Positions 1 through 64,000 of a DNA stretch of 64,000 nucleotides are shown piece after piece. Under the pieces are notes generated by a model. That model saw nothing but the letters and a program-made list of their open reading frames with translations, had not been told where the DNA came from and did not search any database. The DNA is taken from positions 1-64,000 of the IMG/VR virus record IMGVR_UViG_2974647559_000001. One strand, written 5' to 3'. The position numbers were made by a program, and so were the translations under genes. Positions within the stretch are counted from its first letter, which is position 1. The number at the start of each line of letters is the position of its first letter. The DNA comes from a virus (taxonomy: Duplodnaviria; Caudoviricetes).

Positions 1-1002
1 TTAATTTATAGCTTTTGCATATTTTGTGTAGTCAACTTTACCTGTAAGACCATTATGACTATAATCTACTACACGACTCTCAAAGAAGTTAGTATGTGTT
101 GATCCTGTTAAAATGTAATCAATCCACTCTAAAGGGTTGTCACCTACTTCTGCGGCTGTGATAAGTCCTAATTGGTACAGTCGTAAGTTCCCCAAATAAT
201 CAATAAAAGATTTAGCACTTTCCTTAGTCAAACCCTCCTGATTACTCATGCTGAATACTAAGTCAAAAAACCGCTTTTCAGCAGAACAATACTGATTAGT
301 GGTATCAACTATAAACTTATCTAACTCAAGGTTCTCGACTTCAGACAACTCTTTACGAACTTCATTTAGTACCCGAATATTGAACCTAACATGCTCTTGT
401 TCATCTTTTAGGCTCCATTCGTTGACGGTATTAAAATTCTGCATCAGGCCAAAACGTTTTAGGTTTAGTAAACAAGCAAATGCTCCAAACAGTGCAATAC
501 CTTCACCGAGTAATACAACCGATAAGTGTTTTGCGAAGTTTAACTTATTAGACAAATCACCACAATCCTGTGTCAACAGGTCTATCTTTTCTTGCATTTC
601 TGCATACTGTTTGAACTCACTCCAATCCGAATTAGTGTAGCCGAATGTTTCAGCAGCAAGCGCATAAGCGCGTTGATGAACCACTTCTCTGGCAGCAGAT
701 GCAAACAAGCCTGTGCGTATTTCATTATTCTTTACGTGGGCTAGTAATTTCGCATAACCGCTGCCCACCTGAACATCCATTTCGGTAAAAAGCATAATAA
801 GCTTCTCTAACATAAACTTATTCTGCTCATGTGTAACATTTTTAGTTGTCAGCCCATCCGTGGTTGTATACTGACGAAGGTCATCCTGCATTTCCACTTG
901 ACCTTCATGCCAAACCATATCAACCCTGTGCTTTTTCTCGTATTCAACTGCCCAAGGGTATGTGAACGGACGATATGCTAAATTATCTTTAAAAATACTC
1001 AT
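1..1002 (-). CDS. nrdB: Ribonucleotide reductase class Ia beta subunit
   Basis: Di-iron motifs EVVHQRAY and DEQEH, C-terminal TNFFE; adjacent to nrdA. Confidence 0.95.
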   Translation of the reverse strand: MSIFKDNLAYRPFTYPWAVEYEKKHRVDMVWHEGQVEMQDDLRQYTTTDGLTTKNVTHEQNKFMLEKLIMLFTEMDVQVGSGYAKLLAHVKNNEIRTGLFASAAREVVHQRAYALAAETFGYTNSDWSEFKQYAEMQEKIDLLTQDCGDLSNKLNFAKHLSVVLLGEGIALFGAFACLLNLKRFGLMQNFNTVNEWSLKDEQEHVRFNIRVLNEVRKELSEVENLELDKFIVDTTNQYCSAEKRFFDLVFSMSNQEGLTKESAKSFIDYLGNLRLYQLGLITAAEVGDNPLEWIDYILTGSTHTNFFESRVVDYSHNGLTGKVDYTKYAKAIN

Positions 1003-1020
1003 ACTACTCCTTATGAAACA

Positions 1021-1039
1021 GAGGGCTTTTTAGCCCTCA
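1021..1039 (-). terminator. Hairpin between nrdA and nrdB (weak terminator or processing site)
   Basis: GAGGGC-ttttta-GCCCTC overlapping the nrdA stop. Confidence 0.35.
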
Positions 1040-3882
1040 CAGCTAAGACACTCATTAAACTCAATTTTAGCACGTACCGGTACACTGTTCAATGGTTTGT
1101 CACCACCAGTCCCAAGATTTGCTCTTGTCGCAGGTTTACTACGGCAGTAGTAAAAGGTCTTAACACCACTCAACCAACCTTTAATGTGTATATCAACCAT
1201 CTCTTGTAATGTAATGTCGTTAGGTACAAAAATGTTCAAACTTTGACTTTGGCATACATACTTCTGTCGTGCTGCTGCCAGTTCTACAATCCAAGAAGGA
1301 TTTATTTCTGTCGCTGTCTTAAACACTTTCTTGGCTTCATTATCCAACCAATCTAAGTGCTGTACACTACCTTCGTTCACAATTATGTCTTTCCATACCT
1401 CTGGTGTATTCTTGCCATAAGCATCCAGAACTTTCTCAAGATATTTATTCTTGATTAAGAAGCTACCTGCCCTGCCTTGTGCATTAAACGCATTAGCTGC
1501 CCAAGGTTCTATGGATGGGCTAGTACCCACCATACTACTACTGCTTGCATTTGGTGCGATGGCCAATAAGTGGCTATTCCTCATACCACTACCGTAACAA
1601 TCGTCGCACTCCCCTCGCTCTTTCGCAAGTTGTTTACTAGCCTCTACAGCACGTTCCTTTATTGCGCCGTACAGCCTATGTGTCCATTGTATAGCAGAAT
1701 TAAACCCCCCTGTCTCAAAAGCAATATCTTTGCTTTGTAAGAAAGAGTGCCAACCCAATGTACCTAAACCTATTGCACGTTCTTTACTTGCAGAGTGTAC
1801 CGCACGTTTAAGGTGTGGTGGGGCTAGGCGGATAAAATACTCTAACACGTTATCCAGCAACCTCACCAAGTCTTGCACAATCGTAGTGTCTTTCCATTCC
1901 TCATACTTCTCTAAATTAATAGAAGATAAGCAACACACTGCTGTGCGTTTGTCTGTAGTCCTTAATGTAATTTCAGAACACTGCCCTGTTAGAATACCGT
2001 TGAATACTCCCATACCGCGTTTGCTCTCGGTGAAGCAGTATGTATCATCATAACGACCATCATCCACCACTTCAGTAATCTTAACAAACTGTGTACTTTC
2101 CCTGTTAGGTTTGTGGTCGGTGATTACTAACCGTTTAGGGTTAAAACCTAAAACATGTAAGTTGTTTATACCTGTCTGCCCTATAAGTAACCTGTAAGCT
2201 TGTTTACAGTAAAACATTCCCAACTCGCCGCTACCATCGTTCAAAGGCATCAATCGTTCACCAGCTTCAGTAGATGCTGTTACCTTTGAAGATACACCTA
2301 ACGTCTGTAACATCATTTGCACTTCTTGTAAGAAACCTTGCTCAACACTTCCAACCTGAATGGATTGGGTTTGGCCGTTCCTAGCAATTGTTCCGTCTGA
2401 ATCACACAAACCTTCAAACCACTTGATGCGACTCTCAACATCATAATCTGAACTAGGGACAAAGAACTTATCTTTTAGTAAGTGACTATGACCATACTCA
2501 CGATCTAAGTTGTCTTGCACAGACCAGTTGTGAAAAATGTCACCTAGATACCGCTTCAATTCGCGCTTATCCCCGTACAAATAAATACGTTTACCTTGTT
2601 TTGTTAAGCAACCATCGCCTGAGTAAAAACCGTTAGCATATGGATGTAGCAACGATTCATTCCCTTCAATAACAGGGAAGTCACACTTAATCAGCTTATC
2701 TCCTGCTTTCAATTCATTAGCACGTTTCTCAACAACCCATCGATTACCAGAAGTAGGGTGGCGACAAGCGATGTAAAACTTGTGGTAAGGTGTGCAAGTT
2801 AATTCAAAACCAGCATTGGTTTTAATACTTAGTAATTTCTGGTTCTCACCAGTTTTTACTACAACCGTATCACTCCACTCTTGACCATTCCAAACTGTAA
2901 CTTTTTCACCTTCTAGTTCAGATATAACCTCATAACCATTAGTAGTAAGAATTTTAGTCTCTGGAGCAACACATAAATTACTTTGACTCACACTGTATAG
3001 TGGGTGTGTAATCCAATTTGGAATATTTCGGTTAACTGTGTCTTTGAACATGATATAAGGTTCCCCTGTCTCATATCGAATGTTCATTAATTCTTCCCAC
3101 ACTTCTCTTGCATTTAGAAATCGACCTGTAGCTCCATGTTTGGGATCTATCAGTTCGTAATCTTCCCCGTTTATAACCGACATCATAAACTTATCTGTAA
3201 TGTTTACAGCATTGTTTAAATTAAAACACTTTTTATTACTATCACCACCTACGGGGTTACGCATTTGCATAAAAGCTGCAATTTCTGGGTGGTCAATATC
3301 TAAATATGCTGCCATACTACCTCTGCGAGTGGCAGTCTGCTTATAACTAAGGGTATCAGCATCGTAACCCCTCAAGTGTGCCATAACCCCTGTAGACTTC
3401 TCATCGGGAGATCGATTGGATGCGTACACACCGACACCACCACCCATCATGCTGAGCCAAGCGGCTTCACTACGAGCTTCAACTAGACCTTCTTTTGTAT
3501 CCGGTATATAACTTAAGAAACAACTTATCGGCATACCATCAGGTTCTACATTCTCTTGTAGCCACTCAGAAGCATATTCAAAATTCTCTTTATCAAAAGA
3601 AGGCCATTCCACATTTACGGCATTACTAAGCACTGGGCTTGCAAAAGTAAACCAACCCTTAGAAGCGTAGTCATAAATACGTTGTGCAAAATCATAATCA
3701 CCAAAAGAGAAACATGTTGCTGCCCTAGCGAAACCCTCTTGAGGGGAAGTTTCATGGGATTTCTTGTAGAAGCCTTTTCCTGTTAAAAGAGCAAGTCCTT
3801 GCTCTGGAATAAACTTGTCTCGGCTATAATCAATGATAATACCTAGATACTCTTGTACCGGACTATAATCTTTAGCTACCAA
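1030..3882 (-). CDS. nrdA: Ribonucleotide reductase class Ia alpha subunit, intein-containing precursor
   Basis: ATCF, SCFL, GGGVG, SNL/CSEI, AIAPNASSS, KTFYY and C-terminal CLSCEG motifs. Confidence 0.95.
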   Translation of the reverse strand: MVAKDYSPVQEYLGIIIDYSRDKFIPEQGLALLTGKGFYKKSHETSPQEGFARAATCFSFGDYDFAQRIYDYASKGWFTFASPVLSNAVNVEWPSFDKENFEYASEWLQENVEPDGMPISCFLSYIPDTKEGLVEARSEAAWLSMMGGGVGVYASNRSPDEKSTGVMAHLRGYDADTLSYKQTATRRGSMAAYLDIDHPEIAAFMQMRNPVGGDSNKKCFNLNNAVNITDKFMMSVINGEDYELIDPKHGATGRFLNAREVWEELMNIRYETGEPYIMFKDTVNRNIPNWITHPLYSVSQSNLCVAPETKILTTNGYEVISELEGEKVTVWNGQEWSDTVVVKTGENQKLLSIKTNAGFELTCTPYHKFYIACRHPTSGNRWVVEKRANELKAGDKLIKCDFPVIEGNESLLHPYANGFYSGDGCLTKQGKRIYLYGDKRELKRYLGDIFHNWSVQDNLDREYGHSHLLKDKFFVPSSDYDVESRIKWFEGLCDSDGTIARNGQTQSIQVGSVEQGFLQEVQMMLQTLGVSSKVTASTEAGERLMPLNDGSGELGMFYCKQAYRLLIGQTGINNLHVLGFNPKRLVITDHKPNRESTQFVKITEVVDDGRYDDTYCFTESKRGMGVFNGILTGQCSEITLRTTDKRTAVCCLSSINLEKYEEWKDTTIVQDLVRLLDNVLEYFIRLAPPHLKRAVHSASKERAIGLGTLGWHSFLQSKDIAFETGGFNSAIQWTHRLYGAIKERAVEASKQLAKERGECDDCYGSGMRNSHLLAIAPNASSSSMVGTSPSIEPWAANAFNAQGRAGSFLIKNKYLEKVLDAYGKNTPEVWKDIIVNEGSVQHLDWLDNEAKKVFKTATEINPSWIVELAAARQKYVCQSQSLNIFVPNDITLQEMVDIHIKGWLSGVKTFYYCRSKPATRANLGTGGDKPLNSVPVRAKIEFNECLSCEG
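1981..2973 (-). mobile_element. Intein (331 aa) with LAGLIDADG homing endonuclease in NrdA
   Basis: SNL|CVAPETKIL...GVFNGILTGQ|CSEI; LAGLIDADG-like GFYSGDG and GLCDSDG. Confidence 0.93.
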
Positions 3883-4257
3883 CTACTGACCCTCCATTTG
3901 CTTAATCAGTTCTTCCACACCTTCTTGTGTATACAGAAACTTCTGTAGATTCTTAATACCACTTTTACGCCATACGTTGTCAGTACGTTCAAATCCTACA
4001 TACAACCAACCACCTTTCACTACATCACCTGTAATAGGGCTACGCATTGCTGTACTACTGTCTAATTCTTCTATATCATTCTTACGTGCCACATCTATAC
4101 CGTACAGATACAGCAAGGCTTTTGTTTGGCTATCTGTCAATGCCTTACCTGACTTGTTGAACACTTTAGCAAACAAACTATCTGCAATATCTCCGATATG
4201 TACTGAATAATCGTATGGTAAGAAGTCATCATCGTTAAATTGTTTATGTTTTGTCAT
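3883..4257 (-). CDS. Hypothetical protein
   Basis: 124-aa ORF tightly packed between thyX and nrdA. Confidence 0.75.
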   Translation of the reverse strand: MTKHKQFNDDDFLPYDYSVHIGDIADSLFAKVFNKSGKALTDSQTKALLYLYGIDVARKNDIEELDSSTAMRSPITGDVVKGGWLYVGFERTDNVWRKSGIKNLQKFLYTQEGVEELIKQMEGQ

Positions 4258-4912
4258 TGTTGTTCCCCGTTAAAGCTTTCCAAGATACAGGGAATAGCGG
4301 TGCAATTATACCACCAACCTGTAATGCTAAATCTTGTATCTCTTTTTGTGCGTGACTATCAATACGTAAATTATAAAACCTAGCAAATGCCGCCAAACTT
4401 CCTGTCCAAATCCAATTAACATAGACACCTTGTGGTAGGACTAAACGTGCTTGCTCTGGTGCAACTTTTGCTTTAATCATATCATTATATACAGATATTG
4501 CTTGATTGCATATAATTTCATACATGTTTAACCAGACATGATTAGCAGGGTGTTTACCATCACTACCTTGCTTCTTATTACCACTTGGGGCTAATCGGAA
4601 ACTATCTGGAATAAATAGCTCAGGCTCGGACTCAATATAACGACGACTTTCTTCATTCTCAACAAAACCTTGTTTATGTTTAAAGCATTGTGTACGAATT
4701 GGCACTGGAGCTTTCATTCGTAATTGGATCTGTGGATGCCCAAAAGGAGTCCAATGATTCTCTCTTGCTAAGTATTCAATAATACCTTCATCACTACCTT
4801 TTGGTTTATCTTTACGCCAAGTAAACTCTTTACTCTCTTTCTGGAATGAGACACGGGCTGTGTTAGCCACCATTAAGTCATCACCCATTACACTGATTAA
4901 TTCTGCTTTCAT
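4244..4912 (-). CDS. thyX: FAD-dependent thymidylate synthase
   Basis: HWTPFGH, QCFKHK...NEESRRY, PEQARLVLPQ, HAQKEI. Confidence 0.92.
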   Translation of the reverse strand: MKAELISVMGDDLMVANTARVSFQKESKEFTWRKDKPKGSDEGIIEYLARENHWTPFGHPQIQLRMKAPVPIRTQCFKHKQGFVENEESRRYIESEPELFIPDSFRLAPSGNKKQGSDGKHPANHVWLNMYEIICNQAISVYNDMIKAKVAPEQARLVLPQGVYVNWIWTGSLAAFARFYNLRIDSHAQKEIQDLALQVGGIIAPLFPVSWKALTGNNNDKT

Positions 4913-5049
4913 TTATTCTCCTTTACTACAAATCATAAGCGGGAACATATATTTTAACATATTCCCTTCTCCAATACAATATCTAAACTTTTATTCTTTA
5001 AATGTAGCAATAAACTCTTTTAAGAATTGTACATTCTTACTACCAATTC

Positions 5050-5256
5050 CTACTCCTTTTCTTTCAAGATACTTTTCAAATTTTCAACACAACACTCATC
5101 TGGATAAAACTGACCTGTAATGGTAATCCCACCTTTCAAGGTGAAAGACATTTCCATCGAGATTCGTTCCTCTATGGTGGGGTGTTCATCCGATTGAAAA
5201 CCAACCAAATCAGAGCCACCTACCGATAATTTAACTTTGTTTGGGTCATAATTCAT
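5050..5256 (-). CDS. Small protein whose N-terminus resembles the tail tube protein
   Basis: YDPNKVKLSVGGSDLVGFQSD vs tail tube YDPKKVSLSIGGVNPTGYAPD (11/21 identical). Confidence 0.6.
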   Translation of the reverse strand: MNYDPNKVKLSVGGSDLVGFQSDEHPTIEERISMEMSFTLKGGITITGQFYPDECCVENLKSILKEKE

Positions 5257-5259
5257 TCC

Positions 5260-5508
5260 CTACTCCTTAATCAACTCTTTAAACAAATCTAACCAGAAAA
5301 CCTTATTCTTACAACCCACCTCAACCAACCTAATGTTCTCTGTAGTGATTATTGTGGTCGGTAAACTGCGTATGCGATTCTGTTGTGTCAACTCTGGTTG
5401 TGCATCAATATCAATTATATCGTAATCAATATTAATTTCATTAAATATTTTCTTCAATGTATCACAATTACTGCAAAAACTTGCAGAGTAAAGTTCAACT
5501 TTCATCAT
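5260..5508 (-). CDS. Glutaredoxin/NrdH-like redoxin
   Basis: CSNC motif, RSLPT cis-Pro loop, 82 aa. Confidence 0.85.
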   Translation of the reverse strand: MMKVELYSASFCSNCDTLKKIFNEINIDYDIIDIDAQPELTQQNRIRSLPTTIITTENIRLVEVGCKNKVFWLDLFKELIKE

Positions 5509-6077
5509 TTACCTCCAATAAATCCACTTAATTCTGGTTCTCGGTAAGTGCGGGGGTTCTTCATTATCTTACCATTTCCATCCTTGAACACAATCCACTC
5601 ACCATGACGTTGCCAACCAACCCCTTTGTAACGTCCTTGAGCTTCAATCTCTTTGCAGATAGCGTTTAAATCTTCCCATTCGTGGTCTGACAAATCGCCT
5701 ACACCAGCATAATAGTATTTTGATTCGTTTGATTGTGCTACTTCTTTTAATGCGCCAAATATATCAATACCTGCCATTTTAGCCATACCAACCAAAGTCA
5801 CTATAGAATCTGCGATTCCGTCCGCTAATAGTGTCTTATTCACACATTCATTAAATGCTTCGTTCGTTTCTTCATCAGAAGTGTTATTTGCATCTCGTAT
5901 TAGCTCGGATTTTGCAACAAGTAATGTCTTAAATAATTCACTCTCCTTGCCACCAATAGCTTCAATAACCTCAGACCATTCCTCCAAGTTGTAAGCTGTC
6001 TGCAAGTAGAAGTTCTTAGCTGTGGGGTTAGGGGTTGCAACATCAAACCAATTTTCAATACGTTTGATTGTGTCCAT
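5505..6077 (-). CDS. MazG/PRA-PH-like NTP pyrophosphohydrolase
   Basis: LEEWSE...LADGIADSIVT...EVAQSNESK and DGNGKIMK motifs. Confidence 0.8.
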   Translation of the reverse strand: MDTIKRIENWFDVATPNPTAKNFYLQTAYNLEEWSEVIEAIGGKESELFKTLLVAKSELIRDANNTSDEETNEAFNECVNKTLLADGIADSIVTLVGMAKMAGIDIFGALKEVAQSNESKYYYAGVGDLSDHEWEDLNAICKEIEAQGRYKGVGWQRHGEWIVFKDGNGKIMKNPRTYREPELSGFIGGK

Positions 6078-6091
6078 TTATTTCTCCTTAT

Positions 6092-6235
6092 TTATCTGCC
6101 TTGTAGCATCTTGATAACATCATCTTTTTCAGTAATAATCATATTCAGGTCACGACACAAATCATTCAGCTTGGCAATCTCATCTTCAAGTTCTTCAATA
6201 TAAGTTAGTTTAGCTTGTGTATAGAGTTCTGTCAT
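6092..6235 (-). CDS. Small coiled-coil hypothetical protein (47 aa, not in ORF track)
   Basis: MTELYTQAKLTYIEELEDE...; follows a sigma70 promoter and purine-rich RBS. Confidence 0.6.
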   Translation of the reverse strand: MTELYTQAKLTYIEELEDEIAKLNDLCRDLNMIITEKDDVIKMLQGR

Positions 6236-6268
6236 AATCGTTTACCCTTTCTTTTGTTTGGTATACAA

Positions 6269-6297
6269 ATAGTAGACTTCCCTGTCTGTGCTGTCAA
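6269..6297 (-). promoter_or_regulatory. Sigma70-type promoter
   Basis: TTGACA-17-TACTAT on minus strand. Confidence 0.8.
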
Positions 6298-6314
6298 TAA
6301 CTTTTTAAGCTATT

Positions 6315-6944
6315 TTAAACCTTAGTCCAATCTTTATCAGGGGCATACATCTCACGTAAGCGAGAAGCAACACGTTCGTCAGTTTGTAGGTCTGCTAACA
6401 AACAAGCATACGTGTGTTTTTTAGTTTGCCAAGCAAGATGAGCTTCTAGCTCTGTTGGGAATAACCCTACACGTCTACTGCCACCGAAAGGGTTAGAGCA
6501 TTGAGCTAAATAAGGGTTTTTCTTACTCCTAGGTTCACAACTAACCCCTATCATATAGTCACCCCTCTTATTAATGCTATCTATAATAAAATTGTTAACC
6601 TTTCTAGGTACAAATACTACAGTGTCAGGTGAATAATGTTTGTTACCAACAGATAAAAAGTCCTTATCTGGTTCACAATTTTGCCAATCCTTGTTATGTT
6701 GAGAATCAACCCATTTAATAAAATTAGATAAATACCTCCAATCTTCTGTTACAGTACAACCTTTATAAGTAGGGTTCCTAGCTTGTTTCTTAGGACACAA
6801 GCATCTTTCAAGAATACCTATCCACTTTTGATAGTAAGGACACCTCCACACTACTTTCTGTTTACCATTCACTACTTCAGTTCTATAAACATCATATTCA
6901 GCGTCATTCCTACCCACCCCGTATACTAAACCTTTACGTGCCAT
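6315..6944 (-). CDS. HNH-like free-standing homing endonuclease, paralogue 1
   Basis: YxxWxxxLxRC...PTYKGCTV...WRYLSNF...DKD...YSPDTVVFVP..VN; three more copies in window. Confidence 0.75.
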   Translation of the reverse strand: MARKGLVYGVGRNDAEYDVYRTEVVNGKQKVVWRCPYYQKWIGILERCLCPKKQARNPTYKGCTVTEDWRYLSNFIKWVDSQHNKDWQNCEPDKDFLSVGNKHYSPDTVVFVPRKVNNFIIDSINKRGDYMIGVSCEPRSKKNPYLAQCSNPFGGSRRVGLFPTELEAHLAWQTKKHTYACLLADLQTDERVASRLREMYAPDKDWTKV

Positions 6945-7950
6945 ACCTCTCCTTTAAATATTCCAAGCTAACAAACATAGGGTTGAAGCTGCCATCCTTG
7001 ACATTATGCTGAACCACGATACCACGCCAATGATGATTACCTTGATAACCTTTGTAACCCTCATCATGTTCATAGTAAGCACCTGCAATAATAGCCCACT
7101 GTTGTTTACCCGATGATGGTAAGAAGCGCGTAGCTGTGTCTAAGCACTGCTTATGTCCCATGCAAAAACTTTCACCAACATTCTTAAGGATGTTTAACGC
7201 AGTGCCGCCATATGGTTTACCTGTCATTGGGTTTGCCATGAAGTGTACATAGGCTACGCCGTTTATAACTACTGGTTGCAAATAGTCATAAACTTCCCAA
7301 CCCATCTCTTTATATTTTAAACTATCATAACTCAGAAAGCCATACAATTCTGGATTAGCATTAACATGTCGCTCAATACGCTGCTCATGATTACCAAGGG
7401 TAATAACCATTTTAGGTTTGTACAACACCTTACCATGCTCTACCATTTGTTTTCGTTGTAAGTCGTGCAAAGGTTTGAGTAGTCGGTTCATACCCTCGAT
7501 TGCAGACTCAATGTCTTTGTGGACACGCTTCCCTTCTGCACTACGTTGACCTTTATCATAACTAGATAATGATTCCATGTCAGCATGATCTCCAATGTGG
7601 ACAATCACTTCTGGTTGTTTATCTACAATATATTGACCTAACCAATCCATATATCCTAAGTCAATGTCTGGTTTACATTGAGTGTCAGGTATCATTAAAT
7701 GTGTGACATTCTCGCCTACAGATTTAGCAGTCTGTATGGTGTAATAAGAAACCCCATCTGTAGGCAATACCTTAGCCCCAAGTACCTTATCTAAATCACT
7801 CACAGGGGCTTCCGCAGCGTTTAAATAACGGTTATATGTGTCGTTGACTGTTGATTTGCCGACACTCAATACTTTTGCAATATGACGACTAGAAAAACCT
7901 TCTTGCTTAAGTCGAATCATTTCTAACTGTGTTTCTGTGAAATCACTCAT
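6934..7950 (-). CDS. Calcineurin-like metallophosphoesterase with N-terminal HTH
   Basis: IPDTQ, IGDHAD, LGNHE, GHKQ motifs; SSRHIAKVLSVGKSTV HTH. Confidence 0.8.
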   Translation of the reverse strand: MSDFTETQLEMIRLKQEGFSSRHIAKVLSVGKSTVNDTYNRYLNAAEAPVSDLDKVLGAKVLPTDGVSYYTIQTAKSVGENVTHLMIPDTQCKPDIDLGYMDWLGQYIVDKQPEVIVHIGDHADMESLSSYDKGQRSAEGKRVHKDIESAIEGMNRLLKPLHDLQRKQMVEHGKVLYKPKMVITLGNHEQRIERHVNANPELYGFLSYDSLKYKEMGWEVYDYLQPVVINGVAYVHFMANPMTGKPYGGTALNILKNVGESFCMGHKQCLDTATRFLPSSGKQQWAIIAGAYYEHDEGYKGYQGNHHWRGIVVQHNVKDGSFNPMFVSLEYLKERYGT

Positions 7951-8273
7951 TCTTCATCTCCATCTAATTCTCTAACAATATCATCAAAATCACTATCAGT
8001 GAGTAGTCCAGACATGATATCCCGTTCAATATCAGATATTGTCTCACCGTATTCTTTGATAAACTCAACTAAATCTTTAGCTGATGCACCAGAGCTATCA
8101 CTGAAATTCTTAATCAGATAATAAGCTTGCATTACAGCGAAATATCTAGCTTGCTCACTGAGAAATACAGAACTATTGGGTGGGAATGATTTACCATAAA
8201 TCAATTCACCTTGACCTGTCTCTAATAATTGTTGATATGATGTGATGTTTAAATGGTATACAGGACTCATCAT
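7947..8273 (-). CDS. Hypothetical protein
   Basis: 108-aa ORF with 4-bp overlaps to both neighbours. Confidence 0.7.
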   Translation of the reverse strand: MMSPVYHLNITSYQQLLETGQGELIYGKSFPPNSSVFLSEQARYFAVMQAYYLIKNFSDSSGASAKDLVEFIKEYGETISDIERDIMSGLLTDSDFDDIVRELDGDEE

Positions 8274-8584
8274 ACAGGTCTAGCTCTAAATATCAGTTTT
8301 ACAGTGGGACAATCTTCTGTAAATTGTATTGAAAATGGTTGTAATTCTAACCTAATATTCTCAAATTTAGCAGCGGCGCAAGCCAGATTAGTCGATACAA
8401 TATACCTACTGCCTGCAATCATTTTTACCTTTTCAAAAATTGGGGAGTTGCATAAAAGATTCAATACAAATTGTACTTCTCCACCGTATCTAGAATGAAA
8501 CTCAAGCTTAGTATCTGGTGCCCAACCTGTAACAAATTCATTGTTAATTGTGATACTTTGTTCTTTGATGTCATATAACTTCAT
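8270..8584 (-). CDS. Tail-tube-like paralogue lacking the central hairpin
   Basis: 14/28 ungapped identities to the tail tube N-terminus (TGWAPDTKLEF vs TGYAPDTKIVF); also LLCNS/LLHNS and ELQP/ETQP. Confidence 0.7.
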   Translation of the reverse strand: MKLYDIKEQSITINNEFVTGWAPDTKLEFHSRYGGEVQFVLNLLCNSPIFEKVKMIAGSRYIVSTNLACAAAKFENIRLELQPFSIQFTEDCPTVKLIFRARPV

Positions 8585-8861
8585 TTATTTTCTCCTTGTT
8601 GTTTAAAATATTCGACAAGCTGCTCTCTACGCCCTTTGGAGTTGGATCTGAAGGTGACTGGTTTGATTTACACAACAACAATTCGTGTGTTATTTGGGCA
8701 AACTCACTCACCAATTCCCCATGTGCTTGTTGTAGTGTCATTTCACCAAACCTTAACCTAGCTAATACATGACCAATATTGTCTAACTGCGAACCACTAT
8801 AGAAAGGTTCTGAAATGCAACCACAACTAATAGTCTTGTCTTTTGGATTATAAATAATCAT
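8571..8861 (-). CDS. Hypothetical protein
   Basis: 96-aa ORF in operon, overlaps neighbours. Confidence 0.65.
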   Translation of the reverse strand: MIIYNPKDKTISCGCISEPFYSGSQLDNIGHVLARLRFGEMTLQQAHGELVSEFAQITHELLLCKSNQSPSDPTPKGVESSLSNILNNKEKINEVI

Positions 8862-9463
8862 TTGTTTTCCTCTTGAATTAGTCTAATGAAACATTGCCGC
8901 CTGTCTGTTTCGTTTCCAATGTCTTTGACTTTAAAACCTTTTGATAGTAAGTATTTCTTCTGCCTCGCTGCAACACCTTTACCTTTCCCACCAACATTAT
9001 TCTCCAGTTTAATAGCTTTCTTAATCAACACAGCTTCATCCCAAGATAAGTTATTATCTTCTAGGTAGGTCTTAACCTTGTGGTCTTCAACACAAAGAAT
9101 CTGCAATCCTGTGATCGGAACATTCAACATGTTTTCACAGTAGTTTTCAAAATCAGATAACTTGGTAAAACTGTGACCACCAGATATATGGTCTACATTG
9201 ATATCGTCCAACTTGAACAACTCCCCACATATTGCACACTTCCATAACCACTTAGTTCTGGTTGCTGGGTTCATGTCTGGTATTCGTGTCTGTTCTAAGA
9301 AAGCAAGTTTTTGTGGTGACGACATCCATGTTTTTCTCAAAGATGAACGAATCATATCTAATAACTTTTTCTCTTTGATTCTGCCATCAGAGTCTAAGTG
9401 TTTTAGGTGTTTCTCTAACTCAGCTTCCTTTTTATCTATATCAGCTTTAGATGGTACTGTCAT
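8858..9463 (-). CDS. HNH endonuclease with zinc-binding motif
   Basis: CAIC...VDHI...LQILCVEDHKVKT. Confidence 0.75.
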   Translation of the reverse strand: MTVPSKADIDKKEAELEKHLKHLDSDGRIKEKKLLDMIRSSLRKTWMSSPQKLAFLEQTRIPDMNPATRTKWLWKCAICGELFKLDDINVDHISGGHSFTKLSDFENYCENMLNVPITGLQILCVEDHKVKTYLEDNNLSWDEAVLIKKAIKLENNVGGKGKGVAARQKKYLLSKGFKVKDIGNETDRRQCFIRLIQEENK

Positions 9464-9668
9464 AAATATGTATCACCCATTCATCGGTTTTATCCACCAT
9501 CTCAACACCAAGCTCATCTGCACATTTCTTCATCTCGGAGTAGACTTTATACTCGTCACTATCCTCTGGGTAACTAGCATACCTCAAAGGGAACTTAATT
9601 ACAGGTGTTTTACCTTCTACTGGCTCGAAGTAATAACCGACGTCAAAACATTCTTCATCTTTTCCCAT
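9447..9668 (-). CDS. Hypothetical protein
   Basis: 73-aa acidic ORF in operon. Confidence 0.6.
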   Translation of the reverse strand: MGKDEECFDVGYYFEPVEGKTPVIKFPLRYASYPEDSDEYKVYSEMKKCADELGVEMVDKTDEWVIHIYDSTI

Positions 9669-9852
9669 TAATCACCTCTGGAATTAGCTCCATTAACTGC
9701 ATATATAACTCCTTATTATACTCATACATATTCTCTCCATCCAAGTCAATTAGTCTTGGTATTTCAGAGTCATCATCACCAATATAAAAATAATGGGAGG
9801 TGATTTGTTTTAATACAGTTTCCAGATGTTCTTCTCTGCTGTATTTATTCAT
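9655..9852 (-). CDS. Hypothetical protein
   Basis: 65-aa ORF in operon. Confidence 0.6.
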   Translation of the reverse strand: MNKYSREEHLETVLKQITSHYFYIGDDDSEIPRLIDLDGENMYEYNKELYMQLMELIPEVINGKR

Positions 9853-10879
9853 TGATAATCCCCATCTTATTCATCATACTTCTGACGCACACCTCATCAC
9901 CTTCAAACCGAAGCATCCTAGCACAATTAAAGTAAAGCTGCATTACATCAATATAATCTACTGTATGGACAACATCGTCGTATGCCACATAATCAAATTT
10001 ATCTTTGCCATACCAAGATAAATATAAGTCATGTACCACTTGCATACACTCTTTATCTGATTGTAGTGGGGCTAGTAATGCTACAGCAGTCTTACTACCA
10101 AACCGTTTCAACTTAATACCTAATTGGTTAGCAGTATCTCTTGGGTCATAATTATCCACTGGGTCGCCAGCAATCCATTGATAGTAGAGCCATTTACGAC
10201 CATGCCCATCAGGTTTATCTGTCTTAGAAGATGTATTGACAAATACTTCCCCTAACCCATCAATGAATTGTGGTTCACCATCACCCTTCTCATCATTAAT
10301 ATGGTCATACCACCAACCCATATTCCCAAGACGATCTTTATCCTGTGTGCAACCAATAATCTTCTGACCCGATTTGTAGCCATCGTAAACGCGCATTGCT
10401 AAACGATCATCAGCTTCGTACCCATGTACTACGTCAGCTTTCCAATACTTAATCAAATACTCTTTAACATCGTCAAGTAATATTGGTCGGCTATCGGGGT
10501 CACGCTGCCCTTTATATTGACCAGACTTAGTAGGGTCATTATTCTTTGGTAGTGGTAATGTATCACGGAAATTATTATCACCAGAGATATAAATCTCAAT
10601 ATTCTCAGTCTTAAATTTATTCTGTAACCACAATAATTTCTTCTTAACCGTTGAGAAAGCGTTTTGTTTTGGTTCTGCTACTTTACGAACTTCTGTTGTA
10701 AAGAACCCATCAGGTACTTCCAAACCAGCAGTGAATTTAGCAAACTCTGTTTTGTTCTTGAATCCGTGTTCAAATTCATTTGTCGTATTTTTGTACATCA
10801 ATAATTTTTGTTCTGCTGCGATAGCGTGGACAAAAGCTAATTCATCTCCATCAACAACTAAGACTACCTCATCACTCAT
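9845..10879 (-). CDS. 5'-3' exonuclease (T7 gp6/FEN-like)
   Basis: VDGD, NFR, YKGQR, EADD, DKD, GDPVDN motifs. Confidence 0.88.
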   Translation of the reverse strand: MSDEVVLVVDGDELAFVHAIAAEQKLLMYKNTTNEFEHGFKNKTEFAKFTAGLEVPDGFFTTEVRKVAEPKQNAFSTVKKKLLWLQNKFKTENIEIYISGDNNFRDTLPLPKNNDPTKSGQYKGQRDPDSRPILLDDVKEYLIKYWKADVVHGYEADDRLAMRVYDGYKSGQKIIGCTQDKDRLGNMGWWYDHINDEKGDGEPQFIDGLGEVFVNTSSKTDKPDGHGRKWLYYQWIAGDPVDNYDPRDTANQLGIKLKRFGSKTAVALLAPLQSDKECMQVVHDLYLSWYGKDKFDYVAYDDVVHTVDYIDVMQLYFNCARMLRFEGDEVCVRSMMNKMGIINE

Positions 10880-11094
10880 ACATTCACCTCAATATTAGGC
10901 TCTGGTCTACACTCTGGTTTAGACCAGCCTTTCCCACCTTTGTTGATGTATACAAACCCACCATTAGATGTACATTCCTTTTTGAACGCCTCAATATAAT
11001 TACTATGTCTAACATCATTGTATGCAATTACAGAGAAGAATATAAATATAAAACTCAACATAAAAATTGTGAAGTATTTATCCCAACCAAACAT
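10876..11094 (-). CDS. Small membrane protein
   Basis: N-terminal hydrophobic helix; ATGA overlap. Confidence 0.65.
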   Translation of the reverse strand: MFGWDKYFTIFMLSFIFIFFSVIAYNDVRHSNYIEAFKKECTSNGGFVYINKGGKGWSKPECRPEPNIEVNV

Positions 11095-11140
11095 AACCCC
11101 TCCAATTTAATCAAGCACATCCTTGTGCAATTATCACTAA

Positions 11141-11419
11141 TTAACTAGCTTTAATCTTACCTAATATACTTACTTCAGCCAAAGCATTCTCAACATTACT
11201 TACCTTAGTCTGAGCCTTCAATAATAATTGCTGCCCATCATAAGCTGCATTTAGTAATTCATTGAACACCTTAGCCTTAATTATATCCGTATTTTGTAAT
11301 GTACTAGCAATATCTGCTATATCGCTTTCAGTGATATCAATCAATTCTTTCAATCGCAATGCTCGTTCTAACGCATCTTTTACAGCTAATCGTTTGTTTA
11401 AATCTTGTGGTAAGGACAT
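11141..11419 (-). CDS. T4 DsbA/GapR-like dsDNA-binding protein
   Basis: 92-aa helical protein; KAKVFNELLNAAY resembles T4 DsbA DGKMFNRLLALY (from memory). Confidence 0.5.
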   Translation of the reverse strand: MSLPQDLNKRLAVKDALERALRLKELIDITESDIADIASTLQNTDIIKAKVFNELLNAAYDGQQLLLKAQTKVSNVENALAEVSILGKIKAS

Positions 11420-11628
11420 TAAAAATTCTCCTGAGCATAATTACCTAATTTAATATTTGCAATAGCAAATGCACACATATACACTTCCCGATCATCTTCG
11501 GTTTCAAATGAAGTTATATCTGCAATCCATTTGTTATACAACTCATCTCGCAATTGGTTGTATTTAGCCACTTTCTCTTGCGGCCAATCTAGCATAACCA
11601 TACGTAGTTGTTTTTCTTCTGGTGACAT
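11419..11628 (-). CDS. Hypothetical protein
   Basis: 69-aa ORF with AGGAG RBS. Confidence 0.65.
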   Translation of the reverse strand: MSPEEKQLRMVMLDWPQEKVAKYNQLRDELYNKWIADITSFETEDDREVYMCAFAIANIKLGNYAQENF

Positions 11629-11682
11629 TAGATTGTTTCCTCCTATAAATCAGCCTCAAGCGCCAACTGGCAGCGCTAAATA

Positions 11683-11922
11683 TTAGTAGCCGTTGCCGTC
11701 GCCGTTGCCGTTGCCGTCGCCGTTGCCGTCACCATAGCCGTAGCCGTCACCATAGCCGTCGCCGTCACCATAGCCGTAGCCGTAGCCGTAGCCGTTGCCG
11801 TAGCCGTTGCCGTAGCCGTATCCGTTGCCGTAGCCGTTGCCGTCGCCGTAGCCGTTGCCGTTGCCGTAGCCGTTGCCGTAGCCGTTGCCGGTTATTTTAA
11901 TTGCTAATGATTCAGGCTCCAT
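11683..11922 (-). CDS. Gly-rich (G-N/Y/D)n repeat protein
   Basis: Short leader followed by ~33 G-x dipeptides. Confidence 0.7.
   Translation of the reverse strand: MEPESLAIKITGNGYGNGYGNGNGYGDGNGYGNGYGYGNGYGNGYGYGYGYGDGDGYGDGYGYGDGNGDGNGNGDGNGY
11686..11890. repeat. Degenerate 6-bp tandem repeat (GCCGTA/GCCGTT/GCCGTC)
   Basis: Seen directly; encodes the Gly-x repeat. Confidence 0.9.
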
Positions 11923-11925
11923 AAA

Positions 11926-12240
11926 TCACCATTTTGATCCATTAACATTCATATACATCACTACAGTTAATGGATGCACCATAACATCAGGGCATTTATC
12001 CAAAACTGTTTTAACTGTCGGCCCTTTTTCTGCCAGCTCACCCAATCCCTTAGTTGTACCCCAATTGCGAATAACATAGCAATTACTGATTTTAATTTCT
12101 TCTGGCGTCCTTTCTACGTCGCCAACTACAATCCAGCCGCGCTGTAAAACTACGATTTGCTTTTTGGTTGCAGCAACAGATACTGAATAGGCGCGAACAT
12201 ACTGAACATTGTCGACTTGAATGGTTTTTGGTTGTGACAT
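11926..12240 (-). CDS. Conserved phage protein often adjacent to Gly-repeat genes
   Basis: IVVLQRGWIVVG...RNWGTTKGLGELA motif. Confidence 0.7.
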   Translation of the reverse strand: MSQPKTIQVDNVQYVRAYSVSVAATKKQIVVLQRGWIVVGDVERTPEEIKISNCYVIRNWGTTKGLGELAEKGPTVKTVLDKCPDVMVHPLTVVMYMNVNGSKW

Positions 12241-12250
12241 TTATTTCTCC

Positions 12251-12445
12251 TTATTTAAGTAATGCAACAATAGTTACTAAAACTAACCCAACACTTAATA
12301 TAACAGTAATTGGTAACCACAATGGACTCAACACCCACCACCAACTCCAATCAACATGGTCAGTTAGTTTTAAACCAACAAATAATACTGTTAATAACCC
12401 ACAGAAACCAATACAACCAGAACTTTGTGCTGTAGTGTTGCTCAT
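12251..12445 (-). CDS. Conserved small phage membrane protein (SWWWVLSPLW family)
   Basis: Two hydrophobic helices flanking DWSWWWVLSPLW. Confidence 0.8.
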   Translation of the reverse strand: MSNTTAQSSGCIGFCGLLTVLFVGLKLTDHVDWSWWWVLSPLWLPITVILSVGLVLVTIVALLK

Positions 12446-12467
12446 AGATTCTCCTTATTTCAAATAA

Positions 12468-12488
12468 AGGGCTAAACTAAATTAGCCC
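12468..12488 (-). terminator. Rho-independent terminator after ssb
   Basis: GGGCTAA/TTAGCCC stem, T-rich tail on minus strand. Confidence 0.7.
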
Positions 12489-12511
12489 GATTGTTTATTT
12501 TAAATTACACC

Positions 12512-13246
12512 CTAGAACGGCGATGAATCTTCGTCATCCTCTACGGCTTCCTGTACAACCTTCTGAGCCGTTTTCTTAGAGGGGGTTGGTGTTGGCTCAT
12601 CATCAGTAGGGAAATCGTCTACAGGGTTCTCTACTGCTGTTTTAGCATCACTCTGAACACTAATACCAAGTACATCATCAAACATCTCACCATCTTCACG
12701 ATTATATGCAACATGCTCCTTCACAACAACAGTGTCAAGCATGACCACGAGCATGTTATCAGCATTACGATAAGCGAAAGCTTTAATATCACACACCGAA
12801 CCATTACCAACTTCCTGTGTAAATGGTCGGCCTTTGGCGTCTACCACTTTCAGTGGTGTATATTCCTTAGTGATTGCACCATCCTTGTCACGCTTAACAG
12901 TGTCACGACCTAATTGTGCAGCGAACATACCCCCGTATGGTGCGTTAGCTTCTAAGTCTACAGGGTACTTCACTTTACCACGATTGGCGCCTTTTTTAAT
13001 CTTAGTAACGCCGACTTCACTAAATTCTTTATTTATACCAATTTTTTCCAGCTTTTCCATTGTATCTGCGTTAAGGAACACATTTAACTGGTATGCAGTA
13101 TCCTCAGATTGGTATTTTTTAGCTGGCTCTAACACTTTGGCATATGTTACTGGTACATTTAAAAAGTATAAGTAAGCTAATTCTAAATCCTTACCTTTAG
13201 CTTCTTTGGTTACTCGGTACACTACGTTTGTATTGAACTTTGACAT
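12512..13246 (-). CDS. Single-stranded DNA-binding protein (T7 gp2.5-like)
   Basis: VGNGS motif, acidic tail ending in Phe (EDDEDSSPF), position in replication module. Confidence 0.75.
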   Translation of the reverse strand: MSKFNTNVVYRVTKEAKGKDLELAYLYFLNVPVTYAKVLEPAKKYQSEDTAYQLNVFLNADTMEKLEKIGINKEFSEVGVTKIKKGANRGKVKYPVDLEANAPYGGMFAAQLGRDTVKRDKDGAITKEYTPLKVVDAKGRPFTQEVGNGSVCDIKAFAYRNADNMLVVMLDTVVVKEHVAYNREDGEMFDDVLGISVQSDAKTAVENPVDDFPTDDEPTPTPSKKTAQKVVQEAVEDDEDSSPF

Positions 13247-13279
13247 ATTTATATTTCCTCTTTGTTGTTTAAAATTAAA

Positions 13280-13495
13280 TTATTGTGCCACTACTTGCTT
13301 ACTTGTACGTACCAACATCTTGTCGATCATTAACACCTGTTTGTAATAACCTCGCAAGATTACACTGGATTTACTTTCATAACTACCACCCAATGGTCGC
13401 CAGTTCGTTAAGTCCCCAACAAGGTTATCGTGAAACCGTTTCTGTTGCAACAAATTAAATTGCTCTAAATTTTGCGACTGGTTTAAGTAGTTCAT
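13280..13495 (-). CDS. Hypothetical protein
   Basis: 71-aa ORF with GGAG RBS. Confidence 0.6.
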   Translation of the reverse strand: MNYLNQSQNLEQFNLLQQKRFHDNLVGDLTNWRPLGGSYESKSSVILRGYYKQVLMIDKMLVRTSKQVVAQ

Positions 13496-13507
13496 GGTAT
13501 CTCTCCT

Positions 13508-14185
13508 CTATTTATTTGTCCAATCTGTTTCGAGATTATACATCTCTCGTAAACGTTTTGCAACTCTTTCGTCCGGCTGCTCATCTGCAAGTTTTAAAGC
13601 GTGTTCATACTTCTCAGCCTTCCAACACAAATGAGCATCTAATTGATTAGGAAACCTACCTAAATAATCCCTCTTTCCCGTAAAAGGGTTTTTACAAATA
13701 GCCTGATAGATTTCTTTGTCCCTACTTTTATCGAGTGTGGTGCCAAGTAAAGATTGACCACGGCTTTTTGGTTTGCTGTTGATAAAACTGTTCAAACTTT
13801 TTGGGATGTACACGCACTTAGTTGGGGCATACTCTCTGTTTCCTTCAAATAAGAAATCCTTATCTAACTGACACTTTTGCCAATCTTTATTGGGTTGAGA
13901 ATCCACCCACCTAATAAAATCAGAAAAATATCTCCATTCTTCAGAAACAGAACAACCTTTGTATGTTGGGTAAATGTTTTGGTAATTAACACAAAAACAT
14001 CTTGTCAACATGTTCATCCAATCTGAATAATAAGGACAAATCCAAACATTTTTCTTTTTGCCGTCTATAGTACGACTTTTAGTCACAAAACCACTAGCGT
14101 CATTTATTGCCCATCCATATATCAGATTTTCCAAATTACCTCCTAACTTCCAAATTACCATCCTTGGTTTAGAATGATACACCAA
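13508..14185 (-). CDS. HNH-like free-standing homing endonuclease, paralogue 2 (start uncertain)
   Basis: CPYYSDW..RC..PTYKGCSV..WRYFSDF..LDKD; sits directly downstream of the polymerase gene. Confidence 0.75.
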   Translation of the reverse strand: MVYHSKPRMVIWKLGGNLENLIYGWAINDASGFVTKSRTIDGKKKNVWICPYYSDWMNMLTRCFCVNYQNIYPTYKGCSVSEEWRYFSDFIRWVDSQPNKDWQKCQLDKDFLFEGNREYAPTKCVYIPKSLNSFINSKPKSRGQSLLGTTLDKSRDKEIYQAICKNPFTGKRDYLGRFPNQLDAHLCWKAEKYEHALKLADEQPDERVAKRLREMYNLETDWTNK

Positions 14186-14206
14186 TTACAATCAGATTGC
14201 AAGGGT

Positions 14207-16411
14207 TTATTCTGTTTCTTCCAAACTTTCTTCACCATCAGCAAATTCAATCAACTTCCATGTACGTTCAATGTAATAATCATAATCAATATCCCACTGG
14301 AATTCACTTATGTCATTACATACTTTACATTTCCAGTTTGATTCAACCATGAACCGTCTATATTCGCATGGTGTTTCTACTGTATGACTAAGAGTATAAC
14401 CTTTCTTCTTGTACTTATCAATGTCTGTTTTAGCAGAAATCACAACTTCATCCATTAATTCGTGATTCACCCAAACTTCTTCGGTTTTTGTTTCAGTTAA
14501 CGGTGGCATGACTTTAACTAGATCCATACCTTTAGTGCTAATGTAATATCGACATATATTCTGTGTCTGATGGTCAACACCATTACTACCAACCATAACC
14601 AGTTTGCTACTTCTCGATACTTTTGTGCGGAGCATAAAATCATACTTGTTATCATGTTTACGTATGAATTCTTCTGGATCAGCACCTTCTGATAAGTATT
14701 TTTCAGCAGCAATTTTCACAATCAATGCTGAATGATTCTTATTATTTGGTAAATCTTTCCATTCATATGCACCTTTGGACTTTAAACTACCGTCCAATTT
14801 AACAGCTACATAACTGTTTACATCTCGAATAACCATTTTGTTATAGTCACATCTTTCTAGTGCTAATTTAGTGGTGTCCTCCCACCACTTTACAATGTCT
14901 ATACATTTCTGTTCGTCACTTCGTTTACGTTTAAATGTTAAACCGTCAGTATTGCATTGTATGATCATACAATGGTCTAACTTTAAAAGCTGTTCAACAA
15001 TCATACATAAAGAAAGTTGACCATTTACAGTAATAGCCATCGTAAACTTTGAGTCAAAGAATGGACTGTATTGGTCATTGCTCTTACCATATGTTCCATT
15101 CAGTGCTAGTTTTAACATAGCATTTTCTGCTGACTTCTTATCATAAGATTTACGGAGATTATATAAGTATTCGTATATATCACAAAACTCAACACCTAAA
15201 TGTTCAGGATACACCCTATTCTTAATAGCCAAATTAGGGTAATAAGAACTAACATCTTCGTCCTCTATGATGTATTCATCATCAGAAACTACCACATTCT
15301 TCTCTAATGAAGCATGTAAACCACCTGTGCCGTAGACATAACATAACCCATCAATTACAACATTGAGTGATTCAGCTATTCTATAATTGAACCAATACGC
15401 CTTTTTAAACCCACCACCGTCTTTCTTTGGTAACTTAGCTTTAAGTTCAATTTCTTCAACCCAACCCAAAGGGTACTGTTTTAACATTTCATCAATTTCT
15501 TTTTGTGTAGGTTTGTCCTTAAACTTAACTCTTTTGGTTGCCAGTAAAGCATATTTGGCTACGTCACCAAGTTCATGTTCTGGTATATCTGAAAATACAC
15601 CTTTCGTTTCGGTAATGCGTTGTCGTTTCAACCATTCGAGTATTGCATTGAATTCAGGTCTTTCAAACTTAACATATGGAAATATACAATCAACTAAGTC
15701 AATATAGTTACGCTTAGTCTGTCTAACCTTACCGCTTTCGTAACACTTGATACCAGCTTTTTCTAACTCCATTACAAAGTATTCAGCACCAATCTTGGTA
15801 TCATTATAATTTAGAGCGTTCATACCATAATCAGTTACCATCTTATGTCTGAAGTCAACTTGCTCCATGCTAACTTGAAAGAATTTAATTGTTTCCAATA
15901 CATCATGTTTGTTGTATCGAATCAAAATATCTTTCTCTACATCAGACAGTTTCTTACCTACAGGAAATGGTAAGTCCTCTATGTTATCTGATCGGTTATT
16001 GAACTCAATCATCTTCAGTGATGTAGCTTTAGCTCTGTTGTCGTAATGGTGTATTTTGTACAGGTCTATCTGTTTTAAAAACACATCCTTTTCACGTACA
16101 ACATACTGCCACTTGTTGTCAGTGTTACCTGACTTGATTATCTTACAAGTCATGTTATACAAGTCTAACGCTGTACTTTTCTTATTAGTTAACAAGTGGT
16201 GTAATAAAGGATAGTCGTAGCCAACATTATTGAAGCCAACCATATATCCATTTTTTCTACGTACATCACGTAAATATTCAAACAGTTGTTCACGTTGGTC
16301 TTTTCTATCACTAATTTCAAAAACCTTAATAACCCTTTCTTGCATATCAGCAATACAACAAGTCCAAATATTAGGATAACTTTCTAGGTCGTACACCCAA
16401 TAATTATGCAC
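14207..16411 (-). CDS. Divergent family B DNA polymerase with 3'-5' exonuclease
   Basis: YDLE, FNNVGYD, YNKHD exo motifs; DVSSYYP, KLALNGTYG, NTDG polymerase motifs. Confidence 0.88.
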   Translation of the reverse strand: MHNYWVYDLESYPNIWTCCIADMQERVIKVFEISDRKDQREQLFEYLRDVRRKNGYMVGFNNVGYDYPLLHHLLTNKKSTALDLYNMTCKIIKSGNTDNKWQYVVREKDVFLKQIDLYKIHHYDNRAKATSLKMIEFNNRSDNIEDLPFPVGKKLSDVEKDILIRYNKHDVLETIKFFQVSMEQVDFRHKMVTDYGMNALNYNDTKIGAEYFVMELEKAGIKCYESGKVRQTKRNYIDLVDCIFPYVKFERPEFNAILEWLKRQRITETKGVFSDIPEHELGDVAKYALLATKRVKFKDKPTQKEIDEMLKQYPLGWVEEIELKAKLPKKDGGGFKKAYWFNYRIAESLNVVIDGLCYVYGTGGLHASLEKNVVVSDDEYIIEDEDVSSYYPNLAIKNRVYPEHLGVEFCDIYEYLYNLRKSYDKKSAENAMLKLALNGTYGKSNDQYSPFFDSKFTMAITVNGQLSLCMIVEQLLKLDHCMIIQCNTDGLTFKRKRSDEQKCIDIVKWWEDTTKLALERCDYNKMVIRDVNSYVAVKLDGSLKSKGAYEWKDLPNNKNHSALIVKIAAEKYLSEGADPEEFIRKHDNKYDFMLRTKVSRSSKLVMVGSNGVDHQTQNICRYYISTKGMDLVKVMPPLTETKTEEVWVNHELMDEVVISAKTDIDKYKKKGYTLSHTVETPCEYRRFMVESNWKCKVCNDISEFQWDIDYDYYIERTWKLIEFADGEESLEETE

Positions 16412-16422
16412 TACAAACCTCC

Positions 16423-18294
16423 TTAAAATTTACTGGTAACTACATCGTCGTCACCGTTTAGTATCTCACCAGTAGTATAATCAATATGTTCATCATTTAC
16501 AACGTTGATGTCTTGTTTATAATCTGGATTCAGTTGCCTAGCACCAGAAAAGAAATCATCATAGTCGTATTGCTGTCTGGTTTCTTGGTCATAATACAGT
16601 TTGCATATTTCACCAGTGCTACCCCCTCGACATTTTGGTACATCTACTGTTGTTGTATTGCGCTCTATTGGACACTCTGCCATTTTATTGCGATTCAATA
16701 CAATGTTAATATCAGCAGATTGAACAAATGTACCACTACCTAGTATGTCATATTCACTTACCTTACGAACCTTACCATCTTTATCAGTGGGTGGTTTACG
16801 AGTGTGTAGAACATTGATGAACACAACACCTTCTTTCTTCATAAGTTTTTGCCACATCATAAAGTTTTCTTGTTGGTCAATAGGTAAAGACCTTAACCAG
16901 TCAGTCAATGGGTCAAATATAAACATTCGACTACCATACTTCTTCATGCTTATTTCAACTTGTTTCTTTAATGTTTCAACAGTACCATTACGTTCATCTA
17001 CGATAAGAAATCTACTGACACCATCTTCGGCATATACTAAGTCATTACACATTTCCTTAATGTCTGGTTGGTTCAAGTAACGGATAGCGTCATCACCATC
17101 TTTGAACCAACTAAGGTTTTTCTTCAAGTATAAGGAATAATGATCTGTTAATAACTCACCAGCGGTTCGTTCCAAACTAATGATAGTGGGTACTAATGGG
17201 CTGTTGAAAAACCAATGCTGCTCTAAGTTATCAGTGAAGTAACTCTTACCTATTGACGTGTCACCAATCACGTTAACAATAGCACCAGTGGACTTTATAC
17301 CACCCCTCATTGCTTCTTGCAATCTATGTAAATATGCTGGTAATGTAATCTTTGGTGCTGTTAAGAATTCTTCAACTTCAGCCATTGCTTCAGCGGCAGA
17401 CTTAATACCGTTGTTTACAAAATCTTTGGCGTTAAAGAAATCTCTACTTATTTGTACTTCTTTACCGTCCTCAAGTAGTTTATGTGGGTCCTTATCAGAC
17501 CAAGTAACAATTTTAACTTTATTGGCTGGTAAAACCTTACACACTGCTTCAGTTGCCTGCTTACCTTTTTCGTCATTGTCTAAACCAAGATATATTTCTT
17601 CGTATTGGTCTAACCACTCGTATTGTGCCGCACATTGTTTTGCAGAACTACCTTCACCTGTTGTTGGTGAAACAACGTGTGTGTACTTCTGTAAAGCCTG
17701 ATACGCTGCGGCCTTATCGTTTTCACCACCGACAATTAGTATACGTTTACCAGCAGACTTGTATCTAAACTGACCAGATAGTTGACTACCTCTACCAGTG
17801 CAACCAACCTTATTCCAGCTTTTAGGTAATATACGAATCTTAAAACCAGTTACTTTATCGTCCTCTGTCTCAGGGTAATACACTTCAACAGGAACATTCT
17901 TGTTGTTGCGTTTTACCATATGACCAAAGAACTTCATTACTTCTGGAGTAATACTACGGTATGGTCTGTCAGGAAAACCAACTGTATCTTTCAGTTGCCC
18001 AATTTGTTCAGAGGTGAGTGGTTCAACTTTTGGTGCAAGGATTAATTTAATTTCACTACGAACCTCACCTTCTTCAATACCTAATTCCTTTGCATGTGAA
18101 GAACTATGTACCTGATGTTCAGAGAAGCTTTGGTTACAAGACCAACAATACCCATCATAATAAATATTACCCTGTGCATCTTCTTTTTGCCAAATACTCA
18201 ATGCGTCACTCGAATTACAACTATCCTTATCGTCAAACTCATTAGCTATACAGCTAAACTTCTGGTTGATTCTCTGACCACTTTCTTTACTCAC
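16423..18294 (-). CDS. Primase-helicase (T7 gp4/Twinkle-like)
   Basis: Zn-binding CWSC, TOPRIM GENDK and LDND, Walker A GDTSIGKS. Confidence 0.9.
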   Translation of the reverse strand: MSKESGQRINQKFSCIANEFDDKDSCNSSDALSIWQKEDAQGNIYYDGYCWSCNQSFSEHQVHSSSHAKELGIEEGEVRSEIKLILAPKVEPLTSEQIGQLKDTVGFPDRPYRSITPEVMKFFGHMVKRNNKNVPVEVYYPETEDDKVTGFKIRILPKSWNKVGCTGRGSQLSGQFRYKSAGKRILIVGGENDKAAAYQALQKYTHVVSPTTGEGSSAKQCAAQYEWLDQYEEIYLGLDNDEKGKQATEAVCKVLPANKVKIVTWSDKDPHKLLEDGKEVQISRDFFNAKDFVNNGIKSAAEAMAEVEEFLTAPKITLPAYLHRLQEAMRGGIKSTGAIVNVIGDTSIGKSYFTDNLEQHWFFNSPLVPTIISLERTAGELLTDHYSLYLKKNLSWFKDGDDAIRYLNQPDIKEMCNDLVYAEDGVSRFLIVDERNGTVETLKKQVEISMKKYGSRMFIFDPLTDWLRSLPIDQQENFMMWQKLMKKEGVVFINVLHTRKPPTDKDGKVRKVSEYDILGSGTFVQSADINIVLNRNKMAECPIERNTTTVDVPKCRGGSTGEICKLYYDQETRQQYDYDDFFSGARQLNPDYKQDINVVNDEHIDYTTGEILNGDDDVVTSKF

Positions 18295-18335
18295 AAACCC
18301 TCCTAATTTATCCCATAGCCTTCAGGCTACATCCA

Positions 18336-18587
18336 TCAAGCTATCACTTCACACAACAACCTAACATAATTATTAAGTTGGTGTAGATCCACAGTCTTAC
18401 CAACACAACCTATATGAACTTTACATACATCATAGTTAATAGTCAACATAAAGCTAGGGTCACACACACCCACTTCATGCTTACGGAAATAAACAAATTG
18501 GTCGTCATCTGATGATGAAAATGTTAACCCATATTCGTTAGCTATCTCTTTTAGCTGTGAGATAATTTGTATCTTATTTTCATTCAT
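18336..18587 (-). CDS. Hypothetical protein
   Basis: 83-aa ORF in operon. Confidence 0.65.
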   Translation of the reverse strand: MNENKIQIISQLKEIANEYGLTFSSSDDDQFVYFRKHEVGVCDPSFMLTINYDVCKVHIGCVGKTVDLHQLNNYVRLLCEVIA

Positions 18588-18813
18588 AGCTGATACCTGC
18601 TGCGTCTAACATTGAATGAACGTCTAACGCATCATAAGCATAATAACCACTCTCTGATTTTATTGTAGGTGGCAACTCAACCTTTTTCGCCTTGCTGGAT
18701 GCTTGCCAACATTCGAGCATTAGTTCCTTTTTTACAGCCCAATGCGGCTCGTTAAAATTGTAACCCTCAGACTCGGCCCACTTCTCAAACTCTTCTCTAA
18801 TCTTATCGCTCAT
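18580..18813 (-). CDS. Hypothetical protein
   Basis: 77-aa ORF with strong RBS. Confidence 0.7.
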   Translation of the reverse strand: MSDKIREEFEKWAESEGYNFNEPHWAVKKELMLECWQASSKAKKVELPPTIKSESGYYAYDALDVHSMLDAAGISYE

Positions 18814-18824
18814 TTCTCCCCCTC

Positions 18825-19104
18825 CTACACGACACGTAAGTCTCTAGTGAATACATTTCTACACCAAGGCGCAACACTTAGTCCTTTTATCTCTCCATTA
18901 CAGATATTAATATTGCCCCTTATTACAACAATATCATCATTATAATAGGGTAAGTAAAGTAGGCAATCTGGCGTAACTTCTCCGTTTTTTCCGGTTAAAT
19001 TTCTAACTGCCCATGCCTCATATTCAACTCTTACCGATTCCTGTTCAGCTAAGGTTATTCCGCCAAGTTTTTTTTATTAGTCAGTTTTTAATTTTACCGC
19101 TCAT
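18825..19104 (-). pseudogene. Frameshifted ~93-aa gene (or homopolymer sequencing error)
   Basis: RBS+ATG give MSGKIKN-stop; an ~80-codon open frame follows an A8 run; adding one A to each of the A5 and A8 runs fuses them. Confidence 0.5.
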
Positions 19105-19120
19105 AATTAACCCCTCCTAA

Positions 19121-19285
19121 CTAAAACAATTTAATCTGGTCACTATCTTGACACATTTTAATGTAATTTTCAAGCTGTTTTATTTCATCATTTATCTCAA
19201 ATAATTCAGCTTGTAATTCACGTTTGGTATCTAATCGTAAAGCTAGTAGTGCATTAGCTTCTTGTCGGTTGTTTGGCGTTTTCAT
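19121..19285 (-). CDS. Small coiled-coil protein (54 aa, not in ORF track)
   Basis: MKTPNNRQEANALLALRLD...; ATGA overlap with upstream gene. Confidence 0.6.
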   Translation of the reverse strand: MKTPNNRQEANALLALRLDTKRELQAELFEINDEIKQLENYIKMCQDSDQIKLF

Positions 19286-19527
19286 TCTTCACCTCCTAAA
19301 TGTTCATACATATCACTAACACAATTCTTGCACAGTGTGCATGTTGTTGTCTGCTTATTACGTTCAATCTGCCAAGAGACACTTGGAATAAAATCTTTAT
19401 CTTCTTGTGTTGAGGAATATTTATTGCTACAACATAAGCAACGATAATACTCTACTTTATTAGCACCAATATGTTTGCTTATCACTTTCTTAGTGCGAAA
19501 ATCTACGTTGAATATTTGTGTGCTCAT
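19282..19527 (-). CDS. Putative zinc-finger protein
   Basis: CLCC and CTLC pairs. Confidence 0.6.
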   Translation of the reverse strand: MSTQIFNVDFRTKKVISKHIGANKVEYYRCLCCSNKYSSTQEDKDFIPSVSWQIERNKQTTTCTLCKNCVSDMYEHLGGEE

Positions 19528-19712
19528 TCGTCATCCTCATCCTGATCCCAATGTCTCCAATCCTTGTAATATACAAGACCCAATGCAATAAAGCAAGCAA
19601 TAGCCCCATATAATCCAAAAGTATGTTGCTGTGTAGATATTGCACCAATAATTCCTATCCACCCAATAGCAACACATATAATTATAATAGTGTTTATTAA
19701 ATAATATAGCAT
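19524..19712 (-). CDS. Small two-helix membrane protein
   Basis: Two hydrophobic stretches, acidic tail. Confidence 0.65.
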   Translation of the reverse strand: MLYYLINTIIIICVAIGWIGIIGAISTQQHTFGLYGAIACFIALGLVYYKDWRHWDQDEDDE

Positions 19713-19731
19713 ATTAATTCTCCTTAAAATA

Positions 19732-19751
19732 ATAGGGGCTTACGCCCCTAT
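19732..19751 (-). terminator. Rho-independent terminator ending the NAD operon
   Basis: ATAGGGGC-ttac-GCCCCTAT, T-rich tail on minus strand. Confidence 0.8.
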
Positions 19752-19755
19752 ATAG

Positions 19756-21246
19756 TTAACTCCAAAGTCGATCACGGATAGTTGAGAATGTTTCTTCTTT
19801 GTAGAAGTTACCACTAGAGTAAACTACCTCCAGTAAACCTTCTTGCTCTTGTTCAAACGATTGTTGGTCGTGTAAAATAAAATTGTTACCTTCTTTTTCG
19901 ACACGTAATAGACCTTTGGCAGATTTCTTCATACCATCATCAGTTTTAGGGTCTTTAGATAGCTCATACAACTTACCGTCAACAATAGCAGCAGTGGCTT
20001 TCACGGCCATACCTGCACTATCTCGACTTAAATATTGACTAGTAAAACTTCCAACACCAAATACCACGTTTGTGGAGGCAAAACCTTTGCTTGCTAACCG
20101 TTTGAATATCTCTTTGGCACGTTCCAACGTAATAGAGTCACCATAAATTAAACCCACACGTTCATGTAAATGTTTAAAACCAAGTTCATTCTCAGTGCCA
20201 CCAAACACTTCCCATAAACACTCAACAGCACCTTTATATTCCGGTGAACCTTTTGGTGCGTCAATATCACCACACAACACTTTAACTGGGCAACCAGAGT
20301 CGGGGCGGAATACAACTTTAGCCAAACCAATTTCATTAACCTGCCGGTTAAGAATATCGTCTTTAAGTTCTGTAGCAAACTCAGTGACTACTCGGAAGAA
20401 GTCTAGTGTATCAGCAATAATAGATACAATACCAGTTGGGTAATCCTGTGTAATCCATTTACGATATGTTTCTAATTCACCATTCACCGCGATTCCAGTG
20501 GAAGCTAAACTATGTTCACTCGCGGGGACTGATGTAGCAATAAACTCTTTTGTAATATCAACACCATAGTACTTTTCCAAATATGGCAGTGCTGGAATTG
20601 TATCAGTACCATTACTTGACAGCAAGAACCCTGCTGCACAAGCTGCCGCATCTTCCCATCCACTCATGCCACGAAATTCAAAACCATGTATCTGGAACTG
20701 TGTACCATCAGTCGAACCCGTCGTCTTGGTTGCCCAATCATTAGTAAGCTTCCTGTACTCACGTATAATTGTAGCCACTGTAGCAGGCTTCCACAACTGT
20801 GCAGACAAGTATGTCTCTAGGTAATTAGTCAACCAAGCAAACCGATTGTCCGTGTTGCGAATAGTAAAGAATGGCACTTTAATATCTACGCGACTACCTT
20901 CTGGTAGAGACTTGACCTGAATAGGTAAATAGCCTAAATCATGTAGCTCTGCAAAGTGGTCCATTCCTACAGCACCAACCCCAAGGTAAGCATCAAATAG
21001 ACGCTTAGTTTCAGCTAGCACTTCTTCTTTATTGCGACTGAAAAACTCCTTATCCCATAGGTTATGCATTTGTTTCAGTACAGCTTGCAGACCAAACCAG
21101 ACAATCTTATCATCAAAATCTTCGTGGTTTACTGGTAAATATTTACTAGAACGTGGTGTCATGTTCGAGTAAATGCTTTCAGTACCTTCGGTCATAAAAC
21201 CTTTGTGACTTAGTTTGTAGCTGTCTGTTAAAAATAATGGGTTCAT
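19756..21246 (-). CDS. NAMPT-family protein; probable Namat of NARP1
   Basis: TDSYKLSH, HGFEFRG, PASEHS, FRPDSG, LIYGDSIT, KKSAKG. Confidence 0.9.
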   Translation of the reverse strand: MNPLFLTDSYKLSHKGFMTEGTESIYSNMTPRSSKYLPVNHEDFDDKIVWFGLQAVLKQMHNLWDKEFFSRNKEEVLAETKRLFDAYLGVGAVGMDHFAELHDLGYLPIQVKSLPEGSRVDIKVPFFTIRNTDNRFAWLTNYLETYLSAQLWKPATVATIIREYRKLTNDWATKTTGSTDGTQFQIHGFEFRGMSGWEDAAACAAGFLLSSNGTDTIPALPYLEKYYGVDITKEFIATSVPASEHSLASTGIAVNGELETYRKWITQDYPTGIVSIIADTLDFFRVVTEFATELKDDILNRQVNEIGLAKVVFRPDSGCPVKVLCGDIDAPKGSPEYKGAVECLWEVFGGTENELGFKHLHERVGLIYGDSITLERAKEIFKRLASKGFASTNVVFGVGSFTSQYLSRDSAGMAVKATAAIVDGKLYELSKDPKTDDGMKKSAKGLLRVEKEGNNFILHDQQSFEQEQEGLLEVVYSSGNFYKEETFSTIRDRLWS

Positions 21247-21255
21247 ATATTCTCC

Positions 21256-22062
21256 TTATTTACCTAAATTAAAATTCAACACATCAGTTTGGTTTACATA
21301 ATTACCAACTGTGTGCCAACAATAGATATTATCTATCTTGTCTTTGAAGATGTCAAGCCCTTTTGCTGCAATTAAATGTGTTACGTATAAATCAACAATA
21401 GCTCCTAGCGACTTAAGCTTCTCTGCTAGCGGAATGAAGGTGCCGCCCGCATCCATTAAATCATCTACAATCAACAACTTACAACCAGTTAAGTCAACAT
21501 CAGTGTCTAGTGCTGTCTCAACAATACGTCCCGTAGAAACATCCCGCACCTTAGTTGCAGTGATTACTGGCATACCTAACTCATATATCTTCTTTAATGC
21601 ACCTTTATCTGGTGCAACCACATAGTCATACTGCTTTAAATTATGTACCACTTCACTAATTGCAATATACTGAGGCATATCATTTAAACCACAATAGTCT
21701 ACCCAATCTGGATTATGCGAATCTACAGTTCGTACTTCATCAAACCCTTGAGTAATAATCTCAAGGAACACCTCTAGTGGTAGAGGATTGCCGTGTTCAA
21801 ACACCCTGTCTGCTCTAGCAAAAGGACAGTACGGAATGTTTAAACCAACCTTATATTCTGTGCTGCTATTAGCATAACCTAGCGCACTCCTAACCAGCAG
21901 AACTTCCATCAAGATATCTTTTACTGGTGTAATTGGGTCAACTGTAACCCAAGCAGTTTTAAATTGTGGTGGGCAATCAATTAGTTTACAAGTATTGGCA
22001 CCATCACTAAATTCTAACCAATCTATTTTGATTGGTTTGTTGTCAATTGTTAAACGAATCAT
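21256..22062 (-). CDS. PRPP-synthetase-family protein; probable Adps of NARP1
   Basis: FSDG, PYCPFARADR, VAPDKGA, IVDDLMDAGGT. Confidence 0.88.
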   Translation of the reverse strand: MIRLTIDNKPIKIDWLEFSDGANTCKLIDCPPQFKTAWVTVDPITPVKDILMEVLLVRSALGYANSSTEYKVGLNIPYCPFARADRVFEHGNPLPLEVFLEIITQGFDEVRTVDSHNPDWVDYCGLNDMPQYIAISEVVHNLKQYDYVVAPDKGALKKIYELGMPVITATKVRDVSTGRIVETALDTDVDLTGCKLLIVDDLMDAGGTFIPLAEKLKSLGAIVDLYVTHLIAAKGLDIFKDKIDNIYCWHTVGNYVNQTDVLNFNLGK

Positions 22063-22566
22063 TTAACCCTCCAACTTATAAATAACAACATCTTTAACAT
22101 AAGGAACTACCAGATGCTCAATCAATTCTAACACAATATTCCAATCTCCACCAGCACGATCTGACGCCATTTTGTATGGGACACCAATTGTAACATTAAG
22201 TGGATAGATAGGCCATTCTTCATCCAATTCAAACTGTATTACACGGTAACAATGAGATAATGCAGAAGCTATAGCACCATAACTTACATAGCGCTTTTTA
22301 TTATACCCATAAAACTCTTGCCCTATCAGATTGAGAACTCTCCCACCTTCGATACAATCACCTAAGAAATGCTTAAGTGTCCTGCGTTCTTGTAACATAT
22401 CATAACGTCTACGGTAAGCTAAATAGGCATCTGGAATACGAGCCTTAATCTCCTTAGCTACACCACTTCCCATAACACCTTGTGCGTTACAACAATGTGC
22501 AATAAAGTCCACCTCACCATCAAGCAAAGCATCTACAACATTTCCAGTTCTGTGAATAATACCCAT
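22063..22566 (-). CDS. Macrodomain (ADP-ribose binding/hydrolase) protein
   Basis: AHCCNAQGVMGSGVAKEIK, PYKMASDRAGGDW; ATG at 22566 after GGAG. Confidence 0.85.
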   Translation of the reverse strand: MGIIHRTGNVVDALLDGEVDFIAHCCNAQGVMGSGVAKEIKARIPDAYLAYRRRYDMLQERRTLKHFLGDCIEGGRVLNLIGQEFYGYNKKRYVSYGAIASALSHCYRVIQFELDEEWPIYPLNVTIGVPYKMASDRAGGDWNIVLELIEHLVVPYVKDVVIYKLEG

Positions 22567-22577
22567 ATCACCCTCCA

Positions 22578-22683
22578 ATTTAACCTATCTACAAGCGCCT
22601 ACAATCAATTATACAGTCATACCCTAACCAACGTACTACTTACCCCATAAAACCTCTCATAGACGCTCTACGGTTGTTTAAAT
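22578..22683. repeat. ~106-bp intergenic pseudo-palindrome E1
   Basis: ATTTAAC...CAACGTAC (offset 51)...GTTTAAAT. Confidence 0.65.
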
Positions 22684-22685
22684 GG

Positions 22686-22937
22686 CTATTTCAAGATACC
22701 TTTCACTTTAAGGTAGTCTATAAACTCAGCCAATTTGGTCAAATTCGCCGTCCTTCTACCATGGGAATAGAACTCAAAATCCTCTGGATTACTCATTAAG
22801 ACTTCATTTGCTGTTTCTAGCAAGTCATTTAGTGTCGGTGGTAATCCAATATAAGGAGAACCATCCTTAGTAAAATAACGAGTCTTTCCTTGGTTATCTA
22901 AACTACTGAAACCAACCCATCTGATGTCTGATGACAT
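22686..22937 (-). CDS. Hypothetical protein
   Basis: 83-aa ORF with RBS. Confidence 0.65.
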   Translation of the reverse strand: MSSDIRWVGFSSLDNQGKTRYFTKDGSPYIGLPPTLNDLLETANEVLMSNPEDFEFYSHGRRTANLTKLAEFIDYLKVKGILK

Positions 22938-22948
22938 ATTATTTATCC

Positions 22949-23317
22949 TTATTTCACTAAACTAGCTGCATATTCTAGTAAATAAACGCGAGGTGCTAAC
23001 CAGATTTGTAACCAATCAATTGTAAACATAGGACATGCAACTACATACATCACAATGTTTAGCCCACCAAGAGGTACCAATAGTGCTTCAAGTGTGTCTA
23101 TTTCTTTCCAAAGCCATCTGGTAAATTTATAACTTACAAACAATAGCAAACAAGAACTAAAGAAAGACAACAAACTCTCAGTAAACTTCCATGTTAGTAA
23201 TTCCTGAACAACCAATGGGATTTCATCAAATGCTGCACTACCAATCTCAGCAGCCTTATTAACTAAGTTTAATAATACATCTTCCGCGCGTTGTTGTAAT
23301 TCTGATTTATCACTCAT
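22949..23317 (-). CDS. Membrane protein (start likely at MSDKSE)
   Basis: Two hydrophobic helices; AGGAG before 23317. Confidence 0.7.
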   Translation of the reverse strand: MSDKSELQQRAEDVLLNLVNKAAEIGSAAFDEIPLVVQELLTWKFTESLLSFFSSCLLLFVSYKFTRWLWKEIDTLEALLVPLGGLNIVMYVVACPMFTIDWLQIWLAPRVYLLEYAASLVK

Positions 23318-23327
23318 AACATTCTCC

Positions 23328-23537
23328 TTATTTACCAATTCTAATATAATTAACACCAGTTGCTGATTCTAACTGCACCACAACACCATTGTCAACTCTA
23401 ACATTCACAAAACTGCCATTTATTTTTGCTTCCTGCCAGTCAATGTGTTGATTCACCTGTCTTGAATACTCCCAACTAATCTTCTGGTAGTCTGTACGGT
23501 CTATATGATATCGGAAGTTACCTATAAATGCAAACAT
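23328..23537 (-). CDS. Hypothetical protein
   Basis: 69-aa ORF in operon. Confidence 0.6.
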   Translation of the reverse strand: MFAFIGNFRYHIDRTDYQKISWEYSRQVNQHIDWQEAKINGSFVNVRVDNGVVVQLESATGVNYIRIGK

Positions 23538-23773
23538 TATTTAGCCTCCATTAAAACTATTTCTGTTGTATAACTAACTGAACCAATCTTTTGCGATAAG
23601 CCTAACACACGTTGATAATCTTCGCAAACTTTATCTACCACTTCGTTGTAATTTAATTCCCTATCTGATATTACATCAAACTCCAACACCTTATCGTGGT
23701 TGTCAAACTCATTGAAGTAGTGAGTGAGTGTGCCAGTGTATTTGTACATTTTTTGTGATTTAATTGTTGGCAA
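23537..23773 (-). CDS. Hypothetical protein
   Basis: 78-aa ORF in operon. Confidence 0.6.
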   Translation of the reverse strand: MPTIKSQKMYKYTGTLTHYFNEFDNHDKVLEFDVISDRELNYNEVVDKVCEDYQRVLGLSQKIGSVSYTTEIVLMEAK

Positions 23774-24176
23774 TTTGTTTCTCCTGTAAAACCAATATCA
23801 AACAGCAGGCTATTGCGCGCAGTGGGTTTTTATCACCAAACTGCTCACCATCAGCGCAAATACCGTCAATCTCATCAAATGCGCTAACATCTAAATAGTT
23901 TTCATATTTTACAGCTAAATAGCCATCACGAAGATGAATGGCGCTAATGCCATGCTCAAACACCAGAGGCATTATGTCTGAAACGTCACGGCAATATGCG
24001 GGGCATTCCCTATAGTATGACCCTTCGGGGTATTTTATCACGTTACTATAAATACCATCACCCGTATCAACATAGTGCTGCCCAATAAATTCTGCCTTGG
24101 GGTTTAGTAATAATTCAAGTTCTTTATTTACCTGCGCGTCACTCATACCCCGCAACTGTTCTTTTGTGTGTTTCAT
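23760..24176 (-). CDS. NinX/DUF2591-like protein
   Basis: DIMPLVFEHGIS...NPLRAIACC motifs. Confidence 0.65.
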   Translation of the reverse strand: MKHTKEQLRGMSDAQVNKELELLLNPKAEFIGQHYVDTGDGIYSNVIKYPEGSYYRECPAYCRDVSDIMPLVFEHGISAIHLRDGYLAVKYENYLDVSAFDEIDGICADGEQFGDKNPLRAIACCLILVLQEKQIANN

Positions 24177-24206
24177 AATTAATCTCCTTATTTATCTGTT
24201 GTGGGA

Positions 24207-24235
24207 AGTATGGGCTAATTGGGTTTGGTTGTCAA
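24207..24235 (-). promoter_or_regulatory. Sigma70-type promoter
   Basis: TTGACA-17-CATACT. Confidence 0.75.
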
Positions 24236-24269
24236 TATGGATTGCAGGATAATTTACTGCGGTTCTTCT

Positions 24270-25577
24270 TTATTTCCTTTTAACAACACAGTTATTTCCA
24301 CCAACAACCACTTGGTATGCCTTGTACATATTAGCTTCTGCAATATCTGCATAGTCCTCTTGAACAATAACACTGTCGTGTATTGGTACAAGGAGGCGAT
24401 CATCTTCTACTGCACGCTCTAGCATGTAATCCATAAGACTGGATTCGATATTCATTAAAAATGTAGCTTTCTTGGCAAAGAAGAAGTCCAATAGGTAAGC
24501 ATTCCTATCCATTAACATATCCAACATCTTACGGATAATTGGAAACTCTTGCCACTCACCTCTTTGCTTTGCATCATCAATCTTTGCTTGCATACCAGAG
24601 GATTTTAGTTCCCCTAGTGTGGCGTAGTAAGCTGTATCAAAGTTATCGGCATTAAATAGGCACATTAGACCCACTTTAGCTAAATCTCTCATTACTTTAG
24701 GACAATAACCTTCTATCTGCACACCATAAACATCAAAATCTGGCGCTAATTCTTGTCCAACTAAATCAGCAGCAATTCTAGGCCATAATTGGCTGTAGTC
24801 AATCTCAACAGTCTGTATGTCATTAATAAATATCTGCCTACGATTCTCTTTGTTGAGTAAATCCGACACATCAGAACCAGTCATGAAAACCCTCCCGCCT
24901 TCTTTGAGTGATGAGTTATTAAAGATTTTACGTAATGCTACATGGAATCTATCATCTTGAATGTTTATTTTCCCTTTGTCAAGTGCAGTATTAAAAGCGT
25001 TAAGAACATCAACCAGATGCTTCTCTTTCTCTGTTAACCTGATACCGATAGGTTTACCATTGCTGTCTCTCACCTCTATTACGCTGTCTTTAATAGTAAA
25101 ATCCTTAACATTTTCGGACACTTGTTTAATTATTTTCTCACAAAGGTATAGTTTACTTGTCTCAAACGACTGAGGAACCATCCTAAACTTATCCTTACCT
25201 TCTGAATCGACACCTACATGAGTTAGCCGGTAGTCAGTTGCACCCCCTTTCTCTGTAATCGAATGAGTATAATTCTCCAAGTAACTTAACACTATCTTCA
25301 TGTTTGTATAACTTATTTTCCTACCCGTGTTGTTTCCATTATAAATCACTGGAACTGAGTAAGCATTCTCATCTAATGTAAGTGTTATGTAAGGTCTACC
25401 TTTGTTGACAATGTAGGCAGTATTTAGGATCATGCAGTAGCAACACCTCTTTATGTCTGTCATTCTTTTTGCTGTAATCTTAGTACCCGTGAAGTCAGTT
25501 AGGTACTTAATAACATCCTTGTACAGCGTATCACCAACTAATGAAAGTTTCTTATTTAATTTATAATCTAATATCAT
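24270..25577 (-). CDS. Orphan right-hand polymerase-like protein (T7 RNAP/PolA-like motifs)
   Basis: GGRVF; EIDYSQLWPR (motif A-like); RDLAKVGLMCLFNA (B-like); PIHDSVIV (C-like). Confidence 0.6.
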   Translation of the reverse strand: MILDYKLNKKLSLVGDTLYKDVIKYLTDFTGTKITAKRMTDIKRCCYCMILNTAYIVNKGRPYITLTLDENAYSVPVIYNGNNTGRKISYTNMKIVLSYLENYTHSITEKGGATDYRLTHVGVDSEGKDKFRMVPQSFETSKLYLCEKIIKQVSENVKDFTIKDSVIEVRDSNGKPIGIRLTEKEKHLVDVLNAFNTALDKGKINIQDDRFHVALRKIFNNSSLKEGGRVFMTGSDVSDLLNKENRRQIFINDIQTVEIDYSQLWPRIAADLVGQELAPDFDVYGVQIEGYCPKVMRDLAKVGLMCLFNADNFDTAYYATLGELKSSGMQAKIDDAKQRGEWQEFPIIRKMLDMLMDRNAYLLDFFFAKKATFLMNIESSLMDYMLERAVEDDRLLVPIHDSVIVQEDYADIAEANMYKAYQVVVGGNNCVVKRK

Positions 25578-25679
25578 GTTTATGCCTCTTAAACCAACTA
25601 TAAGAGTTGGGATTCTCCCAATAACGGATAAATATTAAAAATACCAATAACCACAAGGGCTAGAGGTATTGTTTGCTTC

Positions 25680-25889
25680 CTATTCTTTGTCACAAAATAC
25701 CACTGTTTCTTTGTCTAAAATAACATCATAATAATACGATGCTGACAGTAGATACTCCACCCACACAGATCGAGTGAAGTCGTCGCTACCGTAAGGGCAA
25801 ACCTTCTCCATCATCTCAATCCAATCTTTAGGTTGTAAACCACATACTCTCCAAGGTAAAACTTTAGTTGTGTTGTCAATGTATAGCAT
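25680..25889 (-). CDS. Hypothetical protein
   Basis: 69-aa ORF with GAGG RBS. Confidence 0.55.
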   Translation of the reverse strand: MLYIDNTTKVLPWRVCGLQPKDWIEMMEKVCPYGSDDFTRSVWVEYLLSASYYYDVILDKETVVFCDKE

Positions 25890-26031
25890 ATATAGTCACC
25901 TCTCAATTATCACAGCAAGAGAAATTCCCACTGTCTATACCTAATTTTACCACAGGTAACACATAAATAGAAGCCGCATAGACGTCCAAATCAGTCAAGA
26001 AATAATATAAATAAATTTTATCTATTGGTTG

Positions 26032-26060
26032 TTGACACGGTAATTTGGAAGGTGTATTAT
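26032..26060 (+). promoter_or_regulatory. Sigma70-type promoter opening the rightward early region
   Basis: TTGACA-17-TATTAT. Confidence 0.85.
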
Positions 26061-26084
26061 TGGCACATCGAAACGAGATAGGAG

Positions 26085-26285
26085 ATGGTTATGAAAGACT
26101 TTACAGGTAAAGAATTAAAAGTAGGTGATTTAGTTATAGTTGCACATGTGACGGGTTATTCTTTTGATGTTGGTATGAAGGTTACACACGTAATTGCTTT
26201 TTGTGAAAAGACTAATAAGATATTGACAGAGAATGACCAAACTTTTGGGTATTCACCAGAATCGGTTGCCAAGGTTTGGTGTTAA
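26085..26285 (+). CDS. Hypothetical protein (KOW-like N-terminus)
   Basis: MKDFTGKELKVGDLV motif, similar to 49653. Confidence 0.65.
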   Translation: MVMKDFTGKELKVGDLVIVAHVTGYSFDVGMKVTHVIAFCEKTNKILTENDQTFGYSPESVAKVWC

Positions 26286-26296
26286 GGAGAAACCAA

Positions 26297-26497
26297 ATGA
26301 GTATGTTCTGCAAACATAAGTGGGAGATTTTATCTGAATTGAAAACTGACAGTATCTATGATAGAGTGAGGCGAGATGGTGGTAGCCTGTCATCGTCTAG
26401 TGTTTATGGGATGAAAGAAATAATGGGGTGTAGACTTATCCAATTGTGTACATGCACCAAATGCGGTAAGATTAAGAAATTCGTAGAACATATTTAA
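26297..26497 (+). CDS. Small Cys/His zinc-ribbon-like protein
   Basis: FCKHKW...CTKCGK; AGGAG RBS. Confidence 0.65.
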   Translation: MSMFCKHKWEILSELKTDSIYDRVRRDGGSLSSSSVYGMKEIMGCRLIQLCTCTKCGKIKKFVEHI

Positions 26498-26520
26498 AAG
26501 AAGTGGTGACTAAATATAGC

Positions 26521-26626
26521 ATTTAAACAAACACACAGGATTGTGGCGCCATTATCTACAGAAACATAGGTCAACGTATTGACTACAGGATAAAATGGCT
26601 TAGAATTGATTATAGACAGCTTAAAA
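26521..26626. repeat. ~106-bp intergenic pseudo-palindrome E2
   Basis: ATTTAAAC...CAACGTAT (offset 51)...TTAAAA; GCCATTAT/AAAATGGC arms. Confidence 0.65.
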
Positions 26627-26651
26627 GCTAAAGAGAATAAGGGGAATAATT

Positions 26652-26843
26652 ATGTACCATTTAGTTTTACGTCAATATGATGGAACTTATATAAGAATCG
26701 AGAACGAAGAACCATTCGACCAATATGAAATTGCAGGTTATGAAAGTGAATATTGTCAGTATACTGTTGACAATACCAGACCTTACTACGATAATCAGGT
26801 GAGGTACGATGCTGTGGCAGTTAATATCTTTCAATCGGAATAA
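26652..26843 (+). CDS. Hypothetical protein
   Basis: 63-aa ORF with RBS. Confidence 0.65.
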   Translation: MYHLVLRQYDGTYIRIENEEPFDQYEIAGYESEYCQYTVDNTRPYYDNQVRYDAVAVNIFQSE

Positions 26844-26854
26844 GGAGAATAATT

Positions 26855-27184
26855 ATGTTTTTAGTTAAACATTTTCAATATGGGTTAGCGGTTAAGGTAG
26901 ATTTCTTCCATAACTCAAGAGAGACTGTTATTGGTAGTGTTGAATGTTACGAAACACTAGAGGCCAAATGGAGAGAGTTCTTTGCTTTAGGTTATATCAT
27001 GGGGAGTAAAACCAACATGGTGACTGGTTGGGTGAGCAATAGAGACTTGAAAGTTCAAGCTGAAGCTGCTAGAATGCTATCAGAAGTGTTTGATATATTC
27101 GAGGATGATTTCACTAAAGAAGAATTGATTAAACTTGGTTATAAAGAAACTAACACATTACGAAAAGGAGGAGAACTGCAGTGA
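26855..27184 (+). CDS. Hypothetical protein
   Basis: 109-aa ORF with AGGAG RBS. Confidence 0.7.
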   Translation: MFLVKHFQYGLAVKVDFFHNSRETVIGSVECYETLEAKWREFFALGYIMGSKTNMVTGWVSNRDLKVQAEAARMLSEVFDIFEDDFTKEELIKLGYKETNTLRKGGELQ

Positions 27185-27696
27185 CTAAATTACAAAACAT
27201 GAAAATTCGTATCAATAATCCAGAACATTCTAAGGAAGTGCAGGAGTGTTTGTTTAAATTAGGATATATGTGGAACAGTCAACTGTTCCCTACTGTTTGG
27301 AGGGCTGAAGATGCTGACAACCTCTTCACTTATAAAAGTGGTAAGATTTATTGTGCTGCTGATACTGGTCAGGAGTATTTTGTGGAACACAACAACACAG
27401 AAGTTACCCTAGAGGATTTACGAGCTATGCTAGCTGAACAGTGTGCTGGTGCTACTAAGGTGGGTACGGTGGATATCCGTCCATTTTCTATAGATACTAC
27501 AGAGAATCAAATAACATTCCAAGAACTACAAGAACTGGTTAGCACCACCAATATTGAGCTTACATTTCAAACCAACGGTAAAGTTCATATTTATGACTAT
27601 GATACAGACACAGGGAAAGAGTTTGACAGTGTGGAGGATGCTGTATTATTGTTAAAGGCTAAGGCTGAGTACCTAAAGGAGTGGAATAAATTATGA
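27181..27696 (+). CDS. Hypothetical protein
   Basis: 171-aa ORF with GTGA overlap. Confidence 0.7.
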   Translation: MTKLQNMKIRINNPEHSKEVQECLFKLGYMWNSQLFPTVWRAEDADNLFTYKSGKIYCAADTGQEYFVEHNNTEVTLEDLRAMLAEQCAGATKVGTVDIRPFSIDTTENQITFQELQELVSTTNIELTFQTNGKVHIYDYDTDTGKEFDSVEDAVLLLKAKAEYLKEWNKL

Positions 27697-27908
27697 ACCA
27701 ACAACAAGAATTACAAACATTCCTAGCTGCATTACAACAAGCCAGTAAGCAAGCTGTTGGGTTACGTCAGATGAATGTCACAGATAAGTCTAACCGAAGT
27801 GAATGGATTGTTGGGGTAGGAAATCAAATGTTCTCATTGTGGTGTAATCCTGATGACAGTTGGGGTTGGGAGTATTACAACCCGATGCAAAGTAATTTTG
27901 GATTTTGA
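27693..27908 (+). CDS. Hypothetical protein
   Basis: 71-aa ORF with ATGA overlap. Confidence 0.65.
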   Translation: MNQQQELQTFLAALQQASKQAVGLRQMNVTDKSNRSEWIVGVGNQMFSLWCNPDDSWGWEYYNPMQSNFGF

Positions 27909-27920
27909 TTGAAATGGTTA

Positions 27921-27949
27921 TTGACAGGCTAATTTCAGTCTGCAATACT
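27921..27949 (+). promoter_or_regulatory. Sigma70-type promoter
   Basis: TTGACA-17-AATACT. Confidence 0.75.
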
Positions 27950-27979
27950 AGGCACAGCTTACAACAAAGGAGATAAATT

Positions 27980-28972
27980 ATGAAAGGTTACAAAGCTTTT
28001 AATCGTGTAAAGGGTTGCGACAAATCTGGTATGTGTCGTGGCATGTTGTTCGAGGAAGGGGAAATCTATGAAATAACAGGAGAACTCAAGATTTACAGTA
28101 ACGGCCTACATTTTTGTGAATACTTAGTCCAGACCTTTGAATATTATGAGTATGACCATTCAAAGACTATTTATGCGGAAGTAGAGGCAATCGGAGATTT
28201 AGATGTAGAAGATTTGTTGGAGTTTAAGTATGCAACCAACAAACTCAAAGTAGTTAAATTTTTAACACAATCAGAAGTAGAAGCCATGTTCTCTGACGAC
28301 AAACGGAATACTGGTAATCAGAATACTGGTAATCAGAATACTGGTTTTCAGAATACTGGTAATCGAAATACTGGTAATCAGAATACTGGTAATTGGAATA
28401 CTGGTAATTGGAATACTGGTGATTGGAATACTGGTAATCGGAATACTGGTAATCAGAATACTGGTTTTCAGAATACTGGTGATCAGAATACTGGTTTTCT
28501 GAATACTGGTGATCGGAATACTGGTAATCAGAATACTGGTAATTGGAATACTGGTAATCGGAATACTGGTGATTGGAATACTGGTAATCGGAATACTGGT
28601 GATTGGAATACTGGTTATTGGAATACTGGTAATCAGAATACTGGTGATCAGAATACTGGTAATCGGAATACTGGTAATTGGAATACCTCAGATAGAAACA
28701 CAGGGTTTTTCAATACGAAACCTATTAGTACCATTTTAGTATTCAATGTTGAAACTTCCTTAGATGAGTGGGGTAGCTGCGAAAAACCTAATTTTGTTTA
28801 TTTTAACTTAGTGGGTTGTGGTGACTACAAAAAGTCATTCATTGCGAGTTTTAACAAAACAAAAAAATCAGATGTTGAGTTGCTATTAAAACTGCCAAAC
28901 TTTGATTACAAAGTATTTGAAGAAATTTCTGGAATATCTGAGCAAATGATTATGGATAAATTGAGCCAATAG
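27980..28972 (+). CDS. GxxNT pentapeptide-repeat protein
   Basis: KGYKAF..GLHFC N-terminal domain, ~27 xxNTG units, LPNFD C-terminal cap. Confidence 0.85.
   Translation: MKGYKAFNRVKGCDKSGMCRGMLFEEGEIYEITGELKIYSNGLHFCEYLVQTFEYYEYDHSKTIYAEVEAIGDLDVEDLLEFKYATNKLKVVKFLTQSEVEAMFSDDKRNTGNQNTGNQNTGFQNTGNRNTGNQNTGNWNTGNWNTGDWNTGNRNTGNQNTGFQNTGDQNTGFLNTGDRNTGNQNTGNWNTGNRNTGDWNTGNRNTGDWNTGYWNTGNQNTGDQNTGNRNTGNWNTSDRNTGFFNTKPISTILVFNVETSLDEWGSCEKPNFVYFNLVGCGDYKKSFIASFNKTKKSDVELLLKLPNFDYKVFEEISGISEQMIMDKLSQ
28301..28715 (+). repeat. 15-bp coding tandem repeat (core GAATACTGGT)
   Basis: Seen directly, about 27 units with no spacers. Confidence 0.95.
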
Positions 28973-28980
28973 CACTTCCC

Positions 28981-29086
28981 ATTTAAACGCTCTGTAAGAG
29001 CCTCAGAGCAATTCTGAGGCTATCCCTAAGCCAACACACTCATTCAGATAGATAATGGCTTGTAGATGCTTACAGGTATCTTAAAA
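28981..29086. repeat. ~106-bp intergenic pseudo-palindrome E3
   Basis: ATTTAAAC...CAACACAC (offset 51)...TTAAAA; GATAGATAATGGCT shared with E5. Confidence 0.65.
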
Positions 29087-29089
29087 TTG

Positions 29090-29160
29090 AGAACCAGCAT
29101 GGTAAATCTTAGAACCGGATGCAATTTTCATAGAACCAGTCCATCATTCCAAAATACCAA
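29090..29160 (+). repeat. AGAACC(A/G)G boxes at 21-bp spacing
   Basis: Copies start at 29090, 29111, 29132; degenerate fourth at 29153. Confidence 0.5.
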
Positions 29161-29608
29161 CAACGTTCACCGTTGCACCAACGACACTTTTCATAAAGAC
29201 TAGTAGGTAAATCCTTGAAATAGCTAGAAATTTTGAGACTAGAGGTGTTTGCCGATTTTCAGCCAGAAAAATTCAGAAATTTGTACAGAATATGTAAACC
29301 AAAAATTTACAAACAGAAATAACTCATTAACATTCTGTTAATATTTAATATGTAAATTATTTGTTAATGATGTTGCAAAAATGTAAATTGTTACAGGCAG
29401 CCCCCCTGTTTGTCTCCTACCGTATTCAGTAGCCATCACGCATAACAAGAGTATAGCAAACAACTGCAAAGAATTACAAGCAATAAAACAAAATAAATTA
29501 AAAATAACTTTATCCTGATTTTTAAACATTGGCATGTTGTTTGCTACGCGCACAATGCTATATAAGAAAGACAATAAAATTTATTTTAATTATTTTCACA
29601 AAAACAGG

Positions 29609-29637
29609 TTGACAGCCTAAATTAAAACAACTAAGCT
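29609..29637 (+). promoter_or_regulatory. Sigma70-type promoter
   Basis: TTGACA-17-TAAGCT. Confidence 0.75.
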
Positions 29638-29684
29638 TTACGCAAGTTAAGGCAATAGTGCCGGATAATGTAAATAGGTGATTT

Positions 29685-30047
29685 ATGCATAAAAATATAG
29701 GATACCACACCAGATCAATGGAAGACGGTAAAAAATTAGTAGGGGGTTCTTTTGGCGGTGCAATCGACCAGGAGACTGTCGAAAGAATCTCGCGCTTGTT
29801 TACAGTCATTATTAAACCATCAGGCAGGGCTGTTTTTGTTGATGACAAAGGTAATGAAGTATACCTCTATTTTTCTATTGACCCCCAAAATACAGAGAAA
29901 GGTAAGCAGGCAATAAAAGAAGATCGACAAAAACGAGAATTAAAACAAAAAGAAGAACAAGAGCTATTGGAACAACAAGAGAGAGAATTAACCGAAGCTA
30001 TGCAAGGCTTGAGCCACGAGGAAATATTGGAAAAGCTTGCAAAATAA
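29685..30047 (+). CDS. Hypothetical early protein with C-terminal coiled coil
   Basis: 120-aa ORF downstream of promoter. Confidence 0.75.
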   Translation: MHKNIGYHTRSMEDGKKLVGGSFGGAIDQETVERISRLFTVIIKPSGRAVFVDDKGNEVYLYFSIDPQNTEKGKQAIKEDRQKRELKQKEEQELLEQQERELTEAMQGLSHEEILEKLAK

Positions 30048-30090
30048 TTTAAATTAGCGCTTGCATTAGCTGGCGCTATAAACTAAGCTT
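30042..30090 (+). promoter_or_regulatory. Repeated promoter cassette, copy 1
   Basis: AAATAATTTAAATTAGCGC-TTGCAT-17-TAAGCT; TAGCGC/GCGCTA inverted repeat around -35. Confidence 0.7.
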
Positions 30091-30122
30091 TGCTGGAATT
30101 AATCAAACCGGAGTTTTACAAG

Positions 30123-30452
30123 ATGATAGACTACACAGCTTACTTAAAACATAGGCATACAATTGTTTGCCAATATATTATAGGTAATTCTGACCAATTG
30201 CCAGCCAGTTTAAAAATTTCGTCGGCTATGGGGGCAACATCTATTAGAACAAAAAACGGTAAAATGCAAGATCATTACGAAAACGTTTTAGAAGGTTTAG
30301 CTGATGATTTGTTAAATGCTATACAATACCCGCTAAACACTTTTAGCAGTGGTGACCAAGCTTTTCAGATGTTTAGACTACTACCGTTTAAAGTGTATAA
30401 AATGTGCTGGTCTGAAGTTGTAAAACTTTGTATTAAGGAACTAGAAAAATGA
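30123..30452 (+). CDS. Hypothetical early protein (start likely at MIDY)
   Basis: GGAG RBS before 30123; ORF-track start lies next to the -10 box. Confidence 0.65.
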   Translation: MIDYTAYLKHRHTIVCQYIIGNSDQLPASLKISSAMGATSIRTKNGKMQDHYENVLEGLADDLLNAIQYPLNTFSSGDQAFQMFRLLPFKVYKMCWSEVVKLCIKELEK

Positions 30453-30466
30453 TAAGAATAAAGATA

Positions 30467-30515
30467 AAATAATTTAAATTAGCGCTTGCATTAATGGGCG
30501 CTATCAACTAAGCTT
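30467..30515 (+). promoter_or_regulatory. Repeated promoter cassette, copy 2
   Basis: Near-identical to 30042-30090. Confidence 0.7.
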
Positions 30516-30545
30516 AACGCATCAAAACAAACAAGGGCTTTAAAA

Positions 30546-30671
30546 ATGATTACATTAGCTTTATTCTCAATCACTGTACTGGCTACGATTGGATCGGTTA
30601 AATCTGGCCACAGTAAGTTGGCGTTTATGTCTGCAATGTCTTGTGTTGCTGTAATTGCTGGGAGTATATAA
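30546..30671 (+). CDS. Small membrane peptide (41 aa, not in ORF track)
   Basis: MITLALFSITVLATIG...; directly after promoter. Confidence 0.5.
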   Translation: MITLALFSITVLATIGSVKSGHSKLAFMSAMSCVAVIAGSI

Positions 30672-30720
30672 CCCTAACGGGTTATGCCTTCTTTCGTTAT
30701 CACTCAATAAGGTGTTAAAA

Positions 30721-30864
30721 ATGAAAGCTTACTTAAAATTCTTATCATTCGCTGAATGGTTGACAGAAGAAAGATTGCAAAACATTTGCATTGTTTGGCT
30801 ATTTACTGTTATCCTTTGCAGTGGATCAATTGTTGAATCAATTTGTAAATTAATGGGGGTGTAA
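30721..30864 (+). CDS. Small membrane protein, duplicate A (47 aa)
   Basis: MKAYLK..WLTEERLQNIC..VILCSGSIVESICKLMGV; AAGG RBS. Confidence 0.7.
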   Translation: MKAYLKFLSFAEWLTEERLQNICIVWLFTVILCSGSIVESICKLMGV

Positions 30865-30865
30865 G

Positions 30866-31147
30866 ATGCGATTATTTGAATTGCGGGCTGGATGGGTGGA
30901 AGAATATGATTGCCCAGATAACGGGGTCACAGAGATATGCAATAACTACGATGTTATTGCTATGCAAATCAACGGTAATGATAAGCTTGTCGCAATGGCT
31001 GAAGATCTGTCAAAAGGTTTTAACGGTGAGTACTGGTCTTTAAAAAGAGTTACAGAACTGCGTGCGATTTATCCAAATTATGATGATTTTAGGGAAGCAA
31101 AGTACACTATACACGAACTAACTGATCTAGTAATTAATGACGAATAA
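30866..31147 (+). CDS. Hypothetical acidic protein
   Basis: 93-aa ORF lying between the duplicates. Confidence 0.65.
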   Translation: MRLFELRAGWVEEYDCPDNGVTEICNNYDVIAMQINGNDKLVAMAEDLSKGFNGEYWSLKRVTELRAIYPNYDDFREAKYTIHELTDLVINDE

Positions 31148-31151
31148 CAAA

Positions 31152-31295
31152 ATGAGAGCTTATTTGAAGTTGTTAGCTTGTTCTAATTGGTTAACAGAAG
31201 AAAGAATACAAAACATTTGCATGTTTACGGTGTTTGCTGTTATCCTTTGCAGCGGATCAATTGTTGAATTTATTTGTAAATTATTGGGAGTTTGA
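31152..31295 (+). CDS. Small membrane protein, duplicate B (47 aa, not in ORF track)
   Basis: MRAYLK..WLTEERIQNIC..VILCSGSIVEFICKLLGV. Confidence 0.7.
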   Translation: MRAYLKLLACSNWLTEERIQNICMFTVFAVILCSGSIVEFICKLLGV

Positions 31296-31297
31296 TT

Positions 31298-31501
31298 ATG
31301 GTAGATTTTTCTGATTATTTAGGTAAACAAAAAATTGAGTTAAAATCCGATTTTCGTATACGTCTATTGTGCAAACAACATTCAGGTTTTTCAAATTGGT
31401 TTGGGAATAAATTTTTAAAGTGGGAATATGATATGGTTGATAGAGATGAGGTAGAAAACTTAAATAGTTCATTTTGTCGTGCTTATTTAGAATTGAATTA
31501 A
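31298..31501 (+). CDS. Hypothetical protein
   Basis: ORF in operon. Confidence 0.55.
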   Translation: MVDFSDYLGKQKIELKSDFRIRLLCKQHSGFSNWFGNKFLKWEYDMVDRDEVENLNSSFCRAYLELN

Positions 31502-31514
31502 TGACAAATAACCC

Positions 31515-31543
31515 TTGCAAATTATTAATGCCTGTTGTATATT
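31515..31543 (+). promoter_or_regulatory. Sigma70-type promoter
   Basis: TTGCAA-17-TATATT. Confidence 0.7.
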
Positions 31544-31588
31544 TAGTGGGCATTGCTAAGACAGCAAGACAAGAGAGAGGGTTACAAA

Positions 31589-31918
31589 ATGTTTGATAAT
31601 GAAAATATTGAAGCATTAGAAAAAGAAATTGCAGCTTTGAAAATGCAATTAGATTTAATTGGTAAAGTGGATCAGTATAAGGCCAGCTTAATCCACACAT
31701 ACCACTTTGCTGGGGCAGAATTATTAAAATGTAATATTGATCGTTTTACTGGCAGTGGGTTAATAGTAACTATTAAAAGCTTATCGGGTAAAGAATTAGT
31801 AATGCCTTTTATGGTTAAGGATGGTTTAAGCAACACTACAATTAATACTTTACTTGATGACATGCAACGCAGCTTTGATAGTGGTATTGAATTCAAGCCA
31901 GTACAAAAAAGATTATAA
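31589..31918 (+). CDS. Hypothetical early protein
   Basis: GAGG RBS before MFDNEN. Confidence 0.7.
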   Translation: MFDNENIEALEKEIAALKMQLDLIGKVDQYKASLIHTYHFAGAELLKCNIDRFTGSGLIVTIKSLSGKELVMPFMVKDGLSNTTINTLLDDMQRSFDSGIEFKPVQKRL

Positions 31919-32019
31919 AAACAGTTGTTTTATAATAGCCAGTATGGTTTAATTAGCTGGCTATCAACAAGACAATTTTTAACAAGTGGCAATAGTGCCA
32001 ATAACACAAAGGTGATAAT

Positions 32020-32427
32020 ATGAAATACTTAAACAGATTCCGTCAAGAAAGCTCAGATGCTAAATATAACGCACAGAAAAATCTGTCCGGTTTAACTTAC
32101 TATTATGATGACGATACAATGAAGTATCACAAAAGCCGCATATTAAGTTGTAATATAACTCATGAAGGTTTGCTGCTTGGTACAGTTGAAAGCTTTGCTG
32201 ATTACAACGGTAAACGCTTATACCGACCCGTAATATTCAATGTATTAGGGCAAGTAATTCATAGACCCTTACAGATTGAAAGCTGCTTTAACAAGTCGGA
32301 TAAAGCATTGGCGTCTATGTGGGAGGAGTTGAACAAAATTGATGCTGTTTCCCACACTAAACAGGCAGTGATAGAACAGAGAGATCGTGATTTTAAATAT
32401 GCAACTGAATTTTTAGAAGGTTTATGA
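32020..32427 (+). CDS. Hypothetical early protein
   Basis: 135-aa ORF, YYYDDDTMKYHKSR motif. Confidence 0.7.
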   Translation: MKYLNRFRQESSDAKYNAQKNLSGLTYYYDDDTMKYHKSRILSCNITHEGLLLGTVESFADYNGKRLYRPVIFNVLGQVIHRPLQIESCFNKSDKALASMWEELNKIDAVSHTKQAVIEQRDRDFKYATEFLEGL

Positions 32428-32550
32428 TCATGATTACTTTAAAACAACTTATGCCAGAATAAGTTAATTAATGAAACAATAACAGCGCTTACAAGTGTAG
32501 GCGCTAATTATCCAACACAAATTAATGTTTAATAAATAAGGATTAATAAT

Positions 32551-32817
32551 ATGATTACACAACTAGCAAACAATCAAAACGTACTGGCTACAGACAAAGG
32601 GCATTTATTTGTGTCTTATGGTTCGGTCATAGCTTTTAAACCATATAATGGTGATACGCCAACTGTTACAGATAAGTGGGATTATAGCCAGACAACGCTT
32701 AAGTATTTAAAACAATTCTTAGGTTGTAGTTTATCTAAGGCACAGTTGGCTGATAGAATAAAATCGGGCAACATTATCCTAGACAATTCAATTAAAAATT
32801 TCAAGGTGTCATTTTGA
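32551..32817 (+). CDS. Conserved early phage protein
   Basis: FVSYGSVIA...WDYSQTTLKYLKQFL motif. Confidence 0.7.
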   Translation: MITQLANNQNVLATDKGHLFVSYGSVIAFKPYNGDTPTVTDKWDYSQTTLKYLKQFLGCSLSKAQLADRIKSGNIILDNSIKNFKVSF

Positions 32818-32954
32818 AAACATACAACTACAAACAATTTGCAAACGTCCCAACATGGCAAGCTGACAAAGCAGCTAAACAAGCTAAGAAGCAAGCCAAG
32901 CAATTTAAACAGAATCGCAGTGCTAAGCGCTCAGTGTGGGAGTGTATAGGATGA
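32814..32954 (+). CDS. Small basic K/Q/A-rich peptide (46 aa, not in ORF track)
   Basis: TTG start overlaps upstream TGA; its TGA overlaps the next ATG. Confidence 0.55.
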   Translation: MKTYNYKQFANVPTWQADKAAKQAKKQAKQFKQNRSAKRSVWECIG

Positions 32955-33130
32955 ATTTATTACAAAGCTTATTTTGTAAGCCTAAATATATACTAGTGTA
33001 TGTTGACACACTAGACGATCAAGGGAACCCAGTTAGCTACACAAACAAATATAGTTATGAAGTGTGGGAAAAAATAAGAGACTGGCATGCAATACATATA
33101 CCACATAACGGGATAATGCCAATATACTAA
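32951..33130 (+). CDS. Hypothetical protein
   Basis: MNLLQSLF..., ends before a terminator. Confidence 0.6.
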   Translation: MNLLQSLFCKPKYILVYVDTLDDQGNPVSYTNKYSYEVWEKIRDWHAIHIPHNGIMPIY

Positions 33131-33136
33131 CCTAAT

Positions 33137-33161
33137 AGCCAGCCTTTGAGCTGGCTTTCTT
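33137..33161 (+). terminator. Rho-independent terminator ending the early region
   Basis: AGCCAGC-ctttga-GCTGGCT followed by TTCTT. Confidence 0.75.
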
Positions 33162-33203
33162 ATTCCATTAAACAATAACATTCTGTTAACATTTCTAACA
33201 TTT

Positions 33204-33309
33204 TATTAACGCTCATAGAATCCATTGTATAGCGTTATTCAGTAGCTATGCTACCACTTGCTTAGCTTAGTCTTACAACGTCTTATAGGCTCATGCAGAC
33301 AGCCTATAA
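33204..33309. repeat. ~106-bp element E6 (most diverged)
   Basis: Starts TATTAACGCTC (cf. E3), ends AGACAGCCTATAA (cf. E2); central motif not conserved. Confidence 0.4.
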
Positions 33310-34396
33310 TTGATTTTATCCTACCACATAGGCTCAATATAATAAGCTATTACATAATTATGTGAATAATATCTGAATAGATAAAGCATTAGTGGATAAG
33401 GATATAGGCTCAATAGCTGGCTAATTGTCATTAGATGGATGTTATCAGATAGGGCTAATTGTTTAGTAATTGTTAATGGATCATCTGTTTGGATGTCTAG
33501 TGTGGGTGCTAACTTGGTGTTATTGGTTGGTTAATATATTGTTATTTGATTATCTATTCTATTATTGATTGGTTAAACACAAAACTAACATCCTATTAAC
33601 ATAATTAGACTACATACTCTAATTATTAACAATCCATTCACACAAATAATTGTAAATAATCCATTCATAGCATGTTGCATAAATGTAAATAATCTATACA
33701 CAATTAATTTACATACAACATGCAATCAGTATGCCAACATTAAATAAATATAATTATTCATACAGTATGCAATAGGTAATGACACGTCATTTAATTGACA
33801 TTTAACATAATATAGATTATGAGTTATTAGTAATAGAATGAATAGGTTATGCATAATTATGATGAGTAATTGCATACAGTAATTTGTGCTGGATATACAG
33901 TAGTATTGATTTGATGAATAGATATTTTAGAATTATAAGCTAATTGTATAATGGGGTATTGGGTGTGTTAAACCACTCAAACGTTAATTTTAAATATACC
34001 CAACCTAGTACCCCCAAACGATATTTCCACACTACAAATTAGTCAGGTAATCATCAGGGACCACTAGGGGAATATTAACTGGATATTTTCATACTGGATA
34101 TTTTAATCTAACCCTTGTGAAATAAGAGTTGGTGGGTGTATCTGCCTGTTGTATTAGAAATAGGATTAGTAACAAGAATTATAGAGGATATTTCAATAGA
34201 TATTTCTACTAATTATAATTTAGAATAATACACTATGGCATGGTAGTTGCTTTACAGTATAAGCTGGTTTTTTGGAGGGGTTGATTTATGCGGAATTTCT
34301 AACCTACCCTAATACATTTAAAGTATTGGGGTACGATATTTCTATTGTGTAGATATTTTAGATGTGTCATAATGCTTGTATTAGATTGGAGGGTGT
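33310..34396. other. Long AT-rich non-coding tract; candidate origin or genome-end region
   Basis: No ORF in track; GT-rich to CA-rich switch near 33575; GATATTT repeats. Confidence 0.5.
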
Positions 34397-34415
34397 ATGA
34401 TACATATAGATATTT
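33921..34415 (+). repeat. Nine co-oriented GATATTT boxes
   Basis: At 33921, 34020, 34082, 34097, 34187, 34199, 34335, 34352, 34409. Confidence 0.7.
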
Positions 34416-34858
34416 CAGATGTCAGTACAGAGAAAGAGCTTATTGATGTTTGTGTACAGAATAAATGGGATAAGAAGCCTGATGCTTTTGTGAAGCACTC
34501 TACTAAATGCTTTGATTACTTAGAGCATGTTGGGGCTGTTAAGTTTGAGAAGTGGTATAAGATGAGTAAGAACATACAGAGAAGGAATGTGTGGATGTGT
34601 ACTGTTGCTCAGTTATCTGAAGTGACAGGGATTGCTGTTGGTAATCGGTTAAATATATTGCTCAGAGAATTTAGTAATGTGGGGTTATGTGTTGTTGAAT
34701 ATCCAGAAGGGAAGTATGATGGTAGGAGTATTGTGTCTGAAAGAAGGAGGGTTGTTTTCAACCCCCATTTAGTGTGGAAAGGATGTTTGGGTAAGCAGTA
34801 TCAGTATAAGAAAGAATGGGATGTTAGTCGGTATGGGTATGTGCTGAACAAAGAATAA
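34397..34858 (+). CDS. RepL-like winged-helix protein
   Basis: FVK..., TVAQLSEVTG HTH, FNPHLVWKG..KQ like plasmid RepL NPELLMRG..KQ (from memory). Confidence 0.6.
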   Translation: MIHIDISDVSTEKELIDVCVQNKWDKKPDAFVKHSTKCFDYLEHVGAVKFEKWYKMSKNIQRRNVWMCTVAQLSEVTGIAVGNRLNILLREFSNVGLCVVEYPEGKYDGRSIVSERRRVVFNPHLVWKGCLGKQYQYKKEWDVSRYGYVLNKE

Positions 34859-34878
34859 AAGCCCCAATTAAGGGGCTT
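34859..34878. terminator. Bidirectional terminator at convergent junction
   Basis: AAGCCCC-aattaa-GGGGCTT. Confidence 0.75.
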
Positions 34879-34882
34879 CGTC

Positions 34883-35851
34883 TTAATCAAAATAATATTT
34901 CTCCAGCGCCTTAAACATAACAGACAGGTCACTCTGTTCTGGTAAATCACTTTGCTTTAATAGAACCATACACTCTTCGTATAATTCATGTATTGTAGAC
35001 ATCACTTCATCCACATCAGTAACAAAACCACGTTTCACTGCTTTAATGTACTCAGCATTCTTTAAGGGGAATGTAATGTTTCGTTCTAACACCAATTCCT
35101 TTAATTGAACAAGAACCCGCAGTGCATGACTAAGAGATTTAGTGTCCAATCCTTTTGTCTCACCATCTTCTGTACGCTTACCATAACGTGCAATCTCTCT
35201 GCACAGGGCATCTGTTAGTTGTCGCACTTCCCAAGTGTGGATATATTTCTTACCACACACTTCGAGATATTTCTGTTCGTGGTCTGTTACAACAGTGACA
35301 TTTTTAATGTACTTGTATTCTTGTGGTAGATGATTAGCTACATTAGCCACTACATCGTTAATACCAACAGATTCAGCAAACGCTAACAGAGACTTCATTT
35401 CAACTAGACGGTCAATCTTGTTTGAATATTTGTGTGTATGTGTCTTAATGTAACCTACCATACCTCGCATTGTCTTAGACAACAATAACCCACGGTGTTG
35501 TTTGATTGTTTCCCATAATGGTGTGATAGTCATTACCACAGCATCTGGGGCAAACAACAGATCAATACAGTTTGTGTCACAAGATTCCGCGCTAAGTAAG
35601 AAGGATGGGAGTGATTTAAGCTCCAGTTCAATATCCAAATCATCATTCTTATAGTTATATGTCTTGGTAGCTTTGCCTAGCAGTAAATCTGTCTTACTTG
35701 GTGCATAGACAGCCTTCACGTCAATGTCACTCTCAGGTCTATCTAATCCGTACAAATGTGAGCCGTGGAAAGACATAAAGATAATATCTTTGTTCTTTGT
35801 TTGACTCGATAACCAATCTTTTTGTTCTTGCGTTAATTTAGGTACGTTCAT
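34883..35851 (-). CDS. Pol-beta-superfamily nucleotidyltransferase (T4 NrdC.11-like)
   Basis: GSHLYG...SDID motif; KSLSHALR. Confidence 0.8.
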   Translation of the reverse strand: MNVPKLTQEQKDWLSSQTKNKDIIFMSFHGSHLYGLDRPESDIDVKAVYAPSKTDLLLGKATKTYNYKNDDLDIELELKSLPSFLLSAESCDTNCIDLLFAPDAVVMTITPLWETIKQHRGLLLSKTMRGMVGYIKTHTHKYSNKIDRLVEMKSLLAFAESVGINDVVANVANHLPQEYKYIKNVTVVTDHEQKYLEVCGKKYIHTWEVRQLTDALCREIARYGKRTEDGETKGLDTKSLSHALRVLVQLKELVLERNITFPLKNAEYIKAVKRGFVTDVDEVMSTIHELYEECMVLLKQSDLPEQSDLSVMFKALEKYYFD

Positions 35852-35860
35852 CTTTCCTCC

Positions 35861-36280
35861 TTAATTCATTAATCGTTTAGATTGTAACAGTCTTATAAAT
35901 TCTACATCGTTGTTTGTTAAATAGTATTTCTCTAGGTAGTCCCACCATTCATGTCCCTCTACTTTAGGTGCATCATATATCTTAGCTGGCAAGATAACCC
36001 CGACATTGGTTAGTGCCATATTTAAAGCATCTTGTTCTTCCTTAAACCATGCAAAAGGGTATGGTAGTGTGTTCAAACTACTAATCACCTCAAACAAATC
36101 TTTCTGCATGCCCCCATTCAGTACAACAGCGGTTTTGTGATTAATAGCCCAGTCGTATAACATCTCTCTCTCTGGACAAGCATGTTGGTACTTAACAAAC
36201 ATCTCCGCTGTTGTGTGTTGACTCTGGATACCAGCATGAATGCCTTGTAAGTAAAAGTTCTGAAAGAAATAAGCCCTCAT
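35861..36280 (-). CDS. Pth2-like peptidyl-tRNA hydrolase homologue
   Basis: GIHAGIQSQH, WAINHKTAVVL, FKEE..ALN...NVG pattern. Confidence 0.5.
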   Translation of the reverse strand: MRAYFFQNFYLQGIHAGIQSQHTTAEMFVKYQHACPEREMLYDWAINHKTAVVLNGGMQKDLFEVISSLNTLPYPFAWFKEEQDALNMALTNVGVILPAKIYDAPKVEGHEWWDYLEKYYLTNNDVEFIRLLQSKRLMN

Positions 36281-37536
36281 TTTGACCTCCATTTGTTTTG
36301 TATTTTCTTAATTTCTGCTATACGTGTTGACCTAACCAATTCACCAATAATAGCACCTTGTTTTCCTGACTGCAATGCTGGGAGTGTAATTTGTTTTGTA
36401 TCTAACGACAAAACAGCTTGTAAACACTCTCTAATGAAGTCTGCTTGTGGGTAAGGCTTACTCTCATACTCTTTAATTTGCTCTGGGGTGTAACCTCTGC
36501 CTCTTGCATCGGAAATACACACGTTCAAGAACATCTCAAATCGTTCAGGTTGTTGGATTGCCCGTGTATCTTCAAGCATCTTCATCATTGTGTTTGCTTT
36601 CAATGCACCGTTCCCACCCCTACCTAAACAGGAGTGTACTTTTGTGTGATATTTGCTAGAAATAACTGCCAAATCTCTATAATTGTTTGGGACTTTCCAT
36701 GTATCACAGAACTCATGTATCAACTCCACCCCAGCTTCTTCGTGACCATGCAGTTTACCGTATTTCTGGTGCATTATCGGTTTACCAAAATCGTGACAGA
36801 AAGCAGCAAACGTCACAACAGGATTATTGAAGGTTTTAGCTGCATAGTCCATCACCATGTAAGTGTGAACGTCTGTCCAAATTTCTGGATGATGTTCTTC
36901 TGGTTGTGGGGTTCTTTCCATACCATATAAGATTGGAAATATATCAAAACGGGACAACCAACGAAAGAAATTACTAGGCTTATTTTCACCCATAGCTTTT
37001 TCTATTTCAATCCATACACGTTCCGGTGAACACTTAAGTATTTCGTCTGCAACCTCGGAAGAATATTCAATCAACTGTGCGGGCAGATTTCTAAAATCTG
37101 GATACCTTGCAAGAAAACGTCCAGCGCGAAGAACACGAATAGGATCTTCCTTAAAAGCTTCCGATACAGGACGTAGTAACTTCGCTTGTATATCGGTGAT
37201 ACCGTTATGGGGATCAATATACACCTTATTCTCAAGGTCATACGCAATTGCGTTGATAGTAAGGTCACGCCTTAGTAAATCTTCCTCTAACGTAACATCT
37301 TTCCATGCTGTTTCAAACCCATTGTAACCGACACCAACTTTGCGCTCAGTACGGGCTAATGCGTACTCTTCACCTGTAATTGGGTGAAGGAAAACTGGAA
37401 AGTCTAACCCTACTTGCTTGTAACCAAGGGAAACCATTTCTTCAGGGGAAGATCCAACCACAACATAGTCACGGTCTTTTGGTTCCAAACCCATCAGCAT
37501 ATCCCGCACAGCGCCGCCAACTAAATATATCTTCAC
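36277..37536 (-). CDS. cca: Class II tRNA nucleotidyltransferase (CCA-adding) with HD domain
   Basis: VGGAVRD..DRD, RRDLTINA, EDPIRVLR, HDFGK HD motif. Confidence 0.92.
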   Translation of the reverse strand: MKIYLVGGAVRDMLMGLEPKDRDYVVVGSSPEEMVSLGYKQVGLDFPVFLHPITGEEYALARTERKVGVGYNGFETAWKDVTLEEDLLRRDLTINAIAYDLENKVYIDPHNGITDIQAKLLRPVSEAFKEDPIRVLRAGRFLARYPDFRNLPAQLIEYSSEVADEILKCSPERVWIEIEKAMGENKPSNFFRWLSRFDIFPILYGMERTPQPEEHHPEIWTDVHTYMVMDYAAKTFNNPVVTFAAFCHDFGKPIMHQKYGKLHGHEEAGVELIHEFCDTWKVPNNYRDLAVISSKYHTKVHSCLGRGGNGALKANTMMKMLEDTRAIQQPERFEMFLNVCISDARGRGYTPEQIKEYESKPYPQADFIRECLQAVLSLDTKQITLPALQSGKQGAIIGELVRSTRIAEIKKIQNKWRSK

Positions 37537-37545
37537 AAATCCTCC

Positions 37546-37851
37546 TTATAATCTATCACTCATATATTGTGCCATCCTCACTAACCATACAGGGTAGTCA
37601 TTATCGAGTATATCGTAGAAGCTACCAGCCTGCAAGTGAGATTGTGTAACCAAATGAGATAACTTTGAATGCTTTGATAAAGTATCAAAATTAGACAAAA
37701 GGTATTTACACATCTTATCAAAACATGCATCACTCAGGAGTGGTGTTCTGTGTGGTTCATGGTAATAGAGATATGAAGCAGCCAATAGCCAGAAATAGAT
37801 GGATTTTGGACTACTCCTATAATCTTCTCTGGCTTGTTGGTCGTAGTTCAT
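37546..37851 (-). CDS. Stand-alone NAD-dependent ligase domain Ia-like protein
   Basis: ASYLYY...PLLSDACFD matches LigA YY...P.ISD.EYD pattern. Confidence 0.55.
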   Translation of the reverse strand: MNYDQQAREDYRSSPKSIYFWLLAASYLYYHEPHRTPLLSDACFDKMCKYLLSNFDTLSKHSKLSHLVTQSHLQAGSFYDILDNDYPVWLVRMAQYMSDRL

Positions 37852-37852
37852 T

Positions 37853-38089
37853 CTACATTATCCTCCCTATCTTACCAATCTTGTTTTGCAGTTCATAGAT
37901 TTCTTTTTGTTTTTCTTCTATGCACTTTTGTGTATGCTTAAAGAATTCAATAAACATAGCATCTTGTGTTGAGTATTTCTCAATCTTACCCCACCCTACT
38001 ATATTACTGATATCAACTCTCTCGTTGTTGGTACAAGCAGCTTGGAATAATCCTTCATTGAGGCTTAGTATTTCCACTGATTTTCTCAT
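37853..38089 (-). CDS. Hypothetical protein
   Basis: ORF in operon. Confidence 0.6.
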   Translation of the reverse strand: MRKSVEILSLNEGLFQAACTNNERVDISNIVGWGKIEKYSTQDAMFIEFFKHTQKCIEEKQKEIYELQNKIGKIGRIM

Positions 38090-38390
38090 TCTTCGCCTCC
38101 ATAAATAATCCTAAATAATCTTCCACTTCTTTGTCAGTATTACACATCCAGACAATAGAGTCAACATAAAAATCATCATCAGACATCATGTACATGATTT
38201 GGGATAATTTATACATATTGTTTGGAACGTGTATAAATTTCTTGTTATTTTGTACATCAATAATGTAACCATCTGCTGTCTTGTAGGGAAGATTTTGTTT
38301 AGATAAACTCCATTGTAAGGAGTCTACAAAATATCCCCATTCTGGTAAGTTATTGCACACCACTACTATGTTCTTAATCATGTACCTCAC
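38055..38390 (-). CDS. Hypothetical protein
   Basis: ORF in operon. Confidence 0.6.
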   Translation of the reverse strand: MRYMIKNIVVVCNNLPEWGYFVDSLQWSLSKQNLPYKTADGYIIDVQNNKKFIHVPNNMYKLSQIMYMMSDDDFYVDSIVWMCNTDKEVEDYLGLFMEAKNEKISGNTKPQ

Positions 38391-38607
38391 CTCTTAAATC
38401 TGAGAACCATCCAACTAAATCTGAGAACCATTCAGCATTGAAGAACCACCTCCAAATATATCTAGGTTTTCTTATTTGTAGCTCACCATGTGAATCTATA
38501 AATGGTTTGTGTACACGTATGCGCTGAAAACTTCCATTTCCGCTGTAGTTATGTTTGTACCTACTGGATAAGAATTGCTTGTTGCGCTGGATCAGTTTAC
38601 GTTTCAT
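38374..38607 (-). CDS. Hypothetical basic protein
   Basis: ORF in operon. Confidence 0.55.
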   Translation of the reverse strand: MKRKLIQRNKQFLSSRYKHNYSGNGSFQRIRVHKPFIDSHGELQIRKPRYIWRWFFNAEWFSDLVGWFSDLRGEVHD

Positions 38608-39041
38608 ACCTTCTCCGCAGTCTTATTCAAACAATCAATCAAAACACTATCACTAAACTTCTTAATCACATCGAGCTTATCCTGAATCTTATTATAGATT
38701 GGCACTTGATACGCTTGAGCAATCAGATTAGTGAATACTGGCTTAGCAGCTGCTGGAATATCTTTAGATTGTTCTAACCTTGTAGATATTTCTGCCAAAC
38801 TCATGTGCTCTTGCCTAACAGTCATAATCTTCTCTGCTTGATTAGCCCAACCATTGCACAGTTCAGATGAATTAACTGTAGTAGAGTACAGCAATAAGAA
38901 TAGCATAATACCAAAGGCAATAATCAACTCGTTTTTTACATAACTAAGAAAGCTCTCCCTACGTTGCTCTCTTGGTGGAGGTGGTTTTGGTAGAGGTTGA
39001 TAACCATTCCCATCCCTACCGTTATAATTATTTTTCATCAT
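38604..39041 (-). CDS. Membrane-anchored hypothetical protein
   Basis: GYQPLP-PPPP leader then a transmembrane helix. Confidence 0.7.
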   Translation of the reverse strand: MMKNNYNGRDGNGYQPLPKPPPPREQRRESFLSYVKNELIIAFGIMLFLLLYSTTVNSSELCNGWANQAEKIMTVRQEHMSLAEISTRLEQSKDIPAAAKPVFTNLIAQAYQVPIYNKIQDKLDVIKKFSDSVLIDCLNKTAEKV

Positions 39042-39213
39042 TACTCTCCTTAATTAATTTCATTACAAGTTCTTGTCTATATTTACATTCCAATGGTCGA
39101 TTGCATTCCCCTGAGTCATCTGATGTGTCACACTCCAATGAGGCGTAACACCAACCCTCACTCCATACAGGGCAGCGGAAGATTAAGTTCTCAGAAGCTA
39201 TTAGTGTGTTCAT
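39028..39213 (-). CDS. Small Cys-rich hypothetical protein
   Basis: Five Cys in 61 aa. Confidence 0.55.
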   Translation of the reverse strand: MNTLIASENLIFRCPVWSEGWCYASLECDTSDDSGECNRPLECKYRQELVMKLIKESNDEK

Positions 39214-39216
39214 AAC

Positions 39217-39603
39217 TCACCACCCTGCCTGCTGGCGTAGTTGGTTGGCGTATTCGTTAGCGTGACTCTCAATCTCATCTGCGGAAAACGTTCCTGCAAC
39301 TGTGTTTATTAAGTGAGCGCCATCAATAAATCCATCACGACCAGCCTGCGCCTCAACTTCTGCTAGGCACTGGGCTGGTGTTCCTGATAGCGTATCTTTA
39401 ATTCTCCCTTTCCAAACATCACAATCGCTTTCTGACAGTTCCATGCTAAGCTGCATATCTTCAAGAATGTCATCTAGGCTAGTTCGCAACAACTCAACCT
39501 GCGCTTGCAACTTATTATTTCTTTCTGTACTCTCTTGCCAACCAATTTTATGTGCAATAAGGGCTTGCTCTAGCTCCGAAATCCGTTTTTCTATTTCACT
39601 CAT
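39217..39603 (-). CDS. Coiled-coil hypothetical protein
   Basis: TPAQCLAEVEAQAGRDGF motif; GC-richer codons than neighbours. Confidence 0.7.
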   Translation of the reverse strand: MSEIEKRISELEQALIAHKIGWQESTERNNKLQAQVELLRTSLDDILEDMQLSMELSESDCDVWKGRIKDTLSGTPAQCLAEVEAQAGRDGFIDGAHLINTVAGTFSADEIESHANEYANQLRQQAGW

Positions 39604-39604
39604 C

Positions 39605-39919
39605 TTATTTACCCTCCATCATCAAAGCCACTAATAAACCACCTACAGCCTCATGTATAGCAATCTGCCTATCGGTGGCCTTAAATAACTTATGATAGTT
39701 TCCCCAAAATTCCTCATAATATACCCACCCATCAGCAGTGATGCCATCATAATGGCTATATATTTCTTGCTTGCGTAAATCCTCAAGGAATTGTATTGGG
39801 TCTACAAATATATCTTCTAGATGTTGTGGTTTCACCCCTTTAGTTTTGATTCGTTGCATCTTGCTCGTCCTTGATGATTTTATCTGCCTGCTTGAGTACG
39901 CCATAGAAGAATAATTCAT
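39605..39919 (-). CDS. Hypothetical protein
   Basis: ORF in operon. Confidence 0.6.
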   Translation of the reverse strand: MNYSSMAYSSRQIKSSRTSKMQRIKTKGVKPQHLEDIFVDPIQFLEDLRKQEIYSHYDGITADGWVYYEEFWGNYHKLFKATDRQIAIHEAVGGLLVALMMEGK

Positions 39920-40000
39920 ATCGGTCTACTTTCTGCTGCAATTGTTTGTTCTTCTTGACCAGTGCTAAGTATTCATCTTCGTTCACTTCTATTGTGTTAA

Positions 40001-40354
40001 TCATTTTATCTCCTGAACATAATCAACTTCTAATTCTTGTTCTTCTATGAGGATAATAACACCATACTCATCCGTATCAGAAATAAATTGCCATGTCCAA
40101 CAATCACCAGTCCATATTTCATGTCGGATGAATTTATCAAAACCTTCAATGAACTTCATCCATTTACCATCCTCATAATAAGTTGAGCATAGATTAAAGG
40201 TGTAAGACAAGTGCTTGGCTACTTCAGAAAGGTGTTCTGATTCAAAGAACACTGTAGCATGTTCTGCATCTTCTCCAACAAAATACTTCTCAGCTAGTTC
40301 CAAGTCTTTAAATTCAACATGCACAACTTGTTTTAATTCCACTTCAAATTTCAT
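40001..40354 (-). CDS. Hypothetical acidic protein
   Basis: 117-aa ORF with strong RBS. Confidence 0.7.
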   Translation of the reverse strand: MKFEVELKQVVHVEFKDLELAEKYFVGEDAEHATVFFESEHLSEVAKHLSYTFNLCSTYYEDGKWMKFIEGFDKFIRHEIWTGDCWTWQFISDTDEYGVIILIEEQELEVDYVQEIK

Positions 40355-40362
40355 AACCCCTC

Positions 40363-40578
40363 CTATTTATTAAACAGATAACCTTTGCTATCTACCACAC
40401 CATTTGTCACAATCACACGTTTACCGTCCTTACCAACAACCTCCCATGTTCTCGTGGGGTATTCCTTACAACTATTTGTATTGCTCAATATGTAATATTC
40501 CTGTTGTGTTGGTGGTAACTGTTGTAACTCTAACAAATGAGTCAGCAGAAAGCAAATGATCATATTAAATTTCTCCAT
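40363..40578 (-). CDS. Hypothetical protein
   Basis: ORF in operon. Confidence 0.55.
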   Translation of the reverse strand: MEKFNMIICFLLTHLLELQQLPPTQQEYYILSNTNSCKEYPTRTWEVVGKDGKRVIVTNGVVDSKGYLFNK

Positions 40579-40828
40579 TCTCCAGATAAATTAACATATC
40601 TGTATATTCTTTTTCAGTTAGGTGAGACTTAATCACCTCAAGATATGCAGAGTATAGTGCTTTATCTTCCTCAGTGTCAAGTAGGTCAATACCATATTTA
40701 CAATTTAGTAGGTTGTCAAAAGCCATACCTACAAATAATGTTTCCATATCCTCGCGTAATGAATAACCATCATCAAGGAATGGCATGTTGTTATATTTAA
40801 GTTCTGGTGTTAATAATTTGTGTTTCAT
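40565..40828 (-). CDS. Hypothetical protein
   Basis: ORF in operon. Confidence 0.6.
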   Translation of the reverse strand: MKHKLLTPELKYNNMPFLDDGYSLREDMETLFVGMAFDNLLNCKYGIDLLDTEEDKALYSAYLEVIKSHLTEKEYTDMLIYLENGEI

Positions 40829-40831
40829 ACC

Positions 40832-41071
40832 CTACCCCTTAGCACTAATTTTATGACCTTCAAATTTATTCTTTGGTTGCTGTAATTTAGAAGCCCTGAT
40901 TGTATATTTACCCTTACCATATTCTTCGTCTACGAAGCTCTGAGCCACTCCACGTTCTTTAGTGTGGATATATACGTAATACATTGCAGTACGTACATAG
41001 AACGTTGCAGGGTGTTCAAAATCAATATCAGCGAATTGTTCAAACTCTACAGTTGTTGTCTTAATTGTCAT
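40832..41071 (-). CDS. Hypothetical protein (start MTIKTT)
   Basis: GGAG RBS; ATGA overlap. Confidence 0.65.
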   Translation of the reverse strand: MTIKTTTVEFEQFADIDFEHPATFYVRTAMYYVYIHTKERGVAQSFVDEEYGKGKYTIRASKLQQPKNKFEGHKISAKG

Positions 41072-41406
41072 ATTTTCTCCTCCATCACAAGCTCCCCCCA
41101 AAGACTTGCATAGCTAATCTTATCAATAACACTATCGTTATGTAAGCCCTCTTGACTATAAAATCTAACATCTTTTAAGATACTTAGTATCAGTGCAATA
41201 TCTGATGGTTGTAATTCGGTATTACGTAGTGTATTAAATATTGTTGCTATCTTAGCAAATGATCGCTCACCGCCCTCTTGTTCATATTCTGCTGCACGCT
41301 CAAGTTGGATAGACTTCACTTGGTCTAATAACATTGTTGACGTTAATTTGGATATTTCTTGTTCTAATTGTTTTTGCTGTAATTGTGAATACATGCAATC
41401 TTCCAT
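41068..41406 (-). CDS. DUF6378-like protein
   Basis: ER..Y...ERSFAKIA...DIAL...LK..R...H.DS.ID..SYA pattern. Confidence 0.65.
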   Translation of the reverse strand: MEDCMYSQLQQKQLEQEISKLTSTMLLDQVKSIQLERAAEYEQEGGERSFAKIATIFNTLRNTELQPSDIALILSILKDVRFYSQEGLHNDSVIDKISYASLWGELVMEEKI

Positions 41407-41699
41407 TATTTATCCTCCAACTCTTTAACAATAGTGTTTGTACAATAATGATAAGCACTAATCAAGTCACCAATATCCCCTTCAACACCCTCTGAGACTT
41501 CGTGTAACACTTTCTTAGCCACTTGCTGCAGTGTACTATGGAAAGATGTATGGTACTTCTCATATTCCTCGCCAGTGTCCTTACGCTTGGCCATATACTT
41601 AGTGTGCAGGTTAAACCCGTGTAGCGATTTCTCGAAACTAAATTTATCATTGATTTTAATTGCCATGTTATTTCCATCCTCTAATATCTTTAATGTCAT
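41406..41699 (-). CDS. Hypothetical protein
   Basis: ORF in operon. Confidence 0.6.
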   Translation of the reverse strand: MTLKILEDGNNMAIKINDKFSFEKSLHGFNLHTKYMAKRKDTGEEYEKYHTSFHSTLQQVAKKVLHEVSEGVEGDIGDLISAYHYCTNTIVKELEDK

Positions 41700-42216
41700 T
41701 TAAACTGGTTGGTTTGTAGTTTACTTGTTCACAAGATACACAAAAATACCTTTGATCTGTTAATTCATCATCAGTAGCTACATCGTAGTGGTCTAATACC
41801 GATAAATCTTGTACAACCTTACTATGTAAATGCCCATGAATACAATTCCCGCGATATAGCTCATAATCTGGCACTGGTACGTGTGTGAGCCACAACCCCC
41901 AACGCTGCTCTACACCCATCACACAAACATTCTTATGCTGTAAAGCATATCGCGGTAATGACTTAGCATCGTGATTACCTAATATCAAGTACACTTGTTG
42001 AAACTTCTTAGCATAAGCACTAATACGCCAGAATTCACTCTCTTTAAATATTATATCACCTAGCAGCCAGATGTAATCTTGTTTGTTACCACAAGTCATA
42101 ATATTTTCATGGATAGTCTCGTTGTGTTCTTCTTGTGAGGAAAACTCCTTACGAAACTTCATGTGGATGTTGCTGTGACCAAAATGCGTGTCAGCTATAA
42201 AATAATGTTTAGTCAT
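41668..42216 (-). CDS. Calcineurin-like metallophosphoesterase
   Basis: ADTHFGH, LGD, GNHD, THVP, HGHLH. Confidence 0.88.
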   Translation of the reverse strand: MTKHYFIADTHFGHSNIHMKFRKEFSSQEEHNETIHENIMTCGNKQDYIWLLGDIIFKESEFWRISAYAKKFQQVYLILGNHDAKSLPRYALQHKNVCVMGVEQRWGLWLTHVPVPDYELYRGNCIHGHLHSKVVQDLSVLDHYDVATDDELTDQRYFCVSCEQVNYKPTSLNDIKDIRGWK

Positions 42217-42217
42217 A

Positions 42218-43030
42218 TTATTCTCCTAAATAAACCACAACACATTCTTGAACTTTCTTTCGATTACCACCGTCACAACTTATTGTACGCTGTACATCAA
42301 ACAAGTGTATTTCGTCTGCGTCTGAATATAGTTCTTCGGTGTATGGTGTCCAGTGGTTACTTATAATCGACGTACACGTACTCTCTTTAGATAACTTTTT
42401 CAGTAATTCATGTTCTGCCTTACCAAAACCTTCTGCTGTATATTTGAAATCAGAGGTTAATGGTACATATGGTGGATCAGAGTAGATTAATTCTTCTTTG
42501 TGTGATAACTTAAATAATACGTCGAATCCAGTATTGTATAATGTTGTATTATACTGGTGACGTTCATTTAAAAACCTTATGGCCTTTTCTGGCACACTCT
42601 TAGGTTTTGTTGTAACTGTACCAACGGGTACATTAAAACTACCTTTACTGTTGTATCTACACAGACCATTGAATCCGTGTTTATTTAGGTATTGAAATAA
42701 CGCAGCCCTCACAACGGATGCGTCAGATTTACTATTAAAACGTTTTCTGAGGTCTGTATACGCATCAGAGCCGCAGTTGAAGAATGCCTCGCAAAAACTC
42801 AAATATGTATCTGGACAATCCAACATGATTCGGTAACTACCCATCAAGTCTCTATTTAAATCATTCCAAATATAGTATTCAGCATCAAAATTTAAACTTA
42901 CGTTTGCAGCACCAACAAAAGGTTCAACAAAAATAGGTTTACGGTGTTTTTCTAATATTGGTAGCAAATGATTTAGTGCCTTACCTTTACCGCCAGCCCA
43001 TTTCAATGGGCTGGTATTATAATTACTCAT
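42218..43030 (-). CDS. dam: Dam-family DNA adenine methyltransferase
   Basis: LKWAGGK, EPFVGA, NDLN, FNGLCRYN, DPPY. Confidence 0.9.
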   Translation of the reverse strand: MSNYNTSPLKWAGGKGKALNHLLPILEKHRKPIFVEPFVGAANVSLNFDAEYYIWNDLNRDLMGSYRIMLDCPDTYLSFCEAFFNCGSDAYTDLRKRFNSKSDASVVRAALFQYLNKHGFNGLCRYNSKGSFNVPVGTVTTKPKSVPEKAIRFLNERHQYNTTLYNTGFDVLFKLSHKEELIYSDPPYVPLTSDFKYTAEGFGKAEHELLKKLSKESTCTSIISNHWTPYTEELYSDADEIHLFDVQRTISCDGGNRKKVQECVVVYLGE

Positions 43031-43054
43031 ATTTTCTCCTTAAATTTTAATCAT

Positions 43055-43091
43055 AAAAATGCCCGACCAACTAATAATAGCAGATCGGGCA
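43055..43091 (-). terminator. Rho-independent terminator
   Basis: TGCCCGA/TCGGGCA stem with T5 tail on minus strand. Confidence 0.65.
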
Positions 43092-43101
43092 AGTAAGTCA
43101 A

Positions 43102-43827
43102 TTAATTATTTTCATTATTTTCTACTTCGACAATAGAAATTTTACCACCCTCCGCTACATCAACCATAACCCTACCACCGATATAATCAATCAGTTGTTT
43201 TTTGGTTAATTTAGCCAACACTTCGTCTGGTAATTCCTCAATGAAGTCATCCATCATATCAGCAAGGGCTTCTTCTTGTTTGACCTTGTGTTCTGTTTCA
43301 AGCGCCTCTTGCCGCTTCTCCAATCGAGTGATAATTTCTTGTTCATATAACCATATCTGCTTACCATTCAGAAGTTCATCAATCTCTTTATCTGACAGGA
43401 AATGTTTGTATGTGTCATTAACTAAATCTCTTTCTTCTTTGTCAATGTGTTCCACCATAGCTTTAACTTCATGGTGAGATCCACCCGTACCGTAACTAAC
43501 TACGTGGCACAGCATTGATACGTGCCTACCAACATGGCACACATCACAGTTGAGGAAAAGATAACTTCCTGCACTGTGTGCGCTACTCATTAAGTAGCCA
43601 TGAATTTCGGCACGACAATTCCGCATCAAATTCATCAGGGTGATCATAGACTCCCCATTACCCCCTCTAGTTGAGAAGTAAATCTCAACAATATCTTCCT
43701 CATTTGCTGCAAGAAGAACGTCACAGAAGTAGCTGTAGTTATCTGGTTCGTCTATTTGTGAATCAAATTTAAGTATATGTGTCATACTTCGCGGGTAACT
43801 GTACGGTAATGTTTTTTCTTTGTACAT
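43102..43827 (-). CDS. ClpP-like serine protease
   Basis: FSTRGG, AHSAG (catalytic Ser), MLCH, WLY motifs. Confidence 0.75.
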   Translation of the reverse strand: MYKEKTLPYSYPRSMTHILKFDSQIDEPDNYSYFCDVLLAANEEDIVEIYFSTRGGNGESMITLMNLMRNCRAEIHGYLMSSAHSAGSYLFLNCDVCHVGRHVSMLCHVVSYGTGGSHHEVKAMVEHIDKEERDLVNDTYKHFLSDKEIDELLNGKQIWLYEQEIITRLEKRQEALETEHKVKQEEALADMMDDFIEELPDEVLAKLTKKQLIDYIGGRVMVDVAEGGKISIVEVENNENN

Positions 43828-43838
43828 ATATATGCTCC

Positions 43839-44624
43839 TTAAATTTCGTCAAAGGCTTTAACAAACAACTTAGCCAATCCAGAACGAACTACATCATCCC
43901 TATCGAAATAAACCATACCTATGTTGTTAGTAAGCTCAGCATAATCGTCACCATCCAAATAACTCGGAGTTTCTTTTCGTAATGAATGGATCAGGTTTAG
44001 GATAAAAGTCAAACCACTATCACCTTTTATGTCTTGCTGCCAAGGTTTAGTGTCCCCACAAACGATCATCTGACTACCTTCGTCAATCCTTGTGACTAAT
44101 GTTTGCATAGTCTTAATGTCAGTATTGGAACCTTCATCTACAACAATCACCGACCTTTTATAACTCCGTCCTCGGCAATCCTCTAAGGCTTCCATTACAA
44201 TCTGCCCATTCTCCAGAGCATATTCAAATTGACCATTACCAAGAATTTGCTTAATGGGGTCTAGCATTGATTGCATAATTGGCATCAATTTTTCAGTTGT
44301 TGTTCCCGGTCTTAGTCCAATACTCCGACCCACTGATTCGTAGGGACGGATAAGTACAATGCGATCTACTTCACCTTTCAAGAAGCGATTGACTGCATGC
44401 ACACAAGCTACGAATGTTTTCCCAGACCCACTAGCACCTACACTATATACCAACTGCTTAGTTTTGAGCATTTCAATATACTTTGCTTGATTTGCTGTCT
44501 TTGCAACCAGCGGGTAAACCTTGGCTTGTTTTTCTTCTACGAACTTCTGCCGTACAGGTTTAATTGCAGTTTCATCGTCTACTTTTCGCCGACGAGTGCG
44601 GGGTGAGTTGTTTGCACCTTTCAT
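43839..44624 (-). CDS. phoH: PhoH-like ATPase
   Basis: GASGSGKT, LIRP, RGRS, VDEGSN, CGD. Confidence 0.9.
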   Translation of the reverse strand: MKGANNSPRTRRRKVDDETAIKPVRQKFVEEKQAKVYPLVAKTANQAKYIEMLKTKQLVYSVGASGSGKTFVACVHAVNRFLKGEVDRIVLIRPYESVGRSIGLRPGTTTEKLMPIMQSMLDPIKQILGNGQFEYALENGQIVMEALEDCRGRSYKRSVIVVDEGSNTDIKTMQTLVTRIDEGSQMIVCGDTKPWQQDIKGDSGLTFILNLIHSLRKETPSYLDGDDYAELTNNIGMVYFDRDDVVRSGLAKLFVKAFDEI

Positions 44625-45001
44625 ACTTCCTCCAATGTAATTTTCATCTTTAGTTCAACCCAAGGGTAATATTTAACCGTCATATTGTGATAATAAAAAG
44701 AAAAACCTTTCAACTCTAATTTGTGTACCAATTGTTTTATGTTATCAAATAAAAACCTATCCTGCGCCATAAAACCAGACTCTCTGACCTTCACGTTTCT
44801 GCTGGGGTGTTGCATACACTCTGCAATTATACCAAGGGCAACCCCAGTAGATTTACCTGTGCAACGATCTTCTAAATTGATCCCTTGTTGTATATAATTA
44901 ACAACACACTCTGGGTTATTCTCCCATAACCATCTACTTACACGTATTGACATATTACACCTCCTCAAAATACGGAGATAAGAAATCAACTTCGTAATCA
45001 T
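44621..45001 (-). CDS. Hypothetical protein (P-loop-like RCTGKST; start uncertain)
   Basis: ORF in operon. Confidence 0.55.
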   Translation of the reverse strand: MITKLISYLRILRRCNMSIRVSRWLWENNPECVVNYIQQGINLEDRCTGKSTGVALGIIAECMQHPSRNVKVRESGFMAQDRFLFDNIKQLVHKLELKGFSFYYHNMTVKYYPWVELKMKITLEEV

Positions 45002-45173
45002 CTAAGTCAACACTTGTAACAAAATTATATGCCTTAGATTTCAACACATCATACAATCTTTGCACAACTTCTCGATCAATATACCAAGAATTTTCATCCT
45101 TATTCTTTTCGTCTTGTAGGTATTTAACACAAGCATTTAGCACGATAAGTTTATCAACTTTGAAAACTGCCAT
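44955..45173 (-). CDS. Hypothetical protein
   Basis: AGGAG RBS. Confidence 0.65.
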   Translation of the reverse strand: MAVFKVDKLIVLNACVKYLQDEKNKDENSWYIDREVVQRLYDVLKSKAYNFVTSVDLDDYEVDFLSPYFEEV

Positions 45174-45201
45174 ATTATTTCTCCTTATTTAATTAACGAA
45201 G

Positions 45202-45603
45202 TTAATGTACCACTTTATTCTTCTGAGCCTTCTCTTGCTCAATACCACCATCAATCAATTTAAGGATATTCTCAGCATGTTTTTGTAACACATCATCAAT
45301 TGCTCCATAGAATACTTGATAATTATCGGATGTCAACACATTTAAAATCTTAGCTACTTCTTTGTCAGTCATTACAGTGAGTAGATTATCATATACACGT
45401 TGAGCCAGAGGGTTACTCTTCTCTAATTCATATTGTAACTCCAACCCACGTTGGTTAGCTGTATAGAAAGCTAATTCATCTTCGTCCATATTATCTGAAT
45501 TTGTGTTAATGAATGTTTTAATTTCATTAAGTTGATTCAATACAGGCTTCGATGATAAGTCGAAAAATTCCTCAAGTTGTTTTATAGCTTTAGTTGTCAT
45601 CAT
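45202..45603 (-). CDS. Hypothetical protein
   Basis: 133-aa ORF with AGGAG RBS. Confidence 0.7.
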   Translation of the reverse strand: MMTTKAIKQLEEFFDLSSKPVLNQLNEIKTFINTNSDNMDEDELAFYTANQRGLELQYELEKSNPLAQRVYDNLLTVMTDKEVAKILNVLTSDNYQVFYGAIDDVLQKHAENILKLIDGGIEQEKAQKNKVVH

Positions 45604-45706
45604 ACTCTCCTTCTAAATCCAAGTTAAATTCATCACTACGTTCAAGTAGGTCATATATATCACACATATCTAAGTTAATCAATATTATTCTCCTTTAATT
45701 TTTATA

Positions 45707-45735
45707 AGTATCTCACAATATATTGCTAGAGTCAA
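45707..45735 (-). promoter_or_regulatory. Sigma70-type promoter
   Basis: TTGACT-17-GATACT. Confidence 0.65.
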
Positions 45736-45752
45736 GATAAATATTAATTTAT

Positions 45753-46076
45753 CTACATGAATATCGAGAAATCTCTATTATGTTCTAGCACAATATCGTC
45801 ATAATCAGCTTTCTTGTAATGACCGGAATTGATCTTATGCACCATTGTGTGATAACTCGCCTCAACCCCACCATCCATAATAGTCATAGGAATATCTAAT
45901 ATGTAACAGTCTACACCTATAGCTTTGGTATCTTTTGGTGTACTTAGACGGTAAGAGCAATATATCAGTTTTTGTCTATCAATGTCAACTAACACATTCT
46001 CATATTTGCGATAATTACCAGCACTGGTGTACGCATATACAGTTTTTAATTTGAAGTCTTTAAATTTGTTTGACAT
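45753..46076 (-). CDS. Hypothetical protein
   Basis: 107-aa ORF. Confidence 0.65.
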   Translation of the reverse strand: MSNKFKDFKLKTVYAYTSAGNYRKYENVLVDIDRQKLIYCSYRLSTPKDTKAIGVDCYILDIPMTIMDGGVEASYHTMVHKINSGHYKKADYDDIVLEHNRDFSIFM

Positions 46077-46079
46077 AAA

Positions 46080-46514
46080 TCACTCCTTACAGTATTTCTT
46101 GATATCTCTTTCACTTTTACGTTGGTCATCCCTAGCCTTACGTTGTGATCTGATTAATCTTAACTTATCTCCCCTAGCTTGGAATATTGGTTTTAGCTGT
46201 TCATAAATATATTCACGCTCGTCACCTGTCAGGTAACTAACACTTTCATCACTAATAAAACGAGGGGCATCAAAACTACATAAGTTGATATCAAGAACAC
46301 CTAATACATTTTGTTGTTTAAACTGTTTATCCAATAATATATAAAGGTTATAACCCCACTTATAATTGTCACGTAGATATTCCTTACTAGCTTTGCTGTC
46401 CAAATTCAACCTAAACCTATCTGGATTATTCTTCACCAACTCAACAAAACTAATCACTGGCTCAGAAATATCTGGTGGTGTTTTCTTAAACAAACTCTTA
46501 ATCCAATTAATCAT
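46080..46514 (-). CDS. Hypothetical protein
   Basis: 144-aa ORF with AGGAG RBS. Confidence 0.7.
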   Translation of the reverse strand: MINWIKSLFKKTPPDISEPVISFVELVKNNPDRFRLNLDSKASKEYLRDNYKWGYNLYILLDKQFKQQNVLGVLDINLCSFDAPRFISDESVSYLTGDEREYIYEQLKPIFQARGDKLRLIRSQRKARDDQRKSERDIKKYCKE

Positions 46515-46538
46515 ATATTCTCCTTATTATAATTTCAA

Positions 46539-46645
46539 TTTTAAGCTGCCTGTAGAAGCCTACAAGACGTTATATCACATTACCTAATACGAACGTACTG
46601 CTATGGTGCTATAAATCCTTGTAGGCACTTACAGGCACTCCAAAT
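46539..46645. repeat. ~106-bp intergenic pseudo-palindrome E4
   Basis: Arms GCCTGTAGAAGCCTACAAG / CTTGTAGGCACTTACAGGC (16/19 complementary); centre GAACGTAC. Confidence 0.7.
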
Positions 46646-46862
46646 ATTCATCAATCTCACTTACTAAAAAATCATCCATACCACATGACCAAACTCTATC
46701 ACGAACACGACCAGTCCACAACACCTTAGCTGAATTTTTATCACCAGTAGCTAGATTGGCTAGGAAGTCACCAACAACCCTAGGATTGATAGTTTGTTTA
46801 TACATATTAGTCAGTACAGATATCTCTGATAGTGCTTCGTGGATGGTTGAATTATTTAACAT
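46629..46862 (-). CDS. Hypothetical protein (ORF track gives the wrong strand)
   Basis: MLNNSTIH... reads from the reverse complement at 46862; stop TAA = tta at 46629. Confidence 0.7.
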   Translation of the reverse strand: MLNNSTIHEALSEISVLTNMYKQTINPRVVGDFLANLATGDKNSAKVLWTGRVRDRVWSCGMDDFLVSEIDEYLECL

Positions 46863-47001
46863 TTTTCTCTCCTAACGCATAAGCTAATCCTGTAATACAT
46901 GATGATAAGAATACACCTAATAAAGATGATGGTGCCTGTGGTACAGTAACCCACCATACAGTAGCCTGAGCAAACGCCAATAACATTAATGTTTTGTTCA
47001 T
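46852..47001 (-). CDS. Small membrane peptide (49 aa, not in ORF track)
   Basis: MNKTLMLLAFAQATVWW...; AGGAG RBS. Confidence 0.55.
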   Translation of the reverse strand: MNKTLMLLAFAQATVWWVTVPQAPSSLLGVFLSSCITGLAYALGEKNVK

Positions 47002-47031
47002 TTATTTTCTCCTTCTCACTTAACTTCCGTC

Positions 47032-47125
47032 ATTATTACCCATATAAATCCACCTGTCAACACAGAAACACAAATATTTTAAATATATTTAGTTGTTGAC
47101 AGGGTGGTGTTCAGTGTTCTAATAT
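47032..47125. promoter_or_regulatory. Back-to-back sigma70-type promoters at the strand switch
   Basis: Minus: TTGACA (47060-55)-17-AATAAT; plus: TTGACA (47096)-18-TAATAT. Confidence 0.65.
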
Positions 47126-47246
47126 GTTCAGGAATGTTGAACGTTGTAGGTAAATGAACGGACTAACGCAAATAAAGTCTTTAGTTTCCTTGACAACTGT
47201 AATATATATGCTATACTTAAGTGGATTTAAACAGAACGGAGTGAAT

Positions 47247-47459
47247 ATGTTACAAAAAGAGATGATAACACAACACTTGGCTAAGCAACTTAGACACCAC
47301 CTTTTGGATCAAGGTATCTCAGTTAATGAGTTTGCTAAACAGCAAGGTAAGACACGGCAGACTATTAGTTTGTATCTGAATGGTAAGGTCAGCATTGATA
47401 GTCTGGTAGATATGCTGGATGAATTGGGTTGTGGAGTTACTGTATTGGTGCGGAGGTAA
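47247..47459 (+). CDS. Cro/CI-type HTH regulator
   Basis: ISVNEFAKQQGKTRQTISLYLNG; GGAG RBS; TTGACA-16-TATACT upstream at 47190. Confidence 0.8.
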   Translation: MLQKEMITQHLAKQLRHHLLDQGISVNEFAKQQGKTRQTISLYLNGKVSIDSLVDMLDELGCGVTVLVRR

Positions 47460-47469
47460 GTATGTAACC

Positions 47470-47725
47470 GACAAATTGTCTTATAGACCACCAGACATTT
47501 TGTCCAACAACCAACCGACAAATTGTCTTGCTAATAAGATAGAGTAAAGTAAGATAGAAAATAAATAAAATAGAATTAAAGAAAGATGACACCAACAGAC
47601 TTTTTGTCTGATACAAGACTTTACACTAAAAGCTAAAAAGCTTGTTGTTTTGTGTGTATTCTTAATCTTTTATTCTGTTTTGGTGTATAAACAAGTTAAA
47701 TAGATAAACCACCCGACTTTTTGTC
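47470..47725. repeat. Five GAC-N5-GTC boxes (iteron/operator-like)
   Basis: At 47470, 47494, 47517, 47598, 47715; purine/A-rich tract between copies 3 and 4. Confidence 0.75.
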
Positions 47726-47897
47726 TGTTGGTTAATGGAGGTGTTAATGTTTATTCTTATACCAAAGGAACTACTCTTGTGGATAGATGAGAACAGAGGT
47801 TCTTTATCAAGACAAGCTTTTGTCATTGAGTGTATGTTCTCCTTAAAGAAAGGTTAACTTTAACCCTAGTCTAATACTAAAATACTAAGGACTAACT

Positions 47898-48416
47898 ATG
47901 ATTAAAAATACATTTACAAAAATAGGCGATCATCTGCTGATGTGTGGTGCTGTTGTATCACCAGATGGTGAGGTGATTAAAGTAACTGCTGCTGACAAGC
48001 TAATCCTAGCCTTTATGCACCACAGGTGGAACTACTTTGTTGTGGAAGAAAAACAAGAGTATTGGGATTCTATGGAATATATAGCACTCCGTACAGGTAA
48101 CAACGTAAAAACCGTTGAGCGTTGCGTGTCTAAGTTCACTAAAGCTGGTATACTGTTAGCAGAGAAGCGTTTTGACAAAAAGAAGAAACATAACAAGTGG
48201 TTTTGGTTGGGTTTTTCTGAGGTGAAATATATGGTTACTAAGAAAGACGGTGGTATGGAATTTGTTAAGGAGGGTATGGAAGCATATAAACCGAAACCAC
48301 ACTACAAAGAAGATAACACTGCCGCAAAACCAGCACTAGAGGATTTTGATATGTTGGTTCCATATAGTGACTATGACCATGATGTAACAATGAGTATGTG
48401 GGAGGCAGGTTTATGA
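47898..48416 (+). CDS. Winged-helix DNA-binding protein (initiator-like)
   Basis: ADKLILAFM...SMEYIALRTGNNVKTVERCVSKFTKAGIL. Confidence 0.65.
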   Translation: MIKNTFTKIGDHLLMCGAVVSPDGEVIKVTAADKLILAFMHHRWNYFVVEEKQEYWDSMEYIALRTGNNVKTVERCVSKFTKAGILLAEKRFDKKKKHNKWFWLGFSEVKYMVTKKDGGMEFVKEGMEAYKPKPHYKEDNTAAKPALEDFDMLVPYSDYDHDVTMSMWEAGL

Positions 48417-48456
48417 ATGGTTACTATGTTGATGTGGGTTAGGAGTGAAATAACCA

Positions 48457-48485
48457 TTGACAATCACAATAACCTCTGCCACAAT
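48457..48485 (+). promoter_or_regulatory. Sigma70-type promoter
   Basis: TTGACA-17-CACAAT. Confidence 0.65.
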
Positions 48486-48516
48486 TAGCGCAGATCAATA
48501 ATTAAGGAGATAAATT

Positions 48517-48987
48517 ATGAAAGAGTTAGAGTTTTTTGAAAAATATTTTTCATTTAGACTTAAAATGGAAAAAGAGAACAACGTAATGTTACAAGTGACA
48601 CCAAGTTGCGGTATGTGGATGGATAAATCTTCAATGAAAGACGTACAGCGTTTTGGGGCTGAGATCATGAAAAACACACTTGAAAAAGCCTTTCCGAACC
48701 TAATCATAGGCGTTTATCACCCAGAGCAATTAGATGTTTGGGTTAACAATGGTAGTCAAATGTCACTTGGTAAGTGTCACATATCTGATTTAAAAGAGTT
48801 AAACGAGAAAGCATCTGAAATAATAAATGGTAGGTTGTTTTGGTGCAGCGGTTGCAACCAATTCTTGGGTAAGGTTCTTCACAGTGCATCTGTGTTCTCT
48901 GGACACTACTGTAGTGATTGTGTAACCAACAATCCAAAAATTAAAGCTTTAGTTAATGAAAGCAAAAGACCAAACTTTTACGATTAA
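48517..48987 (+). CDS. Hypothetical protein with C-terminal zinc ribbon
   Basis: CSGC...CSDC. Confidence 0.7.
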   Translation: MKELEFFEKYFSFRLKMEKENNVMLQVTPSCGMWMDKSSMKDVQRFGAEIMKNTLEKAFPNLIIGVYHPEQLDVWVNNGSQMSLGKCHISDLKELNEKASEIINGRLFWCSGCNQFLGKVLHSASVFSGHYCSDCVTNNPKIKALVNESKRPNFYD

Positions 48988-48999
48988 GGAGAATAAATT

Positions 49000-49254
49000 A
49001 TGATAATCACAACAACAGACAATCAACGCATTAAAGTGGATAGCTTTAGTCAATATCAACTTGTAGAACGTAAGAAGGTTAATCGTGGATGCTTCCGATG
49101 GCTTGCAGTATTACTATTGTTTTGGCCTGCATTGATCCTTTGGTTCTTTGTCGGTGATAATGCAATGTATGTCCGTATAGACGGGACAATGTATCTGATT
49201 AATGAGTTTCAATATAATCGTTTGGTGGACTTTTTGGATGGTGGTGAGATATGA
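49000..49254 (+). CDS. Small membrane protein
   Basis: Central transmembrane helix; AGGAG RBS. Confidence 0.7.
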   Translation: MIITTTDNQRIKVDSFSQYQLVERKKVNRGCFRWLAVLLLFWPALILWFFVGDNAMYVRIDGTMYLINEFQYNRLVDFLDGGEI

Positions 49255-49493
49255 AAACAGTTAGTGAGTTGAAGGTTTCCTTAAAATCTGGTGAATATCA
49301 TGGTGTTAATATTATGGAAGCTTTGTGTACAATAGAAAATCAGCAAAGACAAATTGCAGAACTTACTCATACACTGAATGAGTTGTATGAAATAACCGAT
49401 GAAGTTTGGTGCAATGAAGGTTTAGAGTTAGTTAGACATTTAAAACTTAGAAATGTCTTAAAGAAAGTAGATAAAATTTTGGAGGGTAATTAG
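49251..49493 (+). CDS. Hypothetical coiled-coil protein
   Basis: ATGA overlap. Confidence 0.65.
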   Translation: MKTVSELKVSLKSGEYHGVNIMEALCTIENQQRQIAELTHTLNELYEITDEVWCNEGLELVRHLKLRNVLKKVDKILEGN

Positions 49494-49518
49494 TATGAAT
49501 GGTGTTCTTACAAGGCAA

Positions 49519-49625
49519 GTTTAACCACTCTACAGAAGCCTACAAGCTACTTTAGTAGCCACCATAAGTCAACATATTACTTAGGATAGATAATGGCTCA
49601 GAAGTGGCTGTAGGGTTGTTTAAAT
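49519..49625. repeat. ~106-bp intergenic pseudo-palindrome E5
   Basis: GTTTAAC...CAACATAT (offset 51)...GGTTGTTTAAAT (end shared with E1). Confidence 0.7.
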
Positions 49626-49652
49626 TGATTTTAATTGTATAGGAGAATTGTA

Positions 49653-49865
49653 ATGAAAGATTGTTTAGGAAATGATGTAAAAGTCGGAGATAAAATCCTA
49701 GTCGCAGAATCAATACAAGATTATGCCGAGATGAAAGTTAAGTATGTGTTGGAAATTCAGACTAAAAACAATTACCTTGGACAAGGGTTTCATCTAGCAA
49801 GGGTGAGTGAGAATCCTTATGACACACATTACAGCGATGCAATTTACTTGCTAGAGCGTGTATAA
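49653..49865 (+). CDS. Hypothetical protein (KOW-like N-terminus)
   Basis: MKDCLGNDVKVGD; AGGAG RBS. Confidence 0.65.
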   Translation: MKDCLGNDVKVGDKILVAESIQDYAEMKVKYVLEIQTKNNYLGQGFHLARVSENPYDTHYSDAIYLLERV

Positions 49866-50082
49866 CATGGATTATTTCAAAGTAGAGGATGTACAAGAAG
49901 GTAAATTTTTAAATCTAGCCATTGGGGAAACCGGAGATATTTCGTTCTCTTGGTCGCCTAACCATGAGCTAGCTAGGCCAATATTAGATATATTTTCCAG
50001 AAGGAATTTATTAGAGAAATATGGTCTTTGTAAACCAGATTATATTTGGCATAAGTGTGATCAATTTGGGAGGTTTTTGTAA
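49858..50082 (+). CDS. Hypothetical protein
   Basis: ORF in operon. Confidence 0.55.
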   Translation: MYNMDYFKVEDVQEGKFLNLAIGETGDISFSWSPNHELARPILDIFSRRNLLEKYGLCKPDYIWHKCDQFGRFL

Positions 50083-50285
50083 TGCTTAATTTATTTAGAA
50101 AGGAACATAAACGGAGCGAATGGTTTGAAGGATTACTACGTGCTGAACTCGTTCAACAGAACTTTAGTTACGAGAGTAATTATAGTTATTTTGTTTTTGA
50201 GATCCAAAACCGTAGAGCTGATGAGCTTATACTTGGATACAAGAATTACTTGGACTATTACCAAGACGTTTTGAGCAAGGTTTGA
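50082..50285 (+). CDS. Hypothetical protein
   Basis: TAATG overlap. Confidence 0.6.
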   Translation: MLNLFRKEHKRSEWFEGLLRAELVQQNFSYESNYSYFVFEIQNRRADELILGYKNYLDYYQDVLSKV

Positions 50286-50313
50286 TTTATTTTGAAAATA
50301 ATTAAAATAAAAT

Positions 50314-50342
50314 TTGACTTTTGAATTTATATAGACTACATT
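50314..50342 (+). promoter_or_regulatory. Sigma70-type promoter of HNH paralogue 3
   Basis: TTGACT-17-TACATT. Confidence 0.65.
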
Positions 50343-50373
50343 TAGTTGAATTGGATTGATTTAGGATAATAAT

Positions 50374-51033
50374 ATGAAAAATGTTAGACGAGAAGATTGG
50401 GAGTCCTTACAGCCAACTGTTTTCGGTTGGGGAATAAATGATGTTGAATATAATGTTCATAAAACAAAGATGGTAAGTAATAAACAGGAGATAGTGTGGA
50501 GATGCCCTTACTACAGGAAGTGGGTAAAGATAATTGAAAGGTGCTTGTGCCCTAAATTCCAAGAAAAGTACCCAACCTACAGAGGTTGTACAGTGGCCGA
50601 AGATTGGAGATACTTTAGCAATTTTATTAAGTGGGTTGATTCTCAGCCCAATAAAGACTGGATAAATTGCGAACCCGATAAAGACATTTTGTTTGAAGGT
50701 AATAAGCATTATTCCCCTGAAACTGTTGTTTTTGTTTCTAGGGGAGTTAATGTGTTTATCGTAGATAGCGCGAAAGACAGAGGAGACCATATGATTGGGG
50801 TTAGTTACGTACCGGACAATAGCAAAATAAACCCCTATCAAGCTAGGTGCAGCAACCCCTTTGGGAAAGGTAGGCACATAGGATCATACCCTACAGAGCT
50901 AGAAGCTCACAAAGCTTGGCAAGCTAAGAAACATGAATATGCTTGTATGTTAGCTGATTTACAAGAAGATGAACGTGTGTCGAAATTACTCTATGAGCGT
51001 TACACTCCATATAAAGATTGGACAAATAGATAA
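50374..51033 (+). CDS. HNH-like free-standing homing endonuclease, paralogue 3
   Basis: CEPDKD, HYSPETVVFV, YPTELEAHKAW; very close to paralogue 1. Confidence 0.75.
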   Translation: MKNVRREDWESLQPTVFGWGINDVEYNVHKTKMVSNKQEIVWRCPYYRKWVKIIERCLCPKFQEKYPTYRGCTVAEDWRYFSNFIKWVDSQPNKDWINCEPDKDILFEGNKHYSPETVVFVSRGVNVFIVDSAKDRGDHMIGVSYVPDNSKINPYQARCSNPFGKGRHIGSYPTELEAHKAWQAKKHEYACMLADLQEDERVSKLLYERYTPYKDWTNR

Positions 51034-51048
51034 ATTTAAATAAAATGC

Positions 51049-51077
51049 TTGACGTATTTTAAATACCGAGGTATACT
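51049..51077 (+). promoter_or_regulatory. Sigma70-type promoter
   Basis: TTGACG-17-TATACT. Confidence 0.75.
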
Positions 51078-51111
51078 TAGTAAAATCCAATATAAATAAA
51101 AAGAGTTCATC

Positions 51112-51312
51112 ATGAAGTCCCGTTGTAAGGCTTGCAATGAACCCTTCTCCCCTACCTTGCACACTGATTTAGGGGGAAGGTTCATTCGCTTCGAAGATAT
51201 GTGTAGTGAATGTATATCACTTTGCCATCAAGAAGAAAATTACCAAGATATATTTGAACATCTTTGGGTAAAACCTATTGATAACTTTTCTTCTTATGAA
51301 GAAACTGAATAA
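51112..51312 (+). CDS. Small zinc-finger protein
   Basis: CKAC...CSEC. Confidence 0.6.
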   Translation: MKSRCKACNEPFSPTLHTDLGGRFIRFEDMCSECISLCHQEENYQDIFEHLWVKPIDNFSSYEETE

Positions 51313-51326
51313 CTTGTGGATAGCTA

Positions 51327-51355
51327 TTGCATTTATTATTAATACATGTTATAAT
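51327..51355 (+). promoter_or_regulatory. Sigma70-type promoter
   Basis: TTGCAT-17-TATAAT. Confidence 0.75.
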
Positions 51356-51390
51356 ATAGTATAAGACTATAAATTATTAAGGACATACAA

Positions 51391-51819
51391 ATGTCTGAAG
51401 AAATCAAATCTGTAGATACCGACGATATTGAAGAAGATAAGCCAGTTGTTGTCCGTAACGAAAAAGGACAGTTCATAAAGGGTGTGTCAGGTAATCCCAA
51501 CGGAAGGGGTAAAGGTAATCAGTCTAAGCTCAACAAGACTAAGTTAATTACCCAATATAATAAGTATGGTACAAAATCCTTTGAAGATATTGTACGTCTT
51601 GGCAAGAAAGCTGAGAAAGCTGGTCAACTAACCACAGCACTAAAAGCTGCCATGTTTATAGCAGAAAAACACTTGCAGATGGTTTTACAGCAAGATAAAA
51701 CAGCATTAGAATTACAAAAGCTTCGCATGAAAGAATCTAAAGATGATGGTGATTCTGATGAAGAAGATAAGGACCTGACACAAGCCATTTTCGAGTGGCA
51801 ACGTGCAGAGAATGATTAA
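51391..51819 (+). CDS. Probable terminase small subunit
   Basis: RNEKGQFIKGVSGNPNGR (DUF5681-like) motif; upstream of terL. Confidence 0.55.
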   Translation: MSEEIKSVDTDDIEEDKPVVVRNEKGQFIKGVSGNPNGRGKGNQSKLNKTKLITQYNKYGTKSFEDIVRLGKKAEKAGQLTTALKAAMFIAEKHLQMVLQQDKTALELQKLRMKESKDDGDSDEEDKDLTQAIFEWQRAEND

Positions 51820-51844
51820 AGATTTCATAACTACAACAACATCC

Positions 51845-51960
51845 TAGCTAACTCGCACACCACTGAATATTAGGTTGAGAACATCAGTGCATTCCCTGTT
51901 AGCATTATCTCCAGCCCCATTTAATGTCCCTCCTTTCATTACTTGGGGTTTATTTTTTGT
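51845..51960 (+). other. Structured intergenic element sharing a hairpin with the large ncRNA
   Basis: GCTAAC/GTTAGC and CACTGA/TCAGTG stems; AATATTAGGTTGAG identical to 52549-52562. Confidence 0.45.
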
Positions 51961-51991
51961 TGTAAAATAATTAACATACAGGAATAAAATT

Positions 51992-52246
51992 TTGAGTAAA
52001 GAAATTAAAGTATATCAGTCACGCAATCTTAGCGACTATAGCAAGAAGTTGGTCGAGCTGGTTAAAGCTGGTAATGAAGTGTTATTAGACCAGTGTATCA
52101 GTATGCTCGGTAAAATATATACGATTAAGTATTATGAGCCAGAAGCTGTTGTAGAAGAGACTGTAGAAGAAGCTGCTGTATCCTCAGAGGGTGTAACAAC
52201 GAAAGCTGTTAAGAAGCCCCGTGGTGGTTCCGCTTCCACAAAGTAA
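51992..52246 (+). CDS. Hypothetical protein
   Basis: 84-aa ORF, TTG start after AGGA. Confidence 0.65.
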   Translation: MSKEIKVYQSRNLSDYSKKLVELVKAGNEVLLDQCISMLGKIYTIKYYEPEAVVEETVEEAAVSSEGVTTKAVKKPRGGSASTK

Positions 52247-52259
52247 TATTTAAGGTTAT

Positions 52260-52620
52260 GATTGGTTGGCTACACCAAGCTCAGGTGAGTGAAGTAGCAA
52301 TAATTAATATAAAAATCCTGAACCGTCCCTAGTAATAGGTTGGATTTCTCCCTGTAATAAGGGCAAGCCAAAGTGCTGAGAAATGTTTTTAATTCGGATT
52401 AATTTGAGGCGAAAGCCCACTACGTGATGACCCAGCCGAAAGGTAAGGTTCCTGCTCTGCAATAATTTAAGTTGCATCAGGTTTCGTGGTGTATTCTAAC
52501 GCTAGTAATAGTATTGATATGGCACGTTATGTATTTCACAGCCCACTCAATATTAGGTTGAGGTATCCCTGTGATGACACTGGGAAAGACTAGATTATTC
52601 TACTTTTAGCAGAGTGGAAT
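52260..52620 (+). ncRNA. Candidate large structured non-coding RNA, family unassigned
   Basis: Many nested stems, GAAA loops, three GTAATA-containing loops, long-range helices; no coding capacity. Confidence 0.6.
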
Positions 52621-52629
52621 TAAAACTAA

Positions 52630-52815
52630 AAGTTTGCAAAAGTTTCAGATGAGTGTATATTAGAAATACTCTACAAGGCTCACAAACTAAACACACCTCA
52701 AAAATTAATATGCAATGAATATGGACTATCCCCTGCACAAGTCAGCAGGATAGTCAATGGAAGTAGACGTAAAGATTTACATGATCAATTCTTTGCAAAA
52801 GCGCATTCCCAGTAG
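52630..52815 (+). pseudogene. Startless HTH fragment like HNH-endonuclease C-termini
   Basis: AKVSDECILEI...QKLICNEYGLSPAQVSRIVNGSRRK; in-frame TAA at 52627. Confidence 0.5.
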
Positions 52816-52841
52816 TGCGCTCTCTCGAAGGAGTAACAAGT

Positions 52842-54556
52842 ATGGCAAGACCAAGCAGCAAGAAAGTCTCAAACGTACAACCAAAAATGGAAGTGTCACC
52901 ACAACCAGTACAGATGAAATTTTTAAAAGCCACCGAATCTATAGTATTCTTTGGCGGTGGAGCTAAACCAAAACTGGTTCCACTTTAATCAACCCCTCTA
53001 ATTCGATGAAACCCTAACGTGCAGACGAGGGCAATATCGAGCAAGGCGAAAGCCGTGTGTAGAGACTATCGAAAGACACTTAATGTGAATCTAGTAGAGT
53101 AGGCAACAAGCGTTGTCGAAACGGGGGGCTACGAAAGTAGAAGATATAGTCCGACACTGAGGGAAACCTCAGAGAGTGTAGCGAACTCTATAACAGAAAG
53201 GGTGGTGGTAAAACTTGGTCAATATTGATAGATAACTTACAATTCTGTCACGACCCGCAATATTTTAGTGTGTTTGTTCGTACAACAAACGTAGAGATTG
53301 ATAATGGTCTTTGGCCAGAAGCCAAAAGAATGTATCTTCCATACTTGGTAGATAGTCAAGGCAGATTCTTAGGCAAAGCCCACATATCAGAAAAGAACAA
53401 AACCATAACTTTCCCCTCTGGTGGTAGAACAAAGTTCACCTATTGCGCGACGGATAAGGATGTTGATGCGTGGTACGGATCGGAGATAACTCGTATATAT
53501 CTGGATGAATGCCAGCACCGTACCGAATATCAATTTGACTTATTCAAATCTCGTAACCGTTCTATGGCTAAAGTGCCAAAAGGTATGAGATGTACGCTGA
53601 ACCCATCACCAGATAGCTTTATTTATAAATACGTAGAGCCTTTCCTAGACGACGATAAGTACCCAATACCGGAGTTATCTGGTAAGACACGTTATTTTAC
53701 CATACTGAATGGTATCCTCATATCATCTTGGGATGCAGACGACATACGTAATGATACAGGGAAAGAACCAGAAACTTACACGTACATACCCGCAGTTCTT
53801 GGGGATAACGAAAAGTTAATGGAGATCGACCCTGCGTACAAGAATAAGCTAGACGCATTGCCTGAAGCTAAACGTAAACAACTCCTGTTAGGGTGTTGGG
53901 CATCTACCGATGAAGATGGTTTGTATTTCAAGCGGGAATACTTAAAAAGAGCCAACTCTATACCACTCCATAGTGTTTATTGCAGAGCATGGGACTTAGC
54001 ATCTTCTGCTGGTGACACACCTAATACGGTTGGTTGTGATGCTACACAAGGTATGTTAATGGCTCGTTGCCCACAAGGTTATTTCTATCTCGTAGGTAGT
54101 AAGCGATTCAGAAAACGTGCTGGTGAGCGAGATCAAGAGATACTTAGAACAGCCAAACAAGATGGGCAAGATGTTACTGTTGTTATACCAAAAGATACTG
54201 GTGCTGGCGGTGCTGCTCAATATGAATACCTCTCAAAACTGTTAATAACAGAGGGTTTCATTGTTAAGCAAGATACTGCTGTTGCAACAACAAGCAAACT
54301 TAGTAAAGCATCCCCATTCTTCAGTGCATGTGAAAATGGTTTAGTGTATTTGGTTGAAAAGAGTTTTGAGACAGAAGAATTAGAACTCTGCATGAGAGAA
54401 CTTGAAGTGTTTGATGGTGTATCAAGGTCTACAAGATTGCGCCACGATGAAACAGTTGATACATGCGCGACTGGGTTCAACTACCTATCAAAGAGACAAT
54501 CAATACCACAAATAAATCTACCAAACTTAACCAAATCAAATGAGTTTTCATTTTAA
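52842..54556 (+). CDS. terL: Terminase large subunit, join(52842..52964,53201..54556), ~492 aa
   Basis: Splicing rebuilds Walker A FFGGGA|GGGKT; Walker B YLDE; TLNP; RAWDLA; HDETVD; AAGGAG RBS. Confidence 0.9.
52965..53200 (+). mobile_element. Group I self-splicing intron (236 nt, no ORF)
   Basis: P1 GGAGCU/GGUUCC with U-G at the splice site; P7 GACUAU (53064)/AUAGUC (53146); AAGAUAUAGUCC; terminal G. Confidence 0.92.
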
Positions 54557-54568
54557 CAGGAATCCTTA

Positions 54569-56041
54569 ATGGAAGAAGAAAATTTAAACCTTGAGAAAGG
54601 GGATAATCCTGTTCCAAGGATCCGTATGTCTGAGTATGGTACAACCGGACTTAAAGTATTTTCAGACCAAATCTTTGAAGAAGATAGACCTGAATTACGC
54701 GGCACTGGTTGGATTAAAGAAGTAAGGAAGATGCGTAATGACCCAGTAGTTAGTGCTGGTGTTGAATTATTGCAAATGTGGATGCAGCGCGGCATACCAG
54801 AGATAGTCCCTTACTCAGAATCAGAAGAAGATGTAAAACGTGCCAAGTTCATAGAACAGTGTATGTACGATATGGAACATACATTTGACGACTTGATGAA
54901 AGATATTACATCTAATGTTTGGTACGGTTACGCACCAATAGAAAAAGTATTTAAAAAACGTTTAGCAAATCAGTCTAAGTATAATGACGGTTTGATTGGC
55001 TGGAAGAAGTTACCCATTCGCTCTCAGGATACAGTGGTCGAGTGGAAAACAGACGATACTGGTAGAAACATTACCCATTTAATTCAGGATATCAATTCAG
55101 TTACATCTGGGGAGAGATTGAATAGATTATTATTCACTTATCCAGCAGGTGAAGTTGAAATCCCTATGGAAAAGGTACTGAATTTTAGGTACAACGGTAC
55201 AAGAGGTAATCCAGAAGGTCGTAGTCCCTGCAAGTCTATATGGGGTGCATACAAATACCGCTGTCAGATTGAATTAGATGAAGCTATTGGTGTTCAACGA
55301 AACTTGAACGGTGTCCCAGTATACTATGCTCCAGCACAGTACATGTCACCAGATGCTAAACCACATGAAAAAGCGGTTTATGAATCAATCAAAAATCAGA
55401 TACGCAACTACCAGAATAATGAACAAGCTGGTTTTGTAATTCCGAATATATATGATGAACACAGTAAGCAGAGATTATTCAGCTTAGAGCCATTAGAAGT
55501 TAAAGGGTCTAATCAATATAACACAAACGACATCATCAAGCGTTATGACTTGAAGATATTAACAATGTTGTTTGCTGATATCCTTATGATGGGTCAAACG
55601 TCCACTGGTAGTTTTGCTTTATCTGGGTCTAAGACAAATCTAGTTGAAATGAATATTCAGCGCAGGCTAAAAGAGATTGCAACTGTATTTGAGCAAGACC
55701 TATTTAAACAGACATTTGAGCTTAATGGGTGGGATTCAAAACGCTTACCTACCATTAAGTTTACATTCCCCGAAGATCACAACCCTGACGAGTTTGGTAA
55801 GTTAATACAACGTATTGGCAGTATTAATTTCATTCCACGTACACCAGACATGGTTGGTTGGGTTGCTAAAGCAATGGGTTATCCAGACTGGAAAAAGTTT
55901 GCTGAAATGGAACAAAAAGAATTAGACGAACTTTTCACTGATAATGAAAGTGGTTCTGGTGAGGGCCAAGGTTCAAGTGGTACAGGAACCACACAGTCTG
56001 GTGGATCTTCCAGTGCAACCAATTCAAATAATGCCTCGTAG
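54569..56041 (+). CDS. Portal protein
   Basis: 490 aa after terL; GYAPIEKV, NPEGRSP, GSFALS motifs. Confidence 0.88.
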   Translation: MEEENLNLEKGDNPVPRIRMSEYGTTGLKVFSDQIFEEDRPELRGTGWIKEVRKMRNDPVVSAGVELLQMWMQRGIPEIVPYSESEEDVKRAKFIEQCMYDMEHTFDDLMKDITSNVWYGYAPIEKVFKKRLANQSKYNDGLIGWKKLPIRSQDTVVEWKTDDTGRNITHLIQDINSVTSGERLNRLLFTYPAGEVEIPMEKVLNFRYNGTRGNPEGRSPCKSIWGAYKYRCQIELDEAIGVQRNLNGVPVYYAPAQYMSPDAKPHEKAVYESIKNQIRNYQNNEQAGFVIPNIYDEHSKQRLFSLEPLEVKGSNQYNTNDIIKRYDLKILTMLFADILMMGQTSTGSFALSGSKTNLVEMNIQRRLKEIATVFEQDLFKQTFELNGWDSKRLPTIKFTFPEDHNPDEFGKLIQRIGSINFIPRTPDMVGWVAKAMGYPDWKKFAEMEQKELDELFTDNESGSGEGQGSSGTGTTQSGGSSSATNSNNAS

Positions 56042-56049
56042 GAGCAATA

Positions 56050-57456
56050 ATGGCACACAAACTATCGAGGCTGTTAGCCGAGAAGATTTACAATAAACCC
56101 CTCTTGATTACTATGGGCAGTCTAAATGCTGTCCTAGATTATCTGGAACACCGTACAGATTCAATCACATCAAAAGAAGTAGAAGCATCCCTTGTTGAAA
56201 TGGGCGTAGAACGCTCTGAGAAGATGCTGACAGACACACTAGCTGTCATCCCTATCACTGGTTCACTCTCATATGAAAAAACCTTCTTAGGCGCTTTGTG
56301 TGGAATGACATCTTATGAAGGTTTAATCGAAGACGTCTCTGAAGCATTATCAATGGGATTAAAAACCATTGTGTTTCGTGCTGATAGTGGCGGGGGTGAA
56401 GCATATTCTATGATGTCTTGCGCTAAAGATATACGTGAAATGGCTGACCAAGCTGGTGCAAAGATAATCACATATATTGATGGGATGGCTGCTTCAGCTT
56501 GTTATGGCTTGATTGCAGTATCTGATGAAATCATAGCTCATTCTGACTCACAAGCTGGTTCAATCGGCGTTGTTATTCAATTGATGAATAACTCAGGTAA
56601 ATTAGAGAAAGAAGGCTACAAACGTAAGTTTATCACTTCTGCTGATTCCAAAGTGCCAGTTGATGATGATGGTGAATTCAAAGCTGAATGGCTTGCCGAT
56701 TTAAAAGAATCTGTTGATACATTACACGCTAAATTTGTTAACCATGTTGCAGCTTACCGCCCAATGAGTGCTGAACAGGTTGATAGTCTAAAAGCGAAAG
56801 TATTTGGTTCAGATAAAGCCTTGAGTCTTGGTTTGATTGATAAAGTCATGGATCACATGGAATTCCAAGAATACTTAGAACAAATATCAGAGGAAGTGAA
56901 GGAACCTAATATGTCACTGTTTGGTTTATTTAAAAAGAACACTAAGGCATCTGCCGATGTGTCTCAGATTATGTCTGAGCAACAACAAGAAGCTGCGCTT
57001 GCAGTAAACCCAGAGGAAAATGTAGATATGGCTGAACAAGCCCTAATGCAAGAGTTGCAAGCTAAGCTAGATGCTTTACAGACTCAGTATGACGCTGACG
57101 TAGTAGAGGCGTTAGCTGCTCTTGATGAAAAAGATGCAGAGTTGAATGCAGCATTAAAAGAGTTGGCTGATATGAAGCAAGCTCAAGCTGAACAACTTTT
57201 AGCGGATAAAAAAGCTAAGTTAACTGCTGTAGTTGGTACGGAACAAGCTGACAGTTTGTTTGCTCATCTGTCAACACTAGAAGATTCAGCGTTCAATGCT
57301 GTAGTTGATTCATACAAAACGGCTAATGCTAAATTCGATAAATCTGAATTAGCATCAGAAGTCGGTGTTGAAGCTGACGGTTCTGCTAACACAGTAGAAG
57401 CTGAATCAAAGTTAGTTCAACGTTTAAAAGCTCGTCAACAAAAACAATCTAAATAA
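56050..57456 (+). CDS. S49-family prohead protease with C-terminal scaffold
   Basis: DSGGGE, AASACY, GSIGV; acidic coiled-coil tail. Confidence 0.88.
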   Translation: MAHKLSRLLAEKIYNKPLLITMGSLNAVLDYLEHRTDSITSKEVEASLVEMGVERSEKMLTDTLAVIPITGSLSYEKTFLGALCGMTSYEGLIEDVSEALSMGLKTIVFRADSGGGEAYSMMSCAKDIREMADQAGAKIITYIDGMAASACYGLIAVSDEIIAHSDSQAGSIGVVIQLMNNSGKLEKEGYKRKFITSADSKVPVDDDGEFKAEWLADLKESVDTLHAKFVNHVAAYRPMSAEQVDSLKAKVFGSDKALSLGLIDKVMDHMEFQEYLEQISEEVKEPNMSLFGLFKKNTKASADVSQIMSEQQQEAALAVNPEENVDMAEQALMQELQAKLDALQTQYDADVVEALAALDEKDAELNAALKELADMKQAQAEQLLADKKAKLTAVVGTEQADSLFAHLSTLEDSAFNAVVDSYKTANAKFDKSELASEVGVEADGSANTVEAESKLVQRLKARQQKQSK

Positions 57457-57474
57457 TATAAAGGAAATAAATAA

Positions 57475-57819
57475 ATGGCTATTGGTGTAACAAAAGTCGC
57501 AAGCGATTTCACTAACGAATCTGATTTAATCAAGCATGAGTCTGGTAAGATTTGGGGTTATTGTCGCGGTAACGTAACTGTGGCTGCTGCCAAAGTACGT
57601 GGTGATTTAATCCAAGCAGACGGTGCATTAGCTGCAACTGAAGCTGCAATTGTTGGTGTAGTAATCAACGACACAGCCGCTGGTGAATCAGCGCAATATC
57701 TGAAACGTGGCGAGTGTGGTGTATTGAAAACCGCATTAGTTTATGCAGCACTTACTCCAGCTACCGTTGATGCTCGTTTAGAAGCATTAGGTATCCAAGT
57801 AATCCGCGAATACGTTTAA
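57475..57819 (+). CDS. Head decoration protein
   Basis: Position before the major capsid gene, 114 aa, Ala/Val-rich. Confidence 0.7.
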   Translation: MAIGVTKVASDFTNESDLIKHESGKIWGYCRGNVTVAAAKVRGDLIQADGALAATEAAIVGVVINDTAAGESAQYLKRGECGVLKTALVYAALTPATVDARLEALGIQVIREYV

Positions 57820-57850
57820 TCAACCAGACTAATAATAGGAAATATAGTAC

Positions 57851-58906
57851 ATGGCTAACGCAATTTCTCCAGTGAATTTTAACCAACTGGTTGACTTAAC
57901 TACCGCAATTAATTTAATCCCTAACAGCTACCGCCGTCTAGGTGACTTGGGCTTATTCACCACTGAAGGTGTATTCCAAGACACAGTAGTATTTGACCGC
58001 ACTTCACAAGAAATCCACTTGTTAGGTGACACTAAAGGTCAAGGCAACAAGCAGTTATCAAGTAAAGATTGGGAACGTGAAGTATTCTCAATGGTTGTTC
58101 CTGAGTTTCACTACTCTGACTACTTAACTCCTTCAGATGTTCGTGGTATTCGTCAAGCTGGTCCTGCTGACCAAGAAGAAGCTCTGACAGACATCCAAGA
58201 GCGTAAACTTACTAAGTTACGTGACCTGCACGAAGCTACCCACGAATACCTACGTTGGGGTGCAATCAAAGGTATCACCATTACCCCAGATGGTAAAGTA
58301 TACGCCAACATGTTCACCGCTTTCGGTGTTACTGAAAAGGTTGTAAACTTTGATTTCCGCGCATCAAACTTATCTGGCTTCTTAGCAGATTGCCGTGAAA
58401 TCTTACGTCACATGGAAGATAACCTGCTGACTGCTGGTATGTGGGCCGGTGCTGCACACGCTTTCGTGTCTCCAGAGTTCTTTGACGCTCTGACCACTCA
58501 CCCAACTACTTTTGAAGCATACAACATGTTTGTTGCTAACAACCAAGTAGCACAGGCTCAGCCAAACCGTGACGATTTAGGTCGCATGTACGCTGGTCGT
58601 CAGTTCTATCATGGTGGTGTATTGTTTGAAGAACATCGTGGTGGTTTCCCTTACAATGGCGTAATGCAGAAGTTCATTACCGCAACAGAAGGTCGTGCTA
58701 TCCCAGTGGGCGTGCCTGACCTGTTTGTAACTTATGCTGCACCAGCACTTAAGTTCTCTTACTTAGGTAGTCGTGGTGTACCTACATACGCATGGCAACG
58801 TGCTATGGAAAATGATGAGCAAGTTGAAATTGAGTCTTTCTCATCTGTACTTCCAGTATGTAAGCGCCCTGCTGCATTAGTTCGCGTTACAGGTACTTAC
58901 TCTTAA
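57851..58906 (+). CDS. Major capsid protein (lambda gpE/Felix O1-like)
   Basis: DLTTAINLIPN..LGDLGLF; HEYLRWGAIKG; strong codon bias. Confidence 0.92.
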   Translation: MANAISPVNFNQLVDLTTAINLIPNSYRRLGDLGLFTTEGVFQDTVVFDRTSQEIHLLGDTKGQGNKQLSSKDWEREVFSMVVPEFHYSDYLTPSDVRGIRQAGPADQEEALTDIQERKLTKLRDLHEATHEYLRWGAIKGITITPDGKVYANMFTAFGVTEKVVNFDFRASNLSGFLADCREILRHMEDNLLTAGMWAGAAHAFVSPEFFDALTTHPTTFEAYNMFVANNQVAQAQPNRDDLGRMYAGRQFYHGGVLFEEHRGGFPYNGVMQKFITATEGRAIPVGVPDLFVTYAAPALKFSYLGSRGVPTYAWQRAMENDEQVEIESFSSVLPVCKRPAALVRVTGTYS

Positions 58907-58925
58907 TTTGATTGAGTGATTTATA

Positions 58926-58956
58926 GGGGAGCATCCTTCGGGGTGACTCCCCTTTG
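58926..58956 (+). terminator. Terminator after the capsid gene
   Basis: GGGGAG..CC-TTCG-GG..CTCCCC-TTT. Confidence 0.85.
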
Positions 58957-58978
58957 TCAGTAGATAAGGAGGGAGTTT

Positions 58979-59374
58979 ATGGCTTATACAGATAACCCGT
59001 TAGATCCAACAGATAGAATAAGATTAACCATTGGCGATGTAGACCCAGAATTTCCTTTAATCTCAGACCAGTGGTACGGGTATTACTTATCACTAGAGTA
59101 TACCGAAAATGCTGTAGCTATTGAGATTGCCAAGAAGATACTAGCCCAATATGCCAACGATGCCTCAAGGCAGCGTGAGGGGATGGTTGAGATTTACGGA
59201 AAAGAACGTTTTGACGCATATTTAGCTTGGTTAAAAGACATTGTAAATAATGGTCTTACTTCTGCACCAATGCCTTATGCTGGTGGTCAATCAGTAGCTG
59301 ATATGTTAGAAAACGATCAAAACCTAGATAACGTAAGACCTTGGCGTAGGTATAACTATGAAGATTTCTTCTAA
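58979..59374 (+). CDS. Head-tail adaptor protein
   Basis: DRIRLTIGD, PYAGG motifs; synteny. Confidence 0.7.
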   Translation: MAYTDNPLDPTDRIRLTIGDVDPEFPLISDQWYGYYLSLEYTENAVAIEIAKKILAQYANDASRQREGMVEIYGKERFDAYLAWLKDIVNNGLTSAPMPYAGGQSVADMLENDQNLDNVRPWRRYNYEDFF

Positions 59375-59855
59375 AGTTAAATCAGACCAATCCGCCATAA
59401 ACAATCTAATGAAACGTCTGAAAGCTTTAGATGAAAGAGAGGTTGAATATGGTTATTATGATTCAGACCAACATCCCTCTGGAAAGTCAATGGCTGAAAT
59501 AGCCTCCATAAACAATTATGGTGACGATGAACAAAATATCCCTGCAAGACCATTCATGGAACAAACAGTTGATTATGTAACACAACGATATGAAGTTGAT
59601 AATAGCTGGAAAAGAGATTTATGGCAATACTTCTGTTATGGGGGTGGTGTCATACCCTTCTTAAACAAGCAAGCATCTGAGTACGGTGTTGACAGTATTC
59701 AAGTTGTAATGAATAGACAAGACTTTGAAGATAACGTAGCTTGGTGGGAAAAGGCCAAACAATCTAAATATGGTTTTACACAAATCCTATGGGAAACTGG
59801 TGCATTATATGATGGCGCTAAAACTAAAGTAGTTAAGAAAACGAGGGATACATGA
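59358..59855 (+). CDS. Neck/tail-completion protein (HK97 gp10-like)
   Basis: NNYG...IPARPFM, ETGAL. Confidence 0.7.
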   Translation: MKISSKVKSDQSAINNLMKRLKALDEREVEYGYYDSDQHPSGKSMAEIASINNYGDDEQNIPARPFMEQTVDYVTQRYEVDNSWKRDLWQYFCYGGGVIPFLNKQASEYGVDSIQVVMNRQDFEDNVAWWEKAKQSKYGFTQILWETGALYDGAKTKVVKKTRDT

Positions 59856-60220
59856 TAAAACGCAGAAACGGAGCTATCCCCCGCAAGACATTAGACGCTA
59901 GACACAAACAAGATGTGCTAGACGAATTTGAAAGACCATTAACTCCCGTTACAATACCATTTAAAATCTACAAATGCACAGTTCAACCTTATGTTGGTGA
60001 TACATTCCAATTAGCTCCTGATGGTTTTCAAGGTAAAGATGTGTTTACTTTATTTACTGAAACACTACTTACTAGAGGTAAGGAAGGTAGTTTGATTAAA
60101 CCCGATGAAGTGAATATTAATGGTGTTTGGTTCCGTGTTGTTAAGGTCAAGCCTTGGCAAGTGGGATTGATACCACATTATGAGTGTATTGTTGTAGAGC
60201 TAGATGAGGGGTTAGTATGA
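59852..60220 (+). CDS. Head closure protein
   Basis: Synteny; VQP and D.V.ING.WFRV pattern. Confidence 0.6.
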   Translation: MIKRRNGAIPRKTLDARHKQDVLDEFERPLTPVTIPFKIYKCTVQPYVGDTFQLAPDGFQGKDVFTLFTETLLTRGKEGSLIKPDEVNINGVWFRVVKVKPWQVGLIPHYECIVVELDEGLV

Positions 60221-60777
60221 GTTATATTGATACCCTTAAAGATTTTGAAACAAGACTTGGTAGGTTTTGTAAAGATGTTACTGACTTAAAAGTCACATTC
60301 AGAAATGCAAGTAATCAGAAGATAACCGAACAACACATTCAGTTACACGTTGACAGAGTTAATGAGAACGGTTGGGAACACCTCAACCCTGAATTAACCC
60401 CAAGTGGTAATTTTATCACATCAAAAGAATATGAAGTGTTTGTTGAATGTTCTTGTCATAGAGGGGATTACACCCAAGCGGTGTTAGGTGAGGTACGTCA
60501 CCAATTATCCACTAACTCTGGTTTGTATTATAAATACTTTGGTGATACTAAGTTCTCGTATCTGCGTTCAGCAACAATACAAAAAAGATTCTTTACAGTA
60601 GACGGTATTCAATATGAAGAACGCTCTGTAATGCAATTAGTTTTTAATATGATGGTTAAATCTTCTGACATAGAAGATATTGGCTCTATTGAAACTGTAG
60701 AGATAATTAATCTCAAAACTAAAGTGTCAGAAAATACGGTAGCCGTAGATGATACTCTTACTATTACTTCCCCATAA
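60217..60777 (+). CDS. Tail terminator/neck protein
   Basis: Synteny before the sheath gene. Confidence 0.6.
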   Translation: MSYIDTLKDFETRLGRFCKDVTDLKVTFRNASNQKITEQHIQLHVDRVNENGWEHLNPELTPSGNFITSKEYEVFVECSCHRGDYTQAVLGEVRHQLSTNSGLYYKYFGDTKFSYLRSATIQKRFFTVDGIQYEERSVMQLVFNMMVKSSDIEDIGSIETVEIINLKTKVSENTVAVDDTLTITSP

Positions 60778-60804
60778 AATCCCTACTCAGGAGAGTTATA
60801 AATA

Positions 60805-61881
60805 ATGTCAGTTGATATTACAGAAAGAGTAGATGTTGTCGTATCTCTTGGTACACAACCTATTTCTACAGCTTCTTTCGATTCAGCTATGTTTTTAGCT
60901 GATACAGAAAGCGCCGGTTGGCCCGTAGCCTTTACAGAAGATTATCGTGTATTCACTTCACTGAAATCTGTAGCTGATGCAGGTTTTGCTGAAACAACCT
61001 CAACATATAAATTTGCTGCATTAGTGTTTGGTGGCAACTTTGCTGTTAAATCACTTTATGTAGTTCGTTACACTACAGACGTAGGCGCTCCTGTAACACC
61101 TACAGCAGCATTTAACACTCAGCTTACTGTAGATGACACACCTTACTATGTAGCGTGTGATGTGCACACTGAAGCCGTAATTACACCATTGGTTGCTGCT
61201 GCTGAAGCTGCTTATCGTATGGTTGTAGTTAGTTCACAGGAAGCAGGTATTCTGGTTCCAGCCACTACTACAGATTTAGGTAGTGTACTACAGTCTGCTG
61301 CCTATGACCACGTATTCACATTATACCACCCATCTGCTGATACAACATTTGCTGAAGGCGGTGTAATTGGTGCAATGGCTGCTATCCCTGCTGGTGTATC
61401 TACACTAGAAGATAAGACCATGACTGGTGTTACATCTTATTCTATTGATGGCACAGCAACTACCTCAGTTAAAGATAAGAACGTAGGTTACTACTCCCCA
61501 ATTGCAGGTGTTAAGTCACTATTTAATTCTAGAGTAGCTTCTGGTCAATTCTTCGACACTATTGTATTCAGTGATTGGTTACGTGCACGTATTGGTGAAG
61601 CAGTATATGGATTGATGAAGCGTCGTTCAGACGCAGGTTTAAAAGTCAGCTACGACGAGAATGGCACGAGCTTAATCCGTTCAACTATCTTCGGTGTAAT
61701 CCAAGTGGGTTTAGCTAACGGCGCAATTAGTCCAGATATCTACCCTGTAGTACGTACACCATCTCGTGAAGAAGTGAGTGAAGCAGACCGCACTGGTCGT
61801 GTATTACCAGACGTAGTGGTTGAAGTGTTATATAGCAACGCAGTACATAACGTTCTTGTACGTGCATACGTAAGCGTATAA
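60805..61881 (+). CDS. Tail sheath protein (DUF3383-like)
   Basis: GQFFDTIVFSDWL, KVSYDENG, NAVHNV. Confidence 0.82.
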   Translation: MSVDITERVDVVVSLGTQPISTASFDSAMFLADTESAGWPVAFTEDYRVFTSLKSVADAGFAETTSTYKFAALVFGGNFAVKSLYVVRYTTDVGAPVTPTAAFNTQLTVDDTPYYVACDVHTEAVITPLVAAAEAAYRMVVVSSQEAGILVPATTTDLGSVLQSAAYDHVFTLYHPSADTTFAEGGVIGAMAAIPAGVSTLEDKTMTGVTSYSIDGTATTSVKDKNVGYYSPIAGVKSLFNSRVASGQFFDTIVFSDWLRARIGEAVYGLMKRRSDAGLKVSYDENGTSLIRSTIFGVIQVGLANGAISPDIYPVVRTPSREEVSEADRTGRVLPDVVVEVLYSNAVHNVLVRAYVSV

Positions 61882-61892
61882 GGAGATAATAA

Positions 61893-62354
61893 ATGACAAT
61901 TAAAGCATACGATCCTAAGAAAGTCTCGTTATCTATTGGGGGTGTGAACCCAACAGGTTATGCACCAGATACAAAGATTGTCTTTAGTCGAGCTAACCCT
62001 GTCTCAACTACAACCGTAGGAGTGGACGGAGATATATCGGTAAATGAAGATAATCGTAAGAACGGCACAATGACTATTAGTTTATTACACAACTCATCTT
62101 TCAATGATGTAATAACTTCTTGGTTGCTGACCAAACCAACAGGGTATCCATTCCTACCCTTCGAGTTCAATGACCCGTCAGGTAGTGCCACAACTTCTAG
62201 GTGTTGGGTGGAAACACAGCCTGACTATAGCGTGGGGCAAGAGACTGGTACTCTTGATTGGGTATTTGGTGTAGAAGATACCACACTGAAACCAAACCAA
62301 ACTGTAGCGCGATTAGATAAACTAAAACAGTTTACTGGTGCAGTGTTAGTATAA
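61893..62354 (+). CDS. Tail tube protein (DUF3277-like)
   Basis: YDPKKV..IGG, VGVDG, ISLLHNS; follows sheath. Confidence 0.82.
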   Translation: MTIKAYDPKKVSLSIGGVNPTGYAPDTKIVFSRANPVSTTTVGVDGDISVNEDNRKNGTMTISLLHNSSFNDVITSWLLTKPTGYPFLPFEFNDPSGSATTSRCWVETQPDYSVGQETGTLDWVFGVEDTTLKPNQTVARLDKLKQFTGAVLV

Positions 62355-62445
62355 GTTAATTAAACAATTTGTCATGCTGACTAACAAGGATGTTGGTCAC
62401 ATTTATCTAGTATGATAAGTAGGTATGACGTTAACAGGTGAAAGC

Positions 62446-62895
62446 ATGACAACACAATTATCAAAATCAACACAACAAAAATTTGTAATCGGTGAGGGTA
62501 AAACTTCACGTACATTCCTATCAGACGGCTGGAGTCCTCTACTGGCCGCAAAAAACCTACCTAAGATTGGTAAGACTTTTGCAACACCGATCTCATTTCT
62601 ATTTTCAGCAACCGAGGAAAACTTTGGTACGTTGATACCTCAAGCCTTGTATCTCTTATTCGAAGAAATGGAGCAAGGTGATATTGAGGCACTTTTTAAT
62701 CTTATCCTTAGTAAAGTATGGGCAGAGAATGGTACTAGGTTAGTAGACCTAGACAACGATTTTGCCAACTTAGACGAACTACTCTCGTTAGTGGCTTTAG
62801 TGTTGAAGCAACATTACGGATGTCTAACTTCGGGAAAGTCTTTCGCATCCCTTCTGGAGACTCTGGTGCCAGTCAGTCGAATGACTCAGGCGTAA
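62446..62895 (+). CDS. Tail assembly chaperone (short form)
   Basis: Synteny after the tube gene; carries the slippery site. Confidence 0.7.
   Translation: MTTQLSKSTQQKFVIGEGKTSRTFLSDGWSPLLAAKNLPKIGKTFATPISFLFSATEENFGTLIPQALYLLFEEMEQGDIEALFNLILSKVWAENGTRLVDLDNDFANLDELLSLVALVLKQHYGCLTSGKSFASLLETLVPVSRMTQA
62832..62838 (+). promoter_or_regulatory. Programmed -1 frameshift site G GGA AAG
   Basis: Same heptamer as lambda G/GT, in the correct phase; -1 frame (GKVFRIP...) open to 63119. Confidence 0.8.
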
Positions 62896-63119
62896 GACCG
62901 TCTAAGCAGGCTCTAAGTTATATAGAAAAAACTTCTTCACTTGATTTCATAGACTATATGTTCTTTAGAGCCGTTAAGGAGGGAGGTGAAACTGGTGCAA
63001 GTCTTGAGTCACTAGATTTGAATTACTTAGTTAAACTGAACGAATGGTTGGACATCCAGAGTTACATGGAATCTGACGTAGAGAAACAGATAGAAAGAAA
63101 ACATAAGCAGAAGGGGTGA
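62832..63119 (+). CDS. Frameshift extension of the tail assembly chaperone (GT-like)
   Basis: ORF-track 62820..63119 is the -1 frame. Confidence 0.7.
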   Translation, partial: GKVFRIPSGDSGASQSNDSGVRPSKQALSYIEKTSSLDFIDYMFFRAVKEGGETGASLESLDLNYLVKLNEWLDIQSYMESDVEKQIERKHKQKG

Positions 63120-63131
63120 AATAGCCCCTTG
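63112..63131. terminator. Hairpin at convergent junction
   Basis: AAGGGG-tgaaatag-CCCCTT. Confidence 0.65.
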
Positions 63132-63133
63132 CT

Positions 63134-63772
63134 TTAAAGGTATCTGGTTCTCAAAGCTTCAGCTACTCTTGGATCATCTTGTAAATCGGCAAGCTTTAAA
63201 GCGTGTTCATGTTTCTTAGCCTTCCAAGCTAAATGAGCCTCTAATTCTGTGGGAAACAGACTAATATATTCTGTTTTATTAGTAAAAGGATTACTACATT
63301 TAGATGCGTAAGGGTTCTCTTTACTAGCACCTGAGTGAAAACAAACACCTATTAATAAAGAACCTCTTGAACGTTTTGAATCTAACATGAAGGTGTTTAT
63401 TTTACAAGAGATGTATACACAAGTCTCAGGCGAGTATAATTTACCATTCCCCAGTAAATCTTTATCTAATTGACTATTTTTCCAATCTCTATTAGGCTGA
63501 GAATCAACCCATTTAATAAAATTCGATAAGTATTGCCACTCTTTGAATATTTCACAACCAACATAACTGGAACAGCTACCTGAAGGGTCATTACCAAAAC
63601 ACCTGCGGATCATACTCCGCCAATCAGCATAGTATGGGCAAGTCCACACCAGTTTACTTTTACCTTGAATTGTTACAGTTACTCCAGTGTTATAATTAAC
63701 GTCCACAACACCCCACCCATGTATGGTTGGTTTCAATGATTCCCAATCTTCTCGTCTAATATTTTTAGTCAC
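63134..63772 (-). CDS. HNH-like homing endonuclease, paralogue 4, inverted in the tail operon
   Basis: GTG start after AGGAG; KNIRREDWESL shared with paralogue 3. Confidence 0.75.
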   Translation of the reverse strand: MTKNIRREDWESLKPTIHGWGVVDVNYNTGVTVTIQGKSKLVWTCPYYADWRSMIRRCFGNDPSGSCSSYVGCEIFKEWQYLSNFIKWVDSQPNRDWKNSQLDKDLLGNGKLYSPETCVYISCKINTFMLDSKRSRGSLLIGVCFHSGASKENPYASKCSNPFTNKTEYISLFPTELEAHLAWKAKKHEHALKLADLQDDPRVAEALRTRYL

Positions 63773-63799
63773 ATTACTTCTCCTGTAGGTTAAAAAGTA

Positions 63800-63828
63800 A
63801 AGGTAGCACATAATGAAACAGTTTGCAA
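63800..63828 (-). promoter_or_regulatory. Sigma70-type promoter for the inverted HNH
   Basis: TTGCAA-17-TACCTT. Confidence 0.6.
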
Positions 63829-63860
63829 TAGTTTTAATAACATAAAGGAGGTGTGTCTAA

Positions 63861-64000
63861 ATGAAAGACATTGCCGGTAATGTCACGAATAAAATCTCAT
63901 TTGAAATTGATAGAAGGTCGTGGCAAAACCTAGACAAGTTCCAAAAACGAATAGCTGACGTAAAGAAGCAATTATCTGGTCTTAGTGGGAACATCAAGGT
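63861..64000 (+). CDS. Probable tape measure protein, 5' fragment
   Basis: GGAGG RBS; MKDIAGNVTNKISFEIDR... open to the window end; synteny. Confidence 0.65.
   Translation, partial: MKDIAGNVTNKISFEIDRRSWQNLDKFQKRIADVKKQLSGLSGNIK

Follow-up and report, generated by a model that had tools for sequence, protein, structure and literature searches.

ORF104 is a real, functional gene under purifying selection, and its product is distantly paralogous to the phage's phiTE-type tail tube protein. The gene is 53 kb away from the tube gene, outside the tail module and in the arm of the genome that serves replication and nucleotide metabolism. A short tube paralogue of this sort recurs in the DNA-metabolism operons of two distant lineages with a phiTE-type tube. 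What is new is the link between ORF104, a single odd ORF, and a family with culturable members, PHROG 13903. We analysed the whole 64,000-nucleotide stretch presented here (the window), and used the complete 84.6-kb genome where stated.

The ORF104 gene and its locus

ORF104 is part of a densely packed leftward operon. The features of this arm that concern us are the following.

8270..8584, minus strand: ORF104, short tail-tube paralogue (104 aa); N-terminal arm kept, hairpin and C-terminal arm missing; distant relative of PHROG 13903
8571..8861, minus strand: ORF96, upstream neighbour, overlapping the start of ORF104 by 14 nt
7947..8273, minus strand: ORF108, conserved gene immediately downstream; acidic C-terminus; start codon overlapping the stop of ORF104 (ATGA)
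5260..5508, minus strand: glutaredoxin-like gene (Pfam Glutaredoxin on an identical product)
5050..5256, minus strand: ORF68 (68 aa), between the glutaredoxin gene and ThyX; its first ~23-30 residues match the N-terminus of the tube

The ribosome-binding site of ORF104, AAGGAG, closely resembles that of the tube gene. The gene is flanked by an exonuclease gene and an HNH gene on one side, and by the phosphoesterase, glutaredoxin, ThyX and RNR genes on the other, in the same leftward arm as the DNA polymerase and the primase-helicase. The distance to the glutaredoxin gene is about 2.8-3 kb. ORF104 sits between the HNH gene and ORF108/phosphoesterase and not between nrdB and grx. The gene map therefore bears out an earlier sequence-only reading of this DNA, which had placed ORF104 in the replication operon, 53 kb from the tail genes. 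ORF96 is not conserved in relatives. ORF108 is 64% identical to the neighbour of the ORF104 relative P0003 (contig L008) and 69% identical to its counterpart in contig L001, and Pfam/PHROG-type family searches gave no family match for it. Promoter-like sites that could serve ORF104 itself were no commoner than in shuffled sequences. Contigs covering positions 7941-9463 occur in four RNA-library runs, which contain a relative with 99.7% identity; such contigs cannot show transcription or timing.

We searched 1.84 billion cluster representatives exhaustively with an HMM and found only two real relatives of ORF104: P0002, which is 82% identical and encoded on an 85-kb contig, and P0003, which has 107 aa and is 32% identical. 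Word-index searches added only P0001, a 104-aa copy with 98% identity. Two long repeat proteins returned by the exhaustive search (P0004 and P0005) were spurious. A tblastn search with ORF104 and P0003 against 50,697 phage records gave nothing at E ≤ 1. The sole match to a “virion structural protein” at E ≤ 10, in Sinorhizobium phage phiM12, is on the opposite strand and due to chance. A pattern scan of IMG/VR gave no match, and megablast of the ORF104 region gave no match.

A gene that is short, divergent, lineage-restricted and so poor in close relatives might be a decaying, functionless duplicate, but we regard this as very improbable. The reading frame is intact in all copies of ORF104 and the dN/dS ratio relative to the 82% orthologue is about 0.35. 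The position of the gene is conserved down to 32% identity: the P0003 gene lies directly before the ORF108 orthologue and upstream of glutaredoxin and ThyX, as ORF104 does. Moreover, the related family described below is maintained in 47 phage records.

Relationship to the tail tube protein

The true tail tube protein is encoded next to the sheath, at the other end of the window.

60805..61881, plus strand: tail sheath, marking the real tail module (PHROG 205, E 1e-69; DUF3383)
61893..62354, plus strand: true tail tube protein of the phiTE type, 153 aa, following the sheath gene (PF11681; PHROG 280, E 2e-32)
61986..62066, plus strand: tube codons 32-58, the extended beta-hairpin segment, of which about 19-21 residues have no counterpart in ORF104 (from hhalign gaps, the low-pLDDT loop 35-51 and the published description of phiTE)

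The assignment of the tube is unambiguous. It aligns without gaps to the solved phiTE tube (PDB 9cb9/9cuy, E 4e-38) and matches phi92 gp131 (E 3e-35). Its AF2 model has a pLDDT of 75 and matches the phiTE tube in Foldseek with a probability of 1.00.

In a pairwise BLASTP comparison, ORF104 and the tube share 14 of 29 residues in an ungapped alignment (E 2e-6), close to the 14 of 28 claimed for the N-terminus in the sequence-only reading. As a control for chance, the tube was run against every one of the 697 six-frame ORFs in the complete genome. Only ORF104 (E 8.7e-4) and ORF68 (E 2e-3) rose above the noise, the next match having an E-value of 1.8, and each of the two is a reciprocal best hit with the tube. 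Profile-profile comparison (hhalign) of the ORF104 family with 12 tube homologues gave a probability of 96% and an E-value of 3.8e-9. In this alignment residues 2-53 of ORF104 fall on residues 4-74 of the tube, with a 21-residue gap over tube residues 32-52 and with LLCNS paired to LLHNS. The wider family of short proteins (seven sequences) aligned with 15 tubes at E 1e-11, colinearly, from residues 1-102 of ORF104 to residues 3-128 of the tube. Here, about 19 residues are deleted within tube residues 37-58, ELQP falls on ETQP, and the last 25 residues of the tube have no counterpart. The proposed deletion of some 19 residues was thus confirmed, as a gap of 19-21 residues at the tube hairpin. 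A reversed tube used as a control gave an E-value of 0.047.

The signal is very unevenly distributed along the protein. The N-terminal 32 residues of the ORF104 profile gave an E-value of 9e-17 by themselves, i.e., nearly all of the signal, whereas the profile after residue 32 gave an E-value of 0.014 and a probability of 3%, which is not significant. Every alignment of ORF104 with the tube reproduces the pairings of LLxNS and of E(L/T)QP, but taken alone these are not significant. Hence, of the full-length alignment proposed initially, the N-terminal part stands firmly and the remainder is weaker. Judged by sequence, homology to the tube is secure for the first 32 residues only. Whole-length relatedness rests on the weak but colinear alignment and on the ESM Atlas model, because the signal after residue 32 is not significant when taken alone.

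The ESM Atlas contains a model of the exact ORF104 protein (pLDDT 0.57). Its best structural neighbour is a cluster of PF11681 (Phage_Tube_PhiTE), with a TM-score of 0.73 over residues 5-103, and most of its other neighbours are tubes or tube-like proteins (Phage_tail_2, TTP_11/12, gpD/VgrG). Our own AF2 model of ORF104, built on an alignment of four sequences, reached a pLDDT of only 45, too low for use, and a structural search with it was uninformative, returning generic beta-sandwiches at Z < 5. A PDB sequence search with the ORF104 family gave no match. The shared fold anticipated by the sequence-only reading is therefore favoured by the Atlas model. ORF104 may form an eight-stranded beta-sandwich over its whole length, as the Atlas model, at this pLDDT of 0.57, and the weak colinear alignment suggest.

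This uneven signal could also mean that ORF104 is a chimera, in which the first ~30 residues derive from the tube and the rest is an unrelated small domain; the function would then lie outside tails, maybe as an accessory factor for RNR, glutaredoxin or replication. The profile of the wider family aligns over only 32 columns at the default setting, ORF68 shares the N-terminal piece only, and 47 phage records have a relative of ORF104 tightly enclosed by nrdB and grx (gene order inspected in four). Several observations point the other way. Beyond the N-terminal part the alignment stays colinear, with the same motif pairings recurring, and the Atlas model matches tube-fold families over nearly the whole length. 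The N-terminal strands are core strands of the beta-sandwich and would not fold alone. The family shows no cofactor or catalytic motifs, and its member gp125 of phage KNP2 has no cysteine. We therefore consider a chimera improbable, if not strongly so.

ORF104 lies outside the tube family proper. It has no Pfam match at E ≤ 1 and no match to PHROG 280 (P0002 reached E 0.2 over 28 residues), it lacks the hairpin and the C-terminal arm, and it is encoded in the wrong module. We also considered a recent gene conversion between ORF104 and the tube, which is not established. Six of the seven codons of the TGxAPDTK motif are identical, but they are mostly preferred codons and about three identities are expected by chance; the overall nucleotide identity of the two genes is 54%.

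The structure of the phiTE tube indicates which contacts the short protein may have kept. The core of this tube is an eight-stranded beta-sandwich with a helix, alpha-1. A large part of the inter-ring interface is made by an extended hairpin that lies between strands 2 and 5. An N-terminal extension of 18 residues folds over the hairpin belonging to a subunit of the next ring. A C-terminal arm, alpha-2, wraps around the neighbour within the ring and binds the sheath (PMC11972413). In our ungapped alignment of the tube with phiTE, the YDPxKV motif maps to the 18-residue N-terminal extension. ORF104 keeps this N-terminal arm (YDPxK ... G(F/Y)xxDxK) and the first strands. The hairpin, which includes the VGVDG segment and coincides with the low-confidence loop 35-51 of the AF2 model of the tube, is missing from ORF104 and from the whole short family. 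The alpha-2 arm is missing as well, since the alignment ends at residue 128-130 of the 153 of the tube. We infer that ORF104 lost both inter-ring stacking, through the hairpin, and the lateral and sheath contacts, through the alpha-2 arm. The segment missing from ORF104 is thus an extended beta-hairpin, as the sequence-only reading had it, but in phiTE-type tubes this hairpin serves mainly to stack rings and does not form the hexamer. Since both elements are gone, that ORF104 does not polymerise is a fair inference.

Compared with the phiTE-type tubes (PF11681, Phage_Tube_PhiTE / KPP10_Orf10; PHROG 280; 9cb9, 9cuy; phi92 gp131), ORF104 thus shares the N-terminal arm and the G(F/Y)xxDxK strand, and a weak, colinear similarity along the beta-sandwich; such tubes are the nearest neighbours of its predicted fold. 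It differs in length (104 versus 153 aa), in a shortened alpha-1 region, in the two missing elements, and in the location of its gene, among replication genes and not with the sheath-tube pair. Other tube-fold paralogues are known within tail modules, i.e., the tube initiator, the tube-like domains of hub proteins and the head-completion protein. These too are duplicated tube beta-sandwiches with altered arms, and the tube initiator accepts the hairpins of the next ring, as the N-terminal clasp of ORF104 might. They are, however, larger, encoded in the tail module, universal in their lineages and seen in virions, whereas ORF104 is minimal, accessory and encoded with replication genes.

A protein that keeps one tube-tube contact and has lost the others has the design of a chain terminator, and an accessory gene would suit such a role. 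ORF104 could in principle be an interference weapon, a dominant-negative tube fragment that poisons the tails of co-infecting phages, tailocins or host Hcp tubes. This is quite unlikely. The phage's own tube would be expected to be poisoned too, as ORF104 is, if anything, closest to that tube, and we found no precedent in the literature.

ORF68 and the PHROG 13903 family

The genome encodes a second tube look-alike. ORF68 shares 11 of 21 residues with the tube (BLASTP, E 3e-6) and has a strong ribosome-binding site. It matches PHROG 13903 and PHROG 280 equally (both E 0.017), in both cases at the N-termini only, i.e., over the N-terminal third of the PHROG 13903 model. ORF68 is letter-for-letter identical in 14 contigs from several samples, always in the order Grx-ORF68-ThyX. 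In the 82%-identity relative (the P0002 contig) a homing endonuclease stands in its place.

The weak matches of ORF68 led us to PHROG 13903 and to Klebsiella phages. ORF104 matches this PHROG over almost its whole length (E 2.2e-5, residues 4-100 on profile positions 15-115 of 118; E 1.3e-6 in a genome-wide search), and so do P0003 (E 4.3e-6) and P0002 (E 3.9e-4). With scores this modest, ORF104 is best regarded as a remote member of PHROG 13903 or as a family sister to it; the PHROG is itself uncharacterised.

KNP2 gp125 (115 aa) is a member of this PHROG (E 5e-54). Using tblastn, we found full-length copies of it in 47 phage records, all Vequintavirinae of the Seunavirus/Mydovirus type, including PVP-SE1 (gene 140), GAP31 (GAP31_139), SSE121, 4MG and FENT2. 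The gene order was nrdA-nrdB-X-grx in all four records inspected (KNP2, PVP-SE1, GAP31 and FENT2), and the gene lay tens of kilobases from the tube gene, e.g., ~49 kb in KNP2. The glutaredoxin gene thus anchors short tube-like genes both here, with ORF68, and in Seunavirus/Mydovirus phages. Members of PHROG 13903 (PVP-SE1 gene 140, KNP2 gp125, GAP31_139 and FENT2 CDS0182) have 105-118 aa and resemble ORF104 in their tube-like N-terminus, SP motif and C-terminal strands, and in being encoded in a DNA/nucleotide-metabolism operon far from the tube gene. They differ in sequence, identity to ORF104 being 18-20%, and in location, exactly between nrdB and grx, whereas ORF104 is about 3 kb from grx. 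The carriers differ too: enterobacterial Vequintavirinae (Salmonella, Klebsiella, Cronobacter and Enterobacter phages) in one case and an aquatic or marine phage of ~85 kb in the other.

Searches for a PHROG 13903-type gene found none in the rV5-type phage MaxTheCat, in Felix O1 (FO1a) or in a Vibrio phage, nor in AM24 and PAK_P1, the nearest isolates by the phosphoesterase gene. In phiTE and CR3-type phages the search with gp125 matched only the N-terminus of the tube, and the short gene is absent; it is also absent from phi92. A second match in phAPEC8 falls outside the N-terminus and is probably fortuitous. In the PVP-SE1 record, rV5 homologues are listed for nrdB and for grx, and none for gene 140. 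Judged by its absence from the rV5-type, Felix O1, AM24 and PAK_P1 phages checked, the family looks accessory.

PHROG and RefSeq call the relatives of ORF104 “virion structural protein”, and tails normally contain tube-fold paralogues, among them the initiator, hub and head-completion proteins. ORF104 could accordingly be a minor component of the virion or of tail assembly, e.g., an extra tube-like ring or an assembly factor. We think this rather unlikely. In every carrier inspected the gene is outside the tail module, and close relatives that have the same tail lack it. The solved virions of phiTE and phi92 are complete without such a protein, though both phages lack the gene. PVP-SE1, GAP31 and KB57 were submitted with the product named “hypothetical protein”, and in the literature on Seunavirus/Mydovirus virion proteomics we found no proteomic basis for the structural label. 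It is probably a database error, a homology transfer from the tube-like N-terminus. What ORF104, ORF68 and PHROG 13903 have in common with the tube coincides exactly with the N-terminal arm and strands 1-2, which suggests a shared binding partner.

Possible functions and the defence context

The retained clasp, the lost contacts, the accessory distribution and the middle-type placement of the gene suggest a soluble protein with one tube-type contact. Our preferred interpretation, which is tentative, is that ORF104 binds unassembled tube subunits as a holdase or cap and possibly masks them. The N-terminal clasp of ORF104 would bind the exposed hairpin of an unassembled tube subunit and keep free monomers from aggregating. 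As a possible by-product, the bound monomers would be hidden from defences that sense monomeric tube. ORF104 would be made together with the DNA-metabolism genes, early timing being suggested by gene order. Because the hairpin and the alpha-2 arm are lost, the protein is predicted to be soluble, unable to stack into the tube or to hold the sheath, and absent from virions.

Some of our observations sit less well with a tube-binding role. Of 29 positions, ORF104 and P0002 match the tube of their own phage at 13-14 and other tubes at 9-10, but the enterobacterial proteins show no such preference. Conservation of the N-terminal motif is not strict: TGYAPDTK of the tube corresponds to NGYDCGGK in P0003. 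This loose motif and the lack of clear tracking of the own tube weaken the case for a co-evolving tube-binding interface. Furthermore, any holdase role must be dispensable, because phages with the same tube type assemble tails without the gene.

The sequence-only reading proposed instead an immune decoy or antagonist: a soluble tube mimic, made before the real tube, that occupies the host sensor of unassembled tube without activating it. This interpretation is plausible, and we slightly prefer the holdase or cap; taken by itself, we give the decoy a low probability. ORF104 is a predicted non-polymerising tube look-alike encoded away from the late genes. Its distribution is patchy and accessory, in variable spots near homing endonucleases, which is typical of counter-defence genes, and there are two separate look-alikes of the tube N-terminus in one genome. 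The trigger is also proven, as the NADase DSR2 is activated specifically by monomeric tube via the conserved sandwich domain (PMC10981675). This cuts both ways: because DSR2 responds to the monomeric tube, a monomeric mimic that keeps the core could trigger the sensor as easily as block it. In addition, the conserved N-terminal arm serves in the tube as a contact between subunits and is not known to be an epitope for a sensor (PMC11972413). We found no literature on tube mimics or decoys as counter-defence.

The precedent invoked for the decoy holds in part. DSR2 is indeed triggered by the tube, but its inhibitor DSAD1, from SPbeta, is not a competitor that mimics the tube. This inhibitor, the sole anti-DSR2 protein known, attaches to the CTD of DSR2 in its open state and prevents tube binding by an allosteric route; its description does not present it as a tube mimic (PMC10981675). 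DSAD1 resembles ORF104 in being a small phage protein that acts at the tube-sensing step, if the decoy interpretation of ORF104 is right, and differs in acting as an allosteric CTD binder; we compared the two by published description only (PMC10981675). The NAD operon that had been taken to fit a decoy is likewise real, with NAMPT-like, PRS-like and phosphatase-like genes at positions 19756-22578. It counts in favour of the decoy, yet it shows only that NADase defences or NAD depletion matter to this phage.

Bacterial immune systems are known to respond to phage structural proteins as alarm signals, and DSR2 is switched on by free tube monomers. A family of truncated tubes that is encoded in replication operons and dispensable for tails is a candidate manager of this alarm signal, whether by hiding the monomer, by competing for the sensor or by timing tube assembly. 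It is conceivable, though on balance doubtful, that the short tube paralogues (ORF104, ORF68 and PHROG 13903) form a conserved class of proteins that imitate or cap unassembled tube to defeat defences that sense its monomers. If so, no earlier counter-defence would have used a mimic of the structural trigger that the phage itself makes, and this one would have emerged or persisted in two or more distant myovirus lineages. Culturable members, such as Salmonella phage PVP-SE1 and the Klebsiella Mydovirus phages, make the family testable.

Genes around ORF68 and ORF104

The following genes of the window, near the short tail-tube paralogue ORF104 and elsewhere, are considered here.

1030-3882, minus strand: large subunit of ribonucleotide reductase (RNR), 950 aa, with an intein carrying a LAGLIDADG domain, as called from Pfam matches to the identical product in other contigs
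5050-5256, minus strand: ORF68, 68 aa, a copy of the tube N-terminus in its first ~23-30 residues; flanked by glutaredoxin and ThyX
6315-6944, minus strand: endonuclease-like gene, first of three paralogues
7947-8273, minus strand: ORF108, conserved partner gene of ORF104, with an acidic C-terminus
13508-14185, minus strand: endonuclease-like gene, second paralogue
63134-63811, minus strand: endonuclease-like gene, third paralogue

Two of the three endonuclease-like paralogues are located downstream of tube-related genes: one at 0.8 kb from the tube gene, another at 1.3 kb from ORF104. A search for a family match to ORF108 found none. ORF108 reaches 64% identity in the relative whose ORF104 shares only 32%.

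The ORF68 sequence is identical in 14 contigs, which come from several samples. A terminator-like hairpin (4966-4941) follows the gene. In the 85-kb relative L001, the position of ORF68 is occupied by a gene for a 236-aa endonuclease-like protein (L001:13042-14002). This protein ends in LDLFKELIKE, the C-terminus of the window's glutaredoxin, and the tail of L001's own glutaredoxin differs from that of the window; this resembles the trace that an insertion into the 3' end of grx would leave. Elsewhere, the phosphoesterase (338 aa) and the adjoining 209-aa homing-endonuclease-like gene are letter-identical between the two phages (window 6315-7950, minus strand, vs L001:10613-12269), whereas the next genes, ORF108 and ORF104, are only 69% and 82% identical. 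Such a mosaic of identical and diverged genes fits endonuclease-driven co-conversion or recent exchange.

Tube-like N-termini and annotations in other phages

An ORF68-like motif was also found in the following protein of Aeromonas phage 2L372D (10/29 identical residues; pairwise E 5e-6, profile E 1.6e-3).

L038:2847-3170, minus strand: 2L372D_111, hypothetical protein, 107 aa, in the record of this phage

The gene sits among small genes, 15 kb from the tube gene of the phage, and its product gave no BLASTP alignment with that phage's own tube protein. We tentatively regard 2L372D as a third lineage with a tube-N-terminus look-alike. The genes between nrdB and grx in PHROG 13903, an uncharacterised family related to ORF104, are labelled "virion structural protein" in PHROG and RefSeq records (e.g., NC_016071.1 98468-98815); the original submitters named them "hypothetical protein". 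The label seems to have been transferred from the tube-like N-terminus.

A close relative in RNA-seq libraries

Four small RNA-seq libraries (X10-X13, from one organism, 2020) yielded contigs of 11-42 kb that match within window 4900-9500 and are 99.7% identical to it over 7941-9463, a stretch covering ORF108, ORF104, ORF96 and the HNH gene. The same contigs carry 2390 other bases in place of window 5047-7941. A close relative may therefore exist in culture or enrichment, with expression data.

Follow-up and report, generated by a model that had tools for sequence, protein, structure and literature searches.

A macrodomain gene heads a probable NARP1-AP operon for NAD+ reconstitution in an uncultured marine-type phage

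What do three tightly packed genes on the minus strand of an uncultured, marine-type myovirus do? We analysed a window of 64,000 nucleotides from its 84,608-bp contig (CheckV, 100% complete), in which positions 19,756 to 22,566 encode a macrodomain protein (167 aa), a PRPS-like protein (268 aa), and a NAMPT-like protein (496 aa). They are probably a NARP1-AP operon (the name stands for NAD+ reconstitution pathway 1 plus an associated phosphatase) with the gene order Adpp-Adps-Namat. Our analysis itself established which genes are present, how the operon is built, that the proteins are homologous to tested ones, and that the key residues of those are conserved; the activities of all three enzymes are taken from the literature on their homologues. 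The locus is one more case of a counter-defence already known and not a new mechanism: the ADP-ribose (ADPR) release step, which a sequence-only reading of this DNA had proposed, had already been described as NARP1-AP in a preprint of January 2026 (Osterman et al., bioRxiv 10.64898/2026.01.28.702374). If the assignment is right, the phages with an extended NAD+ rebuilding pathway now include an uncultured myovirus of marine type, and the locus indicates that the phosphatase gene can stand first in the operon.

The genes are contiguous and co-directional and are followed by a terminator-like structure, in agreement with the sequence-only reading, whose coordinates coincide exactly with the ends of the open reading frames. 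The Adpp-like macrodomain gene (22,063–22,566, minus strand), whose product is a predicted ADPR-1''-phosphate phosphatase, has a TAA stop codon that immediately abuts the ATG of the gene for Adps, the PRPS-like ADP-ribose diphosphokinase (21,256–22,062, minus strand). A gap of only 9 nt, containing an AAGGAG site, separates the latter from the NAMPT-like Namat gene on the same strand (19,756–21,246). The macrodomain frame was listed as 22,063–22,578 with a TTG start; an alternative ATG at 22,566 lies behind a GGAGGG ribosome-binding site and is likely to be the true start, giving 167 aa, and the closest database homologue of the macrodomain protein (P0001) is 99% identical and likewise 167 aa long. 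The adjacent Adps and Namat genes constitute the pair by which NARP1 is recognized in a phage genome, and the macrodomain gene sits directly upstream of Adps, within the distance of at most two genes from the NARP1 pair that defines NARP1-AP.

A terminator-like hairpin, identified by pattern scan and fold energy, closes the operon at 19,732–19,751 on the minus strand. Read from 19,751 to 19,732, it starts 4 nt past the Namat stop, forms 8 bp (5 of them GC pairs) around a GUAA loop, and is followed by UAUUUUAAGG; the centroid fold has an energy of −14.5 kcal/mol, with z = −2.26 relative to shuffled sequences. Read-through past the hairpin is possible, since its U-tract is weak and only 20 nt lie before the start of the next small gene. 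On the other side, the 119-nt spacer 5' of the macrodomain gene (22,567–22,685, minus strand, read from the sequence) holds a perfect TATAAT at 22,613–22,608, ∼41 nt 5' of the ATG, which is a weak candidate for the operon promoter only: a consensus scan found no full −35/−10 pair in this spacer and, overall, gave fewer hits than in shuffled sequence. The small flanking ORFs (19,282–19,712 and 22,686–24,176) matched no Pfam families, and their only PHROG matches were phrog_3054 and phrog_444, both of unknown function.

How would these genes rebuild NAD+? Host SIR2, TIR, SEFIR, and DSR effectors would cleave NAD+ to nicotinamide and ADPR, and host RES-domain (aRES) effectors would cleave it to nicotinamide together with ADPR-1''-phosphate (hereafter ADPR-1P), from which the macrodomain protein would strip the 1''-phosphate to yield ADPR. 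Adps is predicted to convert ADPR and ATP to ADPR-PP, and Namat would then join nicotinamide and ADPR-PP into NAD+ directly, so that an NMN adenylyltransferase (NMNAT) would not be needed. By this scheme, the host of the phage would be expected to carry an aRES-type system. The precedent comes from the Vibrio phage Gary: ADPR-1''-phosphate is the product of NAD+ cleavage (phosphorolysis) by RES-domain effectors, core NARP1 is unable to use it, purified Gary Adpp converts it to ADPR, and the operon of three genes from Gary overcomes defence by aRES, with Adpp needed specifically against aRES; such a macrodomain occurs in ∼15% of NARP1 operons (bioRxiv 10.64898/2026.01.28.702374). The lack of an NMN adenylyltransferase, previously remarked for the window, extends to the whole genome: neither PF01467 (NMNAT fold) nor PF00293 (Nudix) had a match at E ≤ 0.01 in the complete 84.6-kb sequence, and both searches were positive in 14/14 control genomes. 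NARP2 and NARP3, which use NadR- or Nudix-type NMNATs, were rejected as candidates because no NMNAT or Nudix gene is present. The NARP3 paper describes a NadR and PnuC pair that is unrelated to the genes found here.

The operon resembles the Gary NARP1-AP genes (Adps, KNV71 gp181; Adpp, KNV71_gp137; Namat, KNV71_gp136) in having three contiguous, co-directional genes, no NMNAT, common macrodomain motifs, and the same protein families: PHROG 619 for Adps (E 2e-62), PHROG 335, annotated “phosphatase,” for the macrodomain protein (E 8e-34), and PHROG 448 for Namat. It differs in gene order, which is Adps-Adpp-Namat in Gary, and in identities of only 29% for the macrodomain protein (BLASTP, E 2e-10), 38% for Adps (E 5e-45), and 39% for Namat (E 2e-111). 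The phage lineages differ as well, Gary being a Thalassavirus, whereas the terminase of the window phage is nearest (45%) to that of Alteromonas phage PT11-V22. Pseudoalteromonas phage PH357 (KX822733) has tightly packed macrodomain, predicted Adps, and predicted Namat genes in the window order (APC44464, APC44463, and APC44462), and the same order recurs in three IMG/VR loci (L012, L023, and L044). The PH357 macrodomain is 42.5% identical to that of the window, but it is annotated only as hypothetical and its loop reads CGLGGGDW. The core NARP1 operons of SpβL1, a Bacillus phage, and ICP1, a Vibrio phage, have no macrodomain gene; the catalytic and substrate-contact residues of their enzymes are conserved in the window proteins.

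What does the macrodomain protein itself resemble? Pfam Macro recognized it with only 17 bits, under the cut-off, and its profile aligned with Gary Adpp over the full length (hhalign; 148 columns, 99.5% probability, E 6e-23). Among its motifs—H24-C-C-N27, M32-G-S-G35, N79...Q83, and S135-D-R-A-G-G-D-W142—the patterns H-x-C-N, MG-x-G, N...Q, and AGG-x-W are common to Gary Adpp. In the second phosphate-binding loop, SDRAGGDW in the window carries a one-residue insertion relative to CGLAGGDW in Gary, and the D136-R137 pair, almost invariant in the window macrodomain subfamily, is missing from Gary Adpp. The top Foldseek matches of the AlphaFold model (pLDDT 92.8) were BT1257, DarG, Poa1p, and TARG1, each with a probability of 1.00 and a TM of 0.65–0.72. 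Yeast Poa1p (PDB 6LFQ), an ADP-ribose 1''-phosphate phosphatase, shares the macrodomain fold (Foldseek E 1e-8) and matches by profile (E 3e-10), and its H23, a residue mutated by the Poa1p depositors (PDB 6LFS), is conserved as H24; the two proteins differ in that they are only ∼20% identical and in that S30 and F152 of Poa1p are V31 and A138 in the window. Poa1p clears a by-product of tRNA splicing and is not known to serve in NAD+ salvage. By both sequence profile and fold, Poa1p, DarG, and TARG1 lie at much the same distance from the window protein, with BT1257 and SCO6735 nearer still; these near-equal matches mean that neither profile nor fold fixes its substrate.

Could the macrodomain protein instead be a de-ADP-ribosylase, acting on DNA, RNA, or protein modified by host ARTs (DarT-like or others) and passing the freed ADPR to NARP1? 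Fold and profile place it in the TARG1, DarG, and SCO6735 class, and SCO6735 itself carries Gln in place of the catalytic lysine and is reported to hydrolyse ADP-ribosylation of proteins. DarG is the sole NCBIfam match, though its 21.8 bits fall far short of the cut-off of 250. Homologues are also found in complete phages that lack Namat, where an ADPR-1P phosphatase would seemingly be of little use and a de-ADP-ribosylase would work alone. Even so, we regard this possibility as unlikely. The DarG and TARG1 macrodomains (PDB 5M3E, 5M3I, and 4J5R) differ from the window protein in their catalytic lysine, which we take to be K80 in DarG and K84 in TARG1: Q83, invariant in the window family, occupies the position of the Mycobacterium tuberculosis DarG lysine in the profile alignment. 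In addition, the window macrodomain has neither a DarT partner nor the C-terminal DarG domain. The abutting stop and start codons at the Adps junction speak for a step that feeds in a small molecule, the ADPR freed from macromolecules would be tiny relative to the NAD+ pool, and the only tested member of the family, Gary Adpp, is an ADPR-1P phosphatase required specifically against aRES (bioRxiv 10.64898/2026.01.28.702374). The sequence-only reading had cast the macrodomain as reversing DarT-like or protein ADP-ribosylation and feeding ADPR onward. The macrodomain does seem to act as an accessory that supplies the pathway with ADPR, but the reversal, with ADP-ribosylated macromolecules as the source, finds no support, given Q83 and the activity of the Gary homologue.

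Macrodomains are often promiscuous, and the protein might yield ADPR from a different small derivative, such as O-acetyl-ADPR, ADPR-2''-phosphate, Appr>p products, or an ADPR-based immune signal; this we hold to be quite improbable. Feeders of NARP1 do have a precedent in the RyR-domain RyDEP proteins, whose cleavage of 2'/3' cADPR feeds the synthesis of NAD+ (bioRxiv 10.64898/2026.05.28.727677), and the D136-R137 pair could alter specificity relative to Gary Adpp. However, the DR form also occurs in Vibrio phages 184E37-2 and 1.063.O, inside operons ordered Adps, macrodomain, Namat as in Gary, and the phage has no Tpt1/KptA (PF01885) or RNA ligase (PF09414) gene with which to generate Appr>p or Appr-1''p. 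The absence of these two genes also led us to reject RNA repair by the phage as a source of ADPR-1''P.

For the other two genes of the predicted NARP1-AP operon, the earlier identification of a PRPS homologue and a NAMPT homologue with Adps and Namat of NARP1 is borne out by PHROGs, scores, and conserved residues alike. The ICP1 Adps, which like that of Gary has been characterised experimentally, belongs to PHROG 619 and is 37% identical to the window Adps. Ten residues that bind ADPR or ATP or take part in catalysis in the ICP1 structure—F18, R87, F92, H121, D161, K185, D212, D213, D216, and F221 (PMC13586617)—are all kept in the window protein and are invariant across an eight-sequence alignment that includes it. 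By comparison, TIGR01251, the NCBIfam model for PRPS, gave 88 bits where its cut-off is 113, the equivalog models all fell far under their cut-offs, the Pfam PRPS domains were likewise under cut-off, and the best PDB PRPS reached only E 1e-14. Adps homologues share a remodelled PP loop, at C215-S220 in ICP1 (PMC13586617). It reads M-D-A-G-G-T in the window, C-D-G-A-A-S in ICP1, and S-D-G-G-A-S in Gary, and only the Asp is common to all eight sequences. To our eye, the window loop is presumably somewhat closer to canonical PRPS than the ICP1 loop is. Taken by its residues and scores, the predicted product is an Adps and not a PRPS.

The NAMPT-like protein found its best PDB matches in SpβL1 Namat (9W5X/9W5W; 438 bits, E 3e-130), and human, rodent, and bacterial NAMPT structures scored ∼190 bits, under half of that value. 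Of the 20 residues that contact NAD+ in SpβL1 Namat, 16 are identical here. Namat enzymes are diagnosed by a helix motif, GSX-Phi-X-Phi-X-Phi-TRD, with aromatics that stack on adenine, and by a clamp loop whose stacking position is Arg, Lys, or Tyr—R40 in SpβL1, and in Bas63 a Lys together with the next residue (PMC12774641). The window protein has GSFTSQYLSRD at residues 399–409, with both clamp aromatics present (F401 at position 3 and Y405 at position 7); it deviates in having Ser, not an aromatic, at position 5 and in ending in SRD, not TRD. Its K35 aligns with SpβL1 R40 and is followed by Y36, a Lys-Tyr arrangement of the Bas63 type. We therefore assign the gene as a predicted Namat and not a NAMPT. 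That the pair is an ordinary PRPS and NAMPT, making PRPP and then NMN for a host NMN adenylyltransferase to complete, is highly improbable: database annotations use these names, the NAMPT-like protein passes NCBIfam NF006629, and Namat keeps some PRPP activity in vitro (PMC12774641), but scores and motifs assign the two proteins to the clades of Adps and Namat, and the PRPS-like one is under the PRPS family cut-off. With such residue tests, the labels “ribose-phosphate pyrophosphokinase,” “nicotinamide phosphoribosyltransferase,” and “phosphatase” on phages of this kind can give way to Adps, Namat, and Adpp, respectively.

How closely is the macrodomain family tied to NARP1? It is not bound to the pathway: Adps and Namat lay within 5 kb of a macrodomain homologue in 12 of 40 IMG/VR loci, a sample found with a DRAGG-W motif seed and thus biased to the window macrodomain subfamily. 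Four complete phage genomes carrying a homologue contained no Namat. On the macrodomain tree, adjacency to NARP1 is scattered (10 changes observed vs. 11.4 expected from shuffling). No common partner gene stands next to “solo” macrodomain genes of other phages, whose neighbours are variously genes for a methyltransferase, an exonuclease, or a nucleotidyltransferase and genes of unknown function, among others. The family may thus have a second role, with its Namat-free relatives as a loose end. The Namat-free complete genomes, the scattered adjacency, and the Asp-Arg pair not seen in Gary leave room for a job of its own beyond NARP1, either de-ADP-ribosylating nucleic acids or proteins or destroying an ADPR-based signal, which we consider unlikely. 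If it were true, a single operon would act against both of two NAD+-based types of defence, as the sequence-only reading had supposed. The puzzle raised is why phages without genes for rebuilding NAD+ keep the same macrodomain family.

Nucleotide similarity to cultured phages was confined to a 300-nt stretch, ∼74% identical to two Alishewanella phages. In the NARP1 operons of these phages, an endonuclease V-like gene (phrog_1183) occupies the place where the macrodomain gene would sit.

How is the three-gene operon of the window built, and which enzymes does it encode? The minus strand from 19756 to 22566 is occupied by three ORFs: a macrodomain gene (22063-22566), a PRPS-like gene (21256-22062), and a NAMPT-like gene (19756-21246). 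For the macrodomain gene, the most probable start codon is the ATG at 22566, which follows a GGAGGG site; this start gives a protein of 167 aa, the same length as its nearest database homologue. Its stop codon directly adjoins the start codon of the PRPS-like gene, and 9 nt separate the latter from the NAMPT-like gene. A GC-rich 8-bp hairpin (folding energy -14.5 kcal/mol, z -2.26) lies 4 nt 3' of the NAMPT-like stop codon and is followed by UAUUUUAAGG; its U-tract is weak. ORFs, junctions, and hairpin agree in all points with the sequence-only reading of three contiguous, co-directional genes closed by a terminator. A strongly hydrophobic 62-aa ORF (19524-19712, minus strand) with its own AAGGAG site begins 20 nt past this terminator-like hairpin; a search for a family match found none, and the ORF may be co-transcribed with the operon through read-through.

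The PRPS-like protein is, judged by its residues and family, the Adps of NARP1. It belongs to PHROG 619, as do the Adps proteins of Vibrio phages Gary and ICP1 (38% and 37% identity, respectively), and scores 88 bits against the NCBI PRPS profile, below the cut-off of 113. In the ICP1 Adps structure (PMC13586617), F18, R87, and F92 form the ADPR adenine site; H121, D161, D212, D213, and D216 the acceptor site; K185 is the catalytic lysine; and F221 lies over the ATP base. All of these residues are invariant in 8/8 aligned phage proteins, including the window's, while the PP loop varies (M-D-A-G-G-T in the window). The closest Adps, at 63% identity, is that of Alishewanella phage Slicko01, in which an endonuclease V/DenV-like gene (phrog_1183; 3616-4008 of locus L001) directly upstream of Adps takes the place that the macrodomain gene has in the window. 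By the same kind of comparison, the NAMPT-like protein is Namat: its score is 438 bits with the SpβL1 Namat crystal structures as against ~190 bits with NAMPTs, 16 of the 20 SpβL1 NAD+-contact residues are kept, and both adenine-stacking aromatics and the Namat-specific helix motif (GSFTSQYLSRD) are present. In the clamp loop, K35-Y36 occupies the place of SpβL1 R40. PHROG membership, residues, and scores bear out the earlier identification of NARP1.

What does the macrodomain add? The RES-domain defence proteins aRES convert NAD+ to nicotinamide and ADPR-1''-phosphate, which NARP1 cannot use; a Poa1p-like macrodomain gene is present in 15% of NARP1 operons, Gary Adpp converts ADPR-1''-phosphate to ADPR, and with all three genes the Gary operon (NARP1-AP) abolishes aRES defence (Osterman et al., bioRxiv, January 2026, 10.64898/2026.01.28.702374). 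The window macrodomain is barely detected by Pfam (17 bits) and matches PHROG 335 "phosphatase" at 8e-34. Its predicted structure is confident (pLDDT 92.8, from a 52-homologue alignment); profile and fold place it in the class of BT1257, SCO6735, DarG, Poa1p, and TARG1, among which neither discriminates. Gary Adpp falls in the same PHROG, aligns over its full length both to the window macrodomain (29% identity, E 2e-10) and to the family profile (99.5% probability, E 6e-23), and shares the motifs H-x-C-N, MG-x-G, N...Q, and AGG-x-W; Poa1p H23 aligns to H24 of the window macrodomain. Q83, invariant in the family, stands where DarG has its catalytic lysine, and this makes a glycohydrolase mechanism like that of DarG or TARG1 less likely. 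The macrodomain was earlier proposed to free ADPR from ADP-ribosylated macromolecules and feed it to NARP1; the feeder logic appears to hold, while Q83 and the Adpp homology disfavour that substrate. The operon is thus probably a well-formed NARP1-AP, another member of an arrangement described in 2026.

The order macrodomain-Adps-Namat recurs in Pseudoalteromonas phage PH357 and three IMG/VR loci, whereas Gary, Quinn, Cody, and Vibrio phage 184E37-2 have Adps-macrodomain-Namat. The second phosphate loop of the window subfamily contains Ser-Asp-Arg and is one residue longer (the DR form), where Gary Adpp reads Cys-Gly-Leu; Vibrio phages 184E37-2 and 1.063.O carry the DR form in Gary-ordered operons, with Adps before macrodomain and Namat. 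In 1.063.O, a gene for an HNH homing endonuclease and a small ORF (2722-3060 of locus L007) separate Adps from the macrodomain gene; insertion of mobile elements is evidently compatible with the NARP1-AP operon.

The macrodomain family also occurs outside NARP1. Adps and Namat lie within 5 kb of the homologue in 12/40 IMG/VR loci, a rough fraction because the DR motif was the seed for sampling and some "solo" loci are short contigs. Four complete genomes with direct terminal repeats (L010, L011, L016, and L027) encode a homologue (38-48% identical) and no Namat or NAMPT gene anywhere; the same search picked up a Namat relative of 34% identity in a different record, which shows that it can detect such genes. 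On the maximum-likelihood macrodomain tree, NARP1 adjacency requires 10 changes vs. 11.4 in shuffles, clustering no more than by chance. Homologues in Namat-less genomes imply some use outside NAD+ reconstitution, so a NARP1-independent role, de-ADP-ribosylation included, is possible, though we consider it improbable.

A source of ADPR-1''-phosphate in the phage's own tRNA repair is unlikely, because its genome lacks both Tpt1 and RNA ligase. RNA ligase genes lie within a few kilobases of NARP1 or NARP1-AP in several cultured phages: Thalassavirus phages (L004, L005, and L006) and Slicko01. The virus contig to which the window belongs is 84.6 kb (complete by CheckV). Its terminase shares 45% identity with the terminase of Alteromonas phage PT11-V22 and 34% with the terminases of several Erwinia phages. 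Neither an NMN adenylyltransferase fold nor a Nudix domain was found in the whole genome, extending the earlier observation that the window has no NMN adenylyltransferase. Around the operon lie the terminase gene and genes for a T7-like primase-helicase, DNA polymerase, exonuclease, and ribonucleotide reductase. The reductase large-subunit ORF (1030-3882, minus strand; 950 aa) has its PHROG match split into two stretches, and residues 275-535 give a weak terminase-like match; an intein or other insertion might account for this. An HNH endonuclease gene (phrog_953; 13508-14185, minus strand) lies between the genes for DNA polymerase and a Gp2.5-like ssDNA-binding protein.

Follow-up and report, generated by a model that had tools for sequence, protein, structure and literature searches.

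Candidate strong gyrase sites dispersed downstream of putative divergent early promoters in a tailed phage genome

Phage Mu carries one central strong gyrase site (SGS), and for the BIME-2 repeats in Escherichia coli operons a role involving gyrase is presumed. DNA elements of this class, comprising strong gyrase sites and gyrase-binding repeats of the BIME type, are already known. For the E. coli gyrase motif, the properties reported by Sutormin et al. (PMC6379681) include an enrichment of gyrase sites downstream of highly transcribed operons, a likeness to nucleosome binding, and a stagger between two gyrase cuts that corresponds to motif positions 0 to 3. A different type of element is described for T4-like phages, which are reported to contain PeSL and PmSL cassettes with a promoter, an SD and an ATG (PMC4122927).

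Here, we describe a family of intergenic elements in a 64,000-nucleotide window (the whole stretch of DNA analysed) of the complete 84,608-bp genome of a marine-type phage. An initial annotation of the window had stated that no feature class explains these elements, an overstatement given the known class just mentioned. The elements resemble strong gyrase sites dispersed downstream of divergent early promoters, and judging from their sequence, we put the chance that they are such DNA at about even. The role proposed for them is similar to that of the single central SGS of Mu and to that thought for BIME-2 repeats in E. coli operons.

Membership, geometry and genomic setting

Five of the six elements initially annotated as having a fixed geometry form a real family, and the sixth stands apart:

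22578 to 22684, no strand assigned: E1, leave-one-out nhmmer E 2.8e-7
26521 to 26627, no strand assigned: E2, leave-one-out nhmmer E 1.8e-4
28981 to 29087, no strand assigned: E3, leave-one-out nhmmer E 1.5e-15
46539 to 46645, no strand assigned: E5 (fourth core element of the initial annotation), leave-one-out nhmmer E 1.3e-4
49519 to 49625, no strand assigned: E6 (fifth core element of the initial annotation), leave-one-out nhmmer E 4e-13
33204 to 33321, no strand assigned: degenerate relative with a core-like CAACGTC at 33276 and TATAATTGATT at 33305

The earlier labels are valid only if the core elements are numbered 1 to 5 with 33204 skipped. When the whole 84.6-kb genome was searched on both strands, the left-out element was the top new match each time (5/5; E 1.5e-15 to 1.8e-4), and a genome-wide profile scan found no further full copy in this genome. 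All five elements are 107 bp long with TTTAA-type ends. The central (C/G)AACRYAY ascribed to them lies, as claimed, at 0-based offset 51 in four and at 52 in that at 46539, the chance expectation being 0.047 per 107 bp on one strand. The shared blocks were also borne out: GATAGATAATGGCT (29047 and 49585), AGAAGCCTACAAG (46554 and 49534) and GGTTGTTTAAAT (22672 and 49614) each occur at exactly two sites in the genome, at equivalent element offsets. The longest word common to elements is 14 nt; a shared word of at least 12 nt appeared in 29 of 1000 trials, each using five random 107-bp windows. The stretch at 33204 is, on alignment, a degenerate relative with a different geometry and no sixth fixed-geometry element: the core is absent at offset 51-52, its alignment to the family requires 10-column gaps, nhmmer matches only about 40 nt (E 6.7e-4 to 4.9), and it has no match to the gyrase motif (best score 3.4). 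By eye, the spacing from CAACGTC to TATAATTGATT is 29 nt, equal to that in 26521, and the left arm, shorter by about 10 nt, is 35 nt farther from the core.

Dyad symmetry surrounds the core (47% Watson-Crick complementarity vs about 25% background), the dyad-related columns being mostly invariant motif positions rather than covarying pairs. The initially noted recurrence of TA at intervals of about 10 bp holds for the mean power spectrum of 14 distinct copies, which peaks at 9.75 bp (z of 12.2 for TA, 8.3 for WW and 7.3 for SS; 95th percentile of the shuffle maximum z, about 3.5), but an individual peak is present in only two of the five window copies. E5 is the most hairpin-like copy. Extended to relatives, the suggested profile scan detected this 107-bp architecture, again without gaps, between genes in seven contigs of uncultured phages with 20-55% protein identity. 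The sites are partly syntenic, and the gapless alignment counts as evidence of selection.

All five elements lie within gaps separating co-directional genes, in the neighbourhood of two putative divergent promoter regions:

26032 to 26060, plus strand: putative sigma-70-like early promoter of divergent region A, TTGACA-17-TATTAT (consensus scan only)
47032 to 47217, no strand assigned: divergent region B with putative sigma-70-like promoters at 47060-47032 (minus) and at 47096-47125 and 47190-47217 (plus) (consensus scan only)

Region A is flanked by E1 and E2 and region B by E5 and E6, each element being downstream on its side. E1 occupies the gap of two leftward genes directly upstream of a phosphatase/PRPP-synthase/NAMPT operon, and E2 is about 490 bp downstream of the putative rightward consensus early promoter at 26032. 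E3 lies at the end of a rightward operon, 8 bp past the stop codon of the gene for a 330-aa repeat protein. E5 is about 400 bp downstream of the putative leftward consensus promoter 47060-47032, and E6 is in a rightward operon about 2.3 kb downstream of the putative promoters 47096/47190; the genes between these two elements include those of an HTH protein and of a 'replication initiation'-like winged-helix protein. The core was said to be on the plus strand even in leftward operons, which is the case for all five elements here, those at 22578 and 46539 in leftward operons included, but one of the five copies in a related genome (G001) is inverted.

Fit to the gyrase motif

To score the genome on both strands, we used the 130-bp gyrase motif in the form of its published position frequency matrix (Table DS10 of Sutormin et al., PMC6379681), a matrix that is E. 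coli's and may not be the host's. The genome-wide score has a mean of -6.7 (sd 3.4), and 30 non-overlapping peaks score at least 5. Ranked among these, the elements and their predicted staggers are as follows:

22629 to 22632, no strand assigned: 4-bp gyrase-cut stagger CAAC in E1, predicted from the matrix peak; score 11.5, rank 1/30, highest in the genome
26572 to 26575, no strand assigned: stagger tetranucleotide CAAC in E2, predicted by matrix scan; score 5.15, rank 28/30, weakest element
29032 to 29035, no strand assigned: stagger tetranucleotide CAAC in E3, predicted by matrix scan; score 7.3, rank 8/30
46591 to 46594, no strand assigned: stagger tetranucleotide GAAC in E5, predicted by matrix scan; score 9.1, rank 4/30
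49570 to 49573, no strand assigned: stagger tetranucleotide CAAC in E6, predicted by matrix scan; score 9.1, rank 3/30

The motif peak of each element is on the core, at offset 52/53, and five nucleotides off the score is about -13. Left arm, centre and right arm are positive in every element (1.1 to 4.8), the respective genome means being -2.8, -1.4 and -2.85. In E1 they score 4.8, 3.9 and 2.9, and from the maximum at centre 22630 the score falls below -9 within 2-4 nt rightward and at least 4 nt leftward. The mean best score of the five elements was 8.44 vs a maximum of 3.30 in 1000 free permutations of the matrix columns and 2.33 in 1000 dyad-symmetric permutations, and rotation of the arm phase by 1-10 columns lowered the score every time. 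None of the other 32 intergenic gaps of at least 60 bp scores 5 or more (maximum 3.4). In 100 Markov genomes the maximum score was 7.2 +/- 0.85 (largest 10.2), with 0.03 peaks of at least 9; the real genome has four such peaks, three of which are elements. Six of its ten peaks of at least 7 are not elements, and with a phage-composition background, under which the matrix is governed by GC content, the top 12 peaks include no element. In the seven related genomes, each of the 27 copies reaches at least the 99.85th percentile of its genome, and all but two (25) also reach the 99.9th; copies hold ranks 1 and 2 in G004 and in G007 and ranks 1, 3 and 5 in G002, and in G001 three non-element sites outscore the best copy. 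As a positive control, positions 17000-19500 of Mu gave a top peak of 12.5 with the +3/+4 cut between 17879 and 17880, which is the gyrase cut site annotated in the Mu record. The DNA-level site of about ten helical turns that was the leading initial proposal, a strong gyrase or wrapping site like the Mu SGS, is supported by the fit of the E. coli matrix, with ranks of 1, 3, 4, 8 and 28 of 30, and the elements are candidate sites. They differ from the E. coli motif in period (9.75 bp vs the 10.75 bp reported in PMC6379681) and in length (107 bp vs 130 bp).

Alternative readings of the elements

The elements might instead be regulatory promoter cassettes of the PeSL/PmSL kind, which would be compatible with gyrase sites and which we consider possible, if somewhat unlikely. 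Each arm would be an outward-facing promoter whose -10 box, TAnAAT, precedes TGATTRTAGR, with SD and ATG coming immediately after in relatives; a phage activator or repressor would bind the central box CAACGTA, shared by both promoters near -30; and the cassettes would restart or gate transcription within long operons, their conserved sequence being also a recombination patch. A -10-like hexamer (at least 5/6 match, A2 and T6 required) is found in 14/15 sense and 11/15 antisense arms, against a chance of 0.13 per arm; the window copies have it in 4/5 sense vs 1/5 antisense arms. The core is at about -33 to -26 of both divergent -10 boxes by our own alignment count, and arms in relatives lead straight into GGAGG and ATG, as in TAGAATTGATTGTAGGAGGTTTAAATG. 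E2, alone among the five copies, contains a full sigma-70-like promoter, TTGACT-16-TAGAAT (26579-26606), and a natural variant of a related strain (26603 G>T) turns its TAGAAT into TATAAT. One of 13 strain-level joints, a two-gene 639-bp indel in a related strain, begins exactly at the right edge of E1; the other 12, however, are away from the elements. A -35/-10 pair occurs in only one of five window copies by consensus scan, promoter-like matches in the regions scanned barely exceed those in shuffles (62 vs 54.9 and 45 vs 34.4), and the terminator-like stem-loop that is part of the PeSL definition was found in none of the elements. Moreover, promoters in both arms imply antisense firing into the upstream gene, a wrapping site likewise needs AT-rich hexamers phased every 10 bp, and the fit to the gyrase matrix, centre included, is not predicted by such cassettes. 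Another reading places the function in RNA: the arms of a read-through transcript would fold into a long irregular hairpin of 25-35 bp. RNase III might process the transcript there, or the hairpin might stabilise the mRNA, as at T7 intergenic sites or in Correia elements; alternatively, it might separate early from later genes as a factor-dependent attenuator. This reading we regard as improbable. In sense, the fold beats that of shuffles in four of the five window copies (z -2.4 to -5.1), the exception being E2 (z -0.9), and the five in sense orientation give an RNAalifold consensus of -10.2 kcal/mol, second of 32 orientation combinations, the fully antisense set giving 0. Sense MFE is below antisense in 11/14 copies and at least 20 arm-to-arm pairs form in 10/14 sense folds, but the sense-over-antisense bias is genome-wide (66% of 269 control junction windows, 71% of 48 large gaps). 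RNAalifold gives no conserved pairs with 11 or 14 copies in any orientation, and the dyad columns are mostly invariant rather than covarying. The elements have neither a T-run nor a terminator-like call. No Rfam family was found for the elements; RNA-library contigs of a related strain span E1-E3 unbroken, and contigs cannot reveal RNA ends. An orientation independent of transcription and the lack of a family-wide RNA structure fit a DNA-level site.

At the DNA level, another wrapping protein could fit equally well because the gyrase motif mostly encodes phased AT/GC bendability. The elements would then be an assembly site for a different protein that wraps DNA or oligomerises on it in a sequence-specific way, encoded by the phage or belonging to the host nucleoid. 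Such a protein would read the phased units, TGTAG/CTACA or in one lineage TGTAC, together with the ACGT core, and might block transcription in both directions, delimit a domain or mark a site related to replication; we think this unlikely. The repeat unit shifts in concert between lineages (CTACAAG...CTTGTAG in G000, the present genome, to G005 vs GTACAAG...CTTGTAC in both arms of two G007 copies), suggesting co-evolution with a specific reader, and specific columns are invariant across 11 aligned copies in a dyad-symmetric architecture of phased units. Specific sequence conserved beyond the need of indirect readout, such as the 16-mer TAKAATTGATTRTAGR and the -10-like hexamers in the arms, points to an additional or different sequence-specific reader. 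The HTH and winged-helix proteins mentioned above and a PolA-like 435-aa protein, present in all five partial or complete relatives that have copies and hold the region, are in line with such a protein, but no candidate was identified. Such a site is unlikely to match the gyrase matrix by chance in its arms, its centre and its register (0/1000 scrambles), and the fit persists in the TGTAC lineage (G007: 13.5, 11.3, 6.5 and 6.2). That the elements are MITEs (Correia/RUP-like), or site-specific recombination sites moving gene cassettes, is very improbable. Their size of about 107 bp, imperfect terminal inverted repeats, TA/TTTAAA ends and intergenic location would suit either, as would the indel adjoining E1 and, in G002, mosaic boundaries beside two of four copies with a third copy forming an island of homology. 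The far end of the indel is, however, an ordinary stop/SD junction with no second element, no transposase or integrase is present among the 123 window ORFs, and the positions are syntenic across phages at 20-55% protein identity. Identity among copies within the genome (42-61%, mean 51%) is similar to that between genomes (48%), which shows no recent transposition or homogenisation; at about 50% both within and between genomes, the copies appear to be old sites under selection and no recent MITEs. A pattern scan gave 15 matches in 185,579 species genomes and 30 in JGI metagenome contigs, none of the 45 being family-like (nhmmer E<0.01), and no element copies were found in bacterial genomes. 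The MITE-like origin considered initially is hence disfavoured; for recombination sites bounding accessory genes, the joint at E1 and some mosaic boundaries offer a little support, but such boundaries are common everywhere in these genomes.

Proposed role as gyrase sites

If the elements are strong gyrase sites, the (C/G)AAC-containing core would be placed in the cleavage-religation centre of host DNA gyrase, and the two arms of about 50 bp, in which flexible TA/AT-rich segments and G/C alternate with a spacing of about 10 bp, would be wound around the C-terminal domains of GyrA. A search of the complete phage genome found no GyrA/ParC or GyrB domain; a phage without its own type IIA topoisomerase may use these sites to capture host gyrase on its genome. 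On either side of the two putative divergent early-promoter regions they lie 0.4-3 kb downstream, within early and middle operons, where positive supercoils from transcription and replication would accumulate. There they may serve as sinks for supercoils or as anchors of topological domains, so that both processes can continue. The -10-like hexamers of the arms, together with SD/ATG in relatives, could be a second, overlapping use of the AT-rich phased segments. If this reading is true, the phage genome would possess several built-in docking sites for the supercoiling enzyme of its host.

Five dispersed elements and the genome that carries them

The initial annotation had proposed six dispersed pseudo-palindromes of fixed geometry. 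Five of them do have such a geometry: each is 107 bp long, with TTTAA-type ends and a (C/G)AACRYAY core at offset 51 or 52, each occupies a gap between co-directional genes, and the core is on the plus strand in all five regardless of gene direction, as had been stated. The sixth, at 33204, departs from it: its alignment needs 10-column gaps and it has no core at the fixed offset. By eye, its CAACGTC resembles the core and is followed, at the canonical spacing of 29 nt, by a right-arm motif, with the left arm displaced, and it is a decayed relative of the family. The elements are as follows, with the cuts flanking the (C/G)AAC core that are predicted from a gyrase matrix:

22578..22684, core on plus strand: element E1, predicted cuts flanking 22629-22632
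26521..26627, core on plus strand: element E2, predicted cuts flanking 26572-26575
28981..29087, core on plus strand: element E3, predicted cuts flanking 29032-29035
33204..33321: degenerate relative
46539..46645, core on plus strand: element E5, predicted cuts flanking 46591-46594
49519..49625, core on plus strand: element E6, predicted cuts flanking 49570-49573

The three shared blocks reported earlier (12-14 nt) were recovered, each exactly twice in the genome and at equivalent offsets, and the labels attached to them fit only when the five elements are numbered 1 to 5. In leave-one-out profile searches, each omitted element was the best new match in the 84.6 kb on both strands (E 1.5e-15 to 1.8e-4), and beyond these five the profile search found no complete copy in the genome. 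In structure the element is quasi-palindromic: two dyad registers lie 10 columns from each other, and Watson-Crick complementarity in them reaches 47% and 42% against a background of about 25%. Its arms are inverted versions of one ~50-bp motif made of 10-bp units, ATAAT-nGnT-T(G/A)KA(G/A)K-...-TAG-...-TTTAAA, and the dyad-symmetric columns are mostly invariant motif positions rather than covarying pairs. The TA steps, described as recurring at roughly 10-bp intervals, gave in a periodicity analysis a peak at 9.75 bp, which is shared by AT-rich and GC-rich dinucleotides when the spectra of 14 distinct copies are averaged (z 7-12). Allowing at most 1 mismatch, the arm motif TANAATTGATT is present 31 times versus 16.9 expected; its use as a stand-alone signal was rejected. 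The extended motif occurs only in elements.

The window covers the initial 64 kb of a single-contig virus record of 84,608 bp (G+C 38%), the completeness of which is 100% by CheckV. PHROG matches among 123 window ORFs indicate the gene content of a tailed phage: genes for nucleotide metabolism and replication are read leftward from about 25.9 kb, small early genes are divergent around 26 kb and around 47 kb, and from 53 kb onward the genes for packaging, head and contractile tail are read rightward. Among cultured phages no close relative was found, the best match of the DNA polymerase being 66% identical (Vibrio phage) and that of the major capsid protein 34%; closer relatives are known from proteins alone, their polymerases, on contigs of 82-93 kb, being 70-87% identical. 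In the complete phage genome, neither a GyrA/ParC nor a GyrB domain was found.

A 435-aa protein (24270-25577, minus strand) has PolA-like motifs (DYSQ..., K300, HDS) and is conserved in all related contigs holding that region; homologues 25-28% identical occur in ICP1-like Vibrio, Aeromonas and Pseudoalteromonas phages. Alongside the family-B replicase (14207-16411), it is a second polymerase. Searching Pfam and PDB with its sequence gave no match. The best fold matches of its AlphaFold model (pLDDT 89) are family-A DNA polymerases, though at low TM (~0.3): Foldseek matched Bst Pol I, Klenow, apPOL and T7 DNA polymerase with E from 7e-6, and no RNA polymerase is among the 47 matches listed (ranks 1-49). 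The idea that the elements are promoters of a phage RNA polymerase was dropped, given the family-A DNA polymerase-like fold predicted for this neighbouring protein.

Several other features lie in the window. About 37 tandem 15-bp units encoding pentapeptide repeats (28229-28791) lie within the gene 27980-28972 for a 330-aa protein (Pfam Pentapeptide_2 and DUF7666), which ends 8 bp before E3, and contigs in the assemblies of related strains break at these repeats. A small leftward ORF contains another array, of 18/12-bp tandem repeats (11650-11913). Free-standing HNH endonuclease genes (PHROG 953) number four (6315-6944, 13508-14185, 50374-51033 and 63134-63811); they are paralogues, lie on both strands and are 61-78% identical in DNA (most stretches 71-75%); none adjoins an element, except loosely that at 50374, which is 750 bp from E6. 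The stretch 33131-34396, 1.27 kb without an ORF above 50 aa, contains the degenerate element as well as direct repeats (three, each of 22 nt, at 33619-33700) and several hairpins that resemble terminators, and may be a control or origin region. A 94-nt tRNA-Val (gac) called by ARAGORN at 57218-57311 is inside a head-protease-like gene (56050-57456); it is probably false and is unrelated to the elements.

Copies in related phages

A protein search with the phosphatase adjoining E1 led to an IMG/VR contig with two copies, one of them immediately upstream of the phosphatase orthologue (42% identity) with its relative orientation unchanged. Pattern and protein searches yielded seven contigs of related uncultured phages (G001-G007), three of which, at 93-95 kb, were rated as complete. 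Eleven copies, drawn from four of the contigs, fill 114 alignment columns with two single-column indels and a mean column identity of 68%; the proteins of G001 are 20-55% identical to those of the window. Identity among copies is 42-61% (mean 51%) inside the window genome and 48% between genomes, and since these two levels are similar, neither homogenisation nor recent spread is indicated. Synteny is partial: E1 counterparts lie downstream of the 435-aa polymerase-like gene, an E5 counterpart lies about 2 kb right of phoH, and an E6 counterpart lies downstream of a winged-helix gene. In the G007 lineage, GTAC replaces the CTAC/GTAG units in both arms.

Wider searches gave chance matches or none. 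An Rfam gathering scan of the window had 0 matches, megablast of 22000-34000 against 50,697 phage records had none, and blastn of E6 against phage records gave only 7 short chance matches. A strict two-part pattern matched 15 times in genome contigs (185,579 species genomes) and 30 times in JGI metagenome contigs, all by chance. Two scans of viral contigs with 14-15-mers gave, among the matches listed, mostly chance hits, and only same-clade contigs were real. In the first 50 kb of Vibrio phage 1.084.O, whose DNA polymerase is 66% identical, nhmmer found no copy.

Fit to the gyrase motif and to known gyrase sites

The E. coli gyrase motif is described as 130 bp long and symmetric, with a central part from -16 to 19 and two arms of 47 bp each whose GC content has a period of 10.75 bp, and the scores published with it are 14.3 for Mu's strong gyrase site (SGS) and 16 for that of pSC101 (excerpts of PMC6379681). 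The frequency matrix of that paper (Table DS10), which is E. coli-derived and may differ from that of the host, was scanned across the genome. The elements score 11.5, 9.1, 9.1, 7.3 and 5.15 on this E. coli-derived matrix, against a genome mean of -6.7 (sd 3.4), and are peaks 1, 3, 4, 8 and 28 among 30 genome peaks of at least 5. As a positive control, identical code gave for Mu a top peak of 12.5 with the cut at the annotated 17879|17880.

The matrix peak falls within 1 nt of the core position in all five elements and collapses within a few nucleotides, and the dyad axis is on the core (register S=112, 47% complementarity versus ~25%). Left arm, centre and right arm all add to the score, both arms being positive in every one of the five copies, and rotating the arm phase lowered it in 10 of 10 rotations. 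Matrices with permuted columns (1000 free and 1000 dyad-symmetric) never exceeded 3.3 versus the observed mean of 8.44; the maximum was 3.4 in 32 other intergenic gaps and 7.2 +/- 0.85 in 100 Markov genomes. The AT profile of 18 sites correlates with that of the motif (r 0.59), and of the 27 copies in the seven relatives, 25 reach at least the 99.9th percentile of their own genome, with top ranks in G002, G004 and G007.

Some features of the fit call for caution. E2 is marginal, some relatives' copies are also weak, and six of the ten peaks of at least 7 in the window's genome are non-elements. The matrix encodes largely bendability, and the elements have 107 bp and a 9.75-bp period versus 130 bp and 10.75 bp in the motif. 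With a phage-composition background no element is in the top 12; the matrix then tracks GC content, and because GC content dominates it, this background is uninformative. The ten peaks of at least 7 compare with 0.85 in Markov genomes. Non-element sites scoring 7-9.4 lie inside genes at 11752-11800 and 17443 in the window and at 68259, 70877, 79812 and 82770 in genome coordinates, the last being also a weak nhmmer match to the element profile (E 0.04).

How do the elements compare with known gyrase sites? Like the Mu SGS, which is cut at 17879-17880 between genes G and I, they are intergenic between co-directional genes, and their scores (5.2-11.5, up to 13.5 in a relative) are comparable with the 12.5 obtained for Mu with identical code. 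Dyad symmetry, a central cleavage region and phased bendable arms are common to the elements, the SGSs of Mu, pSC101 and pBR322 and the E. coli motif, cleavage being a prediction here. Like Mu with its SGS, this phage carries its SGS-like elements without a gyrase of its own. However, Mu is a temperate transposable phage with one central SGS tied to replicative transposition, whereas this phage is a virulent-looking myophage of about 85 kb with five (up to about seven) homologous copies dispersed in early/middle operons. Unlike the single Mu SGS, the family is kept across the whole clade, and its copies have a recognisable common sequence, which known SGSs do not. Both arms score in the elements, while the Mu literature stresses the right arm (PMC10052514).

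The REP/BIME-2 repeats of E. coli are likewise a family, not one single site, of dispersed palindromic intergenic repeats within or after operons; gyrase preferentially binds and cleaves them, as is predicted for the elements. PMC6379681 names them among gyrase-binding repeats. The elements differ in that they are AT-rich, have a fixed 107-bp geometry and are borne by a phage, no transposase is associated with them, and a comparison through Rfam gave no match. REP units, for their part, are chromosomal, and these short, GC-rich palindromes are spread by RAYT transposases. The literature available in part describes SGSs for Mu-type phages, plasmids and BIMEs, and no dispersed homologous family in a lytic phage was found in it.

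The earlier suggestion of a strong gyrase or wrapping site agrees with the matrix score, core register and arm phase, and gyrase binding itself remains a prediction. The best-supported reading, to which we give about an even chance, is that of a conserved SGS-like family downstream of early promoters on both sides; the elements probably recruit host gyrase.

Mobile, RNA-level and promoter readings

It had also been proposed that the elements are MITE-like or are recombination sites bounding accessory genes. Some breakpoints do coincide with them. In a 95-99% identical strain (contigs from RNA-library and DNA runs), which retains E1-E3, one of 13 joints is a 639-bp two-gene deletion (22689-23327) starting exactly at the right edge of E1, but its far end is an ordinary stop/SD junction and the other 12 joints are elsewhere. 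Mosaic boundaries between G001 and G002 adjoin two of four copies, a third being an island of homology; because boundaries are very frequent across these genomes, this coincidence is suggestive at most. In the related strain, a nucleotidyltransferase/hydrolase/tRNA-nucleotidyltransferase block (34878-37540) is replaced by 297 other letters, and 425 bp (30072-30496) are deleted between 50-bp direct repeats (30041-30090 and 30466-30515). A MITE-like nature is not supported, given a mean identity of 51% where near-identical copies would be looked for, the presence of E1-E3 in the related-strain contigs and syntenic positions in distant relatives; no cognate transposase was found among the 123 ORFs (PHROGs), and none of the 45 genome and metagenome matches to the one strict pattern scanned resembles the family. 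A target-site duplication would be indistinguishable, because the TTTAAA ends belong to the palindrome. The Correia repeat enclosed elements of Neisseria, as described in excerpts of PMC2649163, are alike in size (~100-150 bp), in inverted-repeat ends, of which one or both have promoter-like sequences, in the conservation of the core, in a central protein-binding site (bound by IHF in Correia, putative in the elements) and in an RNA hairpin, which in Correia RNase III can bind. Correia elements move as MITEs and are present in hundreds of near-identical copies on the chromosome, whereas the phage elements are few, about 50% identical, syntenic and phage-specific, and by eye their arms lack an IHF consensus. 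Neither IHF nor DnaA boxes matched consistently by eye. The attC end consensus is RYYYAAC/GTTRRRY. Integron attC-like sites were rejected, as the resemblance to these ends is loose, no integrase was found among the 123 ORFs and the E1 indel ends at an ordinary gene junction.

A role in RNA is possible. When the five window copies are oriented by sense, they give a consensus hairpin of -10.2 kcal/mol, second best of 32 orientation sets, versus 0 for the fully antisense set, and the sense fold beats the antisense in 11 of 14 copies. However, RNAalifold found 0 conserved pairs for 11 or 14 copies in four orientations, a sense-over-antisense bias is also present in 66-71% of control gene junctions, and no terminator-like site was found inside any element; because of these three results, the conserved feature is not an RNA role. 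RNA-library contigs span E1-E3 unbroken, and such contigs show neither RNA ends nor even transcription. Sequestration of the SD by the upstream arm is possible in some relatives, but was rejected, as the window SDs are outside the elements.

Signals for transcription and translation are possibly overlaid on the SGS-like elements. Of 15 sense arms, 14 contain a good -10-like hexamer, as do 11 of the 15 antisense arms, versus a chance rate of 0.13; the related strain has TATAAT where E2 has TAGAAT, and only E2 of the five window copies has a -35/-10 pair. The 16-mer TAKAATTGATTRTAGR recurs in elements and runs into GGAGG and ATG in relatives, and its conservation suggests a putative further reader. 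Several relatives' copies have an SD and start codon at the element end, and the window SD lies 5-30 nt beyond the element. Consensus TTGACA promoters sit at the two divergent regions (26032; 47060-47032, 47096 and 47190). In excerpts of PMC2839356 and PMC4122927, the PeSL and PmSL of T4-like phages are likewise intergenic cassettes that are conserved and recur in the plastic early regions of large myophages; they carry -10 boxes (-10-like hexamers in the elements), have an SD and start codon at the end (here in several relatives' copies) and adjoin strain-level indels, as E1 does. In PmSL, an activator box at about -30 replaces the -35 (excerpts of PMC4122927); that the central box is at about -30, beside -10-like hexamers, is our own reading. 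In a PeSL, one directional sigma-70 promoter comes after a terminator stem-loop (same excerpts), unlike in the elements, which have a dyad-symmetric two-arm design of fixed 107-bp length, an orientation independent of transcription, no terminator-like hairpin and a full -35/-10 pair in one of five.

Meaning of a proposed SGS-like family

Strong gyrase sites are known from a few single cases (Mu, pSC101 and pBR322) and BIME repeats, and to our knowledge the way in which topoisomerase-less phages handle supercoiling stress during early transcription and replication is largely unexplored. Returning to the SGS-like reading, we propose tentatively, with somewhat less than even confidence, a clade of virulent myophages of about 85-95 kb in which a conserved, homologous SGS family, placed symmetrically downstream of divergent early promoters, would hijack host gyrase as supercoil sinks or topological insulators, the phased AT-rich arms doubling as outward promoters and ribosome-binding cassettes. 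If true, this family would be the first of SGSs to be both dispersed and conserved in sequence, as well as the first in a phage that is not transposable, and would provide a natural set of graded high-affinity gyrase substrates. If gyrase is bound, the 27 homologous sites scoring about 3 to 13.5 would be a natural allelic series for topoisomerase research, the elements would serve as compact modules controlling plasmid or phage DNA topology, and otherwise unexplained conserved phage spacers would gain an annotation class. It would also mean that lytic phages evolve and keep dedicated gyrase-capture sites at defined positions of their transcription map.
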